A stretch of 64,000 bases of DNA, taken from positions 24,242,001 through 24,306,000 of the forward strand of contig OZ287752.1 of the NCBI GenBank assembly GCA_965649765.1, in the 5' to 3' direction. Positions 1 to 64,000 of the stretch are shown piece by piece. Made by a program: the position numbers and the translations under genes. Source of the stretch: Bispira polyomma (taxonomy: Eukaryota). Positions within the stretch are counted from its first letter, which is position 1, and each line of letters begins with the position of its first letter. Under the pieces are notes generated by a model. The model did not search any database, was not told the DNA's origin, and saw only the letters and a list, made by a program, of their open reading frames with translations.

Positions 1-165
1 TACATCGCCATATACAATCCAAAGTCCATGTTCCGTAGGCTTGTATTTGTTGGTTTGAAACATTGTGATTGAAGGCCAATGTTGCCCCGGACGACCTAAA
101 TGAGTGGAACGTTAAATGGTTTGGATCCAGATCAAGGTGTAGCAGTAGTTTCCAGAAATGGGTGG
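1..165 (-). mobile_element. Tyrosine recombinase C-terminal fragment of a DIRS/Ngaro-type retrotransposon (N0)
   Basis: Minus-strand translation HLDLDPNHLTFHSFRSSGATLAFNHNVSNQQIQAYGTWTLDCIWR matches the HTFRRSGATxAF...HGxWxSxxVWxY ends of the other YR ORFs in the window. Confidence 0.85.
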
Positions 166-374
166 TTTCCTGTACAAGTTTTAAGGCTTTGACATGGCAC
201 AGTGAAGACTTGCTTGAAGCAGCAATAGTGATGCGTTTTACAGGATCTCTTCAATGATTTTGCAGAGTGGAGGAGAATGATAGATATTATCAATAATAAG
301 AAGGATGCCAACAAGTACAGAGATACATAAACATAGCTATCCATGTATAGGATTGAAGACTCCACACTGAGATT

Positions 375-1260
375 TATTTACTCTTATGCATTTTTAACAC
401 TCTTTATTGATGCTAGGCACAAAAGCAGAACTAGTGAGTCAAACGTGCAATCAATAGACAAAGCAAGGTATCAAGGAAGGATGTGGGGATGTACAGGAGA
501 GAAACTACGGTGGGAAAGCCAGGTTAAAAGATAGGTTTTTTGCTTTTTTCTAAAACCGATAAGTGTGTCTTATGAACTGTGGTCAACTGGAAGACTGTTC
601 CATAAGGGAGCTGTAATGGAGTAATCTCTGGATCCAGCCTTCCTGGAGGTTTAACAGAGAGTCTATTGTCTCTCTTAAGGTCACTGAAAGAGAGAAGGGA
701 AGCGAGGTAGGAGGGTTGTTAAGTGACTACAGCCTTGAATGTGGTAACGTGAATTTTAAACAAAATTCTATGATAAATGGGAAGCCAGTGTAGTTTTTTG
801 AAGGATGGAGTGACATCGGTGCGACTGCCCAGGCAAAAAATCAAGCTGCATAAGTAGTTCTGAATGAACTGGAGCTTTTTAATCTGTGACTTGTTCACTC
901 CAAACAAAAGGGTGTTGTAGTAGTCAAGGCAACTACTTGCAAAGGCATTTGCCACCATAACAGCAGTGTCTAGGGACAGATTGGTTCCGATTTGTTTAAT
1001 ATCATGAATGTGGTAATATCAGGAATGACGGATGTTGGCAATATGAGTGTCAAACAAAAAGACAAAAGAGTCAAAAGTGAGACCAAGGTTTTCGGCATTT
1101 TCAGAAGGTAGTATTTCTTTACCCAGGAGAGAGATGGGAAATAATGAATTTAGGAACTCAGTTATTGTTACCAATGAGAAAAAAATTCAGTTTTGTCAGG
1201 ATTTAATTTTAGTACTTCATCCACAAATGGACAGAGAAAAGGCAGTCCGCAAGTAGATCA
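375..1260 (-). mobile_element. Degenerate L2/CR1-group LINE 3' fragment
   Basis: ORF 719-958 (ANAFASSCLDYYN...LHWLPI..RILFK) is the L2 ORF2 post-RT domain; 3' end matches the 3' UTR of the copy at 12637-13269. Confidence 0.85.
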
Positions 1261-1747
1261 ATATTTTTAAATTATCAATTGCTATAAGTGTAATATATAT
1301 TTTTGTACCATATGTTATTGTTCCCCCAGTGGCTTTTAACTGTGAGCAATAGTCATTAAGAAATTATATTCAAAATAAAATATGAATAACTACTATGAAT
1401 ATTATTTAACATGTATTTATGTTTATTATTTACCAGACCCTTCATACATATACCAAAACGTAAAATCAACATAGAAACTTTACTAATTTCCAAGTTTAAA
1501 GTACTTTATGTACTGGTACACTAAATATACACCTACATTATATATGTTAGCACTTGTATATTTTTAATGGTAGCTTTAATTAGGGTAATGATGTATAAAT
1601 ATAATAAGTAATATGTATACCAGCATGTACAATGTCTCACCCATACTGTTCTCTTATATGTCTTAGGCGCATCAAACAATATATCAACTGTCTTGAATGT
1701 GACCACACTACTAAAACACACACTGGCTTGAAAACATTTAGTGACCA

Positions 1748-1753
1748 GGAAGT
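1748..1753 (+). promoter_or_regulatory. GGAAGT ETS-type motif upstream of gene A leader
   Basis: AGGAAGTAAA conserved 86-108 nt upstream of the ATG in genes A, B, C, D. Confidence 0.4.
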
Positions 1754-1833
1754 AAAGTAATAATATATGCAGTAATATCATACCTGTTATTTAAATGGAG
1801 TATAGAAGTCAGTGTCCAGGGATAATAAATACA

Positions 1834-1888
1834 ATGATTACCAGTATACTAACTGTATTCTTTGGTTTACATTTGTTGGACAAAAAAG
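1834..1888 (+). CDS. Gene A exon 1, signal peptide MITSILTVFFGLHLLDKK
   Basis: 55-nt ATG..G|GT exon homologous to leaders of B, C, D; phase 1 joins V exon. Confidence 0.8.
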
Positions 1889-2232
1889 GTACTTCTTTAT
1901 AACTTATTAATATTTCGATATAAAATCTCCTTATTATATTTTATGCACTCTAATTCTTGTGCAGACTGGGTTAGAATATAAAGTATACAGTAGAAGCATA
2001 AGCTATAGCTAGTGTGTGTGATTTATAATATTTTATAATAAATTAGTATTCATTTTCATTCAAAATAATATATAAACTTTTGTCGTGTTCATTTCGTGTT
2101 TATTTAATATTAATATCTACATGTAATACTATTAGTTTACTAGCATATGTGATTGTGCATTATGTTGTTTGCTTCTGTTACATCTGTACATCCTTGAAAT
2201 GAGAATTTACATGCATATTTTTCTGTCCACAG

Positions 2233-2565
2233 TACTGGGCCAGGACCAAGTTGTGTACACAGAACTCTCATCTACTGCTAACCTTCCGTGTGGTTCTGCA
2301 TCCAGACTCTTCCCAACTGATGCTGTCAGAGTTTACTGGTACAGAGGGGATGATAATACAGACATCTCAGCCAGAATACTGCACCAGCAATTTATTAAAC
2401 CACAAACTATATACTACAATAACCACACCTCTCCTAAATACATGTGTAGTTCTGACAGAGTCCTCAGTATCAGTGATGCAGAGAACAATGATGGGACACA
2501 CTATGTATGTTCTGCATTTGGTGCATCAAGGTCATTCAATTTTCATGTAGAATTGATAACCTTAG
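2233..2565 (+). CDS. Gene A exon 2, V-like Ig domain
   Basis: 333 nt, AG/GT, phase 1-1; LPC...WYR...LSI...DGxxYxC Ig pattern. Confidence 0.9.
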
Positions 2566-3959
2566 GTGAGTTTTCATATATATACATGTATATATACTTA
2601 TATACTGTTTATGTAACCACTATGTTTTATCAAAATGAGGCAGAACAAATAATTTGTAACAAGGATGAATCAATTAAGAAACAATTATGCTGCTTTCTTC
2701 CACAGATGCTTTTATTTATGCATTAGCAGCCCCCTCCCCACATCATCCTTTAGTTATTGTCACACCTTTTGTTACTAATCTCTTTTCAGAAGGTCTGGTG
2801 CCACTTTTTTTAACAACAATGTGTCACTTTACAATATTATGTCACATGACTTATGTAGTAGGTCTTCAGCTTGATAAACAAACCTACAACATATCTCTTA
2901 GGCTGCATTGGTGGTTCCCCTCATTTTAAACTTAAAACTTTTTTACCCTGAAACTGGTGCATATATATTAACTTGTGAAAAATACAGACTTAACCCTATT
3001 CTTTTGCCATCTCGTGTCTTACAGCTGTTACCTCACTTAAAACTTGACTTTACTATTTGCATTTCACGTGACCTCTATATTAACATTCAGTGTACTGTCT
3101 ATAACAAATCCTCCTCAGGAGACTACTAACTCAGTCCACCAAAAATAATTTTGAATCTAATTATCAAAATTGAATACCTCTTTTAATCTCTGCTGTTCTT
3201 TCTGTCTATCATACCACTGGGCAATCACAAAACAGGTACCTTTTCAGTATAGCTTTACTTATATCCACCATAACCATTTAACATTGAATGCAAATGGGAA
3301 TGATGTTTTAAGAAATATTATTTTCAATCCCCTTCCTCACTGCAGCTTACTTATTTTGTTTTTACACGTTTTCGTTTGTGGGTAGATAGCCAAGTTTTCC
3401 TTGGCTCCCAACACTAGGCATTTTAGTTAACGTTCATAGTTTGTCTTATAGGGTTTAGGCAATCTAGAAAATTTTCTGGATGTCCACCGATTGTGTTCTA
3501 AGCATGTTGTTATGTATCAGTGTGTATAGTGGGTGCTGTTATTTTGTGTTGGTGACACGTTTATGTTCAGTTTGTGGACATACCAAATGTGTAACTATTT
3601 AGATTCATGTTAAGTTCATGGTTGATAGTACAAATGACCAAGTTATATTTTAAACCATGTCAGCTCATATGTTGATGGTCTGGAATTGGCATTATAATGT
3701 TAATAACATTTTCTACAGGGTGAATTGGATTGTTCTGTTGAAACTTGCCTGTTATCAGGGGATTACTGTTGCGTCATGTACATCTATTGGGGCTGTCCCA
3801 CTATCCTAATAATAGCTCCTGACTCACAGATTGTCCCAAATATTGTCCCCATTAATTTGGTAATTCTATTGTGCACTGATTCAAGTTATACTTTAACAGC
3901 ACCTGTTACCACTAGGGTGATATTTACCACATTTGTCCTTCTGACTTTGCTTGTGTCCA

Positions 3960-4046
3960 TTGACTACATTGTTGGCTCACTAATTCTGTTGTTGCACTAT
4001 AGAAAATGCCTAGCATCAATAAAGTGCATTAAAAATGTATAATAAT
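3960..4046 (+). mobile_element. L2 3'-end fragment
   Basis: Matches ...GATGCCTAGCATCAATAAAG...TTAAAAAT..ATAATAAT terminus of the 12637-13269 copy. Confidence 0.7.
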
Positions 4047-4110
4047 CAAAATTTATCAACACAGCAAACTTAGATAATGTTAAATTTTCCATTTGTATTA
4101 CTTATTTTAG

Positions 4111-4434
4111 TGTCTCCATCTCAACCAGTACTCAGTGGTTTAGTTATTGAAGAAAACAATCCCACAACAGTTCAATGCACATTACCGTCAGTAAAGCCAG
4201 GTGTGGGCAGTGTGGTGTTTACAGTGACTGTAGATCCAGACTTCAGTGTACAGAGTTCAGACAGTGATTTATCAGATGGATCAGCAGATCCTACAACAGG
4301 GGCCTTGTCTGTAACTTACTCAACACAGATCTCACTGCAGAGAAAACACAATGGACAGCAGGCTCTGTGTGAGGTGGTCTGGAGGGGTGGGGAGAAAACT
4401 GTGACATCAGAGAGGAAAACTGTGTTTGTAAGAT
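4111..4434 (+). CDS. Gene A exon 3, C2-type Ig domain
   Basis: 324 nt, phase 1-1; VQC..KP...HNGQQALCEV, nephrin/CD80-like C2 pattern. Confidence 0.9.
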
Positions 4435-4745
4435 GTAAGTAGAGTACAATTGTAAACATACAATATACAGCAGGCTGTGTGTTAGGTGAAAATGAAGGAA
4501 AACTTTAAAACACAATGGAGAGCAGGCTGTGTGTGATGTCTAAGTGTAGAAATTGTATGAAACACAATGGACAGCCGGTTTTGTGTGAATTGTAAGTGTA
4601 GCATGTGAATAAAAGTACAATAAACAGCAGACTATGTGTGAGGTACTAATACAGTACAAGTAGGAAATACAATGAACAGCAGACTTTGTATGAGATGTAA
4701 GTATAAACTTAGTATCAAATACAATGGACTGCAGACTATCACATG
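4435..4745 (+). repeat. Exon-3-derived ~50-57 bp minisatellite (gene A intron 3)
   Basis: Repeated AAACACAATGGACAGCAGGCTGTGTGTGAG..TAAGT units. Confidence 0.8.
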
Positions 4746-6093
4746 GCTTATGGAGGACTTCAGCCTACTATACCTCGGTATTAGTCTTCAGTGGGCTTGC
4801 ATATCAAGTTATTCTTTTTGTCTGTCATGCCACTGGCCAATCACAAAACGTGCACCTGTTCAGTATAGCTTTACTTATATCCACCATATTTATTTTCACA
4901 TTGAATGCAAACGATGGGGTGGAATTAATGAACGAAGGGGCTAAAGGGCCGAGTACATTAATTTAACCCCACTAGTTTAAATATTTTATTTCTATTCTAA
5001 AATGGTAAAACTTTTATTTGTTCATATAACAGACAATTGTCACCTTAAGTATATAATGTCATAGCCACATTTTATGCCTGATCCTCATACAAATATACTT
5101 GACAACTGAGTTTGAAAACCAAAAGGCATTTAAATTTTTTAAGAAAAAGGACAAATAGGCTAAGACATAATATCAATCCAAATTTAACATTTTCGGAGGA
5201 AAAAAATCAGACGAAACACATTTTGATCCTTTTTTGTATAGTTCCTGTGTTTTCCATCTCGCTTTAGTTCTATACGACACTAATACTACTAAATCTGTTA
5301 GTTCAGTTTCAAAATTAGCCCAACAGTTAAATATGCTAACTTCAGTTTAAATAAATATCCCAACTTTAAATGTGTTTATAAATGGTTATTCTTGTTCCAC
5401 CTTTCTTCCATCACAACCCTGGTCACCCAATCATGACCAAATCAAAATCATTCCCACTTCACACTTTATGTCCCCTTAACTTTCTACCATATTGAAACCC
5501 AAAGACAAAGGGTCAACAACTGATTTTCCCATCACCTCCCCTCTCCACAGCAACATTACATCTTCATACTTTCCTTATTCCTACTCAAGGCATACATGTT
5601 GCATACAACCGCTTTAAAACATTAGGCACGTTTGAGCCTGTTACTGTGTGGGGCCAGGTTCCTTCTCATAAACTACCCCTGGTGTGGCTACCGGGAGGCT
5701 TAGGAGCTCTGTGACGGGGGACATGCACCTGCTGGGCGAATAGGTGTCACAAGTCCTGGATTACAACTTAGCCACTTTTATCTTTTTGGTGAACTTCCAT
5801 TGCAATGGTGCCCTTTGACCTTCACTACATGTGGCCAAAGGTCATGATTTATATTGTTGAAATAAGTGGGTATACCCATGTCATATAATGACAAGTATTA
5901 CATCATCAGGTACTTCGTTCTGATTGTGCATAACTGTATGGATTTATATTAGTCCATTGTGATGACAAATATTGTTCACAACTTCACCTTCAAACATCTT
6001 CCTTCAAACTTTTCCTCACTGGTTCATTGATTGGGAACCGTTCGTGCATCTTACTGGTGTCCGAAATTTCCAACATTTACAAAAATGTGGAAA

Positions 6094-9000
6094 TTACTGG
6101 CACGACCCCTTTAGGGGGCCTGCTGTCTCAGTTCCTAACCCCTTTCCCTTCCTTTGTTAAGGGGACTATTCTTGTTCCCCATTCTGTCCATCCCTCATTA
6201 GCTATGAACCAATCACGATGCACAGGCTTCATGATTTTGTGTTTTTGGCCCCTGCTCAGGCACCATTTTCACCCCAAGTGTACAAGGGTAAACATCAAGT
6301 CAGAAAACATTTTAAAATTTATAATTGTGAACTCATGCTAGCGTTTTTATTGATTTTAGTGTTTATTTGTTTTTAGTTTACGCTCGTTCACACCACTACT
6401 GTATTATTATGGGACGGACTGCTAAGAAGACGTCAGGTAGCGCGCCAGCAAAGACCAAGTCAACCAGAAGGGGTAAAGTATCTGATCCGGTCGTCCGAAA
6501 TCTTAGAGTCCCTCTGTCCGAAGCCAGTAAATCTGATGTTCCTTCTGAGAACGTGATACCGGACAATACTGCCATGATGGCTATAATCCAAAAACTGGAG
6601 TCCGCCAACGCTGAGATACACAGAAGATTGGATCGAGTCGAGACGTCCAGAAATTCCATCCCATTGGGTTCGCCCCATAACCCTCCTCACAACGACACCA
6701 TGGCGGATCTTCGACATCCGGATCTACGTCCACAGCCCTCTGTCGGACTCGCCAGCACTCTCCCCATTCAGGGACAAGCTACACGTCAGATGCAGGCCAG
6801 TAACGACTACACGCGCGACAGCATTGTCCCGAGGGTGGATGTGTTAAGAAGTATTCCAGAAGTCAGTGCTGCCGTCAACTTGCGTCTTGCATCTTATGAC
6901 CAACGTTACCAGCAGGATCTTTCCCAAGGTAAGCCCCCCCCCCCCCCAGGCAGAAATCAGGTTGATTTAATTCTACTGACATTTGCCTTACTGAACCACA
7001 TGCTAGGTGGGCGAATGAAGATTGGGTGGGGGGTACGGCCCGGAAGCGACCACAGTTCGATGAACTCTCCATGCCCCAGTGGGCGGCCGGACAGCTATCT
7101 AACATTGCTCAAGTTTCTGATATTACCACCATGAAATGTATGCTACATCAGATGATCTATGCATTTAGAGACGCCAACGCTCTCCCTTGGCCTACCGTCA
7201 GAACTGCATGGGGACATAGCATGCAGGAATTGGAAGAAGGCAGGCTCGACTGGGCTAACCCCACCCAATGGTCATTAAATAGACTTAGTATTTCTCAGTT
7301 GACCCTTGCGAACGATCATACCACACAACAGGTTTCTCAGAAGCCCAAGGTAATCTGCAAGTACTTTAACTCAGGCTCTTGTAGCCATGTCGGAGATCAC
7401 AACCAGTACAAACATAATTGTGTGCATTGTTTCAAGGTTTTGAACAAAGAAAATAACCACCCGGAGTTCAAGTGCCTTAAAGCCAATTCTGCCAAAACTG
7501 CCTAGGATGGTGGTCGATGATTCAGGACAGACTCTGCCATTAAAAGTTGTGTAATTAATTGTGAAAGTAAAACCAATAGTGTAAGTTCAAATTGCTATGA
7601 CTCTTGTTTGACTTTGATAGTAAATTAGTTAAGACACAAGCTGCACATACAGCCAGACACTTTATGAACATTCTGTTAACAGTCAATGTAATGCCATATA
7701 TGATAATTTATATACTGTTTTGCCTCATTGTGAGAAGGCCTCGACTATGAATACTGCTGGTCTTACAAATTTCGGATTTCATAATGTACTCGAAAATTGG
7801 GGTCATCATGATTCTGGTAATGAGATTCACTCGGTTTTGGCCAACAGTGCCCCCTTATATGTTAATTATTGGAATATGGCCTGCAGTATCTCTGTCTTGG
7901 ATTTCTTATATGTCGATAATGGTGGGCATCACCCTGTTGTATTTTTGGACTTTCCTGACTATACCAGTGTTTCAGGTTTCTATTACCAAAATTGTTATAG
8001 GGACAATATCAGTTATGCTCCCCTAGGGAACATACCTAGCTTTCCTTTTGGCGTGTCTTATGTGTTCCAAGCTAGAATGCTGATTGATTTTAACTTTTTG
8101 CATGTTCAACAACTTAATCAACTTCAAAACAACTCTGCTAAATTAGCTCATGAAAACTACTTAAAAGATGTTAATTTCCTGTGGGTACGGGGATATGATT
8201 ATACCATTTATATGCAGAAAATCATTAATGGCATCATCAAGGCAGATGACGTCATGATTGATAATACTGCCAGTAATGAATGTTTTGTTAATAAGGCTAC
8301 TCAGGCTAGAATCACGTGGCGTTCCGATATTGTCTCCGATGGCTGTGAAGAGCTGTGCAGCTTAGTCATGGCTGATTCGTCTTCTTCAAAAAATAACACT
8401 AAAGAACCGGTTGTTTCTCACAAATCTGTTGGTTTCTTAAGCAAATCTGATACAAAATTTCAGTGTATTGGCCCTGATAAAGATTTTGTGGCTATTAATT
8501 CAATTAATGATATGTGTCTCATTGCTGACACCATAAGATCCACAGGTTTACCTAATTATGCTCAAGCTCGTATTCCCATTAGCTGTGGCTTGAATATCTC
8601 GGCTTGGGAACTTATTACACATAATCATCCTGACCAACTTATTTGTCAGTATTTAAAGTTTGGATTTCCACTATCCTTAAGTAGATCTTTTGAGTTAAAT
8701 CGCACAGATATAACTAATCATCACTCAAGGTTGGTTTTGAAAAATTATGTAGTCTATTAGATGATCTAGGTCTCCCCATGAATCCCAGTAAAATTTCTCC
8801 TCCATCCACTAAGGTTACTTATCTGGGCATCGATGTGGATATATCCGCAGGTACCATAAGTATCACACAAGAAAAAATTGACCAAATACACTTAGAGTGC
8901 ATAGAGGCATGTAGTAAGAACTGGTTATCCCGTACTAGGTTACGGTCCCTCTTAGGTAAGCTCCTTTATATACACAAGTGTGTTAAACCTGCTAGGTGCT

Positions 9001-11556
9001 TTATTAACAGGCTTCTTTCCGTTCTTAGAGCTTCCCCTAACGCCAAGAGGTTTAAGGTCACTGATAATATTAAACATGACCTTGATTGGTTTATTCACTT
9101 CTAACATGCATACAATGGTATTACCTATTTTAACCCTAAGGATATTGATTTCTCACATGAACTTCATCTGGACGCCTGTCTTACAGGTATGGGGGCCCTA
9201 TGGGGCCAGAAAATTTATTTCACACCCATTATTAACATTTTTGGTCAAACATTGGCCATTACACAGTTGGAGATGCTCAATGTTGTCATTTCACTTAGAG
9301 TTTGGGGGGAATCCTGGGCTCACCATAAGGTTACTTTTAATTGCGACAACCTGGCAGTTGTCCTGGTCGTTATGACCGGCAAGACTAGGGACCCATTCTT
9401 AGCTGCGTGTATACGCAATATTTGACTTATTTGCTCTATTCATGATATTACTATAAAAGTTCAACACATTCCAGGCAAGGATAATATATACGCTGACGCG
9501 TTGTCGCGTGTATATTCCACACGTCCTCCTGATCCACAAATTATGTTGGCTCTTAGTAAGCACACACGTAGAGATGTCCCCTTACACTATCATAATTTAG
9601 ATTTTAATATCTGATTACAGGTTCCACACAAGCATCATTGGCTTTGGGGGATGCTGCCATCAGGAGAATTCACACAGCTCTCAGACCTTCCACCACTGCA
9701 GCTTATACTTCGCAGTTTAGAACATTTCTTTCTTTTCTGCATTACGTTAACATGCACCATATCTCTATTCACTCCATTTTGGCCTTTTTGGAGTACTTGG
9801 CCCAGAATGACCTTTCCCCTAAAGTCATTAAAAACTACCTGGCTGCTTTAAGGTTCATGACCCAGAAGTTTAATATCCTCCCAGATATTTTCCATCACAA
9901 TTCCATCTCTCTGTTTATTCGTAGTTTGGTACACAACTCTCATTTCAGGCCCTCCCCCAAAGGGTTATTCTCCATCAAACACTAGTCCCTCATTTCTCAG
10001 GGCTGTTATATATCACAGGACCCCATTCTTTTTAGATCCATCTTTCTTGTGGCCTTTTATGGTTTTTTAAGATTGTCCAATATCGCCCCCCACTCTAGGG
10101 CCAAGTTTGATCCCACCAGACACATTCTTAGACAGGATGTGGTATTTGGTTCCCCTGGGGCCCACTTAATTATTAAGTGGGCTAAGAATATGCAGGATAG
10201 GACCTCCACACATGTTATACAGCTTCCTTCCATCTCTGTCCCTCACCTATGCCCAGTGCAGGCTCTTTCTGCGCTCCTTTCCTCTAGGAACCTATCCCCT
10301 ACTGCTCCATTTTTTGTTGGTTCAAAACCCCCTCATTTTCCTATTGTTGATTCACATGTCAGATCTGCCCTTAGGCAAATTCTACTCCACCTTGGGATTG
10401 ATCCTTCATTCCATGGTTTTCATACCTTTCGCAGGTCTGGCGCTACAGCAGCTTTTAATAATAACGTTTCCCTCCAAAATATTATGGCCCATGGCCTTTG
10501 GCGTAGTTTCGTCGTGTGGTCCTACCTCCAATCCACCTCCCAAGCTGCTTCCATTGTTCCCATTACTTTCTCCTCCATCGTCCCTTCCTCCATTTAGTTG
10601 GGTTTGGGCTCATATTAAAATCTCATTTTATAACATTTTAATATACTTTTACCTACCCTGTACATATATACTAACCTATACAGAATAAAATACCTCAAAC
10701 CTTATCCTGGCTTTCACTTAGCTCTCACCATAACTTCTCTTCCTTTTAACCTTCACCTTTGGGAACTGTTACTAGCACGACCCCTGTAGGGGGCCTGCTG
10801 TCTCAGTTCCTAACCCCTTTCCCTTCCTTTGTTAAGGGGACTATTCTAGTTCCCCATTCTGTCCATCCCTCATTAGCTATGAACCAATCACGATGCACAG
10901 GTTTCATGATTTTGTGTTTTTGGCCCCTGCTCAGGCACCATTTTCACCCCAAGTGTACAAGGGTAAACATCAAGTCAGAAAACATTTTCCACCACCCTCC
11001 CCTCCACCAAGTACTGGGTTCTTGGTCCTATTTTACTTCTTCTTGATCACTATTCCTTTCAAACGGGATCCACAGGACCCCTTAATTGGCAGTTACCTTT
11101 TTAGCGATCAGAGTTACTTTGTGCCGTTCTGGCATTTGTGGTTTCCACACCGTTACAGGGCTTTTGGGCTTAACCTCTGACTGCATACTTAAGGGTTTCA
11201 CCCTCTGCTTCTGTGACCTTATACGTCACTGGTTTTCTTGCTACTTGCCAGGGCCAGTCCCATTGTGGTGTTTTGTATTTTTAGTTGTTTTTTTTTTTTT
11301 TTTTTAATCTATCATCTGTAGTATTTACTTTTCATGTTTATTACTACTCTTATGTCTGCTTTTGTGGGCTTTACTTACTTGTTATCCCATTGTGGGTTCA
11401 TATTAAAATCTCATTTTATAACATTTTAATATACTTTTACCTACCCTGTACATATATACTAACCTGTACAAAATAAAATACCTCAAACCTTATCCTGGCT
11501 TTCACTTAGCTCTCACCATAACTTCTCTTCCTTTTAACCTTCACCTTTGGGAACTG
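6094..11556 (+). mobile_element. Ngaro-like YR retrotransposon N1 with split direct repeats, degenerate
   Basis: A1 6094-6313 = A2 10769-10988 (220 bp); B1 10605-10768 = B2 11393-11556 (164 bp), order A1-ORFs-B1-A2-B2; gag-like 6409-7505, RT/RNase H ~7720-9614 (RT core deleted near 8726), YR 9621-10597 (RxSN, HTFRRSGA, HGLW); no methyltransferase domain after RNase H. Confidence 0.93.
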
Positions 11557-11659
11557 CCAGACCAATTTTTGTATGACTAGGTCCTACCGCACAAATATGG
11601 AACAGTCACTCTTTAGCTACAGTGCTTTATATTCAGTTTAAATATTCCACAAAGAAACA

Positions 11660-12245
11660 TAATCTAATCTAATCTAATCGTACTTTTATAGCGCTTAATC
11701 TTTGTACAACAAATTCTAAGGCGCAACTAACCTAAGCATTAATCAAAAAAATCAGAAATGGGGGACGGATGGTGGTCATAACCAGAGAGACTACCGGGAT
11801 GGTTTCGATGGCTAAGGTGGAAAGGCCTGTTCGAAAAGGTAGGCCTTCAGTTTATTCCTAAAAGAGGAGAACGTTTGAGCCAAGCGAACATGATCAGGCA
11901 GGCTGTTCCATATGAAGGGGCCATCATGAGCAAGGCAATGATTGAAATGTACTTTGGACTTGTGGATGCGAGGGTCGAAAGTGGGAATGTTAAGATATAA
12001 CTTATCAGGGTTACTGCGCCTAGTCCTGACTGAGCATGTATATTTGGATAGATGGGGGCTGAAATAGGTGGGTGATCCAGAATTTAGAAATTTGTATATA
12101 ATTGTTGCAATTTTGAAAGCAACACGATATTTTATTGGGAGCCAGTGGGGTGACTTAAGTACAGGAGTAATATGAGAAAATTTAGAAGTTTTGGCCACGA
12201 TGCGAGCCAATTAGTGTTGAACGTTCTGAAGACGTTTGAGGTCAC
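11660..12245 (-). mobile_element. L2 LINE 3' fragment, second family, (GATTA)n tail
   Basis: ORF 11812-12210 SHITPVLKSPHWLPIKYR...WNSLP...FRNKLKAYLF; tandem tail at 11660-11679. Confidence 0.9.
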
Positions 12246-12343
12246 TACAACATGTTTATGGGTGTTACGCAGTCTTCTATTTTAGAATTATATATAATTG
12301 TATCAATCATGCATTATATATTTCATAAAATCTTCACATATAG

Positions 12344-12634
12344 TTTCAGTTTCCAGCATCACTATGACACAGTCTCCCTCTGGTCCAGTCTCTGAGAACA
12401 CAGTGGTGACCTTCATGTGTATGACTGATGAGACTGAACCTACTGCTGATGTGGTGTGGACTGTAGGAGGGAACAGTGTCAGTTCTACTAGTGACACTAC
12501 AGAGGTGGGGATGTATAATACAGAGAAAAGGACAAGTGTGTTAGAGCTGAAAGTGGACAGACAACTAAATAGCAAGGATGTGGAATGTTATGCGAACAAG
12601 GAAGTCAGACAAACAGTAACACTGAATATTACAT
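12344..12634 (+). CDS. Gene A exon 4, C2-type Ig domain
   Basis: 291 nt; FMCMTDETEPTADVVW...VECYA; donor altered by L2 insertion. Confidence 0.85.
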
Positions 12635-12636
12635 GT

Positions 12637-13269
12637 CCATGGACACAGCGATAATTGTGGCAAATGCCCTTGTGAGTAGCCGCCTCGACTACTGCAATTC
12701 TCTCTTGTACGAAGCAAACAAGTCAAACATTAAAAAGCTCCAGTCCATCCAAAACTACCTATGTAGGGTCAGTTTTCGCCTGGGTTGTCGCACAGATGTC
12801 ACTCCTTACCTCAAAAAATTACACTGGTTGCCCATTGAATCTCGAATTTTGTTTAAGATTCACGTTACCACTTTTAAGGCTGTAGTCACTCAACAGCCAC
12901 CCTACCTTGCCTCCCTTCTTTCCTTCAGTAACCACAAGAGAGGAAACAGACTCTCTGTCACTTCGGTCAGACCAATCAGAAAGGCGGGTTTCAGAGCATT
13001 CTCCACTGCAGCTCCACGGTTATGGAACAGTCTCCCAGTCGACCTCAGATCAGTTGATACACTTATCGGTTTTAGGAAAAAGCTTAAAACCTATCTTTTT
13101 AATCTTGCCTACCCACCTTAGCTTTCCTCGTGCACACTCCCACTTCCTTCCTTACGACTTTGCAATTTCCACGGACTTAATGATTGGACTAATGATTCTG
13201 CTGTTGCGCTTTAGAAGATGCCTAGCATCAATAAAGCGCGTTAAAAATCCATAATAAAAATAATAATAA
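12637..13269 (+). mobile_element. Young 5'-truncated L2 LINE with 7-bp target duplication TACATGT
   Basis: Open ANALVSSRLDYCNSLL...LHWLPI...LWNSLP...LKTYLF; (AAT)n tail; TACATGT at 12630-12636 and 13270-13276. Confidence 0.93.
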
Positions 13270-13280
13270 TACATGTACGT

Positions 13281-13532
13281 ATTATGTTTAGGTGGATTAT
13301 TACGTTAGTGGGACATCAACAGTTAGATATACAGGAATACTGGATGTTCGATTTAAGTAACAGATTAGATGGTGTGTTATGGTTGCGAAAAATAATTAGT
13401 CTCTAATCTCTGACTAATTATTTTTTGCAACCATAACACACCATCTAATCTGTTACTTAAATCAAACATCCAGTATTACTGTATATCTAACTGTTGATGT
13501 CCCACTAACGTAATAATCCACCTAAATATAAT
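13281..13532. repeat. Near-perfect inverted repeat, 121-bp arms, 10-nt loop
   Basis: 13281-13401 is the reverse complement of 13412-13532 with about four mismatches. Confidence 0.95.
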
Positions 13533-13758
13533 TAGTCTATTTATTCTGATTACATTCTGAATACATACATTGAATTACATTGGCGTATGACCAAAAAAAA
13601 TCAAAATTATTTTATGACAATTATTATTACAGTATCATTATGAAATAGTTTACGTTTGAATCAGTTTGACTTGAAATATTAGACATATTAATGTTGGAGC
13701 ACGAAACTTTGGTGTTTTTATTTTTGTTTTGCAAGGAGTAATTTAAATGCACTTTTAG

Positions 13759-14034
13759 TTCCTCATACTGTAACAGTAACACAGACTCCATCAGATTTAA
13801 TCACAGAAGGCAATGTTTTAATACTGACTTGTGATGCCCAAGGTGGTAATCCTCCTGCAGTATTGTCTTATAACTGGAAATTTGTACCCCGTTATGAAGT
13901 CTCTAATGATCTTACTGAAGTTAACAGACAGTTAGTAATTCCTATGGCAGAAGATATACACTCAGGAGAATATAGTTGTGAAGCAACCAATACTGATGGT
14001 AGTGGTCGTAATGGTGAAGTAGTCTTAGTACACT
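13759..14034 (+). CDS. Gene A exon 5, I-type Ig domain
   Basis: 276 nt, open: LILTCDAQGGNPPAVLSYNW...HSGEYSCEATN; not in the ORF track, homologous to B exon 5. Confidence 0.9.
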
Positions 14035-14436
14035 GTTAGTATTAGTACAACTGATGCACAATACAACTGATTTTTAATTTAATAAAGATGGCTAATTTAT
14101 CATATTTCAAAAAACAAAGCTATATACATCATAAAATATGTTGTTTATGCTGTATACTTAGTAGTTTACATGTTAGTCATTACCATTTGCAACACATGTA
14201 CAAAAAGACAACTTATTTTCCTTAAAACCGTTTGTTGTTGACACACTTATTTTTCTTAGAAAACTTGCATGTAATGTGCAACAGTATGTTTTACAAAATG
14301 TTGATACATTTCAAAAATACAATGGTTTTAGATTTATAGTTTAAACACAGCAAAATATTTGAACAAAGAATATTTATAGTAGTCATGTTTAAATACATTC
14401 TAGCTTCTTACGGACGTTGGATTATATGGTTTTCAG

Positions 14437-14745
14437 ATAGTCCTAAGGATGTGAGCTCAGACATCCAAAAGTTTTCATACACAACTCTGAATAGTCATGC
14501 CTATTTGAACTGTACAGCAAGTTCGTACCCAAAACTCAACAAAGACAATGTTATCATAGACCATATGAACTCAAACCTCAACCCTGACCAGATACAATTT
14601 CTGCCGCAGGCTAATGAGATGGATCGCATTGTTATTCAAGTATTATTTGACTCAGTCGTCAAAAGTGATTTTGGAATATACAAGGTTATCCTGAACAATG
14701 GTATTGGAGAGCAAACTGTGATTGAAATGTATCTTCGTGAACCAG
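14437..14745 (+). CDS. Gene A exon 6, atypical Ig domain lacking the second Cys
   Basis: 309 nt; YLNCTASSYP...DFGIYKVILNNGIG. Confidence 0.88.
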
Positions 14746-14857
14746 GTCAGTTTTCATATTTTATTATTTTACTTTATAAATGACAACAAACATACAATTA
14801 ATATTGACATTCAAGCTCACATTTTAATATTTCAATGACACAGCATTTATTCTACAG

Positions 14858-15154
14858 GAAACCCAGAACCCCCACAGCATCTGACAGTGGAATCAGCCAC
14901 TGCTGTCTCCATCACATTGTCATGGATTGCAGGAAGATCTGGAGGAGTAAATCAGAGATTTACTGTTTATTATAGAAAAGATGGGGAAAGTAATATCAAT
15001 TTTGATAGTGGCATTCTGGATCCTGGTCCACACACTGAAGTGAATCATAAATTACATGATTTGCAGCCATAGACAACATATTTTGTTAATGTGAGAGCCA
15101 TCAATATACATGGCAAAAGTGATGATTTGGATGATGTTGCCATAGCCACCCTTG
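14858..15154 (+). CDS. Gene A exon 7, FN3 domain with premature TAG at 15070-15072
   Basis: 297 nt; PEPP..L.V..TAVSITLSW..GRSGG..Q.F...LQP*TTYFVNVRAIN. Confidence 0.85.
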
Positions 15155-16268
15155 GTAAAAGTCATTCAAAATACTGCCATTAAAAACTATTCAATATAAA
15201 TTTAGCATAACAGTGTAAATTTGAATATTTAAGTGAAATATGTTATAATATTTATGACTCTTAATAAACAGCATAAAAATACATTTAGAGTAAATCGAAA
15301 AATGCTGAACTAATAAGTATTAAAATATATTTATTAAAAAATCTTTGTTTTTTCAGATATTCCAGTTCTACACGGATCTACTGTTGCTGAAATTTACTCA
15401 GATATTACTCTATTGGCCTAATATAACAGGTCCAATACTCTGAAATGATTGTTGTAAAATGTACACCTTCTCGACCGATATGTCTTAAAATATTGAGCCC
15501 CAGTACTGCCCCTTCACATTTAGTTATCCCAGATTCTAATATTGATGTGGAATATTACCTTATCATTTACCAACAAGAAGAGGAAGTTTACAGAAGCAAA
15601 TTTTCATTCATAGATAAAACAGATAAAAAGCCAGCTTGGTTTCTGCAATTACATAAGAACTAAAATTGTCAGCCTTTATTTTTCAAAAGTGTTGGTTTAG
15701 TTTGCAGAAACATTTAAGTTCAATTGCAGATTCTTGGGTTAAATGAAATACAATACAATTTTCTATTGCAATGTATATATAAACCTATGTTACAGTGTAT
15801 TGTGAACAAAATGATGCAATTTCTGCAAAGGGAAGCACTGAAATAGGATTCCTCACTGGCTTAATTATATTGGCAGTATCAACCTTTGTGCTTTTTTCAA
15901 GTATTATTGCTTACATTATTTACAATAAGAGACATCACATGTCAGCAGAAAAAGATGCAACCAGCAATGTATGTGTTAGTCATATTTTATTGATGCAATA
16001 AGTAACAGTAGTATGCAATTAAACAATAAATTATTTTTGTAATTATTTTTGGACACATCAGTGCACAAACACATGTTAAGAAATGATTTTTAGAAAGTTT
16101 CAGAACCAGTATATTACAACAGTCCTGCTGAAATGTCTTAGTCAGCTCACTATGAAATGACTCAACATGAGGAACCTAAACCTCCAGCTGAATATGTTGA
16201 TTTGAAGGTATAGATAATAAATGCATATGTTAAAACAAATATGTTCGTTTTGTATGTGTCATTTTGCA

Positions 16269-17402
16269 TAGCACGACCCAATAGGGGTCTGCTACTTCAG
16301 TTCAACCAAAGAAAAATGTATTACTACTTTAAGCCCTAGGGGCAAATTCGACAACTGTAGCATGATTCATCCAACCGTGAACTGGCCAGCCAATTAGGGG
16401 TTTTCCCTCCCAAATTCTGCATTCCTGTCCTAATATCTTCCATTTTGGAAAAGGATTCAGCAGTATACACACGTACATTTTCCACCCACCTCCCCTTAAC
16501 CACACCATAAGTTAGGTTAAATAGGGTATTTTCAAAAAAATTTTAGTTAAAGGCACAGATTATGGTGCTATAGTAAATGTTCATTTCTTAGCTATGGCCA
16601 CTTTTGGTACTAAGCACATACTATGTTAAGAAGATCTCTGGTTGTGGACCCAAAAGGGCCCTGCTGAAAATCTTTATAAGATAGGAAATCACTTAAATTT
16701 GGCTGGATTTGTGGGAGTTTTTGAACTCGGAACTGTGTGGTGTTAGGTCCTTCCTCATAACCTACCCTCTGGTGTGGGCTACCAGGGGGGCAATGCTCTG
16801 TGAGGTAGGACGTCTCACTGCTAGGCGAGTCGGTGCTGTAAGTTCCGGGTTCCCAAAAACTCCAATTAAGGCTGCTAGCGCAGGCATAATACGGCTTATA
16901 AGTCCGGATTAAATAGGAAATTTACTAGTTAACGATTAAATATTGGTATGATTTAAAATGTTGAATGTAATGTCATTGGGCATAATTGTATTGAATAGTA
17001 TTGGTATGATGTAATGTCATTTCGCATAATTGTATTGAATAGTGTTGGATTGACGTTGGCCTTAGGGGCTGATTGTTATAAAGGTGTACTGTTGTATGCT
17101 AGGCAAATGCTTAGTCCTCAGATGTTGGTTTTCCCAGCTTGCTGCTTAATGCTTGTGAGGTTTTATCCTCTGTATTATTTACTACCTTGCTTTTGCTTGT
17201 GTTGTCATGTAATGGGTGATTTTAAAATTACCTTGTATTTTAATAATTTATACCTATTTTACACCTACCTGTATATAGATTTACTAACATGTACAGAATT
17301 TAAATAAATTCCTCAAACCATAGTTTCACTGTCTTCTGCTATACTTACCAGACTATCTTTCCACTACAACTTACCTTCTTTCCATTATACCAAGTAGAAC
17401 TG
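16269..17402 (+). mobile_element. Non-autonomous Ngaro-derived element in gene A intron 10
   Basis: Starts TAGCACGACCC..GGGTCTGCTACTTCAGTTC (A-like), ends GAACTG (B-like); absent from the paralogous intron of gene B (~27910). Confidence 0.75.
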
Positions 17403-18199
17403 TGTAAATTTCAATGCAAAATAATTTACATATTGATATATGCATTAAGATATCTTACATTTCCAATTGTTTAAAAATGAAGTGTGTTTATTATATAAAC
17501 CAGATATTTTTCAGTCTTATTATTATTACATATATTCTTCATTCTAGACTATCACTTACGAAAACCTGGGTCCTGTATTGTAGAAACTTTAATGTTTGTG
17601 TAAAACGTCAGTACAACTGCAGAAATTAGAATTAAGACTAGCATTTTATCAACATAATATTTTGGTTTACTTGAGGAGTACTAATATTTTTTTTAACAAC
17701 AGGAATCTATGATACTGCTAAAACGGAATAAAAAGAACTTTCAATTTTTTTTTTCATTTTTTTTTTTTCATTAAATTGGTACGCATGGGCGTACTGGCGG
17801 TAATGGTAGCTACGCCCCTGCTATCATGGTTTAAATAAGTTTCTCCATTTGCTACGAGCTATTTACATATTTGTCCATTAATAAATTATAATTTAACATG
17901 CAATTTATTAATATGCAATGGGGTTTAGGGAGTTGCCGGCGTCCTAGGCGGCCGCTTTTGGTATAAAAGAAAACATATGGGTCTAGAAACGAATATTCTG
18001 TTGTTATTTCCTCACCTTAGGCTTTGTATTTTTTATTTTGACCATTTCTTAAGTTCAAATCTCCCTTTACTTCGGAGAGTTTTATACTGAACTACCATTA
18101 TTCTACAATCTGTTATTTTATTCAATTCTATCTTCAAAAATTAGGCTATACCTATGGTATGAGTGCAAATATATGGTTTTGTTTTTATTTATGTCTAAT

Positions 18200-19620
18200 T
18201 CAGGTAATGGTTTTACAGTCACTCCATGCCACGTAAAGTTTATACTGCGGTACCACCATTTCTTTTCTCTCCTTCTTCTACTGTAAAACGTCATAGCAAC
18301 GTCATAATTACTTCAGTTTTGCAGCAACGTCACAACTTACAGAAGATTTAACAAACCAGGAAGTAAAATTGGGTACACTTTTTTAAACTTAAATATCTCC
18401 GTCATTTCTAAACGGATTTTCATGCAACGAAATGCACAATAATCGTAATATTCTCTGTATATCGAATGTTTCCCATTATGTATTGCTCGGCTCGCCAAAT
18501 GGCCCAAACACCGCTGAGAGCTGTGTATACAGCAAATAATGACGTCATCACAAGATGGCAGATCTTACTTCCAATAGATGAAAATGCTGCGAATTTAGTG
18601 AATGACTATATTATTTTAAAGTCAAATATGTAACTATACCAAAGATACAACCAATTGAGCAATTTTTGGGATTTTACAACATATATTAAGAATTCTATCG
18701 GAACCTCGAGTACACAGTCACCATTTCAACAATTAGCTGATTGTGGAGAATACCCAGAAATGCCAACTTCCATATAAGGATATTATAAGCGAGTCCTACC
18801 AACCAATAAAATTCTAGAGTCAATGTTTACAAAATAATTTGAAACAACCACTAAATGGAAATCTCAGCGCGTTTCCGGAAATCTAGTGTCTGCATATACT
18901 AGCACTACCTGGGACGAGAGCGTTCAAAATTATTATTGACTACATACAGCCGACATCAAGGGAACCCAAGTTTTGCACACATATTTAAAAGCCCCTGTTT
19001 CTGTATATTATTACAATAAAAATGGCCGATTTTCTTTTAGAAGAAAACAAGAATATGTTTTTAAGTAAAAGGTTGGCAGATAATTTCGAGGGTAACGTAT
19101 AGGTCGACAAAAAATATTTTTAAATTTTACTTTTAGGTTAAAGGTTGACCCATCATTTTTTTTTTTTTTTTTTTTTTTTTTTGCAAGTTATAGACAGGTC
19201 AACAGGTCGACAGATAATATTTTTTTATTTTACTTTTAGGTAGACATGCAGATAGATATTTCTTCTTCTTTTTTTTGTAACTAAAAGGTTGACAGATATT
19301 TTTTTGGTAACTTATAGGTTTACAGATATTTTTTTTTTTGTAACTTATAGGTTGACAGATACACAGATAAGTTTTTTTTAACTTCACTTTTGGGTAGACA
19401 GGATGACAGGTCTACACATCATATTTTTTTTGTAACTTGTAGGTTGACAGATATTTTTTTACAAGTTTTAGGTACACAGGTCGACAACTAATTTTTTAGG
19501 ATAACATATAGGTTGACAGGTCGACAGATAGACAGCGAATTTTTGTTTGTAACTTATAGGTTGACAGGTTTTTTGCAAGGTATGTTTGCAACTGTTTCTG
19601 TCCATCCCTGTTTCTGTATT
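18200..19620. repeat. Dispersed repeat region with short AGGTTGACAG/AGGTCGACAG repeats, probably a non-autonomous DNA transposon
   Basis: 18271-18316 matches the reverse complement of ~40838-40890; many AGGT(T/C)GACAG units at 19070-19570. Confidence 0.45.
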
Positions 19621-21222
19621 GTATAACAGGGGTACCAAAATTTAGATATCTTAGCCGTTTCTCAACAGATTTATATGTAACGAAAAAGCAATGTAATTAC
19701 AATAACAAAATCTTCCTGACCATATTATCAACTTTAGCTGAGTTAGTAATAAATAGTAATAAATAATCTGCTTTTTTAAGTTAAAACTTTTGTGAATACC
19801 GCACCAGTAGTCCTCAAACCCGTGCATTTTGCATAGGCATAAAGTAAGTATAGCGTAATTTTATTATACACTAAAACTAATTGCTTAGACCATTTTATAA
19901 GTAGATGATTACTTAATGAATGTAGTCAGTATGATCTTCTCTGAATGTATTTTGAAGATTAGAACATTACAATTGATGATGTTGAAGGCCGCCAATAGTG
20001 CATACAAGACCATGACCTTATCTCACACCCTTCATTTTGATATTTGTAACTGGACTGCATCACAATGATCCTCAGGTATGGTTACCTTTAAAACTGTTTT
20101 GAAATGCTTTCATACAGGTGACCATGTTCTTAAACACCTGATAGGGGTTTGGCATAAGTCAGAGAAATACACTTAAGACATGTGAGTCTTATAGTGGCAA
20201 TTTATTTATGGTAGTAGCTAGTAATAGACAAGATGTTAAAAATATTAAAAACTACTTACAATATTTACAAAATCCATTAAGCATCCAACATGTATTTATG
20301 TTTGTATTTTACCAAACATGCATATATATATACCAAAACCTAAAACCAATACAGATAGTAAATATAAACTTGCATTACATATGTACATGGGCAGTACCTA
20401 CCAGTGTGACCGTCGTTATTATATGAAAAACACAAAGAAGTTAAAAGTGTGGGGATATTAGTTTAATTTCTATGTAAGGCTCTAGCAATTCATATATATA
20501 CTCTTTATGGAGGGGCCGACTTTAGATATTTAGTTTAAGTTTAAATAAAAGGCGAGCTTAAGTGGTCTTAGGTGGCCCTGAATATTTATATGTAAACATT
20601 ATATTGAATATGTTATATCTATGTAAATAGTGCATAGTAAAACCACAAATACCAACTTCGGAGCTACCATGCAGACACTTTTATGTAATTGTAGCTTTAA
20701 TAAAGGTAATGAGGTGTGCCAATATGTACCATGTCTGAGTCATACTGTTCTCTTAAATGTCTTATCTGAAGCAAATGCTACATCAACAGTCTTTGTCAGC
20801 ACACACTACGAAATCCCTTACTAATATGTTACATATTATTTTCATACCTTGTATTTCTTTAATCATATGTAAAGTCAAACTTTGCTCTACTAGTCACATC
20901 TTAACACAATCTTCTATTTTAGCTGGATACTTAATGGTAGCAATGGTGTCACTACATGATTTGTTTGATAACAAAAATGAATTATAACTTGACAAATGTA
21001 AAGGTAAAATTAACTGTGCCCTTTACTTTATTCAATGTGGAATAAAATTAGGCCCTGTATGTAACGTAATATATATGCTACATATAACTCTAAAGGAATA
21101 TGTAAGTTTCAAATATATATACTAAATTCATGCAGAGTATATATTAAATATGAATGTGTTCTGTTGTGCGTCTTAGTTTTCATTCATATTTTTGTCAGAC
21201 AAAAGGCGGAAAAGACTTTGAT

Positions 21223-21230
21223 GAGGAAGT
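21223..21230 (+). promoter_or_regulatory. GAGGAAGT ETS/PU-box-like motif upstream of gene B leader
   Basis: Positionally conserved across paralogs. Confidence 0.4.
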
Positions 21231-21315
21231 AAAATAATATTATACCTGTGTTTTTTATGCAGTATATAGCCAGTGTGTAACAATAAGGTATTAATGTGAA
21301 GGGATAGTACATAAA

Positions 21316-21370
21316 ATGAGTACCAGTATACAGACTATGTTCCTTGTTTTACTTTTCTTGGCGAAAAACG
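21316..21370 (+). CDS. Gene B exon 1, signal peptide MSTSIQTMFLVLLFLAKN
   Basis: 55 nt, G|GT donor. Confidence 0.8.
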
Positions 21371-24300
21371 GTATTTCTTTAAGACTTATTACTACTTCAA
21401 TATAAAATCTCCTTATTATATAATATTCACTGTTATGTTACAGAACGTATATATTAATATATAAACATACATCTTTTCATAACATATAGTAAATAATATA
21501 TCAACCAATGCAGAACAAAAAATAAACGCAGAATTTATCAGTATTTGTAAAAAATAAAATTAATATTTATATCTTAGCAAACCTGAATAGTTTTGAGAGC
21601 TGTCAAATTAAAGGAAACCAAATTCTTAGTGAATTTAATTGGTGTGTCAATCAATATTAAATTTTATGGAAACAAAAAGTATTTATATCATATAATATTA
21701 CACTTGCACTTTGTAAATATTTATATGTACTGCTTTATTTTTTTCTCATGCATGTATGTTAATTGTACTAATGGTACGACGAAAATAAATATATATGTTT
21801 ACTATTATATATGATTGTTTATTATGTGAATATTTTACTTTCTGTCCACAGTACTCAGCCAGGATCAAGTTGTGTACACAGAACTCTCATCTACTGCCAA
21901 TCTTCCCTGTGGTTCTACATCCAGACCATTTCCAGATGATGCCATCAGAGTTTACTGGTACAGAGGAGAGAATCCTACAAACACCACAGCCAGAATAATG
22001 TACTGCCAGTTCAGTGATTCAAACACCAGATACTACAATGGCTGCTCCCCTACTAAATACACCTGTAGTTCTGACAGAGTCCTCAGTATCAGTGATGTAA
22101 TGAACAAGGATGGCAACAAATATACCTGTTCAGCATTTGGTGCAACAGTATCATTTAATTTTATTGTAGAATTGATAACCTTGGGTGAGTTTTCATAATT
22201 ATTTTTTACTGAACATCCAATGACTATGTTTTACAATAGAGCAAATCATTTGTGACAAGGATATGTTAATCTACAAAAAGCCACTTCCTTCTTACGGACG
22301 TGTATGTATTTTTTTACATATTATGAAATTTTATAACCAATATTTCTCTCAAAAACATATCAGCATGAAGAAACAAGTTCAGATATACCTATTGGTGTCT
22401 CTAGGTTTACTACCATTATAACCATACACTCGTTTTATATGTAAAAATAGAAACCATTTAAGGCAATATTTTTATTTGAAAAACATATTTTCAAACTGAA
22501 CACAGCTTGATATTTTGTATATACCTACCATTATAGGGCCCGTATTCACGAAGGGACTTAGCCAGGTCTTAGGCTTAACTCAGTATACTTTTGTGCTAGA
22601 TTTAAGCCTAAGATCTGGCTAAGTCCCTACGGGCCCAGGACTTTTATATGTAAGCATTGCCTCCACAGGGGACTGCTGGTTCACTATTATCATTAGGTCC
22701 ATCTAAAGACATTTTGAGGATTTTGACCTCTAGTCATACTTTCTGTCTGTCCACATTCATTAACCAATCACATCACAGGTCACCTGTGGTGGATTTTTGC
22801 AATATTCTATATTGTACCTCGACCGCTGCCATTTTAACACATTACTTGATGCATTGATCAAGATTTCTTTTATTGTACCGTTTGTTATAGTCTAACTTGG
22901 CTAGTCAATTTCATAGGCAAATCCTATCACTTTGCTTTGCTGGCTTGGCTTTTTTCATATATGTTGTATGCCTATGTTGTATCTTTGGAGCTTAAAATTT
23001 GAATTACGTTTTAGTCAACATAAACTTTGTACATCTGTAGTAAGTTGTACAAATAAGTTTTCAAAACTAAGAATTTACTCACTTACCAATCTGACTTGAG
23101 CTACTTCACATTTCACCTTCCACCCATCCCTCAACTGAGGGAACTGTTTGTGGTTATCATATTTTAGGTATTACTTATGGATATATATATATATTTTAAA
23201 TAAGAGAATACATATTCTGAAGTTGGATTGTCGTTGCAATGTACAATATATGTTAAACAGTTGTTATCAACTCTGTTAATTATCATCTAATAATTATATA
23301 ATTTTTTGGGTGTATCTGTATACATATAAACTGGTGTATATGAAACACTATATGAGTAACACCCGTTATATGAAGTTGCACGGATACTTTATATCATTTG
23401 TTCAAATGAAAGACTTAAATATCAGAAGTATATCATGCTGTGTATATGTTTACATGTAGCCATAACACAAGCAGTACTTATATCCATGTTCAAAGAATTA
23501 ATTAAACTGAAAGAAAACATTGTAAGGAACAACAAGTGTTATTTGGAAAAACTCTCAGTACCATTTCTATCAAAACCGTTGAGCTCATTATGTATTAACA
23601 TTTAAATTTTTTATAGAATAGCTTAAAGATAATTTCACAAGCAAATCTAGGTAATGGTAAATATAGCATTTTGAGAATTTATTTTAGTTTCTCCATCTCA
23701 ACCAGTACTCAGTGGTTTAGTTTTTGAAGAAAACAATCCCTCAACAGTCCAATGCACAGTACAGTCAGTAAAGCCAGGTGTGGGCAGTGTGGTGTTTACA
23801 GTGACTGTAGATCCAGACTTTAGTGTCCAGAGTTCATACAGTGATTTATCAGAGGGATCAGCAGATCCTACAACAGGAGCCATGTCAGTGACTTACTTAC
23901 CACAGATCTTACTACATAGAAAATACAATGGACAGCAGGCTGTGTGTGAGGTGGTCTGGAGGGGAGGGGAGGAAACTGTGATATCAGAGGGTAAAACTGT
24001 GGATGTGAGATGTTAGTATATTATAAGTATAAGAACAAAATGGAAAGCATGCTTTTATTTTCCTGTCTCATGTACCTTTGTATCCACTAGTTTGGAGATT
24101 AGGCACTGTAAAGTTAGATAAGATTATTTGAAAGTTAATTCAGACGGGAAAACTGTAGATGTGAGATGTAAGTATACTTTATGTATAAAACACGATGGAC
24201 AGCAGACTGTGTGTGAGGTGGTCTGGAGGGAAGAGAATGTAGGTATAACATGGAAGTACAGTATAAGTATAATAACGCAATGGACAGCCAGCTGTGCGTG

Positions 24301-27300
24301 GTGCAATTATAGTTTAAGTATAAAAACATGATGGATACCCGGTTGTGTGTGAGGTTTAAGTATAGGTTCAGTGTAAAACACAAGGGACCACAGGATATGT
24401 GTGGGGTGTAATTATGGTATAAGTATAAAAACACAATGAGCAGCAGGCTGTGTGTGAGGTCTAAGTATAGTGTAAGTATGGAACACAATGGACAGCAGGC
24501 TGTTTGTAAGGAGTAAGTATAGTATAAGTATAAAACACAATAGACAGCAGGTTGTGTGTGAGGTGTAACTATAGTATAGGTATAAAAACACAATAAGCAG
24601 CAGGCTGTGAGTGAGCTGTAAGTATAGTATAAGTATATAAAACAGAATGGTGTAAAAGACAATGAACACCAGGATGGGTATAAGCTGTAAGTATAGTCCA
24701 ATTAGCCAAACACAGTGGACTATAAGTGTTACATAGTTAGAGCATACAATTAACAAAAGCATTAATATATCAGATTTATGCATGATATATCAAAACCAGT
24801 TTTGTAATTTAAAAAGGTTTGTTGGTATGATGAGTGTTATTATATGGTTTATTTATGTAGCATTGTTCTATCAGGTGTTACACTATTGTAGTTTCAGCCA
24901 CCAGTATCACTATGAGTCAGGAACCTAGTGGTTTAGTCCCAGAGAACACACCCATAACCTTTACCTGTGTGACTGATGAAGCCAATCCTACAGCTACTGT
25001 GACATGGACTGTAGATGGTAGTAGTAGGAGTTCTACCAGTGACTCAACTATAGATGAGGGTGATTACAGTGCAGTGAAGAGACAGAGTGTATTGATACTG
25101 AAAGCAGAGAGAAGAATACATGATAAAAATGTAAAATGTGTGGTCAGTGACAACACAGGAGTGACTGCTGAAGAAACATTAAACATAGCCTGTAGGTATT
25201 TGTAGCAGTTGCATGGAATATTCACTTAAACACTTATACTTTAACAAACATAAACAAAGTGTTAAAACATGTGATTTATGCTTTAACTAGCAGAACTTTG
25301 AGGAGTCGAACACTATGTACTGACTGGTGCTTTAAGACTAATCTAGTAGTATCAGATTTAATCAAAACGTATATTTTTATCTGATGACAACTATTTACAT
25401 GCATAGTATGCATCTCTAAGCAAATCTTTGAAGTGGAATTGCATATTGTGATAGCAAACCTATTAACGATATTACACATATAACTAAATTCTATTAACGT
25501 TCTATGTCTGTCAAAGAAGAACCTTTGGTCTTAAGATTAAAACTATCATCCAGAATTGTTACAATTAATTTCTTGTCATCATTTTCTTTCTAAATAACAG
25601 AAACCCAATGAACGCAAAAGATTCAAAACGAAAACCCATCACTGCATTATGTATGGCACTGTTATGTCAATATTAGTATATTGTTAGCAAGGTTCTTATT
25701 TAATGTGTGTCTACTACAGTAGAATTATATTCAGTGAAGTAAATGGCATATGAATTTTCACGGTTCTGATTAACATATCAGCACTGCACATTTTACATTG
25801 TAGTTCCCCATGATATAATGGTAACACAGAGCCCACGTAATCATGTTGTTGATGGAACTGCTTTAACTTTATCCTGTGAAGCACAAGGTGGTAATCCATC
25901 TACTGTTTTATCATATAAATGGACATTTGTTCCCCGTTATGAAGTTTTTAGTGCTATTACTGGAGATTCAAACAGACAGATTGTATTCATTGCACAAGAT
26001 AAACATGCTGGGGAGTACAGTTGTGTGGCAACTAATGCTGGTGGAAGTAGCTATGGAAGCCTTGATGTAGTCATAAACTGTGAGTGTTAGCAAGACTATT
26101 TAGATATACATTAATCTGTACTGTATTTTGAGAGTTAAAAACAAAATGTATGTCCCTGTTATGTTGATTTCAGATAGCCCAGTGGATGTCAGTACTGCTA
26201 TTCAAAAGGTATTATATGTAGGCACTGACAGTCCAGCATTCTTGAACTGTTCCGTAAAATCTCATCCACAACTCAGCCAAGATGACATCACAATAAACCA
26301 CATAAATTCAAATATTAATTCTCAGTTCATAGAAGTTACATCTGTCACAAACAAAATAGATGAGGTCCTGGTGCAAATAATGTTCAGCCAACTAAGTGTC
26401 AGAAACATTGGATTATACCAGATGGTGGCTAATAATGGGATAGGAAAAGACTTACTCATTGAAATGGATGTCAGAGAACAAGGAAGTATTTTAGATATAT
26501 AAGTATATTAACAGCACTGTAGTTAAACCAATATGTAATGTACATATACTGTAGTTTTAGTTTATGTCCCAATGTATTAATTTGACAAGTAAACATATTA
26601 CAGGTATTCCCGAACCTCCCCAGCTTTTGAAAGTAGAATATGCCACTGCTGTTTCGGTTACATGCTCATGGATTACTGGAAGATCTGGAGGGCCAAGCCA
26701 GACTTTTACTATTTATTATAGACAGGAAAATGACACCAATATATCATTCCAGGGTGATATTGTAGATCCAGGTTTAAACACAACTGTTACTTACACCTTA
26801 CAAGGTTTACAACCAATGATTCTATATTATGTTAGTGTGAGAGCTATCAACAAATTTGGAAGAAGTCTCGATGAAAACGATCTACAAATAAGAACTTTAG
26901 GTAAGTAGACAATTAAGGATAAATAAAATGAACATCAGTTTGATGCTGCACAATACCAATCAAACCATGATACATTTTGTGCATGACATTTTTACAATTG
27001 TTAGTTAAGATTATTTACTGTTTATGTTTTATTCTTTTTGTCAGAAATGCCTGTCCTGGATGGTCCACTCACTGCAGATGTATACTCAAATATAGTTGTT
27101 TTGTACTGGGCTAATATAACAGGTCAATACTCTGAAATCATTGTTGTGAAATGTACACATTCTGGACCGATATGTCTTGAAATTGTAAGGTCCAGTACTG
27201 CCCCTTCACATTTAGTTATCCCAGATCCAAATATTGATGTGGACTATTACCTCGTCATTTACCAACAAGATGAGGAAGTTTACAGAGGCAAATTTTCATT

Positions 27301-28083
27301 CATAGATAAAACAGGTAAAAGCTAGCTATTGTTTCTGCAATTAGATTATAACTAAAGCTATCAGGCTTTATTTTTAAAAGTATTGGTTTAGTTTATTTAG
27401 AAACATTTTGTGAAATACAATACAATTTTCTATTACAATTGCTATTTAAACTTATGTTTCAGTGTATTGTGAACAAAATGATGGAATTTCTGCAAAGGGA
27501 AGCGCTGAATCAGGATTTCTCACTGGTTTAATTATATTGGCAGTAACAACCTTTGTGCTTATATCAATCATTGTTGCCTATATTATCTACAAAAACAGAT
27601 CTCACATGTCAAAGGCGGAAAATGGAACCAGCAATGTATGTATTAGTCATATTTTATTGATGCAATTAGTAACAGTGGTATGCAATTAAATATGAATTAC
27701 TTCTTATTTTACCTTTTGATACATCAGTCCACAAAGCATATTAAGAAATGATTTTCAGAAAGTTCAAGACCCAGTATATTACAACAATCCTACTGAAATG
27801 TCTCAGTCAGCTCAATATGAAATGACTCAACATGAGGAACCTAAACAACCAGCTGAATATGCTGATTTGAAGGTATAGATACATATGTTAAAACAAATAT
27901 AATACTTTTGTATGTGTAGTTCTGTGCAAGATAATTTGCATATTGATGATATTTGCATTAGTATATTTTACATTTCCAATTTCTCAGTGTGGTTATAAAC
28001 CAGATATTTCTGAGTCTGATTATTGCCACATTTATTTTTTATTCCAGACTATGACATATGAAGACCTGGGTCCTGCATTGTAG
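21316..28083 (+). CDS. Gene B: intact Ig5-FN3-FN3like-TM tyrosine-motif receptor, ~828 aa (nephrin/Sidestep-like IgSF)
   Basis: 11 phase-compatible exons totalling 2487 nt with no internal stop; only irregularity is the exon 6 donor. Confidence 0.9.
21852..22184 (+). CDS. Gene B exon 2, V-like Ig
   Basis: 333 nt, phase 1-1. Confidence 0.92.
22536..22636. mobile_element. Small palindromic MITE (Harbinger-like termini)
   Basis: GGGCCCGTA...TACGGGCCC termini plus internal GGGACTTAGCCAG..CTTAGGCTTAA inverted pair; absent from the paralogous intron at ~48630. Confidence 0.75.
23688..24011 (+). CDS. Gene B exon 3, C2-type Ig
   Basis: 324 nt, open. Confidence 0.92.
24130..24700 (+). repeat. Exon-3-derived minisatellite (gene B intron 3)
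   Basis: About ten degenerate ACACAATGGACAGCAGGCTGTGTGTGAGG-TGTAAGTATAGTATAAGTAT units. Confidence 0.85.
24892..25191 (+). CDS. Gene B exon 4, C2-type Ig
   Basis: 300 nt; FTCVTDEANPTATVTW...VKCVV. Confidence 0.9.
25804..26079 (+). CDS. Gene B exon 5, I-type Ig
   Basis: 276 nt; LSCEAQGGNP...YKW...HAGEYSCVATN. Confidence 0.92.
26174..26485 (+). CDS. Gene B exon 6, atypical Ig
   Basis: Ends 26482 (GA donor) or 26485 (GT donor), both phase 1. Confidence 0.85.
26604..26900 (+). CDS. Gene B exon 7, FN3
   Basis: 297 nt; PEPP...SW..GRSGG...LQP...Y.VSVRAIN. Confidence 0.92.
27045..27314 (+). CDS. Gene B exon 8, degenerate FN3-like domain with C-x6-C
   Basis: 270 nt, open, homologous exons in A and C. 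Confidence 0.85.
27463..27635 (+). CDS. Gene B exon 9, transmembrane
   Basis: GFLTGLIILAVTTFVLISIIVAYIIY followed by KNR. Confidence 0.88.
27759..27872 (+). CDS. Gene B exon 10, cytoplasmic KVQDPVYYNNPTEMSQSAQYEMTQHEEPKQPAEYADLK
   Basis: 114 nt, phase 0-0, same length in A and C. Confidence 0.85.
28048..28083 (+). CDS. Gene B exon 11, TMTYEDLGPAL*
   Basis: CAG acceptor after pyrimidine tract; homologs at 17548 and 54278. Confidence 0.8.
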   Translation, partial: TMTYEDLGPAL

Positions 28084-28366
28084 AAACTTAAATATTTGTG
28101 CATGGATATGTGTACAACATGCAATTCAGGATTGCATGTATCATCAATCAACCACATATACCCGTTGCATCATGATAGAGCACTAAATTCATCTGAATCC
28201 TTGAAGTTAATTGAGACCATGGACAAAGTTTTCCATGTTGCAGCACCTAAACTGTCTTCTAAACTACCAAACAAAATAACATTGTGAACCACAGATATAG
28301 TTCTGAAAACAAATGTAAAACACTTGTTTAAGCAAGCATATCTAGCTTTACATTTACCTTTTACAA

Positions 28367-28445
28367 TCAAGTAGATTCCTATTTTCTAGTGGGAGGTGTA
28401 ATGATCAAGTAGATTCCTATTTTCTAGTTGGAAGTGTAATGATCG
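28367..28445 (+). repeat. 38-bp tandem duplication 3' of gene B
   Basis: TCAAGTAGATTCCTATTTTCTAGT(G/T)GGA(G/A)GTGTAATGA twice. Confidence 0.8.
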
Positions 28446-30786
28446 ATTGTTTACAAAATTAACATGGTGTTTTTTACTATTTGTATTGTTTCTAACAAGA
28501 TATTTGCAAAAATAGCTAGTTTTATATATAATTTAGGTAATATTGTAAACAGTATAGTTTAGGATTGCAGTAATTACATACTAATTCAATTTTAATTTCT
28601 TTAGTTTCTGTATTTGCTATAAGTAATTTATAGTGGAACCTGTGTTAAAACATTTAGGAGATAGGTAGTCTTCAAAATATTTTAGGCCATATCACCAGTT
28701 TATAGTCTTAAAGTTGTCAGTTCTTTACATTTTGCCTTTTTTCTAATAGTATTAAGCAGTCTGTGTTTATGTCTACAAAAGAAACTGTTCATGTTATAAC
28801 TAAAAAGAGAACAGTGTGGTTAAATAATAGTGTGTATTACACAAGTGATCATGGGCAAAATTAACTTTCAGATTATTTTGACCAACCTGACTTTCAACTA
28901 TAGAGAGACTGTGATTTGACTAGAGTTAGGTTTCAGTATCACTAGCTGACAAGTTTAATGTTTATTACACAGTGTACACAAGCACACTCCCGTAATATTC
29001 CCGCCAAAAATTACACTTCCGGTAAACAACAAGCCCCCGCTTTCTCATGTGTTTAGCTGTTAAATTGTGTGCATTGGAAAATTCCCTCCCCCCCCCCCCC
29101 CGGCCTAGTACCAAAAAGCAAACGAATCTAAAATGAGTTACATAATACGAAGCTTTGACATATGACATGTTTAACAGCCTTAACAAGGCCAGCTTTAACG
29201 AGCAAAGCAGCCTCAACGAGGTCCTTTTCATTGTAGATTACTTCCCTAGTACGTAGCATTTTAGTTATTTTACTTTTACGTTATATCTCTTATTAATGTG
29301 TGTCTTACTTTTACGAAATAGCCTTTTTATTGTATACATATACATTACTGTAAATAATAATATACTTAGAGTAGTTCTAGATTAAGGTAAGATAAGGTAA
29401 CCTTTAAGTTAAGTTAGTCGTAGAATGTTTACTAACTTTCATATGTGTATAATACAATGCCCAAAGTTTTACAGGCTCGTTTGGATCTTTTCTTAACCCT
29501 TCTATGTCCATGAATTTAAAATGGACAAAATCATGTTACTTAATCATGTTTCATGTTACTTTGACCTACCTGACTCTCAGCTGGGGAGACTGATGTAATA
29601 GCTGGAGTAAATTGTTCACTTTATAATATATACTTTACAAAGCCCTATAATAAACTTTTTATTCACATTCACAGTACCGTAAAAAAACATGTGTATTAAA
29701 GAGGTAAATATTGGTAACATATAGCAAAAGGGGGTTCATGTTATGGTAACCCAGTTAGCATACTGTCTTATATTTATATCAACATAGGGTGCTGTAACCA
29801 GCAATATGCCTATCTTAGTACTATATCTCATATCATTCAAAGTGTATTTCATTCGATTGTTTGAATAATGTCACCCATGTATGGCACTGTATGAGTTTTA
29901 TATTATTTACCAGCTATTTTCCAAGGCAACTTTTGGGTTAATAATGTTCCGTTGTAGGGCACTTCATGAGTATCATATTATCGGATATTTTTAAGCATTT
30001 CCTGTCAATCTACCTGGGGTTTTCTGTCAAGTTATGTCATTTAGCTCATCAGCATAGGGCATGGAAAATACGACATATGTAAACTCGTAACCCCCTTTCA
30101 AAAAATTTTAAAGTTTTGGGGTTTATTTGGCTACTCTTATGTCGGTTAGCAATTTTATTAATATTACACTTTTATAATTTTATCTATTATGTAATATTTT
30201 ATGTACATAAAATTTCTATTTGTATAATACTTACTGACTTCTGGAACCTTCGGCTCTAGGTGACGTTTAACTCTATTAGTGCTTATAGATTAACAGAATC
30301 CTCAAGTTAATTTGAAGTCTTAATGGTGATGATGGTTAAATTACAGAATTTATTATTAATGCAAACTCTAATATAAAATTTCAGTTATGAAATTACATAT
30401 ACAAAGACAAAAGTTACAGTACACTGAATCTTATTCACTTGTGGTAAGAATAAAAATAAAGCCCAAAAATGATAATGTGTTTTTCTAATGCAGGGACAAG
30501 TCAGTTTCAAACATAATTCCCTTATTTACATTTCAGAGGACACCATAAGTATATTCAAATCATGTGTAGTTAATATTATGAGTTATTTGTATTACCATTG
30601 GCAGATAAAACATTAAGTTGTGTGTATTAGTTTTCAGTCAGTTTTTGTCACACATCGGCTTGAAAGAGTCAGCAATAAGGAAGTAAATAAAGGTACTTTT
30701 ATGTGTCATAATAACATACCTGGAATTTTCTATTCAGTATACAGTATGTAGGAATGAGGAATTAATGTGCATTGATCAAAAATACA

Positions 30787-30841
30787 ATGATTACTGATAT
30801 ACAGACTGCATTCTTTGTTTTACTTTTCATAGAGAACAAAA
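30787..30841 (+). CDS. Gene C exon 1, signal peptide MITDIQTAFFVLLFIENK
   Basis: 55 nt, A|GTACGT donor; GGAAGT at 30679. Confidence 0.78.
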
Positions 30842-33800
30842 GTACGTTTTTACAATTTATTTTCACTTCCCTGCAAAATCTAGAATATATGAAAGCTTTT
30901 TCTTATGAAAACATAGAGGATATAATATGTCAATACAAACATAAAATATAGCTAGGGTGTGCTTTTTACAATATTTTATAATACATTGCTTCCAGATTAA
31001 TACATTTGAGTATATGGAAGTTTTTTCGTATGAGACATAGAGAATATAATATGTAAAATAAAAACATAGCTGGGGTGTGCTATACATAATATTCTATAAT
31101 AAATTATTATTAATTTGCCTTCAGATTAATACATTCAAATATTGTAATGGTAATTTCACTTCTCATGTCGGATAAATATAATACTAACATATAACTGTCA
31201 TATATGACTGGTCATTGTGTTCATAGTTTCTGAAGATAAAGTCGCAAGTAGTGTATGTTGTACATTCTATCTGCAGTTCTCAGTCAGGATCTGATTGTGT
31301 ACACAGAAATCTCATCTACTGCAAATCTTCCCTGTGGTTCCACATCTAGACCCTTTCCAGATGATGCTGCCAGGGTTTTCTGGTATATAGGTGTTGATAC
31401 TGCAGATTCAAAAAACGAAATACTACACCATCAGTTCAGTGATTCATATTCTAGATACTACAATGGCTACTCCTCTCCTAAACACACCTGTAGTTCTGAC
31501 AGAGTCCTCAGTATCAGTGCTGTAGAGAATGACGACGAGACTACATATACCTGTAGAGCAATTGGTTCAGCAGTGGATTATACTTACATGGTGGAATTAA
31601 TAACATTGGGTGAGTTCTTATTTTATCAAAGCCATCTTTAAACTTAATTAAAAAGGTTAATGTAGGAGTGTTTCTATATTATCTGAATATGTTACTAAAT
31701 GTTACACAAACTAGGATGTGACGTGCATTTTGGGTCACCAAAGAACTGTCATATTCTTGTCACAGGTGATTTAAAAGCTTGCTGCACCTAAATTTATATC
31801 ATATTTGTATTGTAGGCACTGTAATATGCGTAAAATGCCAATACGTATGGTGGCATATTCGTGGCGTACTTTTTTTTTAAATTGGTACAAAAAGTAAGTC
31901 GAACTGGGTCAGGGGATAACTAGTGTGATAGACTATTTAACATTGTCATTCAGATTTGTACACTCCCATACAGGTAAATTAGAAAATCATGGTATAGTAG
32001 TGCTGATTAGCATTATGTCAAAATAATATATATTTCTGTGAAGTGTTTTTATGGACCCATTTAGCTAGCAGATCCATTTTATTATCTTGCATATCCGGAA
32101 TGTAAACTAAAGTTTACATTATATAGAAACATATTTTCGTAGTAGAACATGCACTACTTCAATGATTAAAATTAAATCCTGACAAAACTGAATTTATTCT
32201 CATTGGTAGTAAGAAACACAGAGTACCTGAGATTGTTATTCCCCATTACACTAATGGGCAATGATATATAGCCCTCTGATCACTCTGAACCTTGGTGTTA
32301 CCATTGACTCTACTTTCTTATGTGATACACCCATTAGTATCATTTGTTAGTCTTGTTACTATCGTGATATCAAAATAATTAGGAATCACTTGTCACTGCA
32401 TACTAATTCCCGTAATAGCATCCCTTGTAACTACCTTCAAAGCTGTTATTTCTCAACATTCCTCCTATCGTGTTACTCACCTCTCTTCCAATAACCTCAA
32501 AAGGGTAAAGAGACTTTCTGTATCCTCTGTTAAACCTACCAAGAAGACTGGATCTTTTACGTTCTCTATTACTGCCCCAATGTTATGAAACAGTCTCCCT
32601 GCAGAGCTTTGATCATTTGAAAAGCTTTCTGGTTTTCAGAAAAAGCTTAAAACCCATCTATTCAAACAACCCCTATAGTTCCCTCATTGTACACCCCACA
32701 TCCTTCCTTACGACTGTGGAAATGTTTTTGGACTTCTATATTGGTTAACTGATTCCGATGTTGCACTTTATAAGATGCCTCGAATCAAAAATGACTGGAC
32801 TGACCTCCTGCTATAATGCAAGGTGTGTAATATACTAAGGGATTTTCAAACTTCCTCACATTTGATTTTCTATGAAAACTGACTCAGAACTTATATCTGA
32901 AAAAAAAATTGGAATTGTTTTTTTAAAAGACACCCTAAAAGCCAAATTGTGTAATATCCTACTATCGGAATATTTTTAAGATCTATTAACAGTGTCCTAG
33001 GGTTACCTTGTAGTTGGTTTAGAACACAGTAATACTAATAGCCTTTGGGATAATTAGTTTATTCTAGTTGGTAATTTACTTTTATGTACAGACTGAAAAA
33101 CAAAGGTCACCAGTTTAAGATGGTTATAAAGTCACAACTTAACTGAGATTAAGTTAAGAGTTTAAGGTTACCCTATATTGAGTGTAAGTTTGAATTTAAG
33201 GTCATCTGTTTACGTTTACTGCTTAAAAGTGACCTCAGCCTAAGATACATGATATGGAATTTTGAGTATATAAGAGATTAAAAGAAAGCACCAAACCCCA
33301 ATCAGGAAGTAGGGTTGGATAGTAGGTTTTAAAATGTCATGGCTTATGTCATGCATTATGGTCTTTTGTGATATATTTCCACACACATTCTGATGTCCAT
33401 GTGCCATGGCTTGAGGTTATGCCTTAGCTTTGAGTCTGTCAGTGGGCCCCAACCCGTTGTAGCTTTAAATTGAAACAGATGGGAGTTTTGGCTGCCAGCT
33501 GAAAGGACTAGTGTATTCCTTATGGCCACTATTGGACATAATGCCGGGTTGTGTATATGGGGCACCTTAATTATTCTGATTGAATTCCTATCCTGGAGGG
33601 TTTTGGACCACTTGACTATTACGTGGAGACCCAGGGGAATAAAGAACACATCCACACTGGCTAACTGTTCCAGTGGGTTGAACGAATTTAATGAGTGAGG
33701 TACCAGGTTTGATATCCTGAGAAAAGAAAAGAAGGCTAGCAAGTAAGCTAACTTGAAAATTTGGCACATATACATGGTGTCACTGATTTGTACTATTTGA

Positions 33801-36800
33801 GTAAACAGAGATATCAATTACTTTACTGTGAATTCTTGCTCTGAAAGGTCTTTGCAAGGCTAGAGCCTTTTGGAAATACTTGAGACGCTGGTCTGTGAAG
33901 GCTGAGACATTGATTCCATACAGACTAAGCTTAGCTTTATTAGCAGCCAAATAATTGGCAATTGATGGCTGGGAGACTTTACTTGCTACCGATACTTGGA
34001 GAAATGACAGTAGTACTGTGAGTGAAATGTAGTCAATGTCAATGCTTGCAAATATGGTGTAAGCTAGAAATACTCTAAACATGCTTTTATATGTGTGTTG
34101 TGTGGCAGGCCTAAAGGTCTGGTGGGCTATGTGTGCTGCCTAGTCAGCTAATTGACACACCAGTAGTGATATATCTGAAATAGATTACATACTCCAGTCA
34201 AAATTTAGTATGTTATCTGATACTTCTACCCATTGGGGTTCTGACACTAGCTGTCGCAATTTAGTATTTGGATCAGGGGTTTTATGCCATCTAGATAGCA
34301 AATCAGCTGTCACATTAAGTTTGCCTAATATATGCACAGGCCTTAAGTTAATATCTGCCTCTGCTACTCCCATAAAGATATTTCATGCAATAGCTGCGAG
34401 ATTCTTTTGTCTTACCCGAGTTCAAAATAGTGACTACTGCTTGGTTGTCACAATGTACAACTAGCTTTTTGCCTTGCCATGTGTCTTTCTAGAGGCGAAG
34501 AGCGACTAGAATATTTAGCATCTCCAAGTAGGCTATATTAAGTTGTAAATAGTGAAGTGGAAGCAATTTCGTATAGATTACATTATTGCATCTACCCCCT
34601 AATCCTGTGAGGCAGGCATCTAGTTCAATCTGGTCAGTGACCGGGCTATGGTCGAAGAAGGCCTTACCATTGAATTTTTTAGTGAATTTAGTAAACCAGT
34701 TCAAATCTTGAAAAAAGGGGAGCCCTAGTTTGATGCGTTTACATCAAGGGCGCTACGTAGGACGTCCAGCATCGTATTGAGAAAGATTCTTGTTATGCGC
34801 ACACATTCTGATGTATAAATGAGGGACCCCAGCAATGATTGCTGGGGTATATAACTTATTACTTCATAGCCCTTTGTACACATGACGTAAGACAATGCCT
34901 CACTTAGGCATTGGAATATAGCACTTCCGTGTCTATAGCCAAATAGCAGGCATGTGTCGACATAATACTTATCTAGCTTCAGGCCTAGCAAATCATAGTC
35001 AGCTGGGTCTAACTTGACTTGACGAAAAGCGTGACTTATGTCCAACTTGTAAATTAATGCGTTTTTACCCAATTTGGTTGTCTCATTTGTGATGTCATCA
35101 ATTGTTGGAAGCGTTAACAAGAATTCCATGCCCAAGTACTGATTTTGGTGTATTGCTGCATTTACTGATTGGCCATGAGGAAAACTCGTATCAATTATAA
35201 CCCTTTTATGAGGGGCGCCAGGTTTTGCTCTGGTCATGAATGGTGATATGTTCAATCCTTCAATGGGAGGCCGATTAAACGGACCCAAAATTGCCCCATA
35301 ATCCTTTTCATCTTTCAAATATGCCTTAACGTCATCTTTGAACTTGCAAGCTGAGTGGTGATTTTGTTCATTATGCTTCAACTCACAATCTATGTCAAAA
35401 TCTAGTGGGAAGCCATACCGAATCAAATATGGTAACTGTCTATCCCAGTAATTTTTTAAAAGGTTTTTCCATTTGTCATAGTTGAGCTGTGAGTGTACAA
35501 CCAATTGTTTGTTCAAGAAATTGTGCTGAGTACTACTTCTTACCTCTATATGCATTTCAATGGCCGAGAGGTTTTTGAAACTCGGTTTTTCAGTGCTCGA
35601 ATTTATGATTTTATTAAGTGGAATGAAGCCGAACTTACCTTTTGTCTGGCTATTCCATTTTTGAAACGTTTTCTCATTTTTTACCCTTGCAACTATTTTC
35701 TTTTGTTTATTTTTTACTTGGAGTTGGAGGTTGTACTTGTCCTCTTGTACTCCACACGTGTCAGTATTTACTTTTACTGGTTCCTTGCACCTGGCAGTGT
35801 GTGTGCCCACCTTTGTGACATTTTGAGGGGGGGGGGGCTATTTCATTGAGAGGGAGAAGCGGGTCAAAGCGATTTTCAACAATTGGTGGTTCAGGCCTGG
35901 GCAATTTGCAAGCACCCACCTTCTTTGTGTTATGACAATTAGAATGATATACTTTACAGACATTTTTATGTACAATATCACATTTTTTTACACTTGCAAT
36001 GGCTTTCAAGGAACGACTGGGCAGGCTGTGTTTTATTTGAATTGCATTTGTCTACTAACCTGAAGCACAACTTGTGCATACGTTTTATTTGTAAATTTAG
36101 ACCAATCAGCTCTCCAGTTGTAGCTTGTGCCATTGCTATTACTCTAGTTACAAACATTTCTAGACAATGTGCGATTTGTTCTGTTTTTTAAATTACTTTT
36201 GCTATCTGTACATTTTATTGTTAAACCACCTGATTGCACTGCCTTTCGTAGTGCCTCGTTTTTTGCCCCAGCTACCTTTTTTCTACAATCTTTTTCCAGG
36301 TGGGGGAAGTTTTTGCCCATTGCAAAACAAGTCGCACACACATGTGTATAAAATTTGCCACTAGTTTCGTGGTCACTCTTATGGGGACATGTTCCTTTTT
36401 GATAAAATTTACAAGGCATGCTTATGCTACTGCCACTTTTACCGCCTTGTGACTGAGAGGAATTTTGAGCAGGTACATGTTTTTGAGCATGAGCTCATCT
36501 GAACCTGTCGATTTTATGTGTATCGAGCCAGGACATTTTGCCTTCCTCCATTTTACATAGAAGGACGGCGTGACTGCCTTTGGCAGCTGACCAGCTATGG
36601 TTATGGCAATCTGCCATCATTTCTGCGAAGTATTGTAAAATTGCATTTTTAATTTCTACATTTGTTTCTTCTTTTGCTAGAACACTAAACTCCAAAACCC
36701 ATTGAGCCGTGGAAAGATTGTCGTAATACATTCGATTTTTACTCTGACCTCCTAGGATAAAATTCCGGGGCCAAGGGACATGTTGCTTAACCCATACCTG

Positions 36801-39800
36801 TGCCCCCCCCCCTTTGAGACTTAAAGTTACCTGTCTCATTGATCCTTTGCAAGTCTTTAAGCCTGCTGTCGACTGACATCTGGAGCTGGTCTGACTGCCT
36901 TAAGGTCTGGATAGAGGGGACCACTAGGTCATCTGCATCTGTGGGCCACTGGTTCTGCTGCCTGCCAAATGCCTGCGCGTCTTGAGTCTGCTGTACCATC
37001 TGCTGCCTGCCAAATGCCTGCTCCTGGGGTTGCTGCAATGCCTGCTGTCTGTCAAATGCCTGCTCCTGGGGTTACTGCAGTGCCTGCTGTCTGACTAATG
37101 CCTGTGTCTGTGTGACAACCTGTGGTTGCTGCTGTTGTATCTGTGTGCTACTTACTGATTGTTTATTACTTGTGGGCACACTCGCTAATATATTTTCACC
37201 GGGGGATGTGTTAAACTGTCCACCAGTATCCACCCGTTTCTTCACTTTTTCCATTCTACTACCAAGTTCCTTTAACTCTTGGAGTATGCGAAGGTTTACC
37301 TCCGCTGCTGATATAGTTTTGTAACTTTGTATATCCTCCGTGTCACTTTGCATATCTTACCATGGGTATTGTTTTTTTTATTAGCTTTATGTGCTTTGTA
37401 TTACAGGCCCCACCAACCCCAGGGGAAGAAAGCTTAAAGACACATGAATTGAGCTTACTATTTTTATTATACATAAAATTGAGGTTATTGCTACTACTAC
37501 AATATATTTACACATCCATTAAGTAAACATGTTAAGTTCGTTATACACATTTAATTAGTACATTATGTATACTGATAAACCTTTAATTAGTACATTCTTG
37601 ATTCTGGCAACCTTAACTCAACACTCAGTCTTTCAAGTTAAGGCTGGTTTGACAGTAAACTATGATCACCTTAACATCACTTTAAGGGGACCTTAATGTT
37701 CCCTTAATTTAAGACATAATGATACAATTTACTTTAAGGTAACATTAACATGTGTATAATTTTGAAATATTGAGTAATAAGTAAAATTCATGAACAGTAA
37801 TAGCATAACATAACAGTAAAATTTCCCTCAAGCCCAACACTAGTGTAGTGCTGCATTTATGTAGTTATTTATCTAATATGGATTGAAACGAACGAGCTAC
37901 TTGCTCCCCCAAGTTGTGGTCTGCCTGGATGTACCTCCACACACAATTTGACGTCCAGGTGCCATGATGTTTGATCTGTTGTATTGGTATATTTGCATTA
38001 TAAGCAAATGTAGCACCTGAACGTCGGAAGGTGTGGAACGTAAAGTAATGCAATTGTACATTGAGTCTAGACAAAGTTTTCCTAATACGGGTATCCGTAA
38101 GCACTTGCCAACCTGCAGCAGTTCTGCACTGGAATAAGGGCTCATGTTGCTGAGGGTTATACAATTGAAACACGTCACGCAAGGCTTTGTATGGACAGAG
38201 GTGTGATTCACCTAGCTTGGGGAAACTAATGACATTGACCTTGTTTCTGTCTTGCATTGTCTTAGTCCATTTTATTAAGACCTTGACCAGAGATTTGGTG
38301 AAGAAGACATCGCCCCCTGCCAAGTGTCTAGTGCTGTCAAAGGTATGCAAAGAATGTGGGGCAAGATTTGAGGCTCTAAAAAAAACAAAAAATGCTGTTA
38401 GAAACACAGCCTTGAAAACCTTGCCATGATGCATTTTTTCACATAATGATATCAAACTTTTTAGTGTTACTACATCCATGATGTTTCTACGTGTTATTGA
38501 TATGGGTCTATTAATTCTAACTGCTTTTACAAAGTACTTGATTTTGGGTTGCTCAAGGCACTGATAGGGGAGATCATAAATGATGCATTTTGCCTTTATG
38601 GCTGATATATAATTGCTAATCATGTTGACTGAGACTCCACTTACCACCAAACATTCCATAAAGGCCAACACTACCTCAGTATTGATATCTGCTAATTTAA
38701 CTTTGACATGAAAACAAAATGACACAAAGTTCTTGAATAACATGCTGTAACATCTTTGGGTCTTTGGTCGAAATGTCTGTTGCAATCTAGCACTTGCCTG
38801 ACCTGACAGCCATGCCACCACACTGTGACCTACAACAAAGTATAGTATCATTAGTTATCAGTATGTGCTGTAGATTATAAGTCATTATCTAATTCTAACA
38901 TTTCAATACACACAGGAAGCCATACTGGCTGTTGCACATACAATAATAATTCACTGTTATTTTCCACTGTATTCTGCCATCTAGACAGGAGATCGGCAGT
39001 TCTATTCAGTTTGCCCAGCACATGGATGTACTGCAGATCTACATCTGCCAGTGCAGCCAGATACCACACATTCCTGGCACAGGCCCCCAAGAAAGGGTCC
39101 CTGGCCCGACCTGACTGCAGCACTTTCACTACAGCATCATTGTCACATTTAATTAGCACTCGTCTACCACTCCAATGTTTGTAAAACAACCTCAAGGCAA
39201 GTAATATATTGATCATTTCTAAATGAACAATATCTAGCTGTTTGTAACCCCTACATATTCCAAGGTGGTATACCATGTCTTTCCATCTGCCCCCCAAACC
39301 TGTTAGGCAGGCATCTAGTTCTAATATAAAATCAGCATTTTTATGGTCATACATCGATATGCCATTGTATGTTGGCAGAAATTTAGCGAACCACCTCAAG
39401 TCCCTAAAGAAGTCTGCAGTCAATTGAATTTTGCCCCCATGCTGGCTTTTTCTCAAGAGCTCCAGCATCCTGTTTAAGAAGAACCTGGCCGGCTTTACAC
39501 ATTTGTGTACATACAGTAGCAGCCCCAAAAGGGACTGCAACTGCCTAATAGTACAAGTTTTTCGGTTATGCCATTCCTTGACAACTTCATTAATTTTGTG
39601 CAGCTTATCTTGGGGAATCGAGATAGTTCCAGTTTCTGTATTAATGAGGACTCCCAAACACACAGCCTGTGTGCTAGGGGGTATCAATTTCATTTACAAG
39701 CCGCACATTTATAAAGTCTATGGGATGCCATCTCCTTAATAGTTCACTATAATTTTTAAGTCACTGAAATACAATATAAACAAGACCATGCTTTGACATT

Positions 39801-42800
39801 TGCGGATATTCGGGTGGATGTGAAATAAATTGTAATCTGACCACAATAAAAGTAGAAGTAAAATACTTCCCCCAACAATTTGCTACAACAAACAGCAGAG
39901 CAATATTCGCATATATGAAAGCATTTCGTCGTTTGTAACACTCCAGTAAGATCATCAAACGTCAGTTGAATCTAAAAAGATTAATTCCTACAAAATTATT
40001 TTGTTCATAAACAATAATACTTTAAAGCTCCTGTGAAGTATACACCTATATGAACAGTCCATATAGTTTGAGGTTTTTTACAAGGTAATATTATATACAG
40101 GTTTACGTAATGTAAGGGTAAAAATATTCTTGTTTAAAATAAATTGAAAATTTTAATTCCCAAGTCCAACGTGAATACCAATTCTTTAAGTAAACACTTT
40201 TTAAGCTTTTTGCTCGCCATTCATGTAAAAAAAATTGAATATTTTGTGATTATTTGTAATAGTTAACCTTGTGGTTACTAGTCATATACACAAAGGGAAT
40301 ATGTGGTAGACTATGATATAAAATATAATTTAACCTCGATCTAGATTATCTGGAATTTGAAATTTACTTAGTTATTAATGGGTTGAGGTAAAATTACCTT
40401 TAAATTTAGTAAGATATTATTACTATTACTATGCATTTTTAACGCGCTTTATTGATGCCAGGCATCTTCTAATGCGCAACAGCAGAATCAGTGATCCAAT
40501 CGTAAAGTCCATGGGCATAGCAAGGTAGGGTGGTAAACTGGCATTCCCTGTTGCTACTCGGTTCGGCAGTTCTAGTAAAGAAGCAGCTCAGATTGTTTAA
40601 AACCAATTCTCAGTAGCAAATAAATTAAATGACTTATTTCAGCTAACAAATGCATACTTTCTGTCATTATTCATATAATTAGCCTAAGCTTCCTTTCAGC
40701 ACATTCCGACGTCGGCCAATTTGTAGGTGTCCAATCCGATCCAACATCAGCCAACGTTGTTCTTCTTTTTATCCGATATATACTTAAAATATATTTACAG
40801 TTAAATAAGGGTACCCATATTTACTCTTGATGTGTAACTGACGTCATTATGACGTTGCTGTGACGTACTATTAACAGTAGAAGGGGAAAGTTAAGCGAGG
40901 TACCCGTCTATAAAATTAAATATTTGAGGAATAGTGAGTATATATCGGGGTAAAACTATACCCATGATTGTGTTTTTGTAGCCATTCTTGTTTCAAACTC
41001 GGACAGTCCTACCAATTTTCCCCTCACTGACTGATAAATTTTTATTGTGTAACAGACGTCGGCCGACGTCTGATCTGATCTGAGGGAAATATGTTCAATG
41101 GAAGCCATTGGTCATATTAAATAATGACTGCTAAAATTGGCCGATGCCTACGCTTTCTTTCAGCACATTCCGACGTCAGCCGATTTATGTCTGTCTCATC
41201 TGATTCTACGTTGGCCGAATTGTGCTTCCTTCCTTTCAGTCGATAATAAAATAAGCTTTCTCATGCCATTTTTTAACCTCAAAATATGAAGAATATTGAG
41301 AATATATCCGATGAAACCTTTTCCTATGATAATGTATTTGTATTAGTTTGTTGTAAAATCGGACAAGTCTTTAGGATTGCAAACTTGGACTTCCCTTCAC
41401 CTGTTGAGCCATTTCCAGGACATTTGTTATTTCTTGGTCGGTGATGATGCCATTGGGTTGGCTCAGAACATGATGAAGATATTTTAACGACAGAAATCCA
41501 ATGAAGAAATAATATTTAACTACAGATTATCTTCAGTCCATAGAATTGTAGAGAGTGCCTTCTGTATCCTCACCTATATGTTCCCTACCTTGCTGACCAC
41601 TTTTCAACAATAGCCATGAACTGTTAAGTCGATTGTGTTGGCATTTGCTTGCTTGCACAATCTAATGGGCAACAAGTATCCAGCTTTGCAGAATCCGGGG
41701 ATGGATAGTGAGGGAAATGAACAGAGAGTGCCAGAATGTCAGGGGTCATACTCAGTTTTCATGCAGGACCGCCCATATTTGGTACTAGTTGCAATTATAA
41801 GCAGAAGTCGAACCAGCAACCTTCTGATCACCACACAAAATCCATAACCACTGGACCATGGGAGACCAAAACATTACCCTTATTTGACCATTGATCTTAG
41901 AGAGGGGCCACAATAAGACAATCTTTGTCTGCATTTGCTTTTTACACTGAGAAATATTTTTTTTAAGTTCAGTAAATCCCTTTGAGATCAAAGTGAATCC
42001 CTCTCAGGCGAGTGGTGATCAGGCCTCCAAGGCCAGAGGTGTTCAGGCCACGGAAGCTGGTCTGTGACAGGTTCACTTGGTCTGGTGGTGGCTTGAAGGA
42101 GGTGGACGCTGTGGCTGTAAATAGGTGGTCTATTGTGTCAGTGTTGTCATCGTCTTGTACCGCATCATTGACTGAAAAATTTCTTGCATGAAGCCGGTCA
42201 GCCGCATTCAGGTAAATTGCCATCCACAAGCCCAATACAGTGGCAGAAAGAGAGTTTGGAGAATATTGCGTCATCCACCCGCCTGCTACTGGATTTCGCC
42301 AGTCGTGGGCTGACTCTAGTGACTAGGTTTGGGTGGGGCGGGGCCAGGGGTCGACTCGGGATGGTTCACATTGCTCAGGGTTATGTGCTATGAGTAGGCA
42401 ATGTTTGTCAGCACCTTGTGCTCCGAATCCAGATCACCACTCCCACCTAATGGATAGGCAGGTACCATATCCAGCCTTCAAGTCTCATTTCTGGTTACAA
42501 GATGCATCTCCAAGGAGCCAAAAAGATCTCAGTTTTTAAAAAAATACAACAAAAATTGGTAAGCATTTTGGTAACTCTGAGTGGCCCGTTCTTCACAATC
42601 CTGGTCACCTACCCCCTCCTCCATCATCACCAGAGGTTAAGGGTTTCCTTAGACGTAATCGCAGGGGCTGCCCCACAGAGTGTATGAATTTTAGGTTCCC
42701 CATTCCAGCTTTTCTACTCTTTCCTTTCCCCTTTCCATTCTTTACTACAACTTTCGGTGTCATTTAAATGTCACAGTAAAAATTAATATAACCGTTAATA

Positions 42801-45800
42801 TACCAGTTAATATAACAGCATAAACACAATCTTCAACCAAATATACTTTAATTTTTTTTTACTCTAAATCGAGTTGTTTCTTCCATCACCACTTGTTATT
42901 CACGTCTTTTACAAGGTTCGTATATAGCAGTATACCCCTGAGCATGTATATGCTGACTGGATCCTTGAAATTTGAAACTAGAGATACAAATGACATTAGC
43001 CATATGACTTTTTTGTACCTACTTGACTTTCAATGGGGTGGCCAGCAGTTAAAATCTTTACATTTTGCAAACAATAAAGTACTTTTCCGCTACCTCTCCT
43101 GAGCTTTGGCACATGCTTTTCTAAAGAATTTTAACCTTCCTTTGCAGGATAAGCATTAGCCCTGCTGTGCACCAACATTTTTCACATTGATGCACATACA
43201 ATTGTCCACCAGAAGGATATGCTTTGTAAATACAGTTTACTCTTTGAAAGAATAGACAAGGAATACTGAGATTCACTAACTACCCTTTCGCTTCACGGAT
43301 TCCGTCAAATTGTATGTTTTTTACACAATTTCCCTCTGGTGTATACCTAAATTGCCATGAAATAGCAGTCTGAAAGAAAACTTGAGCTTCTGCTGTTCGT
43401 CTCCTCACTGGCTGAAGAGTTCAATTAACCTGGGGCCTGTATATCGAAGCCTTTGTTACAGAAACAAGTTCGTTAGGTCTCAGTTAAGGCTTAGTTTGCA
43501 AAGTTTAAAGTAAATGAAAACCTTAGTTAGTTTACTGTGGATTTACTTCATTCGTAAAACCCCCAAAATTGAACGACAACTCTAGCCCTGTCGTTATATT
43601 AGCAGAACTTGGCCGCTAGCTGACCTAGTATGCCCACCCATGGTCAGGCTTAACAATTTTCACTTTTAAAAGGTTTTAGCTTATTATTTAATGATTGTAA
43701 ACCTCTACTTATTACTAACTTGTACAAAATATTGTCTCAAACTATTATTTTACTGTCTTACACACCTAAACCGTACTTACCTTATTTCTACTACCTTCAA
43801 AATTAGCTGGACTGTCAAAATAAAATTCTCTAAAAATATATTATATTTCAGAGGCCAACATAATATATTTAATTCATGTGCAGTAATATCACATGATATT
43901 TATATAATCTATGGCAAATAAAGTGCTCTGTTCTCATGAATGAGCAAGTAAAATAAAAAATCCATGCTGTAATATCATACCTATAATTTTTTATGAACTA
44001 TATAGTCAGTGTGCAACAATAAGGTATTAATGTGTTTTTTATATTACTTTTCTTGCAGAAAATGTACATCTTTATAACTTATAACTACATCAATATGAAA
44101 TATCCTTCTTAGATAATATGCAATCTTATGTTTATATAATGTAGACATAATTTCTAAAATATAAGCATCAATTAATCACTATATGAATATGTCATAATAA
44201 CTTGTTATTCATTTTCATTCAGATTAATATATAAAACTATTGTCAGTTTATCCTGGGGTTCTTTGTCATTGCAGACATATCCTGATGCTGTTGTTCAACA
44301 GTCTGTTTAAGGGCTATTACTGGTGGCATTTTGTTAATGGTCATCAGATACTGTTTTGTCCTGATCAGATACTAAAAAGACTTCACCAACAGACATGCCT
44401 TTTACATGTTCTTGATCATTCAGTAACTTGCCTTCTTTTGTGCACTGATTTGAAGAGTAGTTGGGCAGATCAGTCAATTGCGGAAGGATAGTTCATCTAT
44501 TACTTTAAGATCATTGTCTTCTCTTGGTAGAACACCATTTTGCCGACTCAGGCCATCTACATTACCCAACTTCCTGCCTGCTCTATGTTCTATAGTAAAG
44601 TCATACTGTTGGAGATAGGTAACCCATCTTGGAATTCTACCAGTTGTTTTCTTTTGATCAAAGAGCCACTTTAAGGCTATATGATCTGTTACTATCTTGA
44701 AATTATTACCTTTTAAGTATGGCTCAAAATGTTTCACTCCAAGTATACAAGCTAAAGCTTCTAGTTCTGAGACACTATATTTCTTCTCTGCATCTGTGAA
44801 TTTCTTTGCAGCATAAGATAAAACCCTCTCCTTTCCATCTTGAATCTGGCTAAGGATCATGCCAGCTCTATGGACACTAGCATCAGTATACAGTATGTAT
44901 GGCTGCTGGTATCTGGCGTAAGCTAGTATTGGGGAAATAACCAAAGCATCTTTCAAATCTTGGAAAGATCTTTCTTGAGCTTCTCCCCAAACAAATGGAG
45001 TGTCTAGCTTTGTAAGTTCTGATAGGGGTAAGGCCTGTTCTGTGTACTTCTATATGAACCGACGATAAAAGCTTGTGATTCCTAAATAACTGCCTAATTC
45101 TCTAAGAATAACCTGGCAAGTATCTGGTAAAGGCTCTACTCCCTTTGCACCAACTACATTCCCTAAAAATCGCACCTCCTTGCAACAGAACACACACTTC
45201 TTTGGTTTTAATTTGAGATTTGCAGCCTCTAACCTATCAAAAACAATTTTCAATCTTTCTAAATGTTCATTGAAAGTCTGTGAATAAATGATAATATCAA
45301 GATAGACCAGGCAAATTTTCCATACAAGACCTTGGAGCACACTAGTCATAAGTCTTGCAAAAGTAGATGGTACATTCTCCAATCCAAAAGGCATTCTTTC
45401 AAACTCATATAAACCATCATGAGTGACAAAAGCAGTCAGTGGCCTGGATTCTTGAGCCATCTCGATTGGCCAATATCTGCTCTCCATGTCAAGAGTAGAA
45501 AAATATGAGGCCTTTGAACTTCCCAAAGATTCCATAGAATCATCCACTCGAGCTATTGGATGACTATCTGGTATAGTATTCGAATTCAGAATCTCCAGGA
45601 ATCATCTGGCTTTTTAACCATAACCACCGGTGAAGCATATGGACTACGAGAAGGTCTTATAATTCATATTATAATATATATGTCTTTTCACTCATATCTC
45701 GTACTTGCTGTGATATTTCATCTCTTATTCTTGGGTTGCTGCCATAGGGAGCAGACCTAAATGTTCTAGGTCCTAGGTTTATTTCATGTTTAAGAACATG

Positions 45801-48800
45801 TTTAGGGTACATCCTAATTCTTTCCCTGGCACTTGAAAAAGGTTTCTATTATCCCACAGAGCATCTTTTAACTGCCTTTCTTCCGACTCAGTAAGCGAAC
45901 CATTGCTCCATTTAAACAACTCTTCAAATTCTTGTCTTGAAATGGTGTTTTCTGTTTTGGTCTCATAATTACCAGCATACCCACTTGACTCTATGACTTG
46001 TACACAATCCTTCTCTCCAAGCACCTCCAGGTGTGCAACACAATCACCCTTTTCAAAACACATAGGAATATCTTTTGTATTCCTTAGCTCAATTAGCACA
46101 AGCGGATTTCTTGGTTTGATGTTAGTAATACTACACCTGATATTGGTAGATTGTAAAATTCCAAAAGGACAGGGATCTATTTTTACTACAGCAACAACAT
46201 CTAATGGTTCTTTTAGAGTTCCATAAAGCAATGTCTCTTCTAGTGGATTCAGCTGATAATCAGTTTGCATGTACACATCAAGTGTCTCTGGTATTTTGAT
46301 CGTGTTCCTGTCAAAGTCCAAGCATACACCAAATGCTTCTAGGAAATCTATTCCAAGTAAGACTGGGTAGGGCATGCAAGTAACATACTTCAATTTCCAA
46401 CTAATGATCTGACTTCCTATAGTAAATGCAAATGGAATCACCCCTTGTATGGCTGTATTTCAAGTATGGGAAACATCTGTAAAAGTTCAGGTCCTGCCAG
46501 AGATATAGTAGCGCCTGAATCAACCAAGGCATAAACATTCTTATTATTCTTTTTTAACTTCAAAAATGTAAGTCCACTAGTTCTATTGTCATTAGGGGTG
46601 AGGGTGAGAGCAACTAAGACCTTCTCTGTTGCGCCCAAGACCCCACCTGAGGCGCACTCCAGTTTAAATGAGCATCCTGTTGCTTGAAACTTTGTTGGTT
46701 TCTTTGAAATTGTGGACAATGCCGTTTAATATGACCTCTTCTATTGCATTTGAAGCACACTAAATCTCCATGTTGAGGACGTCTCACACAATTACTAACA
46801 GTATGACCGTAAACTTGACATCTATTACAGAACATTTGGCAAATTCCTCTCCCTGGTGCAGTGTTTTGATTGGGCTTATCCCTGGTCAAGCTACTCTTTA
46901 GAAAAACCATGTCCTCCTCTGTTGATTGATAGTTTCCTGGAGCTCTCCAATTAGCTTTGTAAAATCTTCCAATTTCTTTAGGTGGTTTTCTTATAAAACA
47001 TATATCCTATTACCTTGGTGGTCTTTAGGCTTGAGCTTCTCAATACTTTCAGCCAGCCTGGCTTTGCTTTCAAGATCATCAACTGTTTATGGCTGGTGGC
47101 CTATAACAAAAGCTTTAATGCCAGGCAATAATCCATGTAGGATGATACTCCTGGTCTCAGCTTCTCCTTTTTGTAGTTGGTCACATCTCTGTCTCACATT
47201 AGTAATACAACTCTCCATTGATTCTGTAGGGAACTGTACCCTCGAGAAAAGCCCTTGCTCCTTAAGCCATGTCAGGTTGTTTGCATTTATAAACTTCTCA
47301 GAGAATGCTGCGTGCACTCCGTCCTAATCTTGATGAACATCTTCTGGCAAACTCCCATACCAAACCTCCGCAGCCCCTTCTAAAAGCAATCGATACATTC
47401 TTGATTTCCTCTGTTCATTCATATTACAGTACTCTGCATAACTCACAAAGCGTTTCATCCATCGTTTGGCATCTTCACAGGAAGTTCCTCTAAAAGGAGC
47501 AGGCCGTAATGCAGCAGTTTCTGGAAAAGGTCCATGTTGTTGAATAGCATCCTGCAACTGTGTGTGATATTCCTCTTGTTGATCTCTTTGGTCTGCAAGT
47601 CGTTGTTGAAGCTGATCCTGGAGCCCACCCTGTACATCCCCTTGATTAGCGAGTCGGTGGAGTTGAGCCCCCAATTCCTCAATATTTTGAGCCATTAGAT
47701 CTAGATATGCCATCCTTGTCCTCAAGTGATAGTAACTTGTTACCCTCGGAGGCTTTGTTTGAGCTTCCAGGATGCTAAATTAAAATTATAAGCAGTTAAA
47801 ATTACAGTTGCTGTTGTCAGCACAGTTCAAATTCATACTGTGGACACTTCTATTGCCACTGGGTAGCAACCATGTTCTGCTCGGATATGTGTTGTTACTT
47901 CCTTGGTAGTTACCCTTTTAAATTTACAGTAGGGGCAGCCATATGTCCATGCAGTAGTGGTGACATTTGACCAATGTATTGAAATGGCCCTGATACCAGA
48001 AAGTGTGGTCTCTTCATCTGCGTAAGGGAAGCTGGTAGAACTAACATCGGATGATTATATATTATCTTGCATGTTTGTTCATGTCTCATGACTTCTTATG
48101 AAATACCCGGCATCTCCACCAATTGTTATGAGGTTATTTTCAGTGGTCAGTCTTGACCACTTGCTTGTCAGTTCAACCCCATATCGGCTGGGATCTTTTA
48201 TCTCAGAGAAGTATGAAGACAAGAAAAGATAAACTTGATCACTGTCACAACATTTATTAGTAAACAGCACGACACTTACATAATAATTATCCAAGTAAGA
48301 GATGTAACCATAACAGTTACATGTATCCAACTGACTCCCACTAAGCTTTATTAGACTTTCTCTAGCTTCACTCCAGCCTCCACTCCAACTAACTGTGTGT
48401 CTCTGGACTAAGCTTTATATAGTGTTAATAGCATTTATAGGGATCTAAAGTTATTTATGGAATTTAGAATGTCATGTGGGTATGAAGTTTAGGAAGTTCC
48501 TTTACATAACATTCCATTGGTGTCAAGTGAGTTATGGCACTGGACACCAATGGAATGTGATGGCATGTATTGAATGTTATGTAAGAACAAGTTCTAATGG
48601 AATTTTGGTCATAACAATACCTACCGTTAGAGTGTCTATGATTTACAGTAATTTTATATACAGGTGTTGATTCCACAGGGGACTGCCGGTTCACTAATAT
48701 CATTAGGTCCACCTTAAGACATTTTAAGGATTTCACGTTTAGTTATACTTTCTGTCTGTCCATCAATAAAAAAATACATAATCTGAAATTGGAATTGATG

Positions 48801-51800
48801 TATTTTTTTTTATATTTTGTGGGTACATGTGCATATATATAAACTAGTATATATGAAACACTATATGAGTAACACCTGAGTAACACATATGACGTTGCAC
48901 AGATACCTTATGTCATTTGTTCAAATAAAAGACTTTAGAACAAATTTGATAATAATTATATCATGTATGTGTGTATACCTTTTTACATGTAGCCATAGTG
49001 CAAGCAGTACTTATATCCATATTTAAAAATACATACAAGTCAAAAAAAATTACATAACAACAAGCGTAAGTATAGTTTCCTTAATCATATTGTGTACATT
49101 GTTTTGTTTTATCTGCTTTATTATTACTTATTACTTAGAATGAATGTTTACTCAGATTAATAAGTTGTTGTTGCTTCAAGTTTTCGAAGTTTAGAAACTA
49201 AGTTATTATTTCATTATAAGTTACTTACATATTACAATAATGTAAAATTAATAAATGAATGTAATTTAATAATAAATCTAGGTAATGTTAAATTTACTAT
49301 TTTAAAAACTTATTTTAGTTTCTCCATCTCAACCAGTACTCAGTGGTTTAGTTTTTGAAGAGAACAATCCCACAACAGTTCAATGCACAGTACAGTCAGT
49401 AAAGCCAGGTGTGGGCAGTGTAGTGTTTACAGTGACAGTAGATCCAGACTTCAATGTCCAGAGTTTAGACAGTGATTTATCAGAGGGATCAGCAGATCCT
49501 ACAACAGGAGCCCTGTCAGTGAATTACTCACCACACATCTCACTACAGAGAAAACACAATGGGCAGCTGGCTGTATGTGAGGTGGTCTGGAGAGGAGGGG
49601 TAGGAACTGTGACATCAGAGGGGAAAACTGTGGCTGTGAGATGTATGTATATATTAAGTACGAAACACAATAGACAGCAGGTTGTGTGTGAGATGTGAGC
49701 ATAGTATAAGTATAACAACACAATGGATAGCAGGCTGTATGTAAGATAAAAGTATAGTATAAGTATAAAAGCACAATAGACAGCAGGCTGTGTGTGAGGT
49801 GTAAGTATAGTATAAGTATAAACACTATGAACAGCAGGCTGTGTGTGAGGTGTAAGTATAGTATAAGTATATAAAATTCGATGGACAGCAGGCTATGTAA
49901 AAATTGTTAGTATAGTGTAAGTATTAAAACTCAATGGACAGTAAGCGACAATGGACAATGCGAAGTGTAAGTATAGTACAAGTATATAAAACTCAATGGA
50001 CAGCAGGCTGTGTAAAAATTGTTAGTATAGTGTAAGTATAAAAACTCAATGGACAGTAAGCTGTGTGTGAGGTGGTCTAGATCGAAGGGAACTGTAACTT
50101 CAGCATATGAAAGTGTGGCTGTGAGATGTAAGTATAAGTATGAAAGACAATGTACACCAGACTGGGTATGAGCTGTAAATATAGTCTAATTAGCAAAATA
50201 CAGTCAAGTCTAAGTGTGATATGGTTAGAGCATACTACTAACAAAATTAATGATATATCAGATTTATTGATGATATATCAAAAACAGTTTTGTAATTCAA
50301 AATATTTGTTGATATGATAAAAACTGTATCAATGTCAGTATACATGAGGGTTATTATATGGTTTGTTTGATAACCTTGTTTTATAAGGTGTTCTACTATT
50401 GCAGTTTCAGCGACCAGTATCATCATGACTCAGTCACCCAGTGGTTTAGTCCCAGAGAACACACTAATAACCTTTACCTGTTTGACTGATGAAGCCAATC
50501 CTACTGCTACTGTGACATGGACTGTAAATGGTAGTAGCACCAGTTCTACCAGTGACTCTACTGTAGATGATGGTGTTAACAGTGCGGTGAAAAAAGAGAG
50601 TGTATTGATACTGACTGCAGAGAAGGGATTTCATAATAAAACAGTCAAATGTATGGTCAGTGAGAACACAGGAGTGACAGCTGCAGAAACATTGAACATA
50701 GCGTGTAGGTATTTGTAGCATTTACATGAAATTGTCCCTCTTACTTTAACATATTTAAATAAAGTGCTAAAACATGTGATTTATGCTTTAACTAGCACAA
50801 TTGTTTGAAAGTTAAACATTGTGTTATCGGCAACTATTTCAAGATCACTCTAGTAGTATCAGATTTATTCAGAATGTATTTTTGTACCTAATTTAACTGA
50901 TCATCACTATTTAAACAAATGTTTGAAGTGAATTTTTTAAATATTGCCATACAAAGCCTAGCGAAGATATATTATTCATATTGCTCAATACCGTTAAAAT
51001 TTTCTGTTCATTAAATAAGAAACTGTTATCTAAAGACTGAAATGATCAACCAGAATTATTACAATTAATGTCATAATTGTTTTTTTAATCAGCAGAAAAC
51101 TATTGAAAGCAAAACATACAGCAAAACAAAAGACCAGTAACTGCTTCATATATGCTACTGTCATTTTAGTATTAGTGTGTGGTTAGCAAGGCTCTAATGT
51201 TATGTATTTCTGTGTTTGCTATGGTATAATTAAATTCAGTGCGTGATATAATCGGAAAACTACCCAAGTGATGTATATTAAAAAATTATATGACGAAAGA
51301 ACATAAACAGTACTATATAAGCCTAGGAGGGTGAGTATTGTGCATTTTATCTTTTTAAGTCATATCATTTTTAATATACACCAGAAGTGTAGGTTTTCGT
51401 TTTTATCCACTTATAAAATATCATTACATTAAGTTATATAGTTAAAAATATAACATAAACAGTCCGAAAAGGGTGTAAAATATTAAAAATTCAAGACAAA
51501 ATAAACAAAAAGTACTGACTTGCTACCTTAAAGAATTAACTTCAAATAGAAACTTCTACCACTCTAAAAATCGCATTTTGTTCACAATATAATTGAATAA
51601 TGCTTATATTTTCTACATATCGAAATTTTTAAACAATAAGTTGTTTACTTTGACAGTATTAAAACAAACCCAAACTGTATAAATTCTTTGTTTACGTTTC
51701 AAAACCTTCCATTATGACGTCACAATACAAATTTGAAAGCCAAGAAGTACAGAGTTGGTACCATAAAGAATTAACTTCAAACTCATATTTATAAGGCACT

Positions 51801-54322
51801 AAAACATACCAGTTTAACATACCATTATGTAGTTCAAGGTTTATATTTTATGTTAACTACACTTTTCTTTGTATCACCAGGTCTGTATCAGCCAAACGTT
51901 ATTATGAGGTCACAGTGGATAATAAATGTATTTTTATGTTTCTATTTATCAATGCTCAAAATTTTTTACATTTTAGTTCCCCATGAAATAATGATAACCC
52001 AGAGCCTATCAAATCCTGTTGTTAATGGAAATGCTTTAATATTATCCTGTGAAGCCTACGGTGGTAATCCATCAACTGTTTTATCATATAAATGGACTTT
52101 TGTTCCCCGTGATCAAGTTTTTAGTGTTCTTACTGGAGATTCAAACAGACAGATTGTATTCATTGCACAAGATAAACATGCTGGGGAGTATAGTTGTGTG
52201 GCAACTAATGCTGGTGGAAGTAGCTATAGAACCCATAATGTCATCATAAACTGTGAGTATCAGCAAGACTGTGAGCGTTTGTCTAAGATAGATATTTATC
52301 TGAACCTTATTTTGTGAGTTAAAACATTATTTTCAAACTGATAACATATATCCCTGTAATGTTTATTTCAGATAGCCCAGTCGATGTAAGTACAGCTTTT
52401 CAAAAGGTATTATATGTAAGCACTGACAGTCCAGCAGTCTTGAACTGTTCAGTAAAATCTCACCCACAGATCAGTCAAGATGACATCACAATAAACCACA
52501 TGAACTCAAATTTGAATACACAGTTGATAGAAGTTACACCAGTCATAGAAAAAATAGACGAGGTCCTGGTGCAAATAATTTTCAACCAACTGAGTATCAG
52601 TGACATCGGATTATACCAGATGATGGCCAATAATGGTGTAGGAAATGACTTACTCATTGAAATGGATGTCAGAGAACAAGGAAGTATATTTGAGATATAA
52701 TTATATTGACAGTATTGTTGTTCAACCAATATGCAATGGAAATGTAATTAAAGTTTTAGTTTATGTCTGTAAGTACCAATGTATTAAATTGACAAGTAAA
52801 CATATTACAGGTATTCCTGAACCTCCACAACTGTTGAGGGTAGAATATGCCACTGCCATTTCGGTTACATTTTCATGGATCACTGGAAGATCTGGAGGGC
52901 CAAGCCAGACATTTACTATATATTATAGACAGGAAAATGACACCAATATATCCTTCCAAAGTGATATTGTAGATCGAGGTTTATACACAACTGTTACTTA
53001 CACCTTACAGGGTTTACAACCAATAACTTTATATTACGTCAGTGTTAGAGCTTTAAACACATATGGAAGGAGCCTTGATAAAAATGATCTACAAATAAGA
53101 ACTTTAGGTAGGTAAACAATTAAGGATGAATGAATAATGGACATTAGTTTGATGCTGCACAATAACAATTAAACAATAGGCATAATTATTCTTAAGTAAA
53201 ATTTATGATGCATATTTATTGCATAACATTTGTACATTTATTAGCTAAGATTCTTAAGTAATTATTTACTTTTCATTTTTTTAACTTTTTTCAGAAATGC
53301 CTGTCCTGGATGGTCCACTCACTGCAGAGGTATATTTTGGTTTTACAGTGTTCTTTTGGCCTAATATCACAGGAATCTTTTCCAGAATCGTTTTGATGAA
53401 GTGTGCTGACTTGGCTGACAATTGTCAAACTATGCACACAACAATGGCTAGCCCTTCACATTTTGTGATAGAGGATCCTTCAGAAAGTGATATCTTTTTT
53501 ATATGTATTTACCAGGGAAATGAACTAGTTTTTAAAAGAAAATTTGAAATACAAGATAAAACAGGTATTAATATTAACTGTCTGTAATCTTACAGATTAC
53601 AGCTCAAATGCAATACTTGATATTTTATGTAGAAGATATTGTAGTTAACTTTGCAGTCACAGAAGCAATAGCATATTTAAACATTTAATTTACTTCATTT
53701 ATTAGAGCAATCTGAAATCACTCCCACTGAGTGTAATGCTGACAAATCCTTACTGGCTGGAGTGATAGTTCTTGGAATCGTCATCTGTGTAGGTGTCATT
53801 GGAACTATTACTTTCTATTGTTGTATGAAAAGGAGACATGCCTCATCTAGTAAAAATGATTACAAAAAGGTAATTCTATATAGTAATATTCTATAAGTCA
53901 TTATGTCGATAAACTTCTATAACAAATATATCTTAATTATCTGTCTAAAAGTTCAAACTAAACATTTTGTGGTTTGTATATGTATGAGGTGTATGCTGAG
54001 TGTGTGAAAATTATCTTTGATATTTCATCTTTCATTCAGAAAGGTGTGGGTGTTGTGTATTACAATACCACCGATCAGAGACTTAAAATATCTGAATATG
54101 AGGAAACTAAATCTGAAGAACCTAAGCCCACACCGGAATACACTGACTTACAGGTAATATTACCATTGATGAATTATACGTCAATTACAAAGTAACATCC
54201 ATGTTTAGTGTATTTCTATATGTTTAATACGTCTATTGTAAATTTGTAAGGTTTATTGTGTTTTAATTTTCTTACAGATTACAGCATATGAAGAATTTGG
54301 CCCACCTGTGCAAAGGATTTAG
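30787..54322 (+). CDS. Gene C: predicted intact receptor (~828 aa) joining leader+V at 30.8-31.6 kb to exons 3-11 at 49.3-54.3 kb across a 17.7-kb TE-filled intron
   Basis: All 11 exons open and phase compatible (2487 nt); the long splice is inferred. Confidence 0.7.
31277..31609 (+). CDS. Gene C exon 2, V-like Ig
   Basis: 333 nt, phase 1-1, open. Confidence 0.92.
32150..32790 (+). mobile_element. Old L2 fragment
   Basis: Nucleotide similarity to the 375-1260 and 12637-13269 copies (LKLNPDKTEF-coding start, family 3' UTR). Confidence 0.75.
32990..37400 (-). mobile_element. Ngaro-like YR retrotransposon N2, degenerate
   Basis: gag-like 37353-36144 (CKFYQKGTC...HVCATC), RT 35810-34725 (YGFPL, SPFMTR, KLDISHAFRQ), RNase H (ELDACLTGLGG, HILGKLNVTADLLSR), YR 34174-33356. 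Confidence 0.9.
37440..39730 (-). mobile_element. Ngaro-like YR retrotransposon N3, 5'-truncated, near-intact RNase H and YR
   Basis: ORF 38875-39693 (RT thumb + RNase H) and ORF 37865-38851 (FRASN, HTFRRSGA, HGTW, WRY). Confidence 0.92.
40425..40525 (-). mobile_element. L2 3'-end fragment
   Basis: Reverse complement of the 13165-13269 3' UTR with (TAG/TAA)n tail. Confidence 0.8.
40685..41340. repeat. Two related CAGCACATTCCGACGTC(G/A)GCC units, probable DNA-transposon subterminal repeats
   Basis: 40688-40750 resembles 41152-41220. Confidence 0.45.
41380..41780 (+). mobile_element. PIF/Harbinger transposase C-terminal remnant
   Basis: Frame-broken translation YFLVGDDA..LAQNMMK / IFNYRLSSVHRIVESAFCIL / IVLAFACLHNLM matches the HARBI1-type FNYRLSRARRxVExAFGIL...LHN signature. 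Confidence 0.8.
41801..41867 (-). mobile_element. tRNA-derived SINE head or tRNA pseudogene
   Basis: Minus strand TGGTCCAGTGG (A box) ... GGTTCGACT (B box); acceptor stem does not pair. Confidence 0.6.
43830..44244 (+). pseudogene. Dead promoter/leader/intron-1 cassette of a fifth paralog (ATG deleted, V exon missing)
   Basis: 44005-44120 aligns with 21270-21425 with a deletion over the ATG; 44205-44244 aligns with 2045-2084; ETS motif reads GAGCAAGT at 43942. Confidence 0.75.
48104..48121 (-). promoter_or_regulatory. Primer-binding site complementary to tRNA-Ala 3' end
   Basis: Minus strand TGGTGGAGATGCCGGGTA, 2 nt from the LTR end; + strand reads ...CCCGGCATCTCCACCA. Confidence 0.8.
48124..48616 (-). 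repeat. 5' LTR (493 bp) of the Gypsy element
   Basis: TGTTATGA...TCATAACA inverted termini; minus-strand TATA (~48415) and AATAAA; host intron homology resumes at 48617. Confidence 0.85.
49319..49642 (+). CDS. Gene C exon 3, C2-type Ig
   Basis: 324 nt, open. Confidence 0.92.
49645..50185 (+). repeat. Exon-3-derived minisatellite (gene C intron 3)
   Basis: Same unit as in genes A and B. Confidence 0.85.
50405..50704 (+). CDS. Gene C exon 4, C2-type Ig
   Basis: 300 nt, open. Confidence 0.9.
51240..51930. mobile_element. ~0.7-kb insertion in gene C intron 4, unclassified
   Basis: Flanks align with gene B intron 4 (~25730-25800) but this block has no counterpart. Confidence 0.5.
51977..52252 (+). 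CDS. Gene C exon 5, I-type Ig
   Basis: 276 nt, open. Confidence 0.92.
52372..52683 (+). CDS. Gene C exon 6, atypical Ig
   Basis: Ends 52680 (GA) or 52683 (GT). Confidence 0.85.
52811..53107 (+). CDS. Gene C exon 7, FN3
   Basis: 297 nt, open. Confidence 0.92.
53295..53564 (+). CDS. Gene C exon 8, degenerate FN3-like
   Basis: 270 nt, open. Confidence 0.85.
53706..53869 (+). CDS. Gene C exon 9, transmembrane LLAGVIVLGIVICVGVIGTITFYCC-MKRR
   Basis: Phase 1-0, translated by hand (not in ORF track). Confidence 0.85.
54040..54153 (+). CDS. Gene C exon 10, cytoplasmic KGVGVVYYNTTDQRLKISEYEETKSEEPKPTPEYTDLQ
   Basis: 114 nt, phase 0-0. Confidence 0.85.
54278..54322 (+). CDS. Gene C exon 11, ITAYEEFGPPVQRI*
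   Basis: TTTTCTTACAG acceptor; homologous to TMTYEDLGPAL*. Confidence 0.8.
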   Translation: MTAYEEFGPPVQRI

Positions 54323-56553
54323 TGTTTTCCTAACAACGATGAAAATGTGCTTAACCTAAAACAAGAGATAGAATATGAATATGTTCTAATTCCCATGTTT
54401 GATTTTAATAATCTACAATAAACAACTTTTTATGTTGACAGAATTTTGTACCATTTCTGATGATACATTTTTGTAATGCACTGTACATAAAATGTCTACT
54501 TGATGTATTTTTCTCAATTAAGGATAGTCATTTAGGTAGTAATGTAAATTGGTAAATATGTAGAAAGACATGAATGTGGTCTTATTGTTTCTTTGTTTAT
54601 TGTCCATTTATTTATGTAGTTTTGCCTTGTATTGTGCAGTACGCCAAAGACTTTGGAAAGATGATGCCTTTTTTTGTTTTAATACGCTATATTGAATGAC
54701 TAAATAGTAATAAATCAACACAAAGTAAATAAATAGTAAACTGGAACATAATCATATTAACATTACAAGATTTAAGCACCTAAATGGCTAAAGTGTACAT
54801 AAGCTACAACTACAATAATGTAAAACCCATTCAGCTGAGACAATGTTTTTGATTTCAAGTTAAAAGTTCCTAAATGTCTTTGATTTTTTTAAAACATAGC
54901 AAAATTTATATATTACATTTAATCAGTCATGTTACAATCACACCATGTCATTCCAAATTGATGTAAATGCTTATGAAACAATAGAAATGGCCGGTATCAC
55001 ATTATGGTATCATACTTGTTTGCAGCTTTTGTTCATGGTAAAAGTTAGAGGTATGTATGTGTAATTTGTTACTCGCCTGGGGCCATATTTAAAAACGTCG
55101 TAGTCTTAACTTAGCCATAAGTTTAAGATTTGGTCTTTAAATTTGAGGTTACAAGGTTACAATTTTGGTCTTAGTCCCAGTGACAGTACGAAAATATATT
55201 TTTGTTTGATAAAGATACCTTGATAATTATCCTTATAATGTGTTAGTTTAATATGCACACATGAATAATATCTGAATTTATTGACATGGTTTAGTACCCT
55301 GACAGTATTACAAAAGAGTATCATTACATATATTCTTGAAATGATCAAAAACGTTACTAATAATGTTTTACTTTCAAAATAATGAAGCTTTGTGCATTAA
55401 CTCAATTAGCCTCAGGTTAAAACTTGCACAAAATATCATAATACTGATCAATTCAATACAATTACAAAATATTTTACTTTGCATAGCTCTCAAGAAAAAG
55501 TGCCCACTCTCTCCTCTATTTCTCAGTCATTATTATGACATAAGTATTGAAGTATACGTATGTGTCACTCCACCATTATATGTTACACCCTTTATTTAGG
55601 AAGTAAAAAAACAATTCTACAAATATAAAGACATTATCCTAGCATACATGTTTGTGAATATACTTATATAAATAAGTATATATATAAATACACCTTACAC
55701 AGGACAAATTCTACTATATATGTACTTCTACTTAAATGTAAGACTAAAAATACATGTAATACAATTTCAATATATCTATATTCTCAACTTTCTTTGCTTT
55801 TTGTCATTTTTATTATATAAAACAATATATGTATATATAGCTTGCAACTAAGTATTTATTTGAAATTTTATTTTTTACGTAGCAATTATTGTTGTACTAT
55901 ATGCCTATCTTAAGTTTTATTACTAGCGACCTGTTAAGATTGGATTATTTACCGGTTTCTTGCCTCCCTCACTGGACTAGAAGGCAAATTACAAGTATTA
56001 ACTTCAAAAAATATAATAGAAACCTTAAAAAAATTAAAACAATTTCCAGTACAGTTGCTGAAGGCTGTTGATTTTCAGAGCAGAAAACCTTGACCCACTA
56101 CTAGGGTCCTGCTGTCTCAGTTCCACCATAAAATTTTTATTATTACAGCAATTATTGTTGTCCCTATTGTCTATCACTAATTGAAGCACTGGCCAATCAT
56201 AAGGAATACTTTGTTCAATAAGTGTGTGTGTCCACTCATACAGGCACCATATTGAAGTTGTACATAGAAAAGTATAAACACTGGAAAAAAGTCCCATCTC
56301 CATACTCTGGTTCTAACAAATATGCTCTCATGCGAAGGTAATCTTCACTTCTCTTGACCCTCAGGGTCAAATTTCAAACATCATACATACTTATCAATGT
56401 AATAGTATTGGTAGCTGGGATCACATTTTATATTATAATTTGTGGCTTTGCCTATGTGTCAACCCTGTGTTAGGTTAGTTTAAAATTTTGCGCATCTTTA
56501 AAAATTTAATGTACCATGTTCTTATATACATATATCCCTGTATAGACATATCA

Positions 56554-57040
56554 ATTAATAATATATAACTCCAAACACCTTCTTCAATCTCCAAGGCCAG
56601 TATAAGTCATATCTCATCTACCTGTTAAGGTTGTTCGCTACCATTTTTTTACACCACAGATTTTCAAAAAAAAATGATGAAAATCTTGATTAATATAATT
56701 TTGATCAAAAATATAAAAAAAATATCTATTAATAATATATAACTCCAAACACCTTCTTCAATCTCCAAGGCCAGTATAAGTCATATCTCATCTACCTGTT
56801 CAGGTTGTTCGCTACCATTTTTTTACACCATAGATTTTCAAAAAAAAAATTGATGAAAATCTTGATCAATATACTTTTGATCAAAAATATAAAACAACTA
56901 TGTCACACCAGGTTCTTTTAAGGCAAAGTAACACATCATTCCCCACAGACAATTTAACAAAGCACATCTTCTGCATTCATTTTCATCAAAATATATTGAA
57001 ATTTTTATTTTGAGGAAAAATGGTAGGTAACAACCTTAAC
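56554..57040. repeat. ~174-bp tandem duplication plus a partial inverted third copy
   Basis: 56554-56727 repeated from 56728; 56978-57040 resembles the reverse complement of the GTTAAGGTTGTT..CTACCATTTTT segment. Confidence 0.8.
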
Positions 57041-58404
57041 TCTAAGTAACACTGGATTATAAATTTTAACAAAGTTAGGTGGATTGATATGTTAGTTTTT
57101 ATTGCTATGTTAGTTTTTCATGTAGTACAGAGGTTAGAAAATATTTATATTACTGTGAGAATAAAATTATATTGCACCATGTTCGTGATGTTATTAAACC
57201 AATATAACATGATTTATATAAAGACATAACAACCCCCCAAAAAACCGAAATTTGGAATAGTCATATTACTTTGTACGGGTAAGCAAGATCTTATCTAAAA
57301 TTTTATTTAATTTTTGGTTGTTATCCCTATACTCATTTAAGACTATCGTATATTTTGCTAATATATATCCCATGTTTAAGTTAACTCTATTTACATCAAT
57401 TACAAGTCATAACGTAATTTAAGATTACCTAAAAGTTCTATATATGTTTCTCTCTAAGGTTATCGCAACTAACTTTACCAAGTAAACCACCCCTGTGGAT
57501 GAATTTAAGATTAACTTAACCCTTTAAGGTAGCCTTTGTTTATCTAGTTTGTATATATCTGATATGCCACCTACAACTGTATCTGCACGGACATTCATAT
57601 ACAACCAATGGTTGATGAACTGTGCAAAGTAGCCACACACAGGGCTAGCGTGGTAGATGCAACCCCTAGGTATTGACCACAAGCCAACAATCTGAGAATT
57701 CAAGAAAACAAGAAGGGACCAGTAAATAACTATGGGATGCACTGACCACACTAGAACTGTGTGTGGCTACATTGCAAAGTCACAAATGTTAAAACCAAGA
57801 ACATTTAAATGAACCATCAAACATCCAAATTGTATTTATGTTTTAATTTTACCAAACCTGTATACATATACTAAAACATAAAACCAACCCAAACACTTTA
57901 CTAAATTCCCAGTGTGGAGTATTTCATGTACTTTGTATGTGGAATCGTTTATGTTTGTATTTATAGCTTTAATTATGGTAATGGGGTGTGCCAAAATGTA
58001 CCATGTCTGAGTCATAATATTCTCTTGTATGTCTTACGTGAAGCAAACAATATTTTTACTGTTTTCAATGCGAACACTTGCTTTATGTTACATATGTTTA
58101 TCATGCCTCTTCTATCATTTAAAGTTAACTGTACACTGACCTTTAATTCAATTTTAGTCAAGATAAAATAAGGCCCTGTATTGAACGTATTGTTTTCTAC
58201 ATAAACCTCGCCAGGGATCTGTTTTAAATAAAATACTAAATGATTATTACAGTTCGGAGGACAACATATATATATTCAAATCATAAACAGTAAATATTGC
58301 ATGGTACTTATATAACCTAATATAATCAAATAAAGTGTTCTTAGTTGTGCGTCTTAGTTTTCATTCAGTTTTTGTCACACATTGGCTTCAAACCATTTAT
58401 TCAT

Positions 58405-58412
58405 GAGGAAGT
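58405..58412 (+). promoter_or_regulatory. GAGGAAGT ETS/PU-box-like motif upstream of gene D leader
   Basis: Positionally conserved across paralogs. Confidence 0.4.
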
Positions 58413-58510
58413 AAAGTAATACTATATACAGTATTATCATGTGATTTTCTATGGAGTATATGGTATATAGTGTAACAGTTAGGTATTAATGTGCAAGGAT
58501 AATGCATAAA

Positions 58511-58565
58511 ATGATTACCAGTATACAGTCTGTGTTATTTGTTTTACTTTTTGTGGAGAAAAAAG
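58511..58565 (+). CDS. Gene D exon 1, signal peptide MITSIQSVLFVLLFVEKK
   Basis: 55 nt, G|GT donor. Confidence 0.8.
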
Positions 58566-58794
58566 GTACCTCTTTATGAATTATTGCCTATTCAATATAG
58601 AATCTCCTTATTATATAATATGCACTATTATGCTTATAGAACATAGATATGTCTTGATAAGATATAAACATAAAATATAGCACTATATGTGATATGTTAC
58701 TATTATATGTGATTGTGCATTATGTTCTTAACATCCACAGAAGTAAATATTCATCATTGAAACGAGTAGTACATATTGTAATTTTTGTCCATAG

Positions 58795-59127
58795 TACTCA
58801 GCCAGGACCACATTGTGTACACAGAACTTTCATCTACTGCCAATCTTCCCTGTGGTTCTACATCCAGACCATTCCCAGATGATGCCACCAGATTTGACTG
58901 GTACAGAGGGAATGATTATACAGACATCTCAGCCAAAATACTGTCCTACAGGTTCAGTGATTCATCCATCAGATACTACAATGACTACTCCTCTCCTAAA
59001 CACACCTGTAGTTCTGACAGGGTCCTTAGTATCAGTGATGTAGAGAACAATGATGGGAGAAAATATATCTGTTTAGCATCTGGTGCTTTGGTGACATTTT
59101 CCTTTAGTGTAGAATTGATAACCATAG
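58795..59127 (+). CDS. Gene D exon 2, V-like Ig (rest of gene not in window)
   Basis: 333 nt, phase 1-1, open. Confidence 0.92.
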
Positions 59128-59908
59128 GTGAGTATCCATAAATACTTATACTGTGTATGTAAGCATTGTTTTACGATAATTGAGCAGAACAAATCATTTA
59201 TTAATAAGATAGTTAAGCTTATTTGATTTACATATTATGACATACTTTATAGCTAACATTTTCTCTCACAAACATACTAACATAAACAAAAATTTTAGAA
59301 ATAGCTTATTTTGATGTCTGCAAGGTCTACCACCATTAAACTCTTGTTTGGATGATACCTATTGTTTAAAACAGATGTTTCTTTTTAAAGAATGTCCTGT
59401 CTGGTTTCTGTGCCACATCAATGAATGACCTTGTTTAATAAACTACTCAGTTGAAGTTTACATTGGTACATCATGTAACTTTTAAATATATATTACATAT
59501 ATTCATCAAAATTATGATATAAAATTATATTAATATAAAATTGTATCGCCTTACCTTTATTTATACTTAAAACAATTTAAACAATACTTAAAAATACAAT
59601 TTGTTACTGTCACCTTATTTTTCAGCAGTTTAAGTCAGAGAATTGCTTCGAATCAGGTTTTTGACTCGGACCATTAATTTTAAAGAAACACCTGATTCTC
59701 GGCTATTCTCCTACACTTAAACTCCTGTTTGGGGGATACCTATTGTTTAAGACAGATGTTTCTTTTTAAAGAATCTCCTGATTTTCTGTAAAACAAGAGT
59801 TTCTCTTTTAAAGAATGTACTGTTTTGCAACCATTGTGTCAAAGGGTAATTGGTCTACTTTGAATTTTTTTTCACCAACTGCTTTTTCCTATCAAGCCAT
59901 GTGGTTGA

Positions 59909-62900
59909 CAGTCCCCATTCAGTTTACCAATGTGAATATATAAGTTTCAAGTGTGAGCTGAGAAAAACTGATAAGTGAACACCAAGTCATTAAAAGGCAC
60001 TCTTTGGGCATTTATTAAATCTACAACATATAACTTAAGTTAGTATTTGTTAAGACTACATATTTAGAACTGTTTGATAGCAATACTATAAAATATATCA
60101 CAGTTAAGTTATCTAATAACAGCATTAACTGTAGTTAATAACACTGATCATTATTGCTACATTAACTAATCATGCACTTAACTTAAAGTTAATTGCACTT
60201 ACAAATGGTAGTGATCAAGCATTTAAGAAAGCATTAAGTTAGAGCTCATTAATATTAATGAGACATAATTCATACTAATGAGTAAAAGTTACAACTAAGT
60301 TAAAAGAGTATTACTTTACTAACATATATCTATACAAATGACTGAAGCATCTGCTTATAAAAGTTATGGTCACACCAAATCCAGAGGGCTGAAGTCACAA
60401 GAATCTTGTTAGTAAAGTATATAGTTATATAAGATAAAATGAGATTAAAATACTGGTACGTAAAATAAAATAATATATACACATAAATGAAGTATTGCCC
60501 CAAAGAGCCCAGATTTGGTGTAACTTATTGTAGGAGTTGTTGTATAGAAGAGGCTACTGTAACAGCAGCATTTGGAGTAGATTGCAAGTAGGCCCAGACG
60601 GCCTGAGACCTCCAACCCCCATGCACCATGATGGACTGTAGGTCGATACTATTTTCAAATGCAAAGGTAGCTCCAGAGCGACGGAATGCATGGAAAGTGA
60701 ATGCTGCAGGATTGAGGTGCAGCATGATATGCCTTAAAAGTGTTCTTACTTTGTAGGCAGTGAGAGTGACATTGTTAATTGAAAACAATGGAGCTGAGAG
60801 TTTATGTTTGTTAATGTGTATCATGACACGTAAGACAGTTACAGGACATAAAATGGAGTTTTGAATAAAAGGAAGCTGTACAACATGGAACTGGTTATAT
60901 CGTTGTAAATTTTTGGCCCATCTGATTATTATGTGGACCCCTGGATGTCCCCATACTAAGTCAAGCACTGTGAGGTGTCTGTCAGGATTAAAATGTGATG
61001 AGGAATTTGGTACTAGATTAGATAATCTGAAGAAGCCAAAAAGGCTGTGAGACATAAGGCCTGAAACACATGGGAGTGCCTAACCTTTTCACATTGCTGA
61101 ATTATGGCCGTGAGAATAGAAATGGAGATGATGGATTTTAACTTTGGTTTATAGGGGGGGGGGGGGGGGGGAGTGAGAGTGATTTGAGGAAAAATCTAAT
61201 GTGGGGGTGTTGAAACGGGAGGGTAGAGAATAAAATTTAAAAAAGGAAAGATAATTCTGGATTGAAGGAGGTTTTAGCCCTTGTTGAGCCAGGTATTCCA
61301 AAAATACTAGTATATAATTTTTGGTTGTGCAATCAGGAACTTGTAAATCGACAGCTACAGTTAAATACAGTCTGATGCATTGTAGGTAGGATTGCTTTGT
61401 CTTTTCTGTGAAGGCATTTGGAAGTCGTTGTAGGGCATCCGAATAAAGGTTTTGTTGTCGAGCTGAACCTACAAAATCGTTAAATATCATAATTAAGACT
61501 GAAGTCATTATCATTTACAGGCCACCAGAATTTTTGTGATAATTCTGTTAACAACTTGTGTGGTATTTGTTTATGTGAAAACATGCGTGAAAGGCAATCA
61601 GCTATTACATTATTAACACCCTTAACACATGTTTTAGTTGCAATTTAATGTTGCATATTGCGACCTCAAGCCATATAGCCCGAGTTATCAGTGTAAGGGC
61701 GTCATCCCTTATTTTGCCAGTGTTAAGGGTGTATACCACGGCTATGTTGTCGCACCATATTTGGAGGATAGAGTTTTTGCAGAATTGACCCCATTTCCTA
61801 AGTGTCACTAATATGTTCCACATTTTGTAATGAACAATGGTGAAGCAGCTTGGTTCATTGTTTGGTAGTGTTGAGGCATAAACATTGTTTTTAAAGACGG
61901 CTCCCACCCCAGTAAGTGACGCGTCAACAAAGAATTCATAATTAGCAGTGGTTTTCACATGCATTTTAACCACCCCATTAAAGGAGTGCAGAAATGCGCG
62001 GAACCAATTAAGGTCACGCTTGAAGTCATTATTCAACTGAATGTTTACTTGTGGGTAAGAGGAATGTAGTAATGCCAGCATTCTGTCCAAAAATAAATGT
62101 GCAGGCTTTACACAGCGATGAATATATAGGAGTTTTCCCAGTAAAGACTGGAGTTGTTTGCTAGTACAATTGGAACGGCCTTGCCATTGTTCACACATTT
62201 CACGAATTTCTGACATTTTCTTATCTGGTATTTTTAACACTCCAGTACGTGCGTTAATAATTATTCCCATACACGTCATGGATTCAGAAAGAGTTTCTAC
62301 TTTTGCAAGATTTATTGAGAGACCCAAATGTTCAATAAGGGAATATAAGGTTGGACTTGTTCAGGAGTATCCCCTGCTACGATTTCGTCGATGTAGTAGT
62401 TGATGAGATAATTTTTACTTTCATGAGTCGGGGAATAGAATCTGTTACCATTTCACATAGGGCTGTGCCATGCTTATATCCCATCATGACTGATAAATCA
62501 ATATAGGTTTCGTTGTCCCAATTAAGAGCTGCATAATTATAATTGGCAGGGTCTATTCTTAAATTCCTAAACGCCCCAGACAAATCGATCTTATACAACA
62601 TGCCCTTAGAACCTAATCCATTAATTCTATCCACTAACATGTCAATATTAGGGAGAGTCAAACAGAATTTATGATAATCATGAACGCCATCAAGCACAGA
62701 ATTGTTGACACATGAATGGTCATGAGGCCATGAGAGATCTACAATAATCCTACGTGTGTTGTCACTTTTTGGGTCGAGTCATGACAGGTGAGAAATGAAT
62801 ATTGGAAAAGGGGGGGGGGGGGGGGGGGGTGTGAAATGGACCCGCAATAGCCTTGTGTAGGCGTTCAGTTATAAAATATTCATTTACACTACTTTTATGC

Positions 62901-64000
62901 TGCATGGCTGAATCATGATTTTTAATGACATCATTCAATTTGAAACCTTTCTTTTGTATACATAAAGGAAATCCAAACTCTAGATATTCTGTCAACAATA
63001 TGGCCGAGCCTTGGCACATTAAATTTCTCCAAGCTGGGATATTCAATTCTGATGGTACTGGGAGCCGTGCTCCCAAATAGTTGGGGCCACCAACTTTGTT
63101 TACCATATTACTTGCTAAAACAGCCCATTGTTCAATTGTTTTATAATGGATTCTGTTTCTGCCTTGGGGTATGCTGTATACCGGCTTGTAAATGCACATA
63201 AACCAAAATTGTCCTTAGTTTTGTTAAATTATGTTTCCCGCTTTACACATTTGTCATTTATAGGTTTTGAAAGGGGGCTGCCCTGAATGTCAGATTGGCT
63301 GATAGAAGGAGAGTGATTTTTCACCAGAGACTGTGGTGACACAGAACATTTAGCAATATCCCCCCTTTGAGGGGGAGGAGAAGAGACTTGCTGGTTTTTG
63401 TGACATACTTCTTGGACACTAACTTGTTTACATTGAGGTTTTATTTCAAATATGTTGGATTCAAATGCAAGGGCTGTGGAGGGCGGGTTTTTTTGTTTTT
63501 TCACACACACACATCCTTAGCAACTTTCTCTTTAACTTTCTTAAATGTTACATTTTCTGTTTTATGAAACGCCTCCAGCCAAGCAGTGTTCCAAAAAGAC
63601 CTAGTCTTAACAGTTTTTAATGCTTTTGGGGCTTGCTGGAGGCCTTTCCCGTTTCCCTGGCCCTTGCAATTGATTTCCCTGTGAGCATTAAACTTACTAG
63701 TGAGACCAAAACATTTGGCACAACCATGTTTTAAAATCATGCCAGCGAACCCATGGTCAACCGACTGGGTGCAAGTACCTTTATTGTAACCAGTACAGGG
63801 TACAGTTTTGCTTTTACTCAAACTTTTTGTTGTTGTGGAAGTGGTTTTTTCATAATCACGAATATTTTCTTTGATAGTGCGCTGAGTCAAGCGAGCTCTA
63901 ATCTCATGTACAGATCTCATGTCATGCCAATTAACTTTTCCCTTTCCCTGTTCAAGTAATAATTCGCAAAGTGCACTTTTGGCCGTATACCATGAGGTTT
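59909..64000 (-). mobile_element. Ngaro-like YR retrotransposon N4, degenerate, runs off the window end
   Basis: gag zinc finger 63920-63501, RT (LEFGFPL, KIDLSGAFRNL), RNase H (VDASLTGVGA, WCDN), YR 61468-60525 (FRLSN, HAFRRSGA, HGGWRS..VWAY). Confidence 0.9.

What the first reader, a model, noticed from the sequence alone, without database searches (positions are those of the whole stretch)
1834..59127. Tandem cluster of diversified Ig5-FN3-TM tyrosine-motif receptors: candidate invertebrate immune/allorecognition locus
Seen: four leader+V cassettes, three sets of exons 3-11 and one dead cassette, all co-oriented, one domain per phase-1 exon, with TM and multi-tyrosine tails. Known: 5 Ig + FN3 + TM with the C2 TDExNPxAxVxW and FN3 GxxGGxxQxF motifs is the nephrin/Sidestep type; clustered V-Ig/FN3/TM genes with tyrosine tails, birth-and-death turnover and chimerism are traits of recognition loci such as Hydractinia Alr and vertebrate paired receptors. 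Inference: a lineage-specific recognition receptor family derived from a nephrin-like scaffold. I recognise no named ortholog.
Basis: partly seen in the sequence, partly recalled or inferred. Interest (0 to 1): 0.88.

Follow-up and report, generated by a model that had tools for sequence, protein, structure and literature searches.

The report
Ig receptors paired with dead kinases
These are four neighbouring surface-receptor genes from a family of about 70-80 in an unidentified marine invertebrate; their binding tip changes fast while the rest is conserved, and the same outer part is joined either to a short tyrosine 'off-switch' tail or to a dead tyrosine kinase, as expected of an immune-type recognition system, although no expression or ligand data exist.

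Summary
Observation confirmed: four leader+V cassettes, three sets of exons 3-11 and one dead leader, all on +. Gene A is a pseudogene. B is intact and chimeric. C is intact only if a 17.7-kb transposon-filled intron is spliced. D continues beyond the window as an intact, shorter receptor.
Corrections: there is a second FN3-fold domain (exon 8). The tails have no ITAM; a canonical ITIM is present in A, D and E only.
The cluster is part of a family of roughly 70-80 genes on C5. About 26 carry a tyrosine pseudokinase, and some of these share V/exon 3/C2 with the window genes at 67-85% identity. The tail exon aligns with the pseudokinase juxtamembrane exon. The nearest outside relatives are tandem Ig-FN3-FN3-like RTKs and kinase-less forms of Lingula.
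The V exon is the diversification hot spot: modest positive selection here (M8a/M8 p=0.009), and 16/108 amino-acid changes against 4/538 elsewhere between two 98.8%-identical copies in a related species.
Best reading: paired, immune-type recognition receptors related to a nephrin-like RTK. Function and expression are untested; allorecognition is unsupported. The scan noted this family before on other DNA of this genome.

The parts
1834..17583 (+). Gene A, pseudogene, 11 exons: 1834-1888, 2233-2565, 4111-4434, 12350-12634, 13759-14034, 14437-14745, 14858-15154 (TAG), 15357-15622 (net 4 nt short, donor AT), 15796-15968, 16094-16207 (TAG), 17548-17583 (ITIM IxYxxL)
6094..11556 (+). Young DIRS/Ngaro-type retroelement in intron 3 of A, with split direct repeats (6094-6313 ~ 10769-10988; 10605-10768 ~ 11393-11556; 98%)
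   Evidence: classed from ORF motifs and repeat layout (own knowledge); no Pfam hit for its two ORFs tested
12637..13269 (+). 3' fragment of a LINE with an (AAT)n tail and 7-bp target duplication, inserted into the exon-4 donor of A
21316..28083 (+). Gene B, intact, about 828 aa: leader 21316-21370, V 21852-22184, Ig 23688-24011, C2 24892-25191, Ig 25804-26079, Ig 26174-26482 (or 26485), FN3 26604-26900, FN3-like 27045-27314, TM 27463-27635, tail 27759-27872 and 28048-28083
27045..27110 (+). Recombination breakpoint in B: C-like upstream (82-92%), A-like downstream (mostly 80-93%); the same switch is present in paralog E
24254..24650 (+). 52-53-bp minisatellite in intron 3, built from the 3' end of exon 3 and donor-like sequence (also 49635-50071 in C, and near 4343-4734 in A)
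30787..31609 (+). Leader (30787-30841) and V exon (31277-31609) of gene C, of the G/E2 V type; open frame
33356..47725 (-). Transposon block between C's V exon and exon 3: two decayed DIRS-type elements (about 33356-37353 and 37865-39693) and a Gypsy-type element (about 44474-47725)
43815..44244 (+). Dead cassette: upstream region and leader remnant with the ATG deleted and no V exon; probably the original head of exons 3-11 of C
49319..54322 (+). Exons 3-11 of gene C, all open: 49319-49642, 50405-50704, 51977-52252, 52372-52680 (or 52683), 52811-53107, 53295-53564, 53706-53869 (TM), 54040-54153, 54278-54322; C-type tail
58511..59127 (+). Leader (58511-58565) and V exon (58795-59127) of gene D; the rest lies 8.6-15 kb past the window end: exon 3, two C2 exons, FN3-like, TM, A-type tail ending in ITIM IxYxxI; all open

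Best explanation
The window holds kinase-less members of a large tandem family of Ig/FN3 type-I receptors related to a nephrin-like receptor tyrosine kinase (Cad96Ca/FGFR-like kinase). Shown: architecture V-Ig-C2(n)-Ig-Ig-FN3-FN3-like-TM; two back ends in the family (a 55-60 aa tyrosine tail, or a juxtamembrane region plus a dead kinase); exon shuffling that couples similar front ends to different back ends; divergence concentrated on the V exon. Inferred: the V domain binds a variable non-self or altered-self ligand through its GFCC' face; Src-family kinases phosphorylate the tail tyrosines; the terminal ITIM/ITSM-like motif and the upstream YxxL recruit SHP/SHIP-type phosphatases and the YxN site a Grb2-type adaptor; the pseudokinase paralogs with similar V domains act as counter-signalling or scaffold partners. 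This makes a paired-receptor-like immune recognition system.
For: Family size and turnover: 81 FN3, at least 150 C2, 56 exon-8, 38 V and 26 pseudokinase exons, mostly C5 10-27.5 Mb; pseudogenes A, E, H, Z. Paralog I shares V/exon 3/C2 with B at 67/83/78% but ends in a kinase with HRD>HFC, DFG>GFD and no GxGxxG. B's closest V (75%) lies 13 kb upstream of another such kinase exon. The tail exon aligns with I's juxtamembrane exon (shuffle p 0.0003-0.02 for own-genome tails), and the Lingula kinase-less P0276 ends where the kinase of P0275 begins. V selection: M8a/M8 p=0.009, M7/M8 p=0.02, M1a/M2a p=0.05; no M1a/M2a signal in exons 3-7. In the related species, V differs at 16/108 aa against 4/538 in exons 4-10 between 98.8%-identical copies (Fisher p 2e-11), at sites overlapping this genome's candidate sites (p=0.01). 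ITIM in A, D and E. Oyster Ig/FN3/ITIM and Ig/ITAM receptors act in haemocytes (PMC11841013, PMC6994640).
Against: No RNA run exists for this organism, so neither expression nor tissue is known. B (MxYxxL) and C (TxYxxF) miss the strict ITIM; no ITAM and no charged TM residue in the genes read. The selection test is borderline, uses 8 sequences on a star-like tree, and gene conversion can inflate it; with 11 sequences M1a/M2a is not significant (p=0.16). V dN versus dS between L025 and L026 is not significant (p=0.14). The tail-to-juxtamembrane similarity is short and Tyr/Glu-rich (profile test p=0.02; not significant for the related species' tails). Nephrin/SYG-2/Sidestep-type proteins are neural and junctional adhesion molecules (own knowledge).
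Confidence: 0.55

Rival explanations
1. A neural or tissue cell-adhesion code, like Sidestep/Beat, Dpr/DIP or SYG-1/SYG-2, in which diversified V domains give wiring specificity.
For: Nephrin/SYG-2-type C2 and FN3 domains; such families are expanded and differ mainly in the N-terminal domain (own knowledge).
Against: Many pseudogenes, copy turnover within species (V and C2 exons of the related species group apart from those of this genome) and V hypervariability between near-identical copies are unlike the conserved wiring families.
Confidence: 0.15
2. An allorecognition (histocompatibility) locus like Hydractinia Alr, using allele-specific homophilic V-V binding.
For: V first, FN3-fold domain next to the membrane, one domain per exon, tyrosine motifs, pseudogenes and a multi-megabase cluster, as in the Alr complex (PMC9546547); V is the most variable exon.
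Against: No sign that the animal is colonial or fuses; no allele data for this species (one search shows identical contigs in both samples); no sequence link to Alr was tested or found; Alr tails mostly carry ITAMs, these do not.
Confidence: 0.12
3. Decoy or modulator chains for RTK signalling in growth or wound repair: kinase-less and kinase-dead chains tune an active RTK by heterodimerising.
For: The kinase is closest to the Lingula RTKs and then to Cad96Ca among the kinases scored (the set was seeded with a Lingula query); Cad96Ca/Stitcher is a wound-response RTK in Drosophila (own knowledge).
Against: A conserved endogenous ligand would not drive rapid V change or 70-80 copies; no active kinase member was seen among the 26 hits, though active ones would be too distant for that search.
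Confidence: 0.1
4. Mostly neutral duplication debris in a transposon-rich region, with only a few working copies.
For: Many broken or orphan copies; gene F has open exons 3-11 but no V nearby; overall omega is high (0.25-0.65).
Against: Private changes in C and G are depleted in replacements compared with pseudogene E (N/S 1.3-1.4 against 2.7; small counts); tyrosine positions, cysteines and exon phases are kept across two species.
Confidence: 0.08

Closest known systems
Lingula anatina tandem Ig-FN3-FN3-like RTKs and kinase-less forms (P0275, P0276, P0277, P0146; automatic NCBI names TYRO3, hemicentin-like)
   Same: V/C2/I Ig chain, nephrin-type FN3, a second FN3-fold domain with the same W, C-C and Y positions, TM, tyrosine juxtamembrane region; tandem copies; both kinase and kinase-less members.
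   Different: The Lingula kinase P0275 keeps GxGxxG, HRD and DFG; the copies read here are dead. Only 20-30% identity. I found no paper on the Lingula family.
Nephrin / SYG-2 / Sidestep
   Same: C2-set_2 domains and FN3 type, 5-Ig count of B and C, tyrosine tail.
   Different: Extra FN3-like domain, variable Ig number, kinase-bearing members, 70-80 copies, no YDxV Nck sites; nephrin's first Ig matches best at another locus (C5 76.7-76.9 Mb).
Hydractinia Alr family (PMC9546547)
   Same: Clustered V-Ig-FN3-fold-TM genes, single-exon domains, pseudogenes, tyrosine motifs.
   Different: Alr have 1-3 Ig domains, ITAMs in many tails and demonstrated allorecognition; no kinase members are described in the passages read.
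Oyster CgNCAM1, CgIgIT2, CgIgR (PMC11841013, PMC6994640)
   Same: Lophotrochozoan Ig(/FN3)-TM receptors with ITIM or ITAM tails that act in haemocytes through SHIP2 or Syk.
   Different: Described as single genes, not a diversifying cluster; sequence homology to this family was not tested.
Vertebrate paired receptors (KIR, LILR, SIRP, Siglec, CD300)
   Same: Tandem clusters, birth-and-death, conversion between members with different tails, fast-evolving N-terminal domain, ITIM tails.
   Different: Their activating partners use a charged TM residue with DAP12/FcR-gamma; here the alternative back end is a dead tyrosine kinase. Analogy, not homology.

Membership tests
Nephrin/Sidestep | C2-set_2 Ig domains of the SYG-2/nephrin type | tested here: met
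   Pfam C2-set_2 E 1.5e-9; best PDB hit SYG-2 E 4e-15
Nephrin/Sidestep | A single FN3 directly before the TM segment | tested here: not met
   A second FN3-fold domain lies between
Nephrin/Sidestep | One-to-one or few-copy orthology across phyla | tested here: not met
   About 70-80 copies with species-specific grouping of V and C2 exons
Lingula-type Ig-FN3-FN3-like RTK family | Cys-pair FN3-like domain after the FN3 | tested here: met
   A profile built without Lingula rows hits only Lingula proteins among about 390 held (20-26 bits); W, C, C, Y invariant
Lingula-type Ig-FN3-FN3-like RTK family | Members with a tyrosine kinase domain | tested here: met
   Paralogs I and Z carry PK_Tyr_Ser-Thr exons; the window genes themselves have none
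Active receptor tyrosine kinase (paralogs I, Z) | GxGxxG, HRD and DFG motifs | tested here: not met
   No glycine loop, HFC for HRD, GFD for DFG
ITIM inhibitory receptors | [ILVS]xYxx[ILV] in the tail | tested here: inconclusive
   Met in A, D and E; B has MxYxxL, C TxYxxF, F and G TxYxxL
ITIM inhibitory receptors | Recruitment of SHP/SHIP after phosphorylation | not testable with these tools
   Needs biochemistry
ITAM / activating paired receptors | Yxx[IL]x6-9Yxx[IL], or a charged TM residue | tested here: not met
   Spacing is YxxL-x4-Yxx[LIF]; TM segments of A-G are uncharged
Paired-receptor clusters | Similar ectodomain front ends coupled to different signalling ends | tested here: met
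   B/C/A chimera; I and the 24.96-Mb gene against B
Paired-receptor clusters | Diversifying selection on the ligand-binding domain | tested here: inconclusive
   M8a/M8 p=0.009 but M1a/M2a p=0.05-0.16; strong V-focused divergence in the related species
Paired-receptor clusters | Expression on immune cells | not testable with these tools
   No RNA run on record
Allorecognition loci (Alr type) | Extreme allelic polymorphism and allele-specific homophilic binding | not testable with these tools
   Only two samples of one study, identical where laid; L025/L026 may be alleles or recent duplicates

The most novel reading that the evidence does not exclude
An invertebrate paired-receptor system built from a receptor tyrosine kinase: ITIM-type receptors arose by cutting the RTK after its juxtamembrane tyrosines, the full-length partners were kept as dead kinases, and the two classes keep exchanging fast-evolving V front ends so that both recognise the same changing non-self ligands.
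Probability: 0.3. Interest if true: 0.8.

Novelty: new variant of a known kind. Interest (0 to 1): 0.55.

Why it matters
Clusters of diversifying Ig receptors with tyrosine motifs are known from vertebrates, Hydractinia and, as single genes, oysters. This family would add a large lophotrochozoan example, and it suggests a route by which ITIM-type receptors arise: truncation of an RTK. It also suggests a kind of partner (a receptor pseudokinase) that I did not find described (the library is incomplete). Intact B, D, G and I give direct constructs for ligand and phosphatase tests.

Tried and rejected
Rejected: ITAM reading (spacing 4); plain nephrin or Sidestep orthology; assembly artefact (copies differ by 12-35%, and identical contigs lie over B in three runs); active RTK for paralogs I and Z.
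Led nowhere: naming the organism. A COII piece has no relative above 70%, and the genome size found no genome note. The exon-3 fold was low-confidence (pLDDT 57) and its fold search uninformative. The Atlas gave only generic V-set clusters. No RNA runs; DNA contigs gave no allele data.
Spliced models were searched exon by exon by reference; the joined search was left out. 
Full report
Observation. B translates to about 828 aa without a break. C does too, but only if its V exon (31277-31609) is spliced across 17.7 kb of transposons to exon 3 (49319). A is dead: stops in exons 7 and 10, a net 4-nt loss and an AT donor in exon 8, and a LINE fragment with a 7-bp target duplication in the exon-4 donor. 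D runs out of the window; its remaining exons are open and give a shorter receptor (V, Ig, two C2, FN3-like, TM, tail). The window is G000:C5:24242001-24306000.

Domains. Pfam gives V-set, C2-set_2, Ig and fn3 for exons 2, 4, 5 and 7, and a weak I-set for exon 6. Exon 3 has the two cysteines and weak similarity to the C2 exons and to SYG-2, but its model was poor, so its Ig status is probable, not shown. Exon 8 has no Pfam hit, yet folds confidently (pLDDT 91) as a beta sandwich whose top PDB matches are FN3 domains. The architecture is therefore Ig5-FN3-FN3-like-TM. The C2 profile's best solved relative is SYG-2, and eel nephrin's FN3 finds this cluster, which supports the nephrin-type scaffold.

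Family. Exon searches of the genome give 81 FN3, at least 150 C2, 56 exon-8, 52 exon-3 and 38 V matches, nearly all on C5 between 10 and 27.5 Mb. These are lower bounds and not gene counts. Many paralogs have long runs of C2 exons. Following a lead from earlier notes, I read paralog I (C5 25.44-25.46 Mb). It shares V, exon 3 and C2 with B at 67, 83 and 78%, has the same FN3 and FN3-like exons, and ends in a tyrosine kinase domain with no glycine loop, HFC for HRD and GFD for DFG. A second such gene, Z, apparently broken, lies 30-40 kb upstream of the window. The catalytic-loop exon has 26 copies at 66-100% identity, 23 on C5; 9 of those 23 have a listed FN3 exon within 15 kb upstream. B's closest V in the genome (75%) lies 13 kb upstream of one of them; that link is by position only.

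Relatives elsewhere. The FN3 exon's closest hits come from a related species in ENA assembly ERZ22147071, which has the same genes exon for exon. Among named proteins, Lingula anatina has tandem Ig-FN3-FN3-like-TM receptors, some with an intact kinase (P0275) and one ending just after the juxtamembrane tyrosines (P0276, which could also be an incomplete model). A profile of exon 8 built without them picks out only these Lingula proteins. Sea stars have Ig-FN3 RTK clusters with a different membrane-proximal domain, and the kinase is of the Cad96Ca/FGFR-like type. The tail exon of B, C, D, E and G aligns with the start of I's juxtamembrane exon at p 0.0003-0.02 against shuffles. This suggests, without proving direction, that the kinase-less receptors are truncated RTKs.

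Shuffling. B is C-like up to about 27050 and A-like from about 27100, and paralog E at 69.9 Mb shares the switch. Among the same six genes, synonymous distance averages about 0.43 in V but 0.15 in exon 3 (my means of the pairs), so exon 3 is homogenised while V is not. V and C2 exons of the related species group together rather than with their structural counterparts here. C's pre-exon-3 intron resembles B's and its V is of another type, so the dead cassette is probably C's original head. C's exons 3-7 show fewer private replacements than pseudogene E (N/S 1.3 against 2.7, small counts), but orphan gene F also has open exons, so C's status is undecided.

Selection. My own codon models show modest positive selection in V (M8a/M8 p=0.009, M7/M8 p=0.02, M1a/M2a p=0.05) and no M1a/M2a signal in exons 3-7. 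Candidate sites lie on the C strand, CC' loop, C'-C'' region and FG loop, by position relative to the canonical Cys, Trp and Cys. Conversion can inflate such tests. Independent support comes from the related species: L025 and L026 are 98.8% identical over 18.5 kb, yet differ at 16 of 108 V residues against 4 of 538 in exons 4-10 (p 2e-11), with flanking introns near 1%. Five of the 16 sites coincide with the 11 candidate sites here (p=0.01). Whether the two are alleles or recent duplicates is unknown, and dN over dS within V (about 2) is not significant.

Tails. All tails keep four tyrosine sites: YxN, YE, YxDL and a terminal YEx[LIF]. The last two are spaced by four residues, too short for an ITAM as defined in PMC9546547. 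The terminal motif is a strict ITIM in A, D and E, ITSM-like in F and G, and a near miss in B and C. No TM segment read has a charged residue.

Mechanism and verdict. Shown: anatomy, family size, two kinds of back end, shuffling, V-focused change. Inferred: variable non-self ligand, phosphorylation of the tail, phosphatase recruitment, and pairing with the pseudokinase chains. I put this at 0.55, against neural adhesion 0.15, allorecognition 0.12, RTK modulation 0.10 and neutral debris 0.08. No RNA data exist. The organism is an unidentified lophotrochozoan. It works like a paired-receptor cluster, but it is not a member of the nephrin, Alr or vertebrate paired-receptor families by the features tested. 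Paper searches found no description of this family or of an ITIM/pseudokinase pairing. The scan has noted the same family at other places in this genome, so the window is one more piece of it. Spliced proteins were searched exon by exon; the joined search was left out. Novelty: new variant of a known kind; interest 0.55.

Noticed in passing
window 26482-26490 and 52680-52688; L001/L025/L026 9663-9672: The exon-6 donor lacks GT at the homologous place: GA in B, C, E, F and G (a weak in-frame GT lies 3 nt on), and GG in three copies from the related species (next in-frame GT 51 nt on). Possibly a tolerated non-canonical 5' splice site.
   Followed up: partly
window 24254-24650, 49635-50071, 4343-4734: A 52-53-bp minisatellite made from the 3' end of exon 3 and donor-like sequence; partial exon-3 copies recur after exon 3 in other paralogs. 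It may promote conversion of exon 3 or give alternative donors.
   Followed up: partly
window 6094-11556: Young DIRS/Ngaro-type element with 98% identical split direct repeats inside gene A; more tyrosine-recombinase elements at about 33356-39693 and 60525-63920.
   Followed up: no
G000:C5 24.200-24.213 Mb (L007-L009): Broken pseudokinase receptor gene Z directly upstream of the window, same strand as the cluster.
   Followed up: partly
G000:C5 16.93-16.96 Mb and 11.41-11.48 Mb: Paralogs with long runs (10-15) of C2 exons, so ectodomain length varies widely in the family.
   Followed up: no
L016 4141-4437; L001 4626-4850; L002 2199-2955: Some paralogs carry two V exons in tandem, either a divergent second V or a recent duplicate.
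   Followed up: partly
L024 (G000:C75): Mitochondrial order rrnS (opposite strand), cox1, cox2, a non-coding stretch with a long hairpin, atp8; code 5; COII at most 70% identical to anything found.
   Followed up: partly
G000:C5 76.72 and 76.93 Mb: Best matches to the first Ig domain of eel nephrin; a candidate true nephrin/Kirre-type locus apart from the cluster.
   Followed up: no
window 56548-56901: Recent 174-bp tandem duplication (95%) between genes C and D.
   Followed up: no

Follow-up and report, generated by a model that had tools for sequence, protein, structure and literature searches.

How the N-terminal domains of a tandemly duplicated receptor family come to differ, and whether their variation falls on one face of the fold, is the question raised by a stretch of the Bispira polyomma genome 64,000 nucleotides long (GCA_965649765.1, contig OZ287752.1, positions 24,242,001 to 24,306,000 of the forward strand), here called the window. 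The original prediction was that the V domains of four genes (A to D) are hypervariable only on the GFCC'C'' face and that this reflects diversifying selection on binding specificity. The genes are known here from genomic DNA alone, and all work was done exon by exon. The four V exons share a length of 333 nt, phase 1-1, an AG acceptor and a GT donor, and all lie above the Pfam V-set (PF07686) cut-off of 26 bits. Their positions in the window are:

2233 to 2565, forward strand: V-set Ig exon of gene A, 333 nt in phase 1-1 with AG/GT borders, codons from 2235 (Pfam V-set 27.9 bits).
21852 to 22184, forward strand: V-set Ig exon of gene B, the reference for residue numbering, codon i starting at 21854+3(i-1) (Pfam V-set 31.4 bits).
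31277 to 31609, forward strand: V-set Ig exon of gene C, translated (Pfam V-set 32.1 bits).
58795 to 59127, forward strand: V-set Ig exon of gene D, translated (Pfam V-set 29.4 bits).

Each of these exons encodes a V-set Ig domain that forms the N-terminus of a type I receptor, and the receptor genes are duplicated in tandem. The multi-domain genes begin with the V exon and continue through four Ig-like domains, FN3, a transmembrane segment and a tyrosine-bearing tail. In gene B the V exon is followed by four further Ig-like exons, an fn3 exon, one more exon and then the transmembrane exon, and the tail carries Y-x-x-L-type motifs; the downstream fn3 exon scores 43.9 bits in Pfam. The second Ig-like exon (D2) served as a negative control:

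23690 to 24013, forward strand: D2 exon of gene B, the negative-control exon, without a Pfam match.
4113 to 4436, forward strand: D2 exon of gene A, a copy of the gene B D2.
49321 to 49644, forward strand: D2 exon of gene C, a copy of the gene B D2.

The D2 exon of gene C lies 18 kb downstream of its V exon, past retroelement insertions, and the remainder of gene D lies beyond the window end, with its D2 exon at G000:C5:24314606. No leader candidate shared consistently by A to D emerged from a simple search for exons that encode a signal peptide and end in a phase-1 donor. When three DNA contig sets from one study were compared with gene B, its unique introns were matched perfectly, and exon depth was inflated by cross-mapping of paralogs.

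The genome holds 16 intact close V paralogs, more distant V paralogs besides, and at least 57 copies of the D2 exon. The receptor family comprises several dozen genes, mostly on one chromosome, and apparently represents a large, undescribed family of invertebrate Ig-type surface receptors; no description of it was found in the literature searched. A word-based protein search with the V domain returned a single match of similar length, 62% identical and located on an ENA contig; this is uninformative on absence because the length filter of that search drops full-length relatives. The atlas look-alikes of the domain are generic V-set clusters.

Assignment to the V-set is consistent across fold and signature. 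The AlphaFold2 model of the gene B domain (pLDDT 93.2) is a nine-strand sandwich that includes the extra C' and C'' strands expected of a V-set domain, with DSSP strands at residues 5-9, 15-17, 32-37, 47-52, 57-60, 69-71, 77-79, 89-95 and 101-109. The canonical signature is present as Cys in strand B, Trp in strand C and D-x-G/A-x-Y-x-C in strand F. Among 26 paralogs C19, W35 and C92 are invariant and D86 is nearly so, and Y90 is kept in 15 of the 16 close paralogs. Foldseek returned at least 500 V-domain matches to the model, CD48 and 2B4 among them, of which the N domains of CEACAM were the best (TM 0.79-0.80, rmsd 1.7-1.9 A, 15-17% identity).

The sequence observations behind the original prediction proved accurate. 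The blocks VYTE(L/I)SSTANLPCGS, CSSDRVLSIS and VELIT occur in all four V exons exactly as quoted, as do the variants listed for strands C, F and G and for the C-C' segment. The hand counts were reproduced: B and D differ at 34 of 110 aligned residues and, in the exon after V, genes B and C differ at 16 of 108 codons. The 34 differences all miss a given 24-residue block, for which the chance is 3.6e-5; the longest identical run of B and D is indeed 24 codons (residues 7-30), in which silent changes occur at two codons, 11 and 26. That count was described as "only" two, and here the wording does not stand, since 2 changes in 19 silent sites is not unusually few when about 10 are seen in 53 such sites outside the block (Fisher P = 0.5). 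The alternation reported along F and G is evident across the 16 paralogs, with residues 89, 91 and 93 variable and 90 and 92 conserved in F, and 100, 102 and 104 variable and 103, 105 and 107 conserved in G.

Of the 14 columns that vary most across these 16 paralogs (entropy of at least 1.9 bits), 13 fall within residues 31-60 or 89-110 (P = 2e-4). Nearly all of them are on the GFCC'C'' side as proposed, but the word "only" goes slightly too far: the BC loop has one highly variable position, residue 28, and there is moderate variation, at a near-neutral rate, in the C''D and EF loops. The two segments are:

21944 to 22033, forward strand: gene B codons 31-60 (strand C, CC' loop, C', C''), with selected sites 31, 34, 41, 44, 50, 52 and 57 from M2a posteriors, an FEL-like test and DSSP.
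22118 to 22183, forward strand: gene B codons 89-110 (strand F, FG loop, strand G), with selected sites 89, 93, 98, 99 and 104.

Either 12 of 12 selected sites (P = 6e-5) or 9 of 9 (P = 8e-4) lie within these residues, those recurrently selected being codons 31, 34, 41, 44, 50, 57, 93, 99 and 104. The selected sites are confined to strands C, C', C'', F and G and the CC' and FG loops. Variable residues scattered over both sheets had been named in advance as an outcome contrary to the proposal; none of the selected sites lies on the A, B, E or D strands, and all are in the C-C''/F-G half.

Whether these sites are under positive selection was addressed with codon site models that we programmed ourselves instead of using PAML or HyPhy; relative branch lengths were kept fixed and only their scale could vary. 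For the V exon of 16 paralogs M0 gives an omega of 0.78, and a class with omega above 1 fits significantly better than the nearly neutral models, the LRT being 73.6 for M1a/M2a with a single tree and 42.1 for M7/M8. About 11% of codons fall in a class with omega 3-4, 56% in the class with omega = 1 and a third near 0.14. An FEL-like test with site-specific silent rates identified few individual sites, 6 at p < 0.05 and 13 at p < 0.1.

The V exons are recombination mosaics (intra-exon AU tests p = 0.006 to 1e-11), in which segments have been swapped between paralogs by recombination or gene conversion. This bears directly on the leading rival explanation, namely that nothing constrains the exposed residues of the C-C''/F-G half (omega near 1) and that the class above 1 arises from unmodelled recombination, alignment of indels and chance sites. 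Besides the demonstrated recombination, the large omega = 1 class is what this explanation expects, and the M1a/M2a LRT declines to 38.9 with three segment trees and to 17.7 with five, which indicates that part of the single-tree signal is artefact and that some inflation may persist after partitioning. Among structural classes set a priori, only the CC' loop stands above omega 1 (1.9-2.1, p = 0.035-0.055); outward strand positions (1.2) and top loops (1.1) are not significantly greater than 1. Indels also adjoin sites 41, 44, 98 and 99, although they are absent from 12 of the 16 sequences.

Against this, the five trees, which at 22 codons each are over-fitted, still leave a significant result (p = 1.4e-4), and five null simulations under M1a gave an LRT of at most 0.9 each. 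The D2 exon of the same recombining genes shows no signal (M1a/M2a LRT 1.15, p = 0.56), and a distant subfamily used as an independent replicate repeats it in the same structural zones (LRT 22.6; omega 1.21 for C-C''/F-G against 0.35 for ABED). The V exon and the exon after it have had different histories, which confounds a direct contrast of the two: B-C dS is 0.47 against 0.14, with dN/dS near 0.47 in both. Taken together, we regard drift plus artefact as an unlikely account of the data, albeit the one that survives best among the rivals.

The proposal had also named a dS as high as dN in the variable segments as a result that would speak against it. At the level of segments this is what is found among the 16 paralogs (dS 0.47, dN 0.30), but it does not hold at the level of sites, where the signal resides. 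Local blastn blocks of the introns are 70-82% identical, of the same order as exon dS, which suggests that dS is a fair yardstick. An abnormally low exon dS was considered and rejected; the idea had come from a MAFFT global alignment of 250-nt intron flanks in which the introns looked saturated (p = 0.45-0.6), an indel artefact.

Another way to obtain a one-sided pattern is through the opposite sheet. Unusual conservation of A-B-E-D could make ordinary variability elsewhere look special. Its source could be a conserved contact, in cis or to the second domain, or gene conversion that has recently affected the 5' third together with the D-E block. The conserved blocks in gene B are:

21872 to 21916, forward strand: A/B conserved block, codons 7-21 (dS 0.256, dN 0.080, dN/dS 0.31), with sites 11, 13, 18 and 20 negatively selected.
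22064 to 22093, forward strand: D/E conserved block, codons 71-80 (dS 0.231, dN 0.094), with sites 74, 75 and 77 negatively selected.

In favor of this explanation, the ABED strands are under purifying selection at an omega of 0.35-0.39 even with residues expected to be exposed included, silent divergence within the conserved blocks (dS 0.29) is below that outside them (0.43), the tree of the first-third partition is the shortest (4.4 versus 6.2 substitutions per codon), and conversion between paralogs is evident. However, the blocks contain many silent changes and have a dN/dS of 0.3, which argues that they are kept at the protein level by selection and not by conversion alone, and the omega 3-4 class on the other sheet is left unexplained. 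As a replacement for positive selection we consider this improbable, but it is compatible with the preferred explanation and both can hold.

That the V exons are merely drifting in redundant, largely non-functional copies is very improbable: gene A has an FN3 exon and a following exon that look truncated, one paralog has a stop in its D2 exon, one V exon has GA in place of its GT donor and three V exons have no D2 exon found nearby, yet V exons are open in 16 of 16 and have canonical splice sites in 15 of 16, the core and ABED strands are under strong purifying selection, the signal persists in the 11 genes with a D2 exon and canonical splice sites (LRT 15.5), and decay predicts omega near 1 everywhere, whereas a third of the sites show 0.14 and a tenth show 3-4.

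We therefore return to diversifying selection on binding specificity, which is supported by the site models, the location of the sites and the controls, with the binding specificity as its putative part. The explanation that we judge probable as a whole combines a purified ABED sheet, diversifying selection on a putative GFCC'C'' binding patch, and exchange of segments. Purifying selection holds the fold core and the A-B-E-D sheet, and at about a tenth of codons amino acid replacements have outpaced silent changes. Judged from strand alternation around C19, W35, Y90 and C92 instead of from coordinates, the selected residues would point outward and form one contiguous G-F-C-C'-C'' patch around the conserved Y36 and I48. 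This patch may be the surface that binds a ligand or partner, used side-on as in domains of the CEACAM, CD2 and nectin type. Selection might then favor copies whose binding specificity is new, whether the counterparts are microbial ligands that change or self/non-self partners, and segment exchange could reshuffle variants of the putative surface.

Several characterized families invite comparison. CD2/SLAM and nectin receptors use the G-F-C-C'-C'' sheet of their membrane-distal V domain for binding. These receptors have two (V-C2) or three (V-C2-C2) Ig domains and no FN3, an organization that gene B does not share; they also form small conserved families in contrast to the dozens of genes here, and likeness in sequence is limited to the V-set fold. 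KIR/LILR, SIRP, Siglec and fish NITR evolve by tandem birth-and-death with gene conversion, and combine fast-evolving ligand-binding tip domains with conserved tyrosine-motif tails. The receptors described here resemble them in their tandem copies, gene conversion, fast tip domain and the Y-x-x-L-type motifs of the gene B tail, but no orthology links them. CEACAM N domains lack the canonical intradomain disulfide, whereas the V domain of Bispira polyomma keeps the Cys19-Cys92 pair, which sets it apart from the CEACAM family.

The one-sided pattern of selection is itself already known from CEACAM/PSG and from Hydractinia Alr2. In bats, positively selected sites of CEACAM/PSG N domains are reported to lie on the C-F-G face, the one used for both homophilic and heterophilic binding (PMC5594555). 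CEACAM/PSG are alike in that the family has expanded in tandem and its receptors begin with a V-type domain, but their N domain is followed by IgC2-type domains only, in place of the four further Ig-like exons and FN3 exons here, and the low identity (15-17%) and invertebrate host are further differences. In Alr2, positively selected sites are concentrated on the strand C/C' side, read as a side-to-side binding face, and the Alr genes are clustered IgSF genes with a V-set-like domain 1 and one exon per domain, whose exons recombine between copies (PMC8282982). Alr1 and Alr2 share with the present genes an invertebrate host, clustering, a V-set-like first domain, the coding of each domain by one exon and recombination of exons between copies, a comparison of pattern only and not of sequence. 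Alr ectodomains have three Ig-like domains without FN3 (PMC8282982), whereas that of Bispira polyomma has more Ig-like domains as well as FN3, and the variation in Alr2 is allelic polymorphism at one locus as opposed to the divergence among paralogs seen here.

A more far-reaching proposal, which we think has only a small chance of being right in full, is that these genes form a germline-encoded repertoire by which a lophotrochozoan-type invertebrate recognizes self/non-self or pathogens. The conserved hydrophobic center formed by Y36 and I48, ringed by positively selected residues of the G-F-C-C'-C'' sheet, would be a binding code, and new specificities would arise by point change and sub-exon exchange among dozens of paralogs, an evolutionary-time analogue of V-gene conversion, with D2 kept uniform family-wide. 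Large, fast-evolving families of V-domain receptors are central to vertebrate immunity and to a few understood systems of invertebrate self-recognition, and very few have been described outside chordates, cnidarians and molluscs. The present family offers a testable case, in which about nine residue positions are expected to set binding specificity, together with an unusually conserved opposite face and second domain and the exchange of sub-exon segments between copies. If binding partners are found, it could show whether face-on recognition by V domains whose rim is diversified represents a solution that is both general and convergent.

The V exons of genes A to D, each encoding an N-terminal V-set Ig domain, lie in AT-rich sequence (GC approximately 35%, N runs absent) of an animal genome of 1.04 Gb:

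2233-2565, + strand: V exon of gene A, 333 nt, AG before, GT after
21852-22184, + strand: V exon of gene B, 333 nt, AG before, GT after
31277-31609, + strand: V exon of gene C, 333 nt, AG before, GT after
58795-59127, + strand: V exon of gene D, 333 nt, AG before, GT after

All four have split codons contributing two bases at the start and one at the end (phase 1-1), a layout typical for Ig-domain exons. Their Pfam V-set scores are 27.9-32.1 bits (cut-off 26), and every defining V-set feature tested was present in the V domain. Downstream of the V exon, gene B continues with D2 (the second Ig-like exon, without a Pfam match), a C2-set_2 exon, an Ig_3 exon, a weak I-set-like exon, an fn3 exon, one further exon, a transmembrane exon and a tail with Y-x-x-L-type motifs, and because of this order A to D are predicted to be tandem type I receptor genes. 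The analysis was conducted exon by exon. In gene A, the reading frame of the fn3 exon (14839-15069) stops early, past an L-Q-P motif, and the exon after it (15427-15660) is without the first half present in B and C; the membrane-proximal part of this gene may be broken. In gene C, the 18 kb gap from V to D2 contains insertions of two kinds (33359-39693 and 44477-47779, both - strand): retroelement ORFs of the tyrosine-recombinase (DIRS/Ngaro-like) type, and a long set of pol/gag-like ORFs from an LTR-type element.

A six-frame genome search found 16 intact V exons with 58-100% amino-acid identity to B, all on the window's chromosome (11.4, 16.7-16.8, 22.3-22.5, 24.2-25.5 and 69.9 Mb), and approximately 15 additional ones at 32-45% identity. 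The AlphaFold2 model of the gene B V domain, built on an alignment of 26 paralogs, has a mean pLDDT of 93.2, and DSSP places its strands at residues 5-9 (A), 15-17 (B), 32-37 (C), 47-52 (C'), 57-60 (C''), 69-71 (D), 77-79 (E), 89-95 (F) and 101-109 (G). Foldseek matched it to at least 500 V domains, with CEACAM N domains scoring highest (TM 0.79-0.80, rmsd 1.7-1.9 A, 15-17% identity). Membership in the CEACAM, nectin or CD2/SLAM families was ruled out by the disulfide present, the differing architecture and this level of identity.

The original prediction held that these V domains are hypervariable only on the G-F-C-C'-C'' face, and the one-sided variability itself is confirmed. All of the peptide strings quoted in its support were found in the V exons, and its counts were reproduced. 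Of 110 aligned residues, 34 are different between B and D, and the longest stretch that these two share without an amino-acid change covers 24 codons (residues 7-30) and contains exactly two silent changes; between the D2 exons of B and C, 16 of 108 codons differ. The chance that all 34 differences would spare the 24-residue block is 3.6e-5, and two silent changes within it are not unusually low (Fisher P = 0.5). The alternation claimed for strands F and G is also there, with residues 89, 91, 93, 100, 102 and 104 variable versus 90, 92, 103, 105 and 107 conserved. With side-chain direction read from how the strands alternate around the canonical buried C19, W35, L77, Y90 and C92, this agrees with residues that point outward from a single sheet in the predicted structure.

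Nei-Gojobori estimates for the 16 paralogs (120 pairs) average 0.40 for dS and 0.22 for dN, and by this method pairwise dN/dS of the four window genes ranges from 0.34 to 0.99, the latter for B-D. Only the FG loop (1.47) and CC' loop (1.02) reach a segment dN/dS of 1; strand F has 0.95, and values for segments A, B, D and E are 0.21-0.46. Since intron blocks between paralogs are 70-82% identical (blastn), a divergence of the same order as exon dS, dS is a fair neutral yardstick. The V exons have undergone intra-exon recombination or gene conversion, with sub-exon segments exchanged among paralogs: in AU tests the tree of any one third of the exon is rejected by the other thirds (p = 0.006 to 1e-11). 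We therefore fitted site models on segment trees as well, using self-written GY94-F3x4 codon likelihood code; branch lengths came from the M0 fit (omega = 0.78, 16 V exons) and were then scaled.

Codon site models of V exons and controls (LRT, likelihood ratio test statistic; last entry, selected class)
M1a/M2a, 16 V exons, one tree: LRT 73.6, p 1e-16; 11.5% of codons, omega 4.3
M1a/M2a, 16 V exons, three segment trees: LRT 38.9, p 3.6e-9; 10.7%, omega 3.7
M1a/M2a, 16 V exons, five 22-codon trees: LRT 17.7, p 1.4e-4; 15%, omega 2.5
M7/M8, 16 V exons, three segment trees: LRT 42.1, p 7e-10; 11.3%, omega 3.2
M1a/M2a, 11 genes with D2 exon and canonical splice sites: LRT 15.5, p 4e-4; 13.5%, omega 2.7
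M1a/M2a, D2 exon control, 13 of the same genes: LRT 1.15, p 0.56; none
M1a/M2a, distant subfamily replicate, 8 V exons: LRT 22.6, p 1.3e-5; 17%, omega 5.1

A codon class with omega above 1 is present on the C-C'-C''-F-G elements, and in the codon test originally proposed (M7/M8) such a class fits better, which supports diversifying selection, with caveats. Neutral drift combined with a recombination artefact is the best surviving alternative and an unlikely one. The LRT is smaller with more trees, and the result is weaker in a FEL-like test that allows each site its own silent rate: 13 sites are positive at p < 0.1 and 6 (28, 50, 57, 73, 94 and 104) reach p < 0.05, along with 18 negative sites that lie mostly in the core of A, B, E and G. 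When M1a was simulated on these trees, the five resulting data sets gave LRTs of 0-0.9, and the D2 control, drawn from these genes and sharing their background of duplication and conversion, has an omega of 0.59 and no class above 1. The omega > 1 signal was also recovered in the distant subfamily (18.4-19.2 Mb and contig C2), where the A/B and D/E parts are conserved too (omega 0.35), dN is 0.307 versus a dS of 0.255 (omega 1.21) over C-C'' and F-G taken together, and the selected sites are 38, 40, 45, 59, 61, 66, 93-95, 98 and 102 in B numbering.

With a single tree, posteriors exceed 0.8 at 31 (start of C), 34 (C), 41 and 44 (CC' loop), 50 and 52 (C'), 57 (C''), 89 and 93 (F), 98 and 99 (FG loop) and 104 (G); with three trees they do so at 31, 34, 41, 44, 50, 57, 93, 99 and 104. 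All of these fall within residues 31-60 or 89-110, which make up 52 of 110 positions, with hypergeometric P values of 6e-5 and 8e-4, respectively. The pattern covers a sheet face and its flanking loops, unlike antibodies, where it is confined to the tip loops, and the conserved Y36 and I48 would sit mid-surface among the selected residues. Core positions (omega 0.42-0.47) and the A-B-E-D sheet (0.35-0.39) are under purifying selection. Among the other classes defined a priori, outward strand positions are at 1.2, not significantly above 1, top loops at 1.1, the CC' loop at 1.9-2.1 (p = 0.035-0.055) and the C''D and EF loops at 0.87-0.89. Because of these values, most surface variability is near-neutral and "only" one face was too strong a claim; the selection signal is confined to a minority of sites.

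One-sidedness arising from constraint or conversion of the A-B-E-D side is compatible with diversifying selection and, as a rival to it, improbable. The three blocks originally described as invariant have a dS of 0.29 versus 0.43 outside and a dN/dS of approximately 0.3, and are kept mainly by purifying selection on the protein, not by conversion alone. Decay of redundant copies is very improbable, the omega > 1 class being found also in the 11 genes with a D2 exon and canonical splice sites.

Exon histories differ within genes. Between B and C, dS is 0.47 in V versus 0.14 in D2 with nearly equal dN/dS, and V and D2 dS are uncorrelated across pairs (r = 0.09), so that the contrast between V and the next exon reflects differing exon histories. 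Along the 333-nt V exon, dS varies approximately five-fold, from approximately 0.2 at codons 61-80 (gene B 22034-22093) to 0.99 in the G strand (codons 101-110, 22154-22183), consistent with conversion tracts ending inside the exon. The mosaic extends downstream (12298-15660 versus 24861-27322 and 50374-53584): A-B dS is 0.13 in D2, rises to 1.0-1.3 across the four exons that follow and is back at 0.14 in exon 7, while B-C dS stays at 0.14-0.4 up to and including exon 6 and reaches 1.0-1.5 in exon 7. By these values gene B seems chimeric, its ectodomain resembling that of C and its membrane-proximal end that of A.

Despite having no Pfam match, D2 (23690-24013, also 4113-4436 and 49321-49644; family loci L031-L060) is more uniform than any other part of the family. 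At least 57 copies occur in the genome, 73-78% identical (also given as 73-87%) even where the V exon of the same gene is only 32-44% identical, and D2 dS is half that of V and uncorrelated with it, which suggests concerted evolution or strong constraint. At two loci on the window's contig, two V exons stand in series 5' of one D2, at 69947356 and 69941335 (L015, L003; D2 at 69939815) and at 25425137 and 25419156 (L013, L020; D2 at 25417617); each pair may represent alternative first coding exons, or else orphan V exons. Signs of decay among L003 (69941335), L040 (16775658) and L018 (16812509) of this contig are one V exon with a GA instead of a GT donor, one D2 exon with an in-frame TAA and one frameshifted V exon. 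On contig C2 (91136398-91137966), at least six short fragments that match only the last 32-36 D2 residues stand in tandem, four of them carrying TAA; this array adjoins an intact V and D2 pair. In another public assembly (ENA ERZ22147071, ctg30233l, 508 kb), a V-set exon 62% identical to that of gene B (L061, 10001-10465) is surrounded by DDE-transposase ORFs and could be a relative from another sample or species.

One-sided selection of this kind is already known. No description of this receptor family was found in literature searches. In bat CEACAM/PSG N domains, positively selected sites occur on the C-F-G face (PMC5594555), and in Hydractinia Alr2 domain 1 they lie on the side with strands C and C' (PMC8282982), the same published pattern of evolution as here. 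The partners of the Bispira receptors may be microbial, self or other family members. The selected residues would form a putative binding surface, probably used side-on, on which selection may favour new specificities among paralogs.

Follow-up and report, generated by a model that had tools for sequence, protein, structure and literature searches.

Gene content of the locus

The window, which is the whole stretch of 64,000 nucleotides analysed here (C5:24242001-24306000), belongs to a Bispira polyomma genome of 1.035 Gb in 75 contigs. It holds three related genes, A, B and C, on the forward strand (Table 1); gene copies outside this set are labelled D, E1, E2, F, G, H, I, J and O. Gene B has 11 exons amounting to 2490 nt and 829 amino acids, with no internal stop and with GT-AG borders in all 10 introns, and as read from the DNA it is a putative open type-I membrane receptor of the Ig/FN3 kind, having a signal peptide, Ig and FN3 domains, a single transmembrane (TM) segment and a short tail (signal and TM judged by eye). 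The seven ectodomain exons specify five Ig or Ig-like and two FN3-type domains. Pfam matches above the cut-off were obtained for four of the nine exons scanned (V-set in exon 2, C2-set_2 in exon 4, Ig_3 in exon 5 and fn3 in exon 7); exon 6 gave a weak I-set match, and exons 3 and 8 of B gave none. The structure of exon 8, predicted from a 24-sequence family alignment, is a beta sandwich (pLDDT 90.1) whose best PDB match, and the one match at E <=0.001, is a fibronectin type III domain (E 7.6e-4, TM score 0.65). The next rows are mostly FN3 too, and the domain appears to be FN3-like by fold.

Gene A is broken in the present assembly by two stops together with a net loss of 4 nt and the loss of the donor in exon 8, as a sequence-only reading of the locus had held. 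Its exon 3 is separated from the next exon by 8 kb (window 4700-12300) with recombinase-retrotransposon-like ORFs, and the 80%-type exon 4 is absent from A. Exons 2-11 of C are open; between its exon 1 and V module and its exon 3 (30787-49319) there are retroelement-like ORFs (RT, RNase H, integrase-like). Towards the end of the window lies gene G (58300 onward, to C5:24320800), which has an H-type exon 8, TM and the shared tail with no match to exons 5-7 in the DNA retrieved around it, and which may have undergone an internal deletion or be a shorter form. Tandem repeats in intron 3 of A, B, C and further copies are made up of the last part of exon 3 with its donor site (79-90% over 23-50 nt), and a 180-nt direct tandem duplication (95%) is found at window 56548-56901.

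Table 1. Coordinates of the genes and features discussed (window positions unless C5 is given)
Feature	Position	Strand	Remarks
Gene A, exons 5-11	13759..17583	+	broken; stops at 15070-15072 and 16139-16141; 4-nt net loss and lost donor in exon 8
Gene B, all exons	21316..28083	+	open
B exon 1	21316..21370	+	signal-peptide-like, by eye; promoter/exon-1 class common to A, D, G and the 43.8-kb remnant
B exon 2	21852..22184	+	V-set Ig; not specific to C (dS 0.47, as against 0.19 to G and 0.26 to D)
B exon 3	23688..24011	+	Ig-like, without Pfam match; 89-93% to 10 of 11 compared copies
B exon 4	24892..25191	+	C2-set Ig; 86-90% to all 9 other compared copies
B C-lineage block	25192..27082	+	intron 4 to start of exon 8, including exons 5-7 and introns 5-7
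B exon 5	25804-26079	+	Ig
B exon 6	26174-26485	+	Ig-like, weak I-set
B exon 7	26604-26900	+	FN3
B exon 8	27045..27314	+	hybrid domain, predicted FN3-like: 13 residues C-type, 76 A-type
Junction	27083..27084	+	both parents have these two bases; within the codon for Tyr13 of exon 8 (residue 646 of 829); frame kept, without indel; identical in D
B A-lineage block	27085..28083	+	remaining exon 8, TM, tail and last exons, introns 8-10
B TM exon (exon 9)	27463-27635	+	hydrophobic segment, read by eye
B tail exon (exon 10)	27759-27872	+	
B last exon (exon 11)	28048-28083	+	
Exon 1 + V module heading C today	30787..31609	+	class unlike B's; 17.7 kb from C exon 3
Degenerate exon-1 block	43800..44160	+	B's class; start codon deleted, no V exon found; upstream of C exon 3
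Gene C, exons 3-11	49319..54322	+	all open; exon 8 53295-53564, TM 53706-53869, tail 54040-54153
Tail exon copies	27759-27872, 16094-16207; C5:24320477-24320590, 16.73-16.81 Mb, 11.14-11.17 Mb		
Intron 3 repeats	24030-24700, 49550-50200, 4340-4740		

The identity switch in exon 8

Within exon 8 of gene B the sequence switches from the C lineage to the A lineage, and this switch is real. Exons 5, 6 and 7 of B are 90, 88 and 88% alike to those of C versus 68, 56 and 66% for A, and the first 38 coding nt of exon 8 are 97% alike to C and 53% to A. Over the rest of exon 8 the affinities are reversed (90% to A, 54% to C), as they are in the TM exon (84 and 44%) and the tail exon (91 and 58%). The introns follow the same pattern: introns 5-7 align to C at 83-86% with positive scores and do not align to A, and introns 8-9 align to A (86 and 84%) but not to C. 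For intron 10 the match to A is limited to the parts flanking an insertion of about 1.1 kb in A. By self-BLAST, B 25791-27084 matches C at 83% and B 27104-27917 matches A at 84%.

The sequence-only reading had described B as a C-type ectodomain joined to an A-type TM and tail. The identity of B and C that it reported over the first 34 nt of exon 8 is exact, with one mismatch (27079) in the first 40. Its claim of C-likeness over exons 4-7 and their introns stands for exons 5-7 and introns 5-7 but not for exon 4, which is 85-91% alike among all 10 compared copies, and its claim of A-likeness from about 27085 through introns 8-10 stands for exon 8, TM, tail and introns 8-9, with intron 10 interrupted by the insertion in A. 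A C-type ectodomain is likewise too broad a description: it fits exons 5-7, but exons 2-4 are of a family-wide kind and 76 of the 89 residues of the last ectodomain are A-type.

A formal three-way test bears out the switch. Using 391 informative sites from exon 7 to exon 9, MaxChi gave a score of 236, equalled in none of 2000 permutations, and placed the break between 27082 and 27085, with C-like sites making up 150 of 174 on the left and 19 of 217 on the right. The controls E1 and F scored 12 (104 and 85 of 2000 permutations), and the same break was returned by all six triplets of B or D with A and with C, E1 or F (chi-square 229-259, 0/2000 permutations each). The junction falls in the last ectodomain, in the predicted A-B turn of the FN3-like fold between strands 9-12 and 16-21. 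The parents are about 54% alike there (about 46% diverged), and a long near-identical tract at the crossover is absent, the longest blocks identical between A- and C-type genes in exon 8 being of 12 nt, the nearest at 27106. In the predicted receptor the middle of the ectodomain is C-type, and the membrane-proximal domain, TM and tail are A-type.

Phylogeny on either side of the junction

Trees were built from 16 copies; G and J were not included, nor were the upstream remnants, as exons are missing from them. Three deep lineages (A-type, C-type and H-type) are present on either side of the junction, and B and D are the only members to change sides. On the left, B and D group with C, E1 and F (support 100/100; an A-type grouping is rejected, p-AU 1.1e-5), and on the right with A and E2 (support 100/100; a C-type grouping is rejected, p-AU 8.4e-4). 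These trees rule out A or C as the recombinant. As the distance between A and C is deep both left and right of the junction, a single event in the ancestor of B and D would account for both trees, and the description of B as a genuine C5'/A3' chimera, situated between a gene of the A type and one of the C type, is upheld. A clade of B and D has a support of 94 and 95 on exons 9 and 10, and the two also share the junction; no support for it was found on the left (p-AU 0.32, 2/100 bootstrap trees) or on exon 8 alone (47/0).

Authenticity, age and maintenance of the hybrid

Copy D was found by genome search at C5:69.93 Mb, about 45 Mb from B, and is 88% alike over the full query across the junction. 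It is broken by a stop in exon 5, and its junction is that of B to the base. Decayed A-type exons 5-7 and a V exon lie upstream of it (C5:69943400-69947700, minus strand), ending inside exon 7 and adjoining the 5' flank of D. No colinearity between D and the window was found outside the genes, and D as a haplotig of B was ruled out, the flanks not being shared.

Public contigs from three runs add to this picture; the runs belong to one study, cover no more than two samples, and may be what the assembly was built from. A 267-nt contig with 17 differences from B, the exact count of D, spans the junction in two of the three runs, among 24 of 364 pieces listed, and three contigs depart from B at 27084, as expected of C-type genes; contig depths (B 11-76, D-like 10-65) carried no weight in the reading. 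An assembly chimera, one of the two outcomes that would have undone the sequence-only reading, can be practically dismissed: no support for it was found, and although the 167-nt piece identical to B (27055-27221, in 3/3 runs) reaches only 28-30 letters left of the junction, under the 31-letter bridging threshold, and the runs may be those that were assembled, B differs by about 10% from either parent, its junction recurs in D, and the D-matching contig crosses it.

The dS over exons 5-7 is 0.20-0.28 between B and the C-type genes and 0.175 between B and D, and over exons 9-10 it is 0.17 between B and A and 0.07 between B and D; these distances suggest that the hybrid event is old and has since been duplicated, as D. 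In simulations without indels, a neutral frame of the size of B survived in 10 of 2000 cases at a branch length of 0.035 and in 0 of 2000 at 0.05, and the end branches of the tree measure 0.035-0.055. Since neutral survival of such an open frame is rare, B has probably been under selection since its formation, and it is likely to be still in use. Pairwise dN/dS is 0.30-0.54 in exons 5-7; in the TM and tail it is 0.70-0.92, a value from few sites and pseudogene partners which counts against constraint there.

The transmembrane segment and tail

Exons 10-11 of B encode a 49-residue stretch with five tyrosines, and the tails of A, B and C have their tyrosines at the same positions (7, 8, 20, 34 and 42). 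An ITAM is absent from all three. The ITIM consensus (as in PMC9546547) is matched by A, not by B or C, and by eye also by the last exons of D and the H-type genes. The last tail motif is TAYEEF in C and MTYEDL in B, where the ITIM consensus is lost by a change of I to M, and the juxtamembrane cysteines of C are absent from B. The proposed rewiring of B to another signalling tail would consequently amount to less than was claimed, the tails of B and C being homologous tyrosine for tyrosine with a modest change of motif.

It could not be maintained that B alone preserves an A-type tail lost in A, or that it "rescues" the tail: 11 of 22 matches to the tail exon are strong, and they place copies 84-91% alike at eight other loci, including H1 and H3, which are open in the eight exons examined. 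The A-type TM exon is confined to A, B and D (3/3 matches) and E2 is broken, so that in the assembly no copy other than B still carries an intact A-type membrane-proximal domain and TM. A role of B in recognition or adhesion would fit its architecture and the dynamics of its family. Three copies of the tail exon lack a matched exon 8 nearby.

Gene order, 5' ends and spacers

The geometry of B is of the anti-Lepore kind, with the 5' part from the downstream lineage (intron 4 to 27082), the 3' part from the upstream lineage (27085 on) and one in-register switch. The hybrid sits between the parental types, as A-B-C in the window and with an A-type remnant before D, and at 25.4 Mb E2 (A-type) followed by E1 (C-type) gives the parental order without a hybrid. 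The spacers are less simple. That between B and C shares colinear blocks at 70-79% with the E2-E1 spacer, but it has no copy between A and B, where past the last exon only the exon-1/V blocks match (71-77%); the A-B spacer is closer to the C-G spacer (76-87%). Age and insertions may have erased a duplication of the spacer.

The 5' end of B is not that of the module which heads C today. This candidate was rejected because exon 1 and the V exon group apart, the V-exon dS being 0.47 to C versus 0.19 to G; the exon-1 block of B groups with G and D, and the present module of C with two others (support 96). The exon-1 remnant at 43.8-44.2 kb does belong to the class of B (split 100/99), which also has A, D, G and the second module of E1, and it lies upstream of a reverse-transcriptase/RNase H element as well as of C exon 3. 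A search for a V remnant from 31.7 to 49.3 kb gave none. The remnant is probably the original 5' end of C, of B's class and since lost, and C itself may be a composite gene or one broken at its 5' end.

The view that A-hybrid-C is the product of unequal crossing-over thus survives in its gene order and at the level of lineages, and fails in that the spacers are not copies and the 5' end of B is unlike the module of C. For these two reasons the A and C of today may not be the direct one-step parents, and a one-step anti-Lepore account would seem to hold only at lineage level. The search for a reciprocal fusion, which the sequence-only reading had proposed, found no A5'/C3' gene among eight matches to C exons 8-9 in the one assembly.

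Exchange across the family

At least 56 genome matches were obtained for exon 8 and at least 100 for exon 7, a list which may include unrelated FN3 genes; nearly all are on C5, in clusters (11-25 Mb), which suggests a large family of some 50-100 Ig/FN3 receptors. The three lineages are 54-77% alike in exons 5-8 but 85-93% in exons 3 and 4 (E1 exon 3 excepted), and 85-96% in exons 3, 4 and 10 taken together. The tail exon of A, B and D is 88-96% alike to that of the H-type genes, with a pS of 0.09-0.25 (about 22 sites) versus 0.52-0.75 in exons 7-8, and this likeness ends at both splice sites, the flanking introns being unrelated. It appears that B is one of several exchange products in a mosaic family. 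The V exon is more variable, at 72-90%, with dN/dS up to 0.99 (B-G).

No named homologue was found in a 5.8-billion set with exon 8, exon 7 and exon-8 alignment queries, which is weak evidence. An exon-8 profile search of other assemblies gave 23 matches, 19 of them of single-exon size, and the six looked up were unnamed. The only named cluster, an abalone hemicentin-1-like one, was rejected as kin, the match consisting of 11 short stretches; the best ESM Atlas score (0.87) was below the useful range, and a PDB sequence search returned generic FN3 proteins only.

Origin of the hybrid gene

The origin which we consider rather more probable than any other, though with modest confidence, is one old unequal crossover in a tandem array of A-type and C-type genes, the product of which was kept by selection, so that exons 5 to early 8 of B are of the C lineage and late exon 8, TM and tail of the A lineage. 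Through misalignment, exon 8 of a C-type gene would have come to lie in register with its A-type counterpart, and the exchange would have been resolved within the two shared bases. A 12-nt block common to both lineages lies about 20 nt further downstream and may have seeded the pairing. The hybrid presumably survived because it was in frame and its junction lay in a predicted loop of the FN3-like domain. A segment comprising A and the hybrid would later have been copied to 69.9 Mb, giving D, which has since been broken, whilst A degenerated and the spacers and the 5' end of C took their present form through insertions and deletions. Against this origin, the ancestors of the two lineages are 0.42+0.44 (0.86) changes per site apart on the right side, and parents so distant, with two shared nucleotides, would make a poor substrate for ordinary unequal crossover.

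The same gene order could have arisen without unequal crossover at the junction, although we regard this as unlikely, if a tandem A-C duplication (A-C'-A'-C) was followed by a microhomology deletion fusing C' exon 8 to A' exon 8. The two shared bases would suit such a deletion, as would spacers that are not copies of the same age and the greater closeness of B to D than to either parent (dS 0.175 versus 0.20-0.28 on the left, 0.07 versus 0.17 in exons 9-10). Deletions are also common among members, as seen in the upstream remnant of D, in G without matches to exons 5-7 and in C without its own V. However, a random deletion would hardly fall in the exact codon register of a homologous exon, a register which points to homology-guided pairing, and no A-C'-A'-C array was found in the regions fetched.

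Less credible again is a long conversion tract or double crossover by which an A-type gene would have received C-type sequence from intron 4 to 27082, the left border of this patch being masked by the homogenised exons 2-4. Regional exchange is frequent in the family, given the likeness of exons 3, 4 and 10 (85-96%) beside that of exons 5-8 (54-77%), and the 5' end of B does differ from the present module of C. However, intron 2 of B matches C, D and G and has no match to A, the exon-1 block is 71% alike to A versus 75-79% to the C remnant, D and G, and no A-specific sequence was found upstream of the junction; B also lacks the extra exon-4-like domain found in A- and H-type genes.

A more speculative idea, to which we give little credence, is that modules are swapped between distant lineages by a homology-poor or RNA-templated process and that B is a selected product of it, on the basis of the two-nucleotide in-register join and of the tail exon bounded by splice sites. 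If this were true, such a module-swapping route would keep re-pairing recognition domains with membrane anchors and tails. That B and D are native and the A and C lineages each gained a new half is very improbable: the H-type exon 8 is B-like at its start (74% over 38 nt, followed by identical YSD codons), but two events at the same base would be needed, and A, C and H are deep on both sides with only B and D switching.

Comparison with known systems

In the anti-Lepore globins, the upstream gene is followed by a hybrid with a downstream 5' and an upstream 3' part and then by the downstream gene; these are recent, rare alleles formed between close paralogues. B shares this gene order but is old, is present in the contigs of 3/3 runs and has already been duplicated as D. 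Closer in kind is FCGR2C, a hybrid Ig-superfamily receptor with an FCGR2B 5' part and an FCGR2A 3' part which lies between both and is ascribed to unequal crossover (PMC6563257). The exchange was aided by high homology, the two modules of about 80 kb being 94-95% alike, and it set the ectodomain of an ITIM receptor on an ITAM tail (PMC6563257). B resembles FCGR2C in having a downstream-type 5' and an upstream-type 3' part and in sitting between the parental types. It differs in that its parents are about 54% alike, the spacers are not copies, the break is inside the ectodomain and an ITAM is absent from A, B and C.

Among invertebrates, the Alr genes of Hydractinia form a large cluster of divergent type-I IgSF genes and pseudogenes with a V-set N-terminus, a cryptic membrane-proximal FN3-like fold, tail tyrosine motifs and one to three Ig domains, for which conversion or unequal crossing over was suggested by the authors (PMC9546547). 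The family of B shares the clustering, the V-set N-terminus, the predicted FN3-like membrane-proximal fold and the tail tyrosines. However, B differs in carrying five Ig or Ig-like domains and two of the FN3 type; the comparison is one of architecture, and B is not assigned to the Alr family. Region-limited homogenisation and the reassortment of ectodomains and tails are familiar from the Siglec-11/16, Siglec-5/14 and CEACAM pairs. Regional gene conversion in clustered receptors has also been described for the teleost protocadherins (PMC1852091). In all of these, as in the family of B, homogenisation among paralogues is limited to regions, but the likeness of the B-family tail exon ends at the splice sites and its introns are unrelated. 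In an opsin case, introns are converted and exons diverged, the reverse of the pattern of the tail exon (PMC3924837). A literature search, which mostly did not extend to subscription journals, found no description of the family of B or of such a chimera in invertebrates.

Chimeras are to be expected in tandem receptor families, and B changes no general rule. It is a clean, base-resolved invertebrate counterpart of FCGR2C, notable mainly for the unlikeness of its parents (about 46% diverged). It appears that an undescribed large cluster of IgSF receptors evolves by module exchange, much as the immune receptor clusters of vertebrates do, and B, C and the H-type genes would provide a natural set for asking what the TM and tail contribute to a given ectodomain.

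Follow-up and report, generated by a model that had tools for sequence, protein, structure and literature searches.

How could a receptor gene operate when its intact variable head and its constant exons are separated by 17.7 kb, and the remains of another head lie between them? The window analysed here is a stretch of 64,000 nucleotides from Bispira polyomma (contig OZ287752.1, positions 24,242,001 to 24,306,000 of the forward strand), and it holds four tandem IgSF receptor genes, A, B, C and D. Genes of this cluster are built from a leader (signal-peptide) exon, a V-set exon, Ig/C2 exons, an FN3 exon, a transmembrane exon and a tyrosine tail. At gene C, an intact leader and V cassette (30787-31609) is followed by 17.7 kb without any constant exon. 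The sole complete reading frame at the locus comprises 828 codons and joins leader_C, V_C, a 17.7 kb TE-filled intron and exons 3-10. We lean towards regarding gene C as a composite locus in a tandem, birth-and-death IgSF receptor cluster.

The two intact halves of gene C

The upstream half consists of the following features.

30509..30786, plus strand: promoter-proximal block of a C-type head, homologous to the upstream blocks of other heads and grouping with three other C-type heads with 100/100 support
30787..30841, plus strand: exon 1 of gene C, an ATG and 18-codon signal-peptide leader of 55 nt, ending in phase 1 with donor GTACGT (read directly)
31277..31609, plus strand: V_C, a V-set exon of 333 nt (Pfam V-set, open frame), phase 1 at both ends, donor GTGAGT
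31610..31728, plus strand: start of intron 2, C type, common to the cassettes at 16.80, 25.42 and 69.94 Mb and not to A, B or D

The leader equals those of the paralogs in length and phase. V_C scores 32.1 bits against PF07686 (V-set; cut-off 26) and keeps the LPCGS, WY and YTC motifs with the two core cysteines and the tryptophan, as expected of a V-set domain; a word-based protein search with V_C as the query returned zero candidates. Least-squares dN and dS branch lengths fitted from pairwise distances gave the terminal branch of V_C a dN of 0.109, a dS of 0.349 and an omega of 0.31 (interval 0.16-0.58), or 0.22 once the hypervariable block was left out; codons 36-55 are unusually divergent. 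This shows purifying selection along the long private branch of V_C, a signal that could date from a period when V_C had its own constant exons. A breakpoint lying precisely at the donor of V_C can be rejected, since other C-type cassettes share the initial 50-120 nt of intron 2.

The downstream half begins with exon 3.

49319..49642, plus strand: exon 3, Ig-like, 324 nt, phase 1 at both ends, the first constant exon (splice sites read)
49635..50071, plus strand: 53-nt minisatellite that begins within the end of exon 3 and repeats its donor region
50405..54195, plus strand: constant exons 4-10, all open and with AG/GT sites
50405-50704, 51977-52252, 52372-52683 and 52811-53107, plus strand: exons 4, 5, 6 and 7 (FN3)
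53295-53564, 53706-53869 and 54040-54195, plus strand: exons 8, 9 (TM) and 10 (including the stop)

Exon 3 has 84-87% amino-acid identity to exon 3 of the paralogs, and the minisatellite also occurs in A, B and other paralogs. Pfam recognizes C2-set_2 and fn3 in the constant part. Relative to the closest constant set, at 25.41 Mb, the constant exons have a dN/dS of 0.35, a ratio that shows purifying selection; their intactness is also explained by a very recent deletion. The entire coding sequence of 2.49 kb carries zero disabling lesions. A preliminary description of this DNA had held that the leader and V exons and the constant exons are all intact and phase compatible. The open frames, AG/GT sites and phase 1 boundaries agree with that, and its total of eleven exons needs revision, as we read ten coding exons with the stop at 54193-54195. 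Phase compatibility is itself weak evidence because most exon junctions in gene C are phase 1.

A beheaded paralog within the intron

No constant-exon relic was found in 31610-49318 by tblastx against the rest of the window including genes A-D (E<=0.01); the only matches at this threshold were between TEs, to a leader relic and to intron 2 homology from 48646. This confirms the earlier observation that no homolog of exons 3-11 lies between 31609 and 49319, and the degenerate constant exons in 31.6-43.8 kb that had been named as a sign against a fusion did not turn up. The first twelve kilobases of the interval are occupied by spacer and repeats.

31729..32149, unstranded: single-copy spacer (an own-genome search of 31612-32155 returns only itself)
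32150..32792, unstranded: interspersed repeat with many copies of 74-82% identity
32970..39974, minus strand: DIRS/Ngaro-like tyrosine-recombinase retroelement(s), antisense to the gene, recognized from ORFs and from RVT_1 and integrase SAM-like matches
40412..43602, unstranded: spacer of old repeat fragments (40412-40536, 40790-41150, 41368-41750, 41780-42845 and 43428-43602) and low-copy sequence, without a gene-family relic

The DIRS/Ngaro-like region contains two sets of reverse transcriptase and recombinase reading frames, and its ends match a 5 kb copy on contig C6. Beyond the spacer stand the remains of a second gene.

43818..44244, plus strand: relic of an ordinary (B/D-type) head, with promoter-proximal block, leader without ATG and the first ~180 nt of intron 1
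44247..48616, minus strand: 5' 4.4 kb of an antisense Ty3/Gypsy element, with LTR at ~48122-48616, gag zinc knuckle, RT at 45050-45547 and RNase H at 44474-44956
48640..49318, plus strand: what is left of intron 2 of the beheaded gene (its 3' part), with homology to gene B 22630-23687

The relic can be aligned to A, B, D and other paralogs over the promoter-proximal block, the leader exon and the 5' part of intron 1, which bears out the promoter/leader/intron 1 remnant described previously and moves its start from 43830 to 43818. An internal deletion of ~47 nt took the leader ATG, leaving a leader remnant at 44030-44063 and a donor GT at 44064. In the relic, a mutation has turned the promoter's conserved GGAA block into GCAA; the block is also altered in two C-type heads, so it fails as a marker of a live promoter and promoter integrity is unreadable from sequence.

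The Gypsy copy has its LTR, zf-CCHC, RVT_1 and RT_RNaseH domains in the right order and breaks off just past RNase H, adjoining the relic head; integrase and 3' LTR are absent. Other copies have paired LTR matches 11-13 kb apart, and in them the element continues past the point where the gene C copy stops, so that ~7 kb are apparently missing here. Relative to a young copy, the piece has accumulated at least 13 stops or frame changes in 3.5 kb, and its insertion age is at most ~0.08 substitutions per site. From 48640-48646 onward the sequence is again homologous to intron 2 of gene B, the corresponding point there being 22630-22636. This upholds the proposed match beyond the LTR and corrects its offset: the V exon of gene B ends at 22184, which places the restart ~430-450 nt past it and not ~330 nt.

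One deletion, reaching from intron 1 of the ordinary head into an antisense Gypsy lodged in its intron 2, is supported as the cause of the beheading. That such a deletion removed the V exon together with the integrase and 3' LTR, as originally suggested, is in keeping with the clade of the relic, the B-like intron 2 and exon 3, the loss of exactly the far end of the Gypsy, and the bridged junction. An index search for sequencing runs that contain this DNA turned up three, all of them DNA and none RNA. Short-read DNA contigs of two samples cover 43554-44428 without differences, so the relic/Gypsy junction is real and the remnant does adjoin the broken 3' end of the element. The LTR/intron junction at 48616 was unbridged among the contigs listed for reads on 43300-49299, which included only the flanks of other LTR copies there. 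Since the span is TE-rich, and junctions inside 32-43 kb are likewise unbridged among these contigs, the 17.7 kb between V_C and exon 3 might be thought a misjoining of repeats; we consider such an assembly artefact extremely improbable given the two samples' agreement over the relic/Gypsy junction, the single-copy status of the flanking unique segments and the same order of head types at three other loci.

Two lineages of heads

The head tree consists of two clades, C-type and ordinary, each with 100/100 support. The head of gene C belongs to the small C-type clade of four members, to which the genome added no further C-type head, and the relic groups with the ordinary heads. The two heads of the locus are thus not recent tandem duplicates, as they fall into different 100%-supported clades. 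All four C-type heads lie upstream of an ordinary head, and none has an exon 3 of its own. At 69.94 Mb the C-type cassette is followed by decayed relics of A-type exons 5-7, which implies that it is what is left of a formerly complete gene: the body decayed, and the V and leader remained open. The 69.94 Mb locus shares the layout of gene C and has an in-frame stop in exon 5, making it a pseudogene and excluding that all four loci of this layout work. At 25.42 Mb two V exons precede one constant set. At 16.80 Mb the V is mosaic, its leader and intron 1 being of the 16.7 Mb type, and so does not count as a clean C-type V cassette; only three such cassettes exist.

The proximal V exons behind the C-type cassettes show four kinds of damage: deletion, truncation and two donor changes (GT to AT and GT to GC). 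The donor GT is kept in 16/16 other V exons checked. Pseudogenes are frequent in the receptor family; within the window, the FN3 exon of gene A is interrupted by a stop. An open V is little proof by itself, since the reading frame of an orphan A-type V at 22.30 Mb is likewise uninterrupted. In gene D, the native intron 2 reaches 13.5 kb and contains no head relic. Long introns are thus tolerated, and the head relic in gene C excludes that its intron is merely TE-swollen like that of gene D.

History of the locus and competing explanations

The observed anatomy, with its deletion junction, two head lineages and intact exons and splice sites, can be accommodated as follows. An ordinary paralog would formerly have occupied ~43.8-54.2 kb, and a Gypsy would have inserted antisense into its intron 2. 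A later deletion from intron 1 into the Gypsy would have taken the rest of intron 1, the V exon, the first 430-450 nt of intron 2, the integrase and the 3' LTR, and a separate small deletion the leader ATG of the ordinary head. The older C-type promoter-leader-V cassette would have remained twelve kb upstream of the beheaded gene. Transcription from the C-type promoter, with the strong V_C donor spliced across 17.7 kb to the exon 3 acceptor, would then yield a receptor with a swapped V domain. Judging from the sequence, we infer both the activity of this promoter at gene C and the splice, and the distal cassette may already have been used with the downstream constant exons before the deletion. 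A composite gene C, in which the beheaded paralog is read from the C-type head and V_C is spliced to exon 3, is somewhat favoured by our assessment.

The main competitor, which we regard as possible though doubtful, is that the locus is dead: V_C would be an orphan relic of an upstream gene, exons 3-10 a recently beheaded pseudogene, and no V_C-exon 3 mRNA of consequence would be made, both halves looking intact only because decay has had too little time. This chromosome indeed has many orphan heads and headless constant sets, and the same layout at 69.94 Mb is a pseudogene. The deletion is moreover younger than the Gypsy insertion, whose age of at most ~0.08 substitutions per site is short compared with the dS of 0.35 on the V_C branch. 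Against this stands the contrast between zero lesions in the 2.49 kb coding sequence and at least 13 in the adjoining 3.5 kb of Gypsy. Taking the time of deletion as uniform since insertion, this lesion clock favours continued selection by about nine to one, and a dead locus requires a deletion no older than about a quarter of the time elapsed since insertion. An omega of 0.31 on the long private branch of V_C, in a clade of which no head anywhere in the genome has a working body of its own, likewise sits uneasily with death. We also considered a V-less product, in which the 34 nt remnant of the relic head is spliced to exon 3 after the small deletion had brought an upstream ATG (44030) into frame with what is left of the leader. 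The frame and the donor GT at 44064 are directly visible, and the remnant 44030-44063 ends in phase 1; the resulting start of 11 residues is nevertheless too short for a signal peptide, the GGAA promoter block is mutated to GCAA, and an in-frame fusion has a one-in-three chance anyway. We attach next to no credence to such a product.

The preliminary description had offered, as an alternative to the fusion of two half-genes, that two alternative promoter-V cassettes once shared one constant region in a protocadherin/UGT1-like layout. The position of the C-type heads, each ahead of an ordinary head and without its own exon 3, speaks for this idea; the two-exon cassettes, the V acceptor and the decayed-gene origin depart from the model it invoked. 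In its strict form, a variable-constant unit still operating at gene C with alternative promoter-V cassettes feeding one constant set is highly unlikely. At gene C, as at 25.42 and 69.94 Mb, two heads do precede one constant set. In the window, however, a single V is left, since the other head has lost its V exon and the ATG of its leader; V exons here also have acceptors, which true variable first exons lack, and the distal cassette derives from a decayed complete gene. A looser reading is tentative: C-type cassettes might be dedicated distal promoter-bearing V modules that survive the death of their own body by splicing onto the constant exons of the next gene, which would amount to a germline variable-constant arrangement within an invertebrate family of IgSF receptors. 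A distal V that takes over would make the proximal V repeatedly dispensable, as the four independent kinds of damage could suggest.

Comparison with known systems

To our knowledge, variable heads that share constant exons are, outside antigen receptors, known mainly from the vertebrate protocadherin and UGT1 clusters. Gene C resembles the protocadherin/UGT1A type in having more than one promoter-bearing, putative variable module in tandem upstream of one constant set, and in that the variable part encodes the ligand-facing domain. It differs in that each module comprises two exons (leader and V), with a cag acceptor at every V exon, and in having only two modules per locus, the second of which is destroyed in the window. 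The distal module comes from a complete gene that lost its body.

Hybrid genes also arise by deletion or unequal crossing-over between tandem paralogs, as in haemoglobin Lepore and the KIR/LILR hybrids. Gene C, likewise a member of a fast-evolving receptor cluster, takes its 5' part from the upstream paralog and its 3' part from the downstream one: the head falls in the C-type clade, and the ordinary, B-like type is represented by the relic, intron 2 and exon 3. Unlike Lepore hybrids, it has no seamless homologous junction, since C-type intron homology ends within 120 nt of V_C; its intron retains 12 kb of unrelated spacer, the relic of the downstream head and a broken retrotransposon; and at least two separate lesions are involved, with a deletion end lying in a TE.

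The Hydractinia Alr family (bioRxiv 10.1101/2022.03.04.482883; PMC9546547) is likewise an invertebrate family, whose type I receptors have V-set-like domains and tails with tyrosine motifs, are clustered on a single chromosome and include many pseudogenes and mosaic members. The Bispira family differs in belonging to another phylum, without detectable sequence relationship to Alr, and in its layout of V, Ig/C2 and FN3. We know of no distal-cassette layout described for Alr. Exon 4 of gene C matches an Ig domain of SYG-2 (PDB 4ofy; E 2.4e-7), and the ectodomain of C2-set Ig and FN3 domains is of the SYG-2/nephrin type, a similarity at the level of domains only. Unlike SYG-2 and nephrin, members of the family also have a V-set domain at the N terminus and end in a short tyrosine-motif tail, and the family has expanded in a single lineage.

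Were the gene C locus dead, birth-and-death evolution would simply have claimed one more gene. If V_C is really joined to exon 3, the recognition domain of a receptor gene has been exchanged without homologous crossover, by a route in which a retrotransposon-associated deletion hands the gene body to a spare upstream head. If distal cassettes were in use before the deletion, this would be an invertebrate case of variable heads sharing constant exons, and such sharing, if true, would bear on the origin of diversity in invertebrate recognition receptors.

The receptor genes of the window

By self-comparison, the window (G000:C5:24242001-24306000, in a genome of 1.04 Gb) holds four tandem paralogs of an immunoglobulin-superfamily receptor, genes A to D, all on the plus strand. 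The translated exons comprise V-set, Ig/C2-set and FN3 domains, then a transmembrane exon and a tail rich in tyrosine; among solved structures, exon 4 comes closest to the nephrin-type Ig domain of SYG-2. The family is large and nearly all on the window's chromosome, with 33 V matches and 74 exon-3 matches.

V exons (self-comparison; for gene C also exon reading) and 53-nt minisatellites of the window
~2.2 kb, plus strand: V exon of gene A
~21.8 kb, ending at 22184, plus strand: V exon of gene B
31277-31609, plus strand: V exon of gene C (V_C)
~58.8 kb (58797-59126), plus strand: V exon of gene D
4343-4737: minisatellite of gene A
23920-24720: minisatellite of gene B
49635-50071: minisatellite of gene C

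In the present assembly gene A appears to be a pseudogene, because an in-frame stop interrupts its FN3 exon at 15070-15072; its intron also contains a sense-strand tyrosine-recombinase element. Long introns are tolerated in the family, since the V exon of gene D lies 13.5 kb from its own exon 3, and this intron 2 has no head-like (promoter, leader, intron 1) sequence inside. The body of gene D (window 58797-59126 with loci L011/L012, G000:C5:24314606-24320596) is shorter than usual: exons 3 and 4 are followed by a second, divergent exon-4-like exon and then by exon 8- and tail-like exons, and homologs of exons 5-7 were not found in these stretches. The minisatellite has its start in the final 8 nt of exon 3 and contains ~8 repeats of the donor region, each unit having a donor-like GTAAGT; its position is kept across many paralogs, including those at 25.42 Mb (L007/L008), 69.94 Mb (L005/L006) and L013.

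Probable loss of the ordinary head of gene C

Gene C very probably lost an ordinary (A/B/D-like) head through a deletion. Its leader (30787-30841), V_C and exons 3-10 (49319-54195) are every one open with AG/GT borders and, read one by one, sum to 828 codons, in agreement with the preliminary description, which had called leader, V and constant exons intact while numbering the latter 3-11. The same description had reported 31609-49319 to be free of exon 3-11 homologs and had named degenerate constant exons at 31.6-43.8 kb as contrary evidence; tblastx with all gene sequence of the window as query found no constant-exon relic in 31610-49318, where the only matches were TE-to-TE, a relic head and intron-2 homology from 48646.

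Features between V_C and exon 3 of gene C, and upstream blocks
30669-30680: upstream block (family form with GGAA core), gene C head
32970-39974, minus strand: one or two DIRS/Ngaro-like elements
43941-43952: same block in the relic head (aligned positions in other heads)
44247-48616, minus strand: Gypsy piece with 5' LTR, zinc-knuckle gag, RT and RNase H, directly adjoining the relic head

The relic head is homologous to the other genes over the upstream block, the leader exon and the beginning of intron 1. It is present next to a broken Gypsy, as had been proposed, and spans 43818-44244 rather than starting at 43830. The Gypsy piece lacks the integrase and second LTR; other copies show paired LTR matches 11-13 kb apart. 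Homology to intron 2 of gene B resumes past its LTR, as anticipated, at B 22630-22636, which lies ~430-450 nt beyond the B V exon and not ~330 nt. In two samples, DNA contigs run through 43554-44428 with zero differences, so the abutment of relic and Gypsy is not an assembly error. Relic, cut Gypsy, intron-2 restart and contig-backed junction together support well the earlier claim that the deletion took a V exon with the Gypsy integrase and 3' LTR.

A ~47 nt deletion took away the start codon of the relic head and placed an upstream ATG directly in frame with what is left of the leader (44030-44063; 11 codons, phase 1). Given this fusion and a kept GT donor, a V-less transcript from the relic leader is formally possible. 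Behind V_C, the first 50-120 nt are common to other C-type (gene C-like) cassettes, and 31729-32149 falls within a single-copy stretch, followed by an interspersed repeat, the DIRS/Ngaro-like sequence and then old repeat fragments amid low-copy DNA.

Two head lineages and stacked cassettes

A tree of 12 aligned promoter-leader-intron 1 segments, all from the window's chromosome, splits into two clades with 100/100 support each. Ordinary heads comprise those of genes A, B and D and of two further genes, together with the window's relic and the proximal heads of the 25.42 and 69.94 Mb loci; the C-type clade unites the gene C head with two heads at 25.42 Mb (a lone leader and a leader+V cassette) and a further leader+V cassette at 69.94 Mb. 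No further C-type heads were found in a genome-wide DNA search with the gene C head. In the V-exon tree, V_C clusters (support 85/88) with the V exons of the two other C-type cassettes and with a mosaic V at 16.80 Mb whose leader is of another type. All C-type heads are distal: downstream of each lies an ordinary head or what is left of one, and none has an exon 3 of its own behind it. At 69.94 Mb, decayed remains of A-type exons 5 and 6 and of the beginning of exon 7, interrupted by stops and a frameshift, occupy the spacer behind the C-type V, so this cassette is the front that survives from a formerly complete gene upstream. Of the 12 heads, 8 retain an upstream block, AGGAAGTAAA, with an ETS-like GGAA core ~100 nt 5' of the ATG; the core is GCAA in the relic head and GGAC or GGAT in three more.

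Behind each C-type V the proximal V is damaged, at each locus by a different lesion.

Lesions of proximal V exons
Window: deleted
16.80 Mb: reduced to a 110 nt 3' fragment
69.94 Mb: donor GT to AT
25.42 Mb: donor GT to GC, in weak context

The GT donor is kept in 16/16 other V exons examined, and the lesion at 69.94 Mb must be read with the caveat that at least this locus is dead as a whole because of an in-frame stop in exon 5 of its main body. The layout there (G000:C5:69930001-69950000, minus strand) resembles gene C in decay, with an intact C-type leader+V, the exon 5-7 relics and then the ordinary head. The 25.42 Mb locus (G000:C5:25410001-25430000, on the minus strand) has three tandem heads: first the lone C-type leader, next the C-type leader+V, and last an ordinary leader whose V and exon 3 belong to a different subfamily (37% and 52% identity). 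They precede a constant set 84% identical to that of gene C. L009 (G000:C5:22304499-22306008) is an orphan A-type V cassette that also includes some of intron 1 and the first portion of intron 2; it shares 80-88% identity with gene A and has an open V frame, although no constant exon was found within 15 kb downstream. Loci L029 (G000:C5:11162912-11165368) and L017 (16801142-16803503) share a 70-110 nt V-exon 3' fragment ~2 kb upstream of exon 3, and L029, at 11.16 Mb, is headless, with no complete V ahead of the fragment.

Age, selection and the proposed working of gene C

The best reading, an inference held with moderate confidence, is that V_C is spliced to exon 3, making a working receptor; its main rival, a recently dead locus, we consider less likely. 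Identity of the Gypsy piece to young copies is 91.4%, against 98% among those copies themselves, which places its insertion no more than about 0.08 substitutions per site back. The deletion is more recent again, and far more recent than the V_C branch. Over 3.5 kb, comparison with a young copy reveals no fewer than 8 stops and 5 frame changes in the piece, some of which may predate insertion. At the Gypsy rate, ~9 lesions would be expected in the 2.49 kb gene C coding sequence if neutral since insertion, and none is observed. With the time of deletion taken as uniform since insertion, zero lesions have a probability of ~0.11 under neutrality, which lends modest support to continued selection on gene C without proving it.

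Least-squares dN and dS branch lengths on the V tree make V_C the longest private branch (dN 0.109, dS 0.349, ratio 0.31; bootstrap interval 0.16-0.58), with dN below dS in 500/500 replicates. The constant exons give a ratio of 0.35 against their closest set at 25.41 Mb (dN 0.079, dS 0.223); that of the orphan A-type V at 22.30 Mb is ~0.84, with a wide interval. Codons 36-55 of V_C (31382-31441) are exceptionally divergent, and the V_C ratio is 0.22 without them. They are 43-67% identical to every other V, where other Vs average 74-80%, which may reflect diversification of a loop region or a patch brought in from some other donor.

The strict variable-constant model of protocadherin/UGT1 type, offered in the preliminary description, does not hold for gene C, where two of its defining features are absent. 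A looser version may still apply to the family, in which distal heads persist via the body of the next gene and later displace that gene's V.
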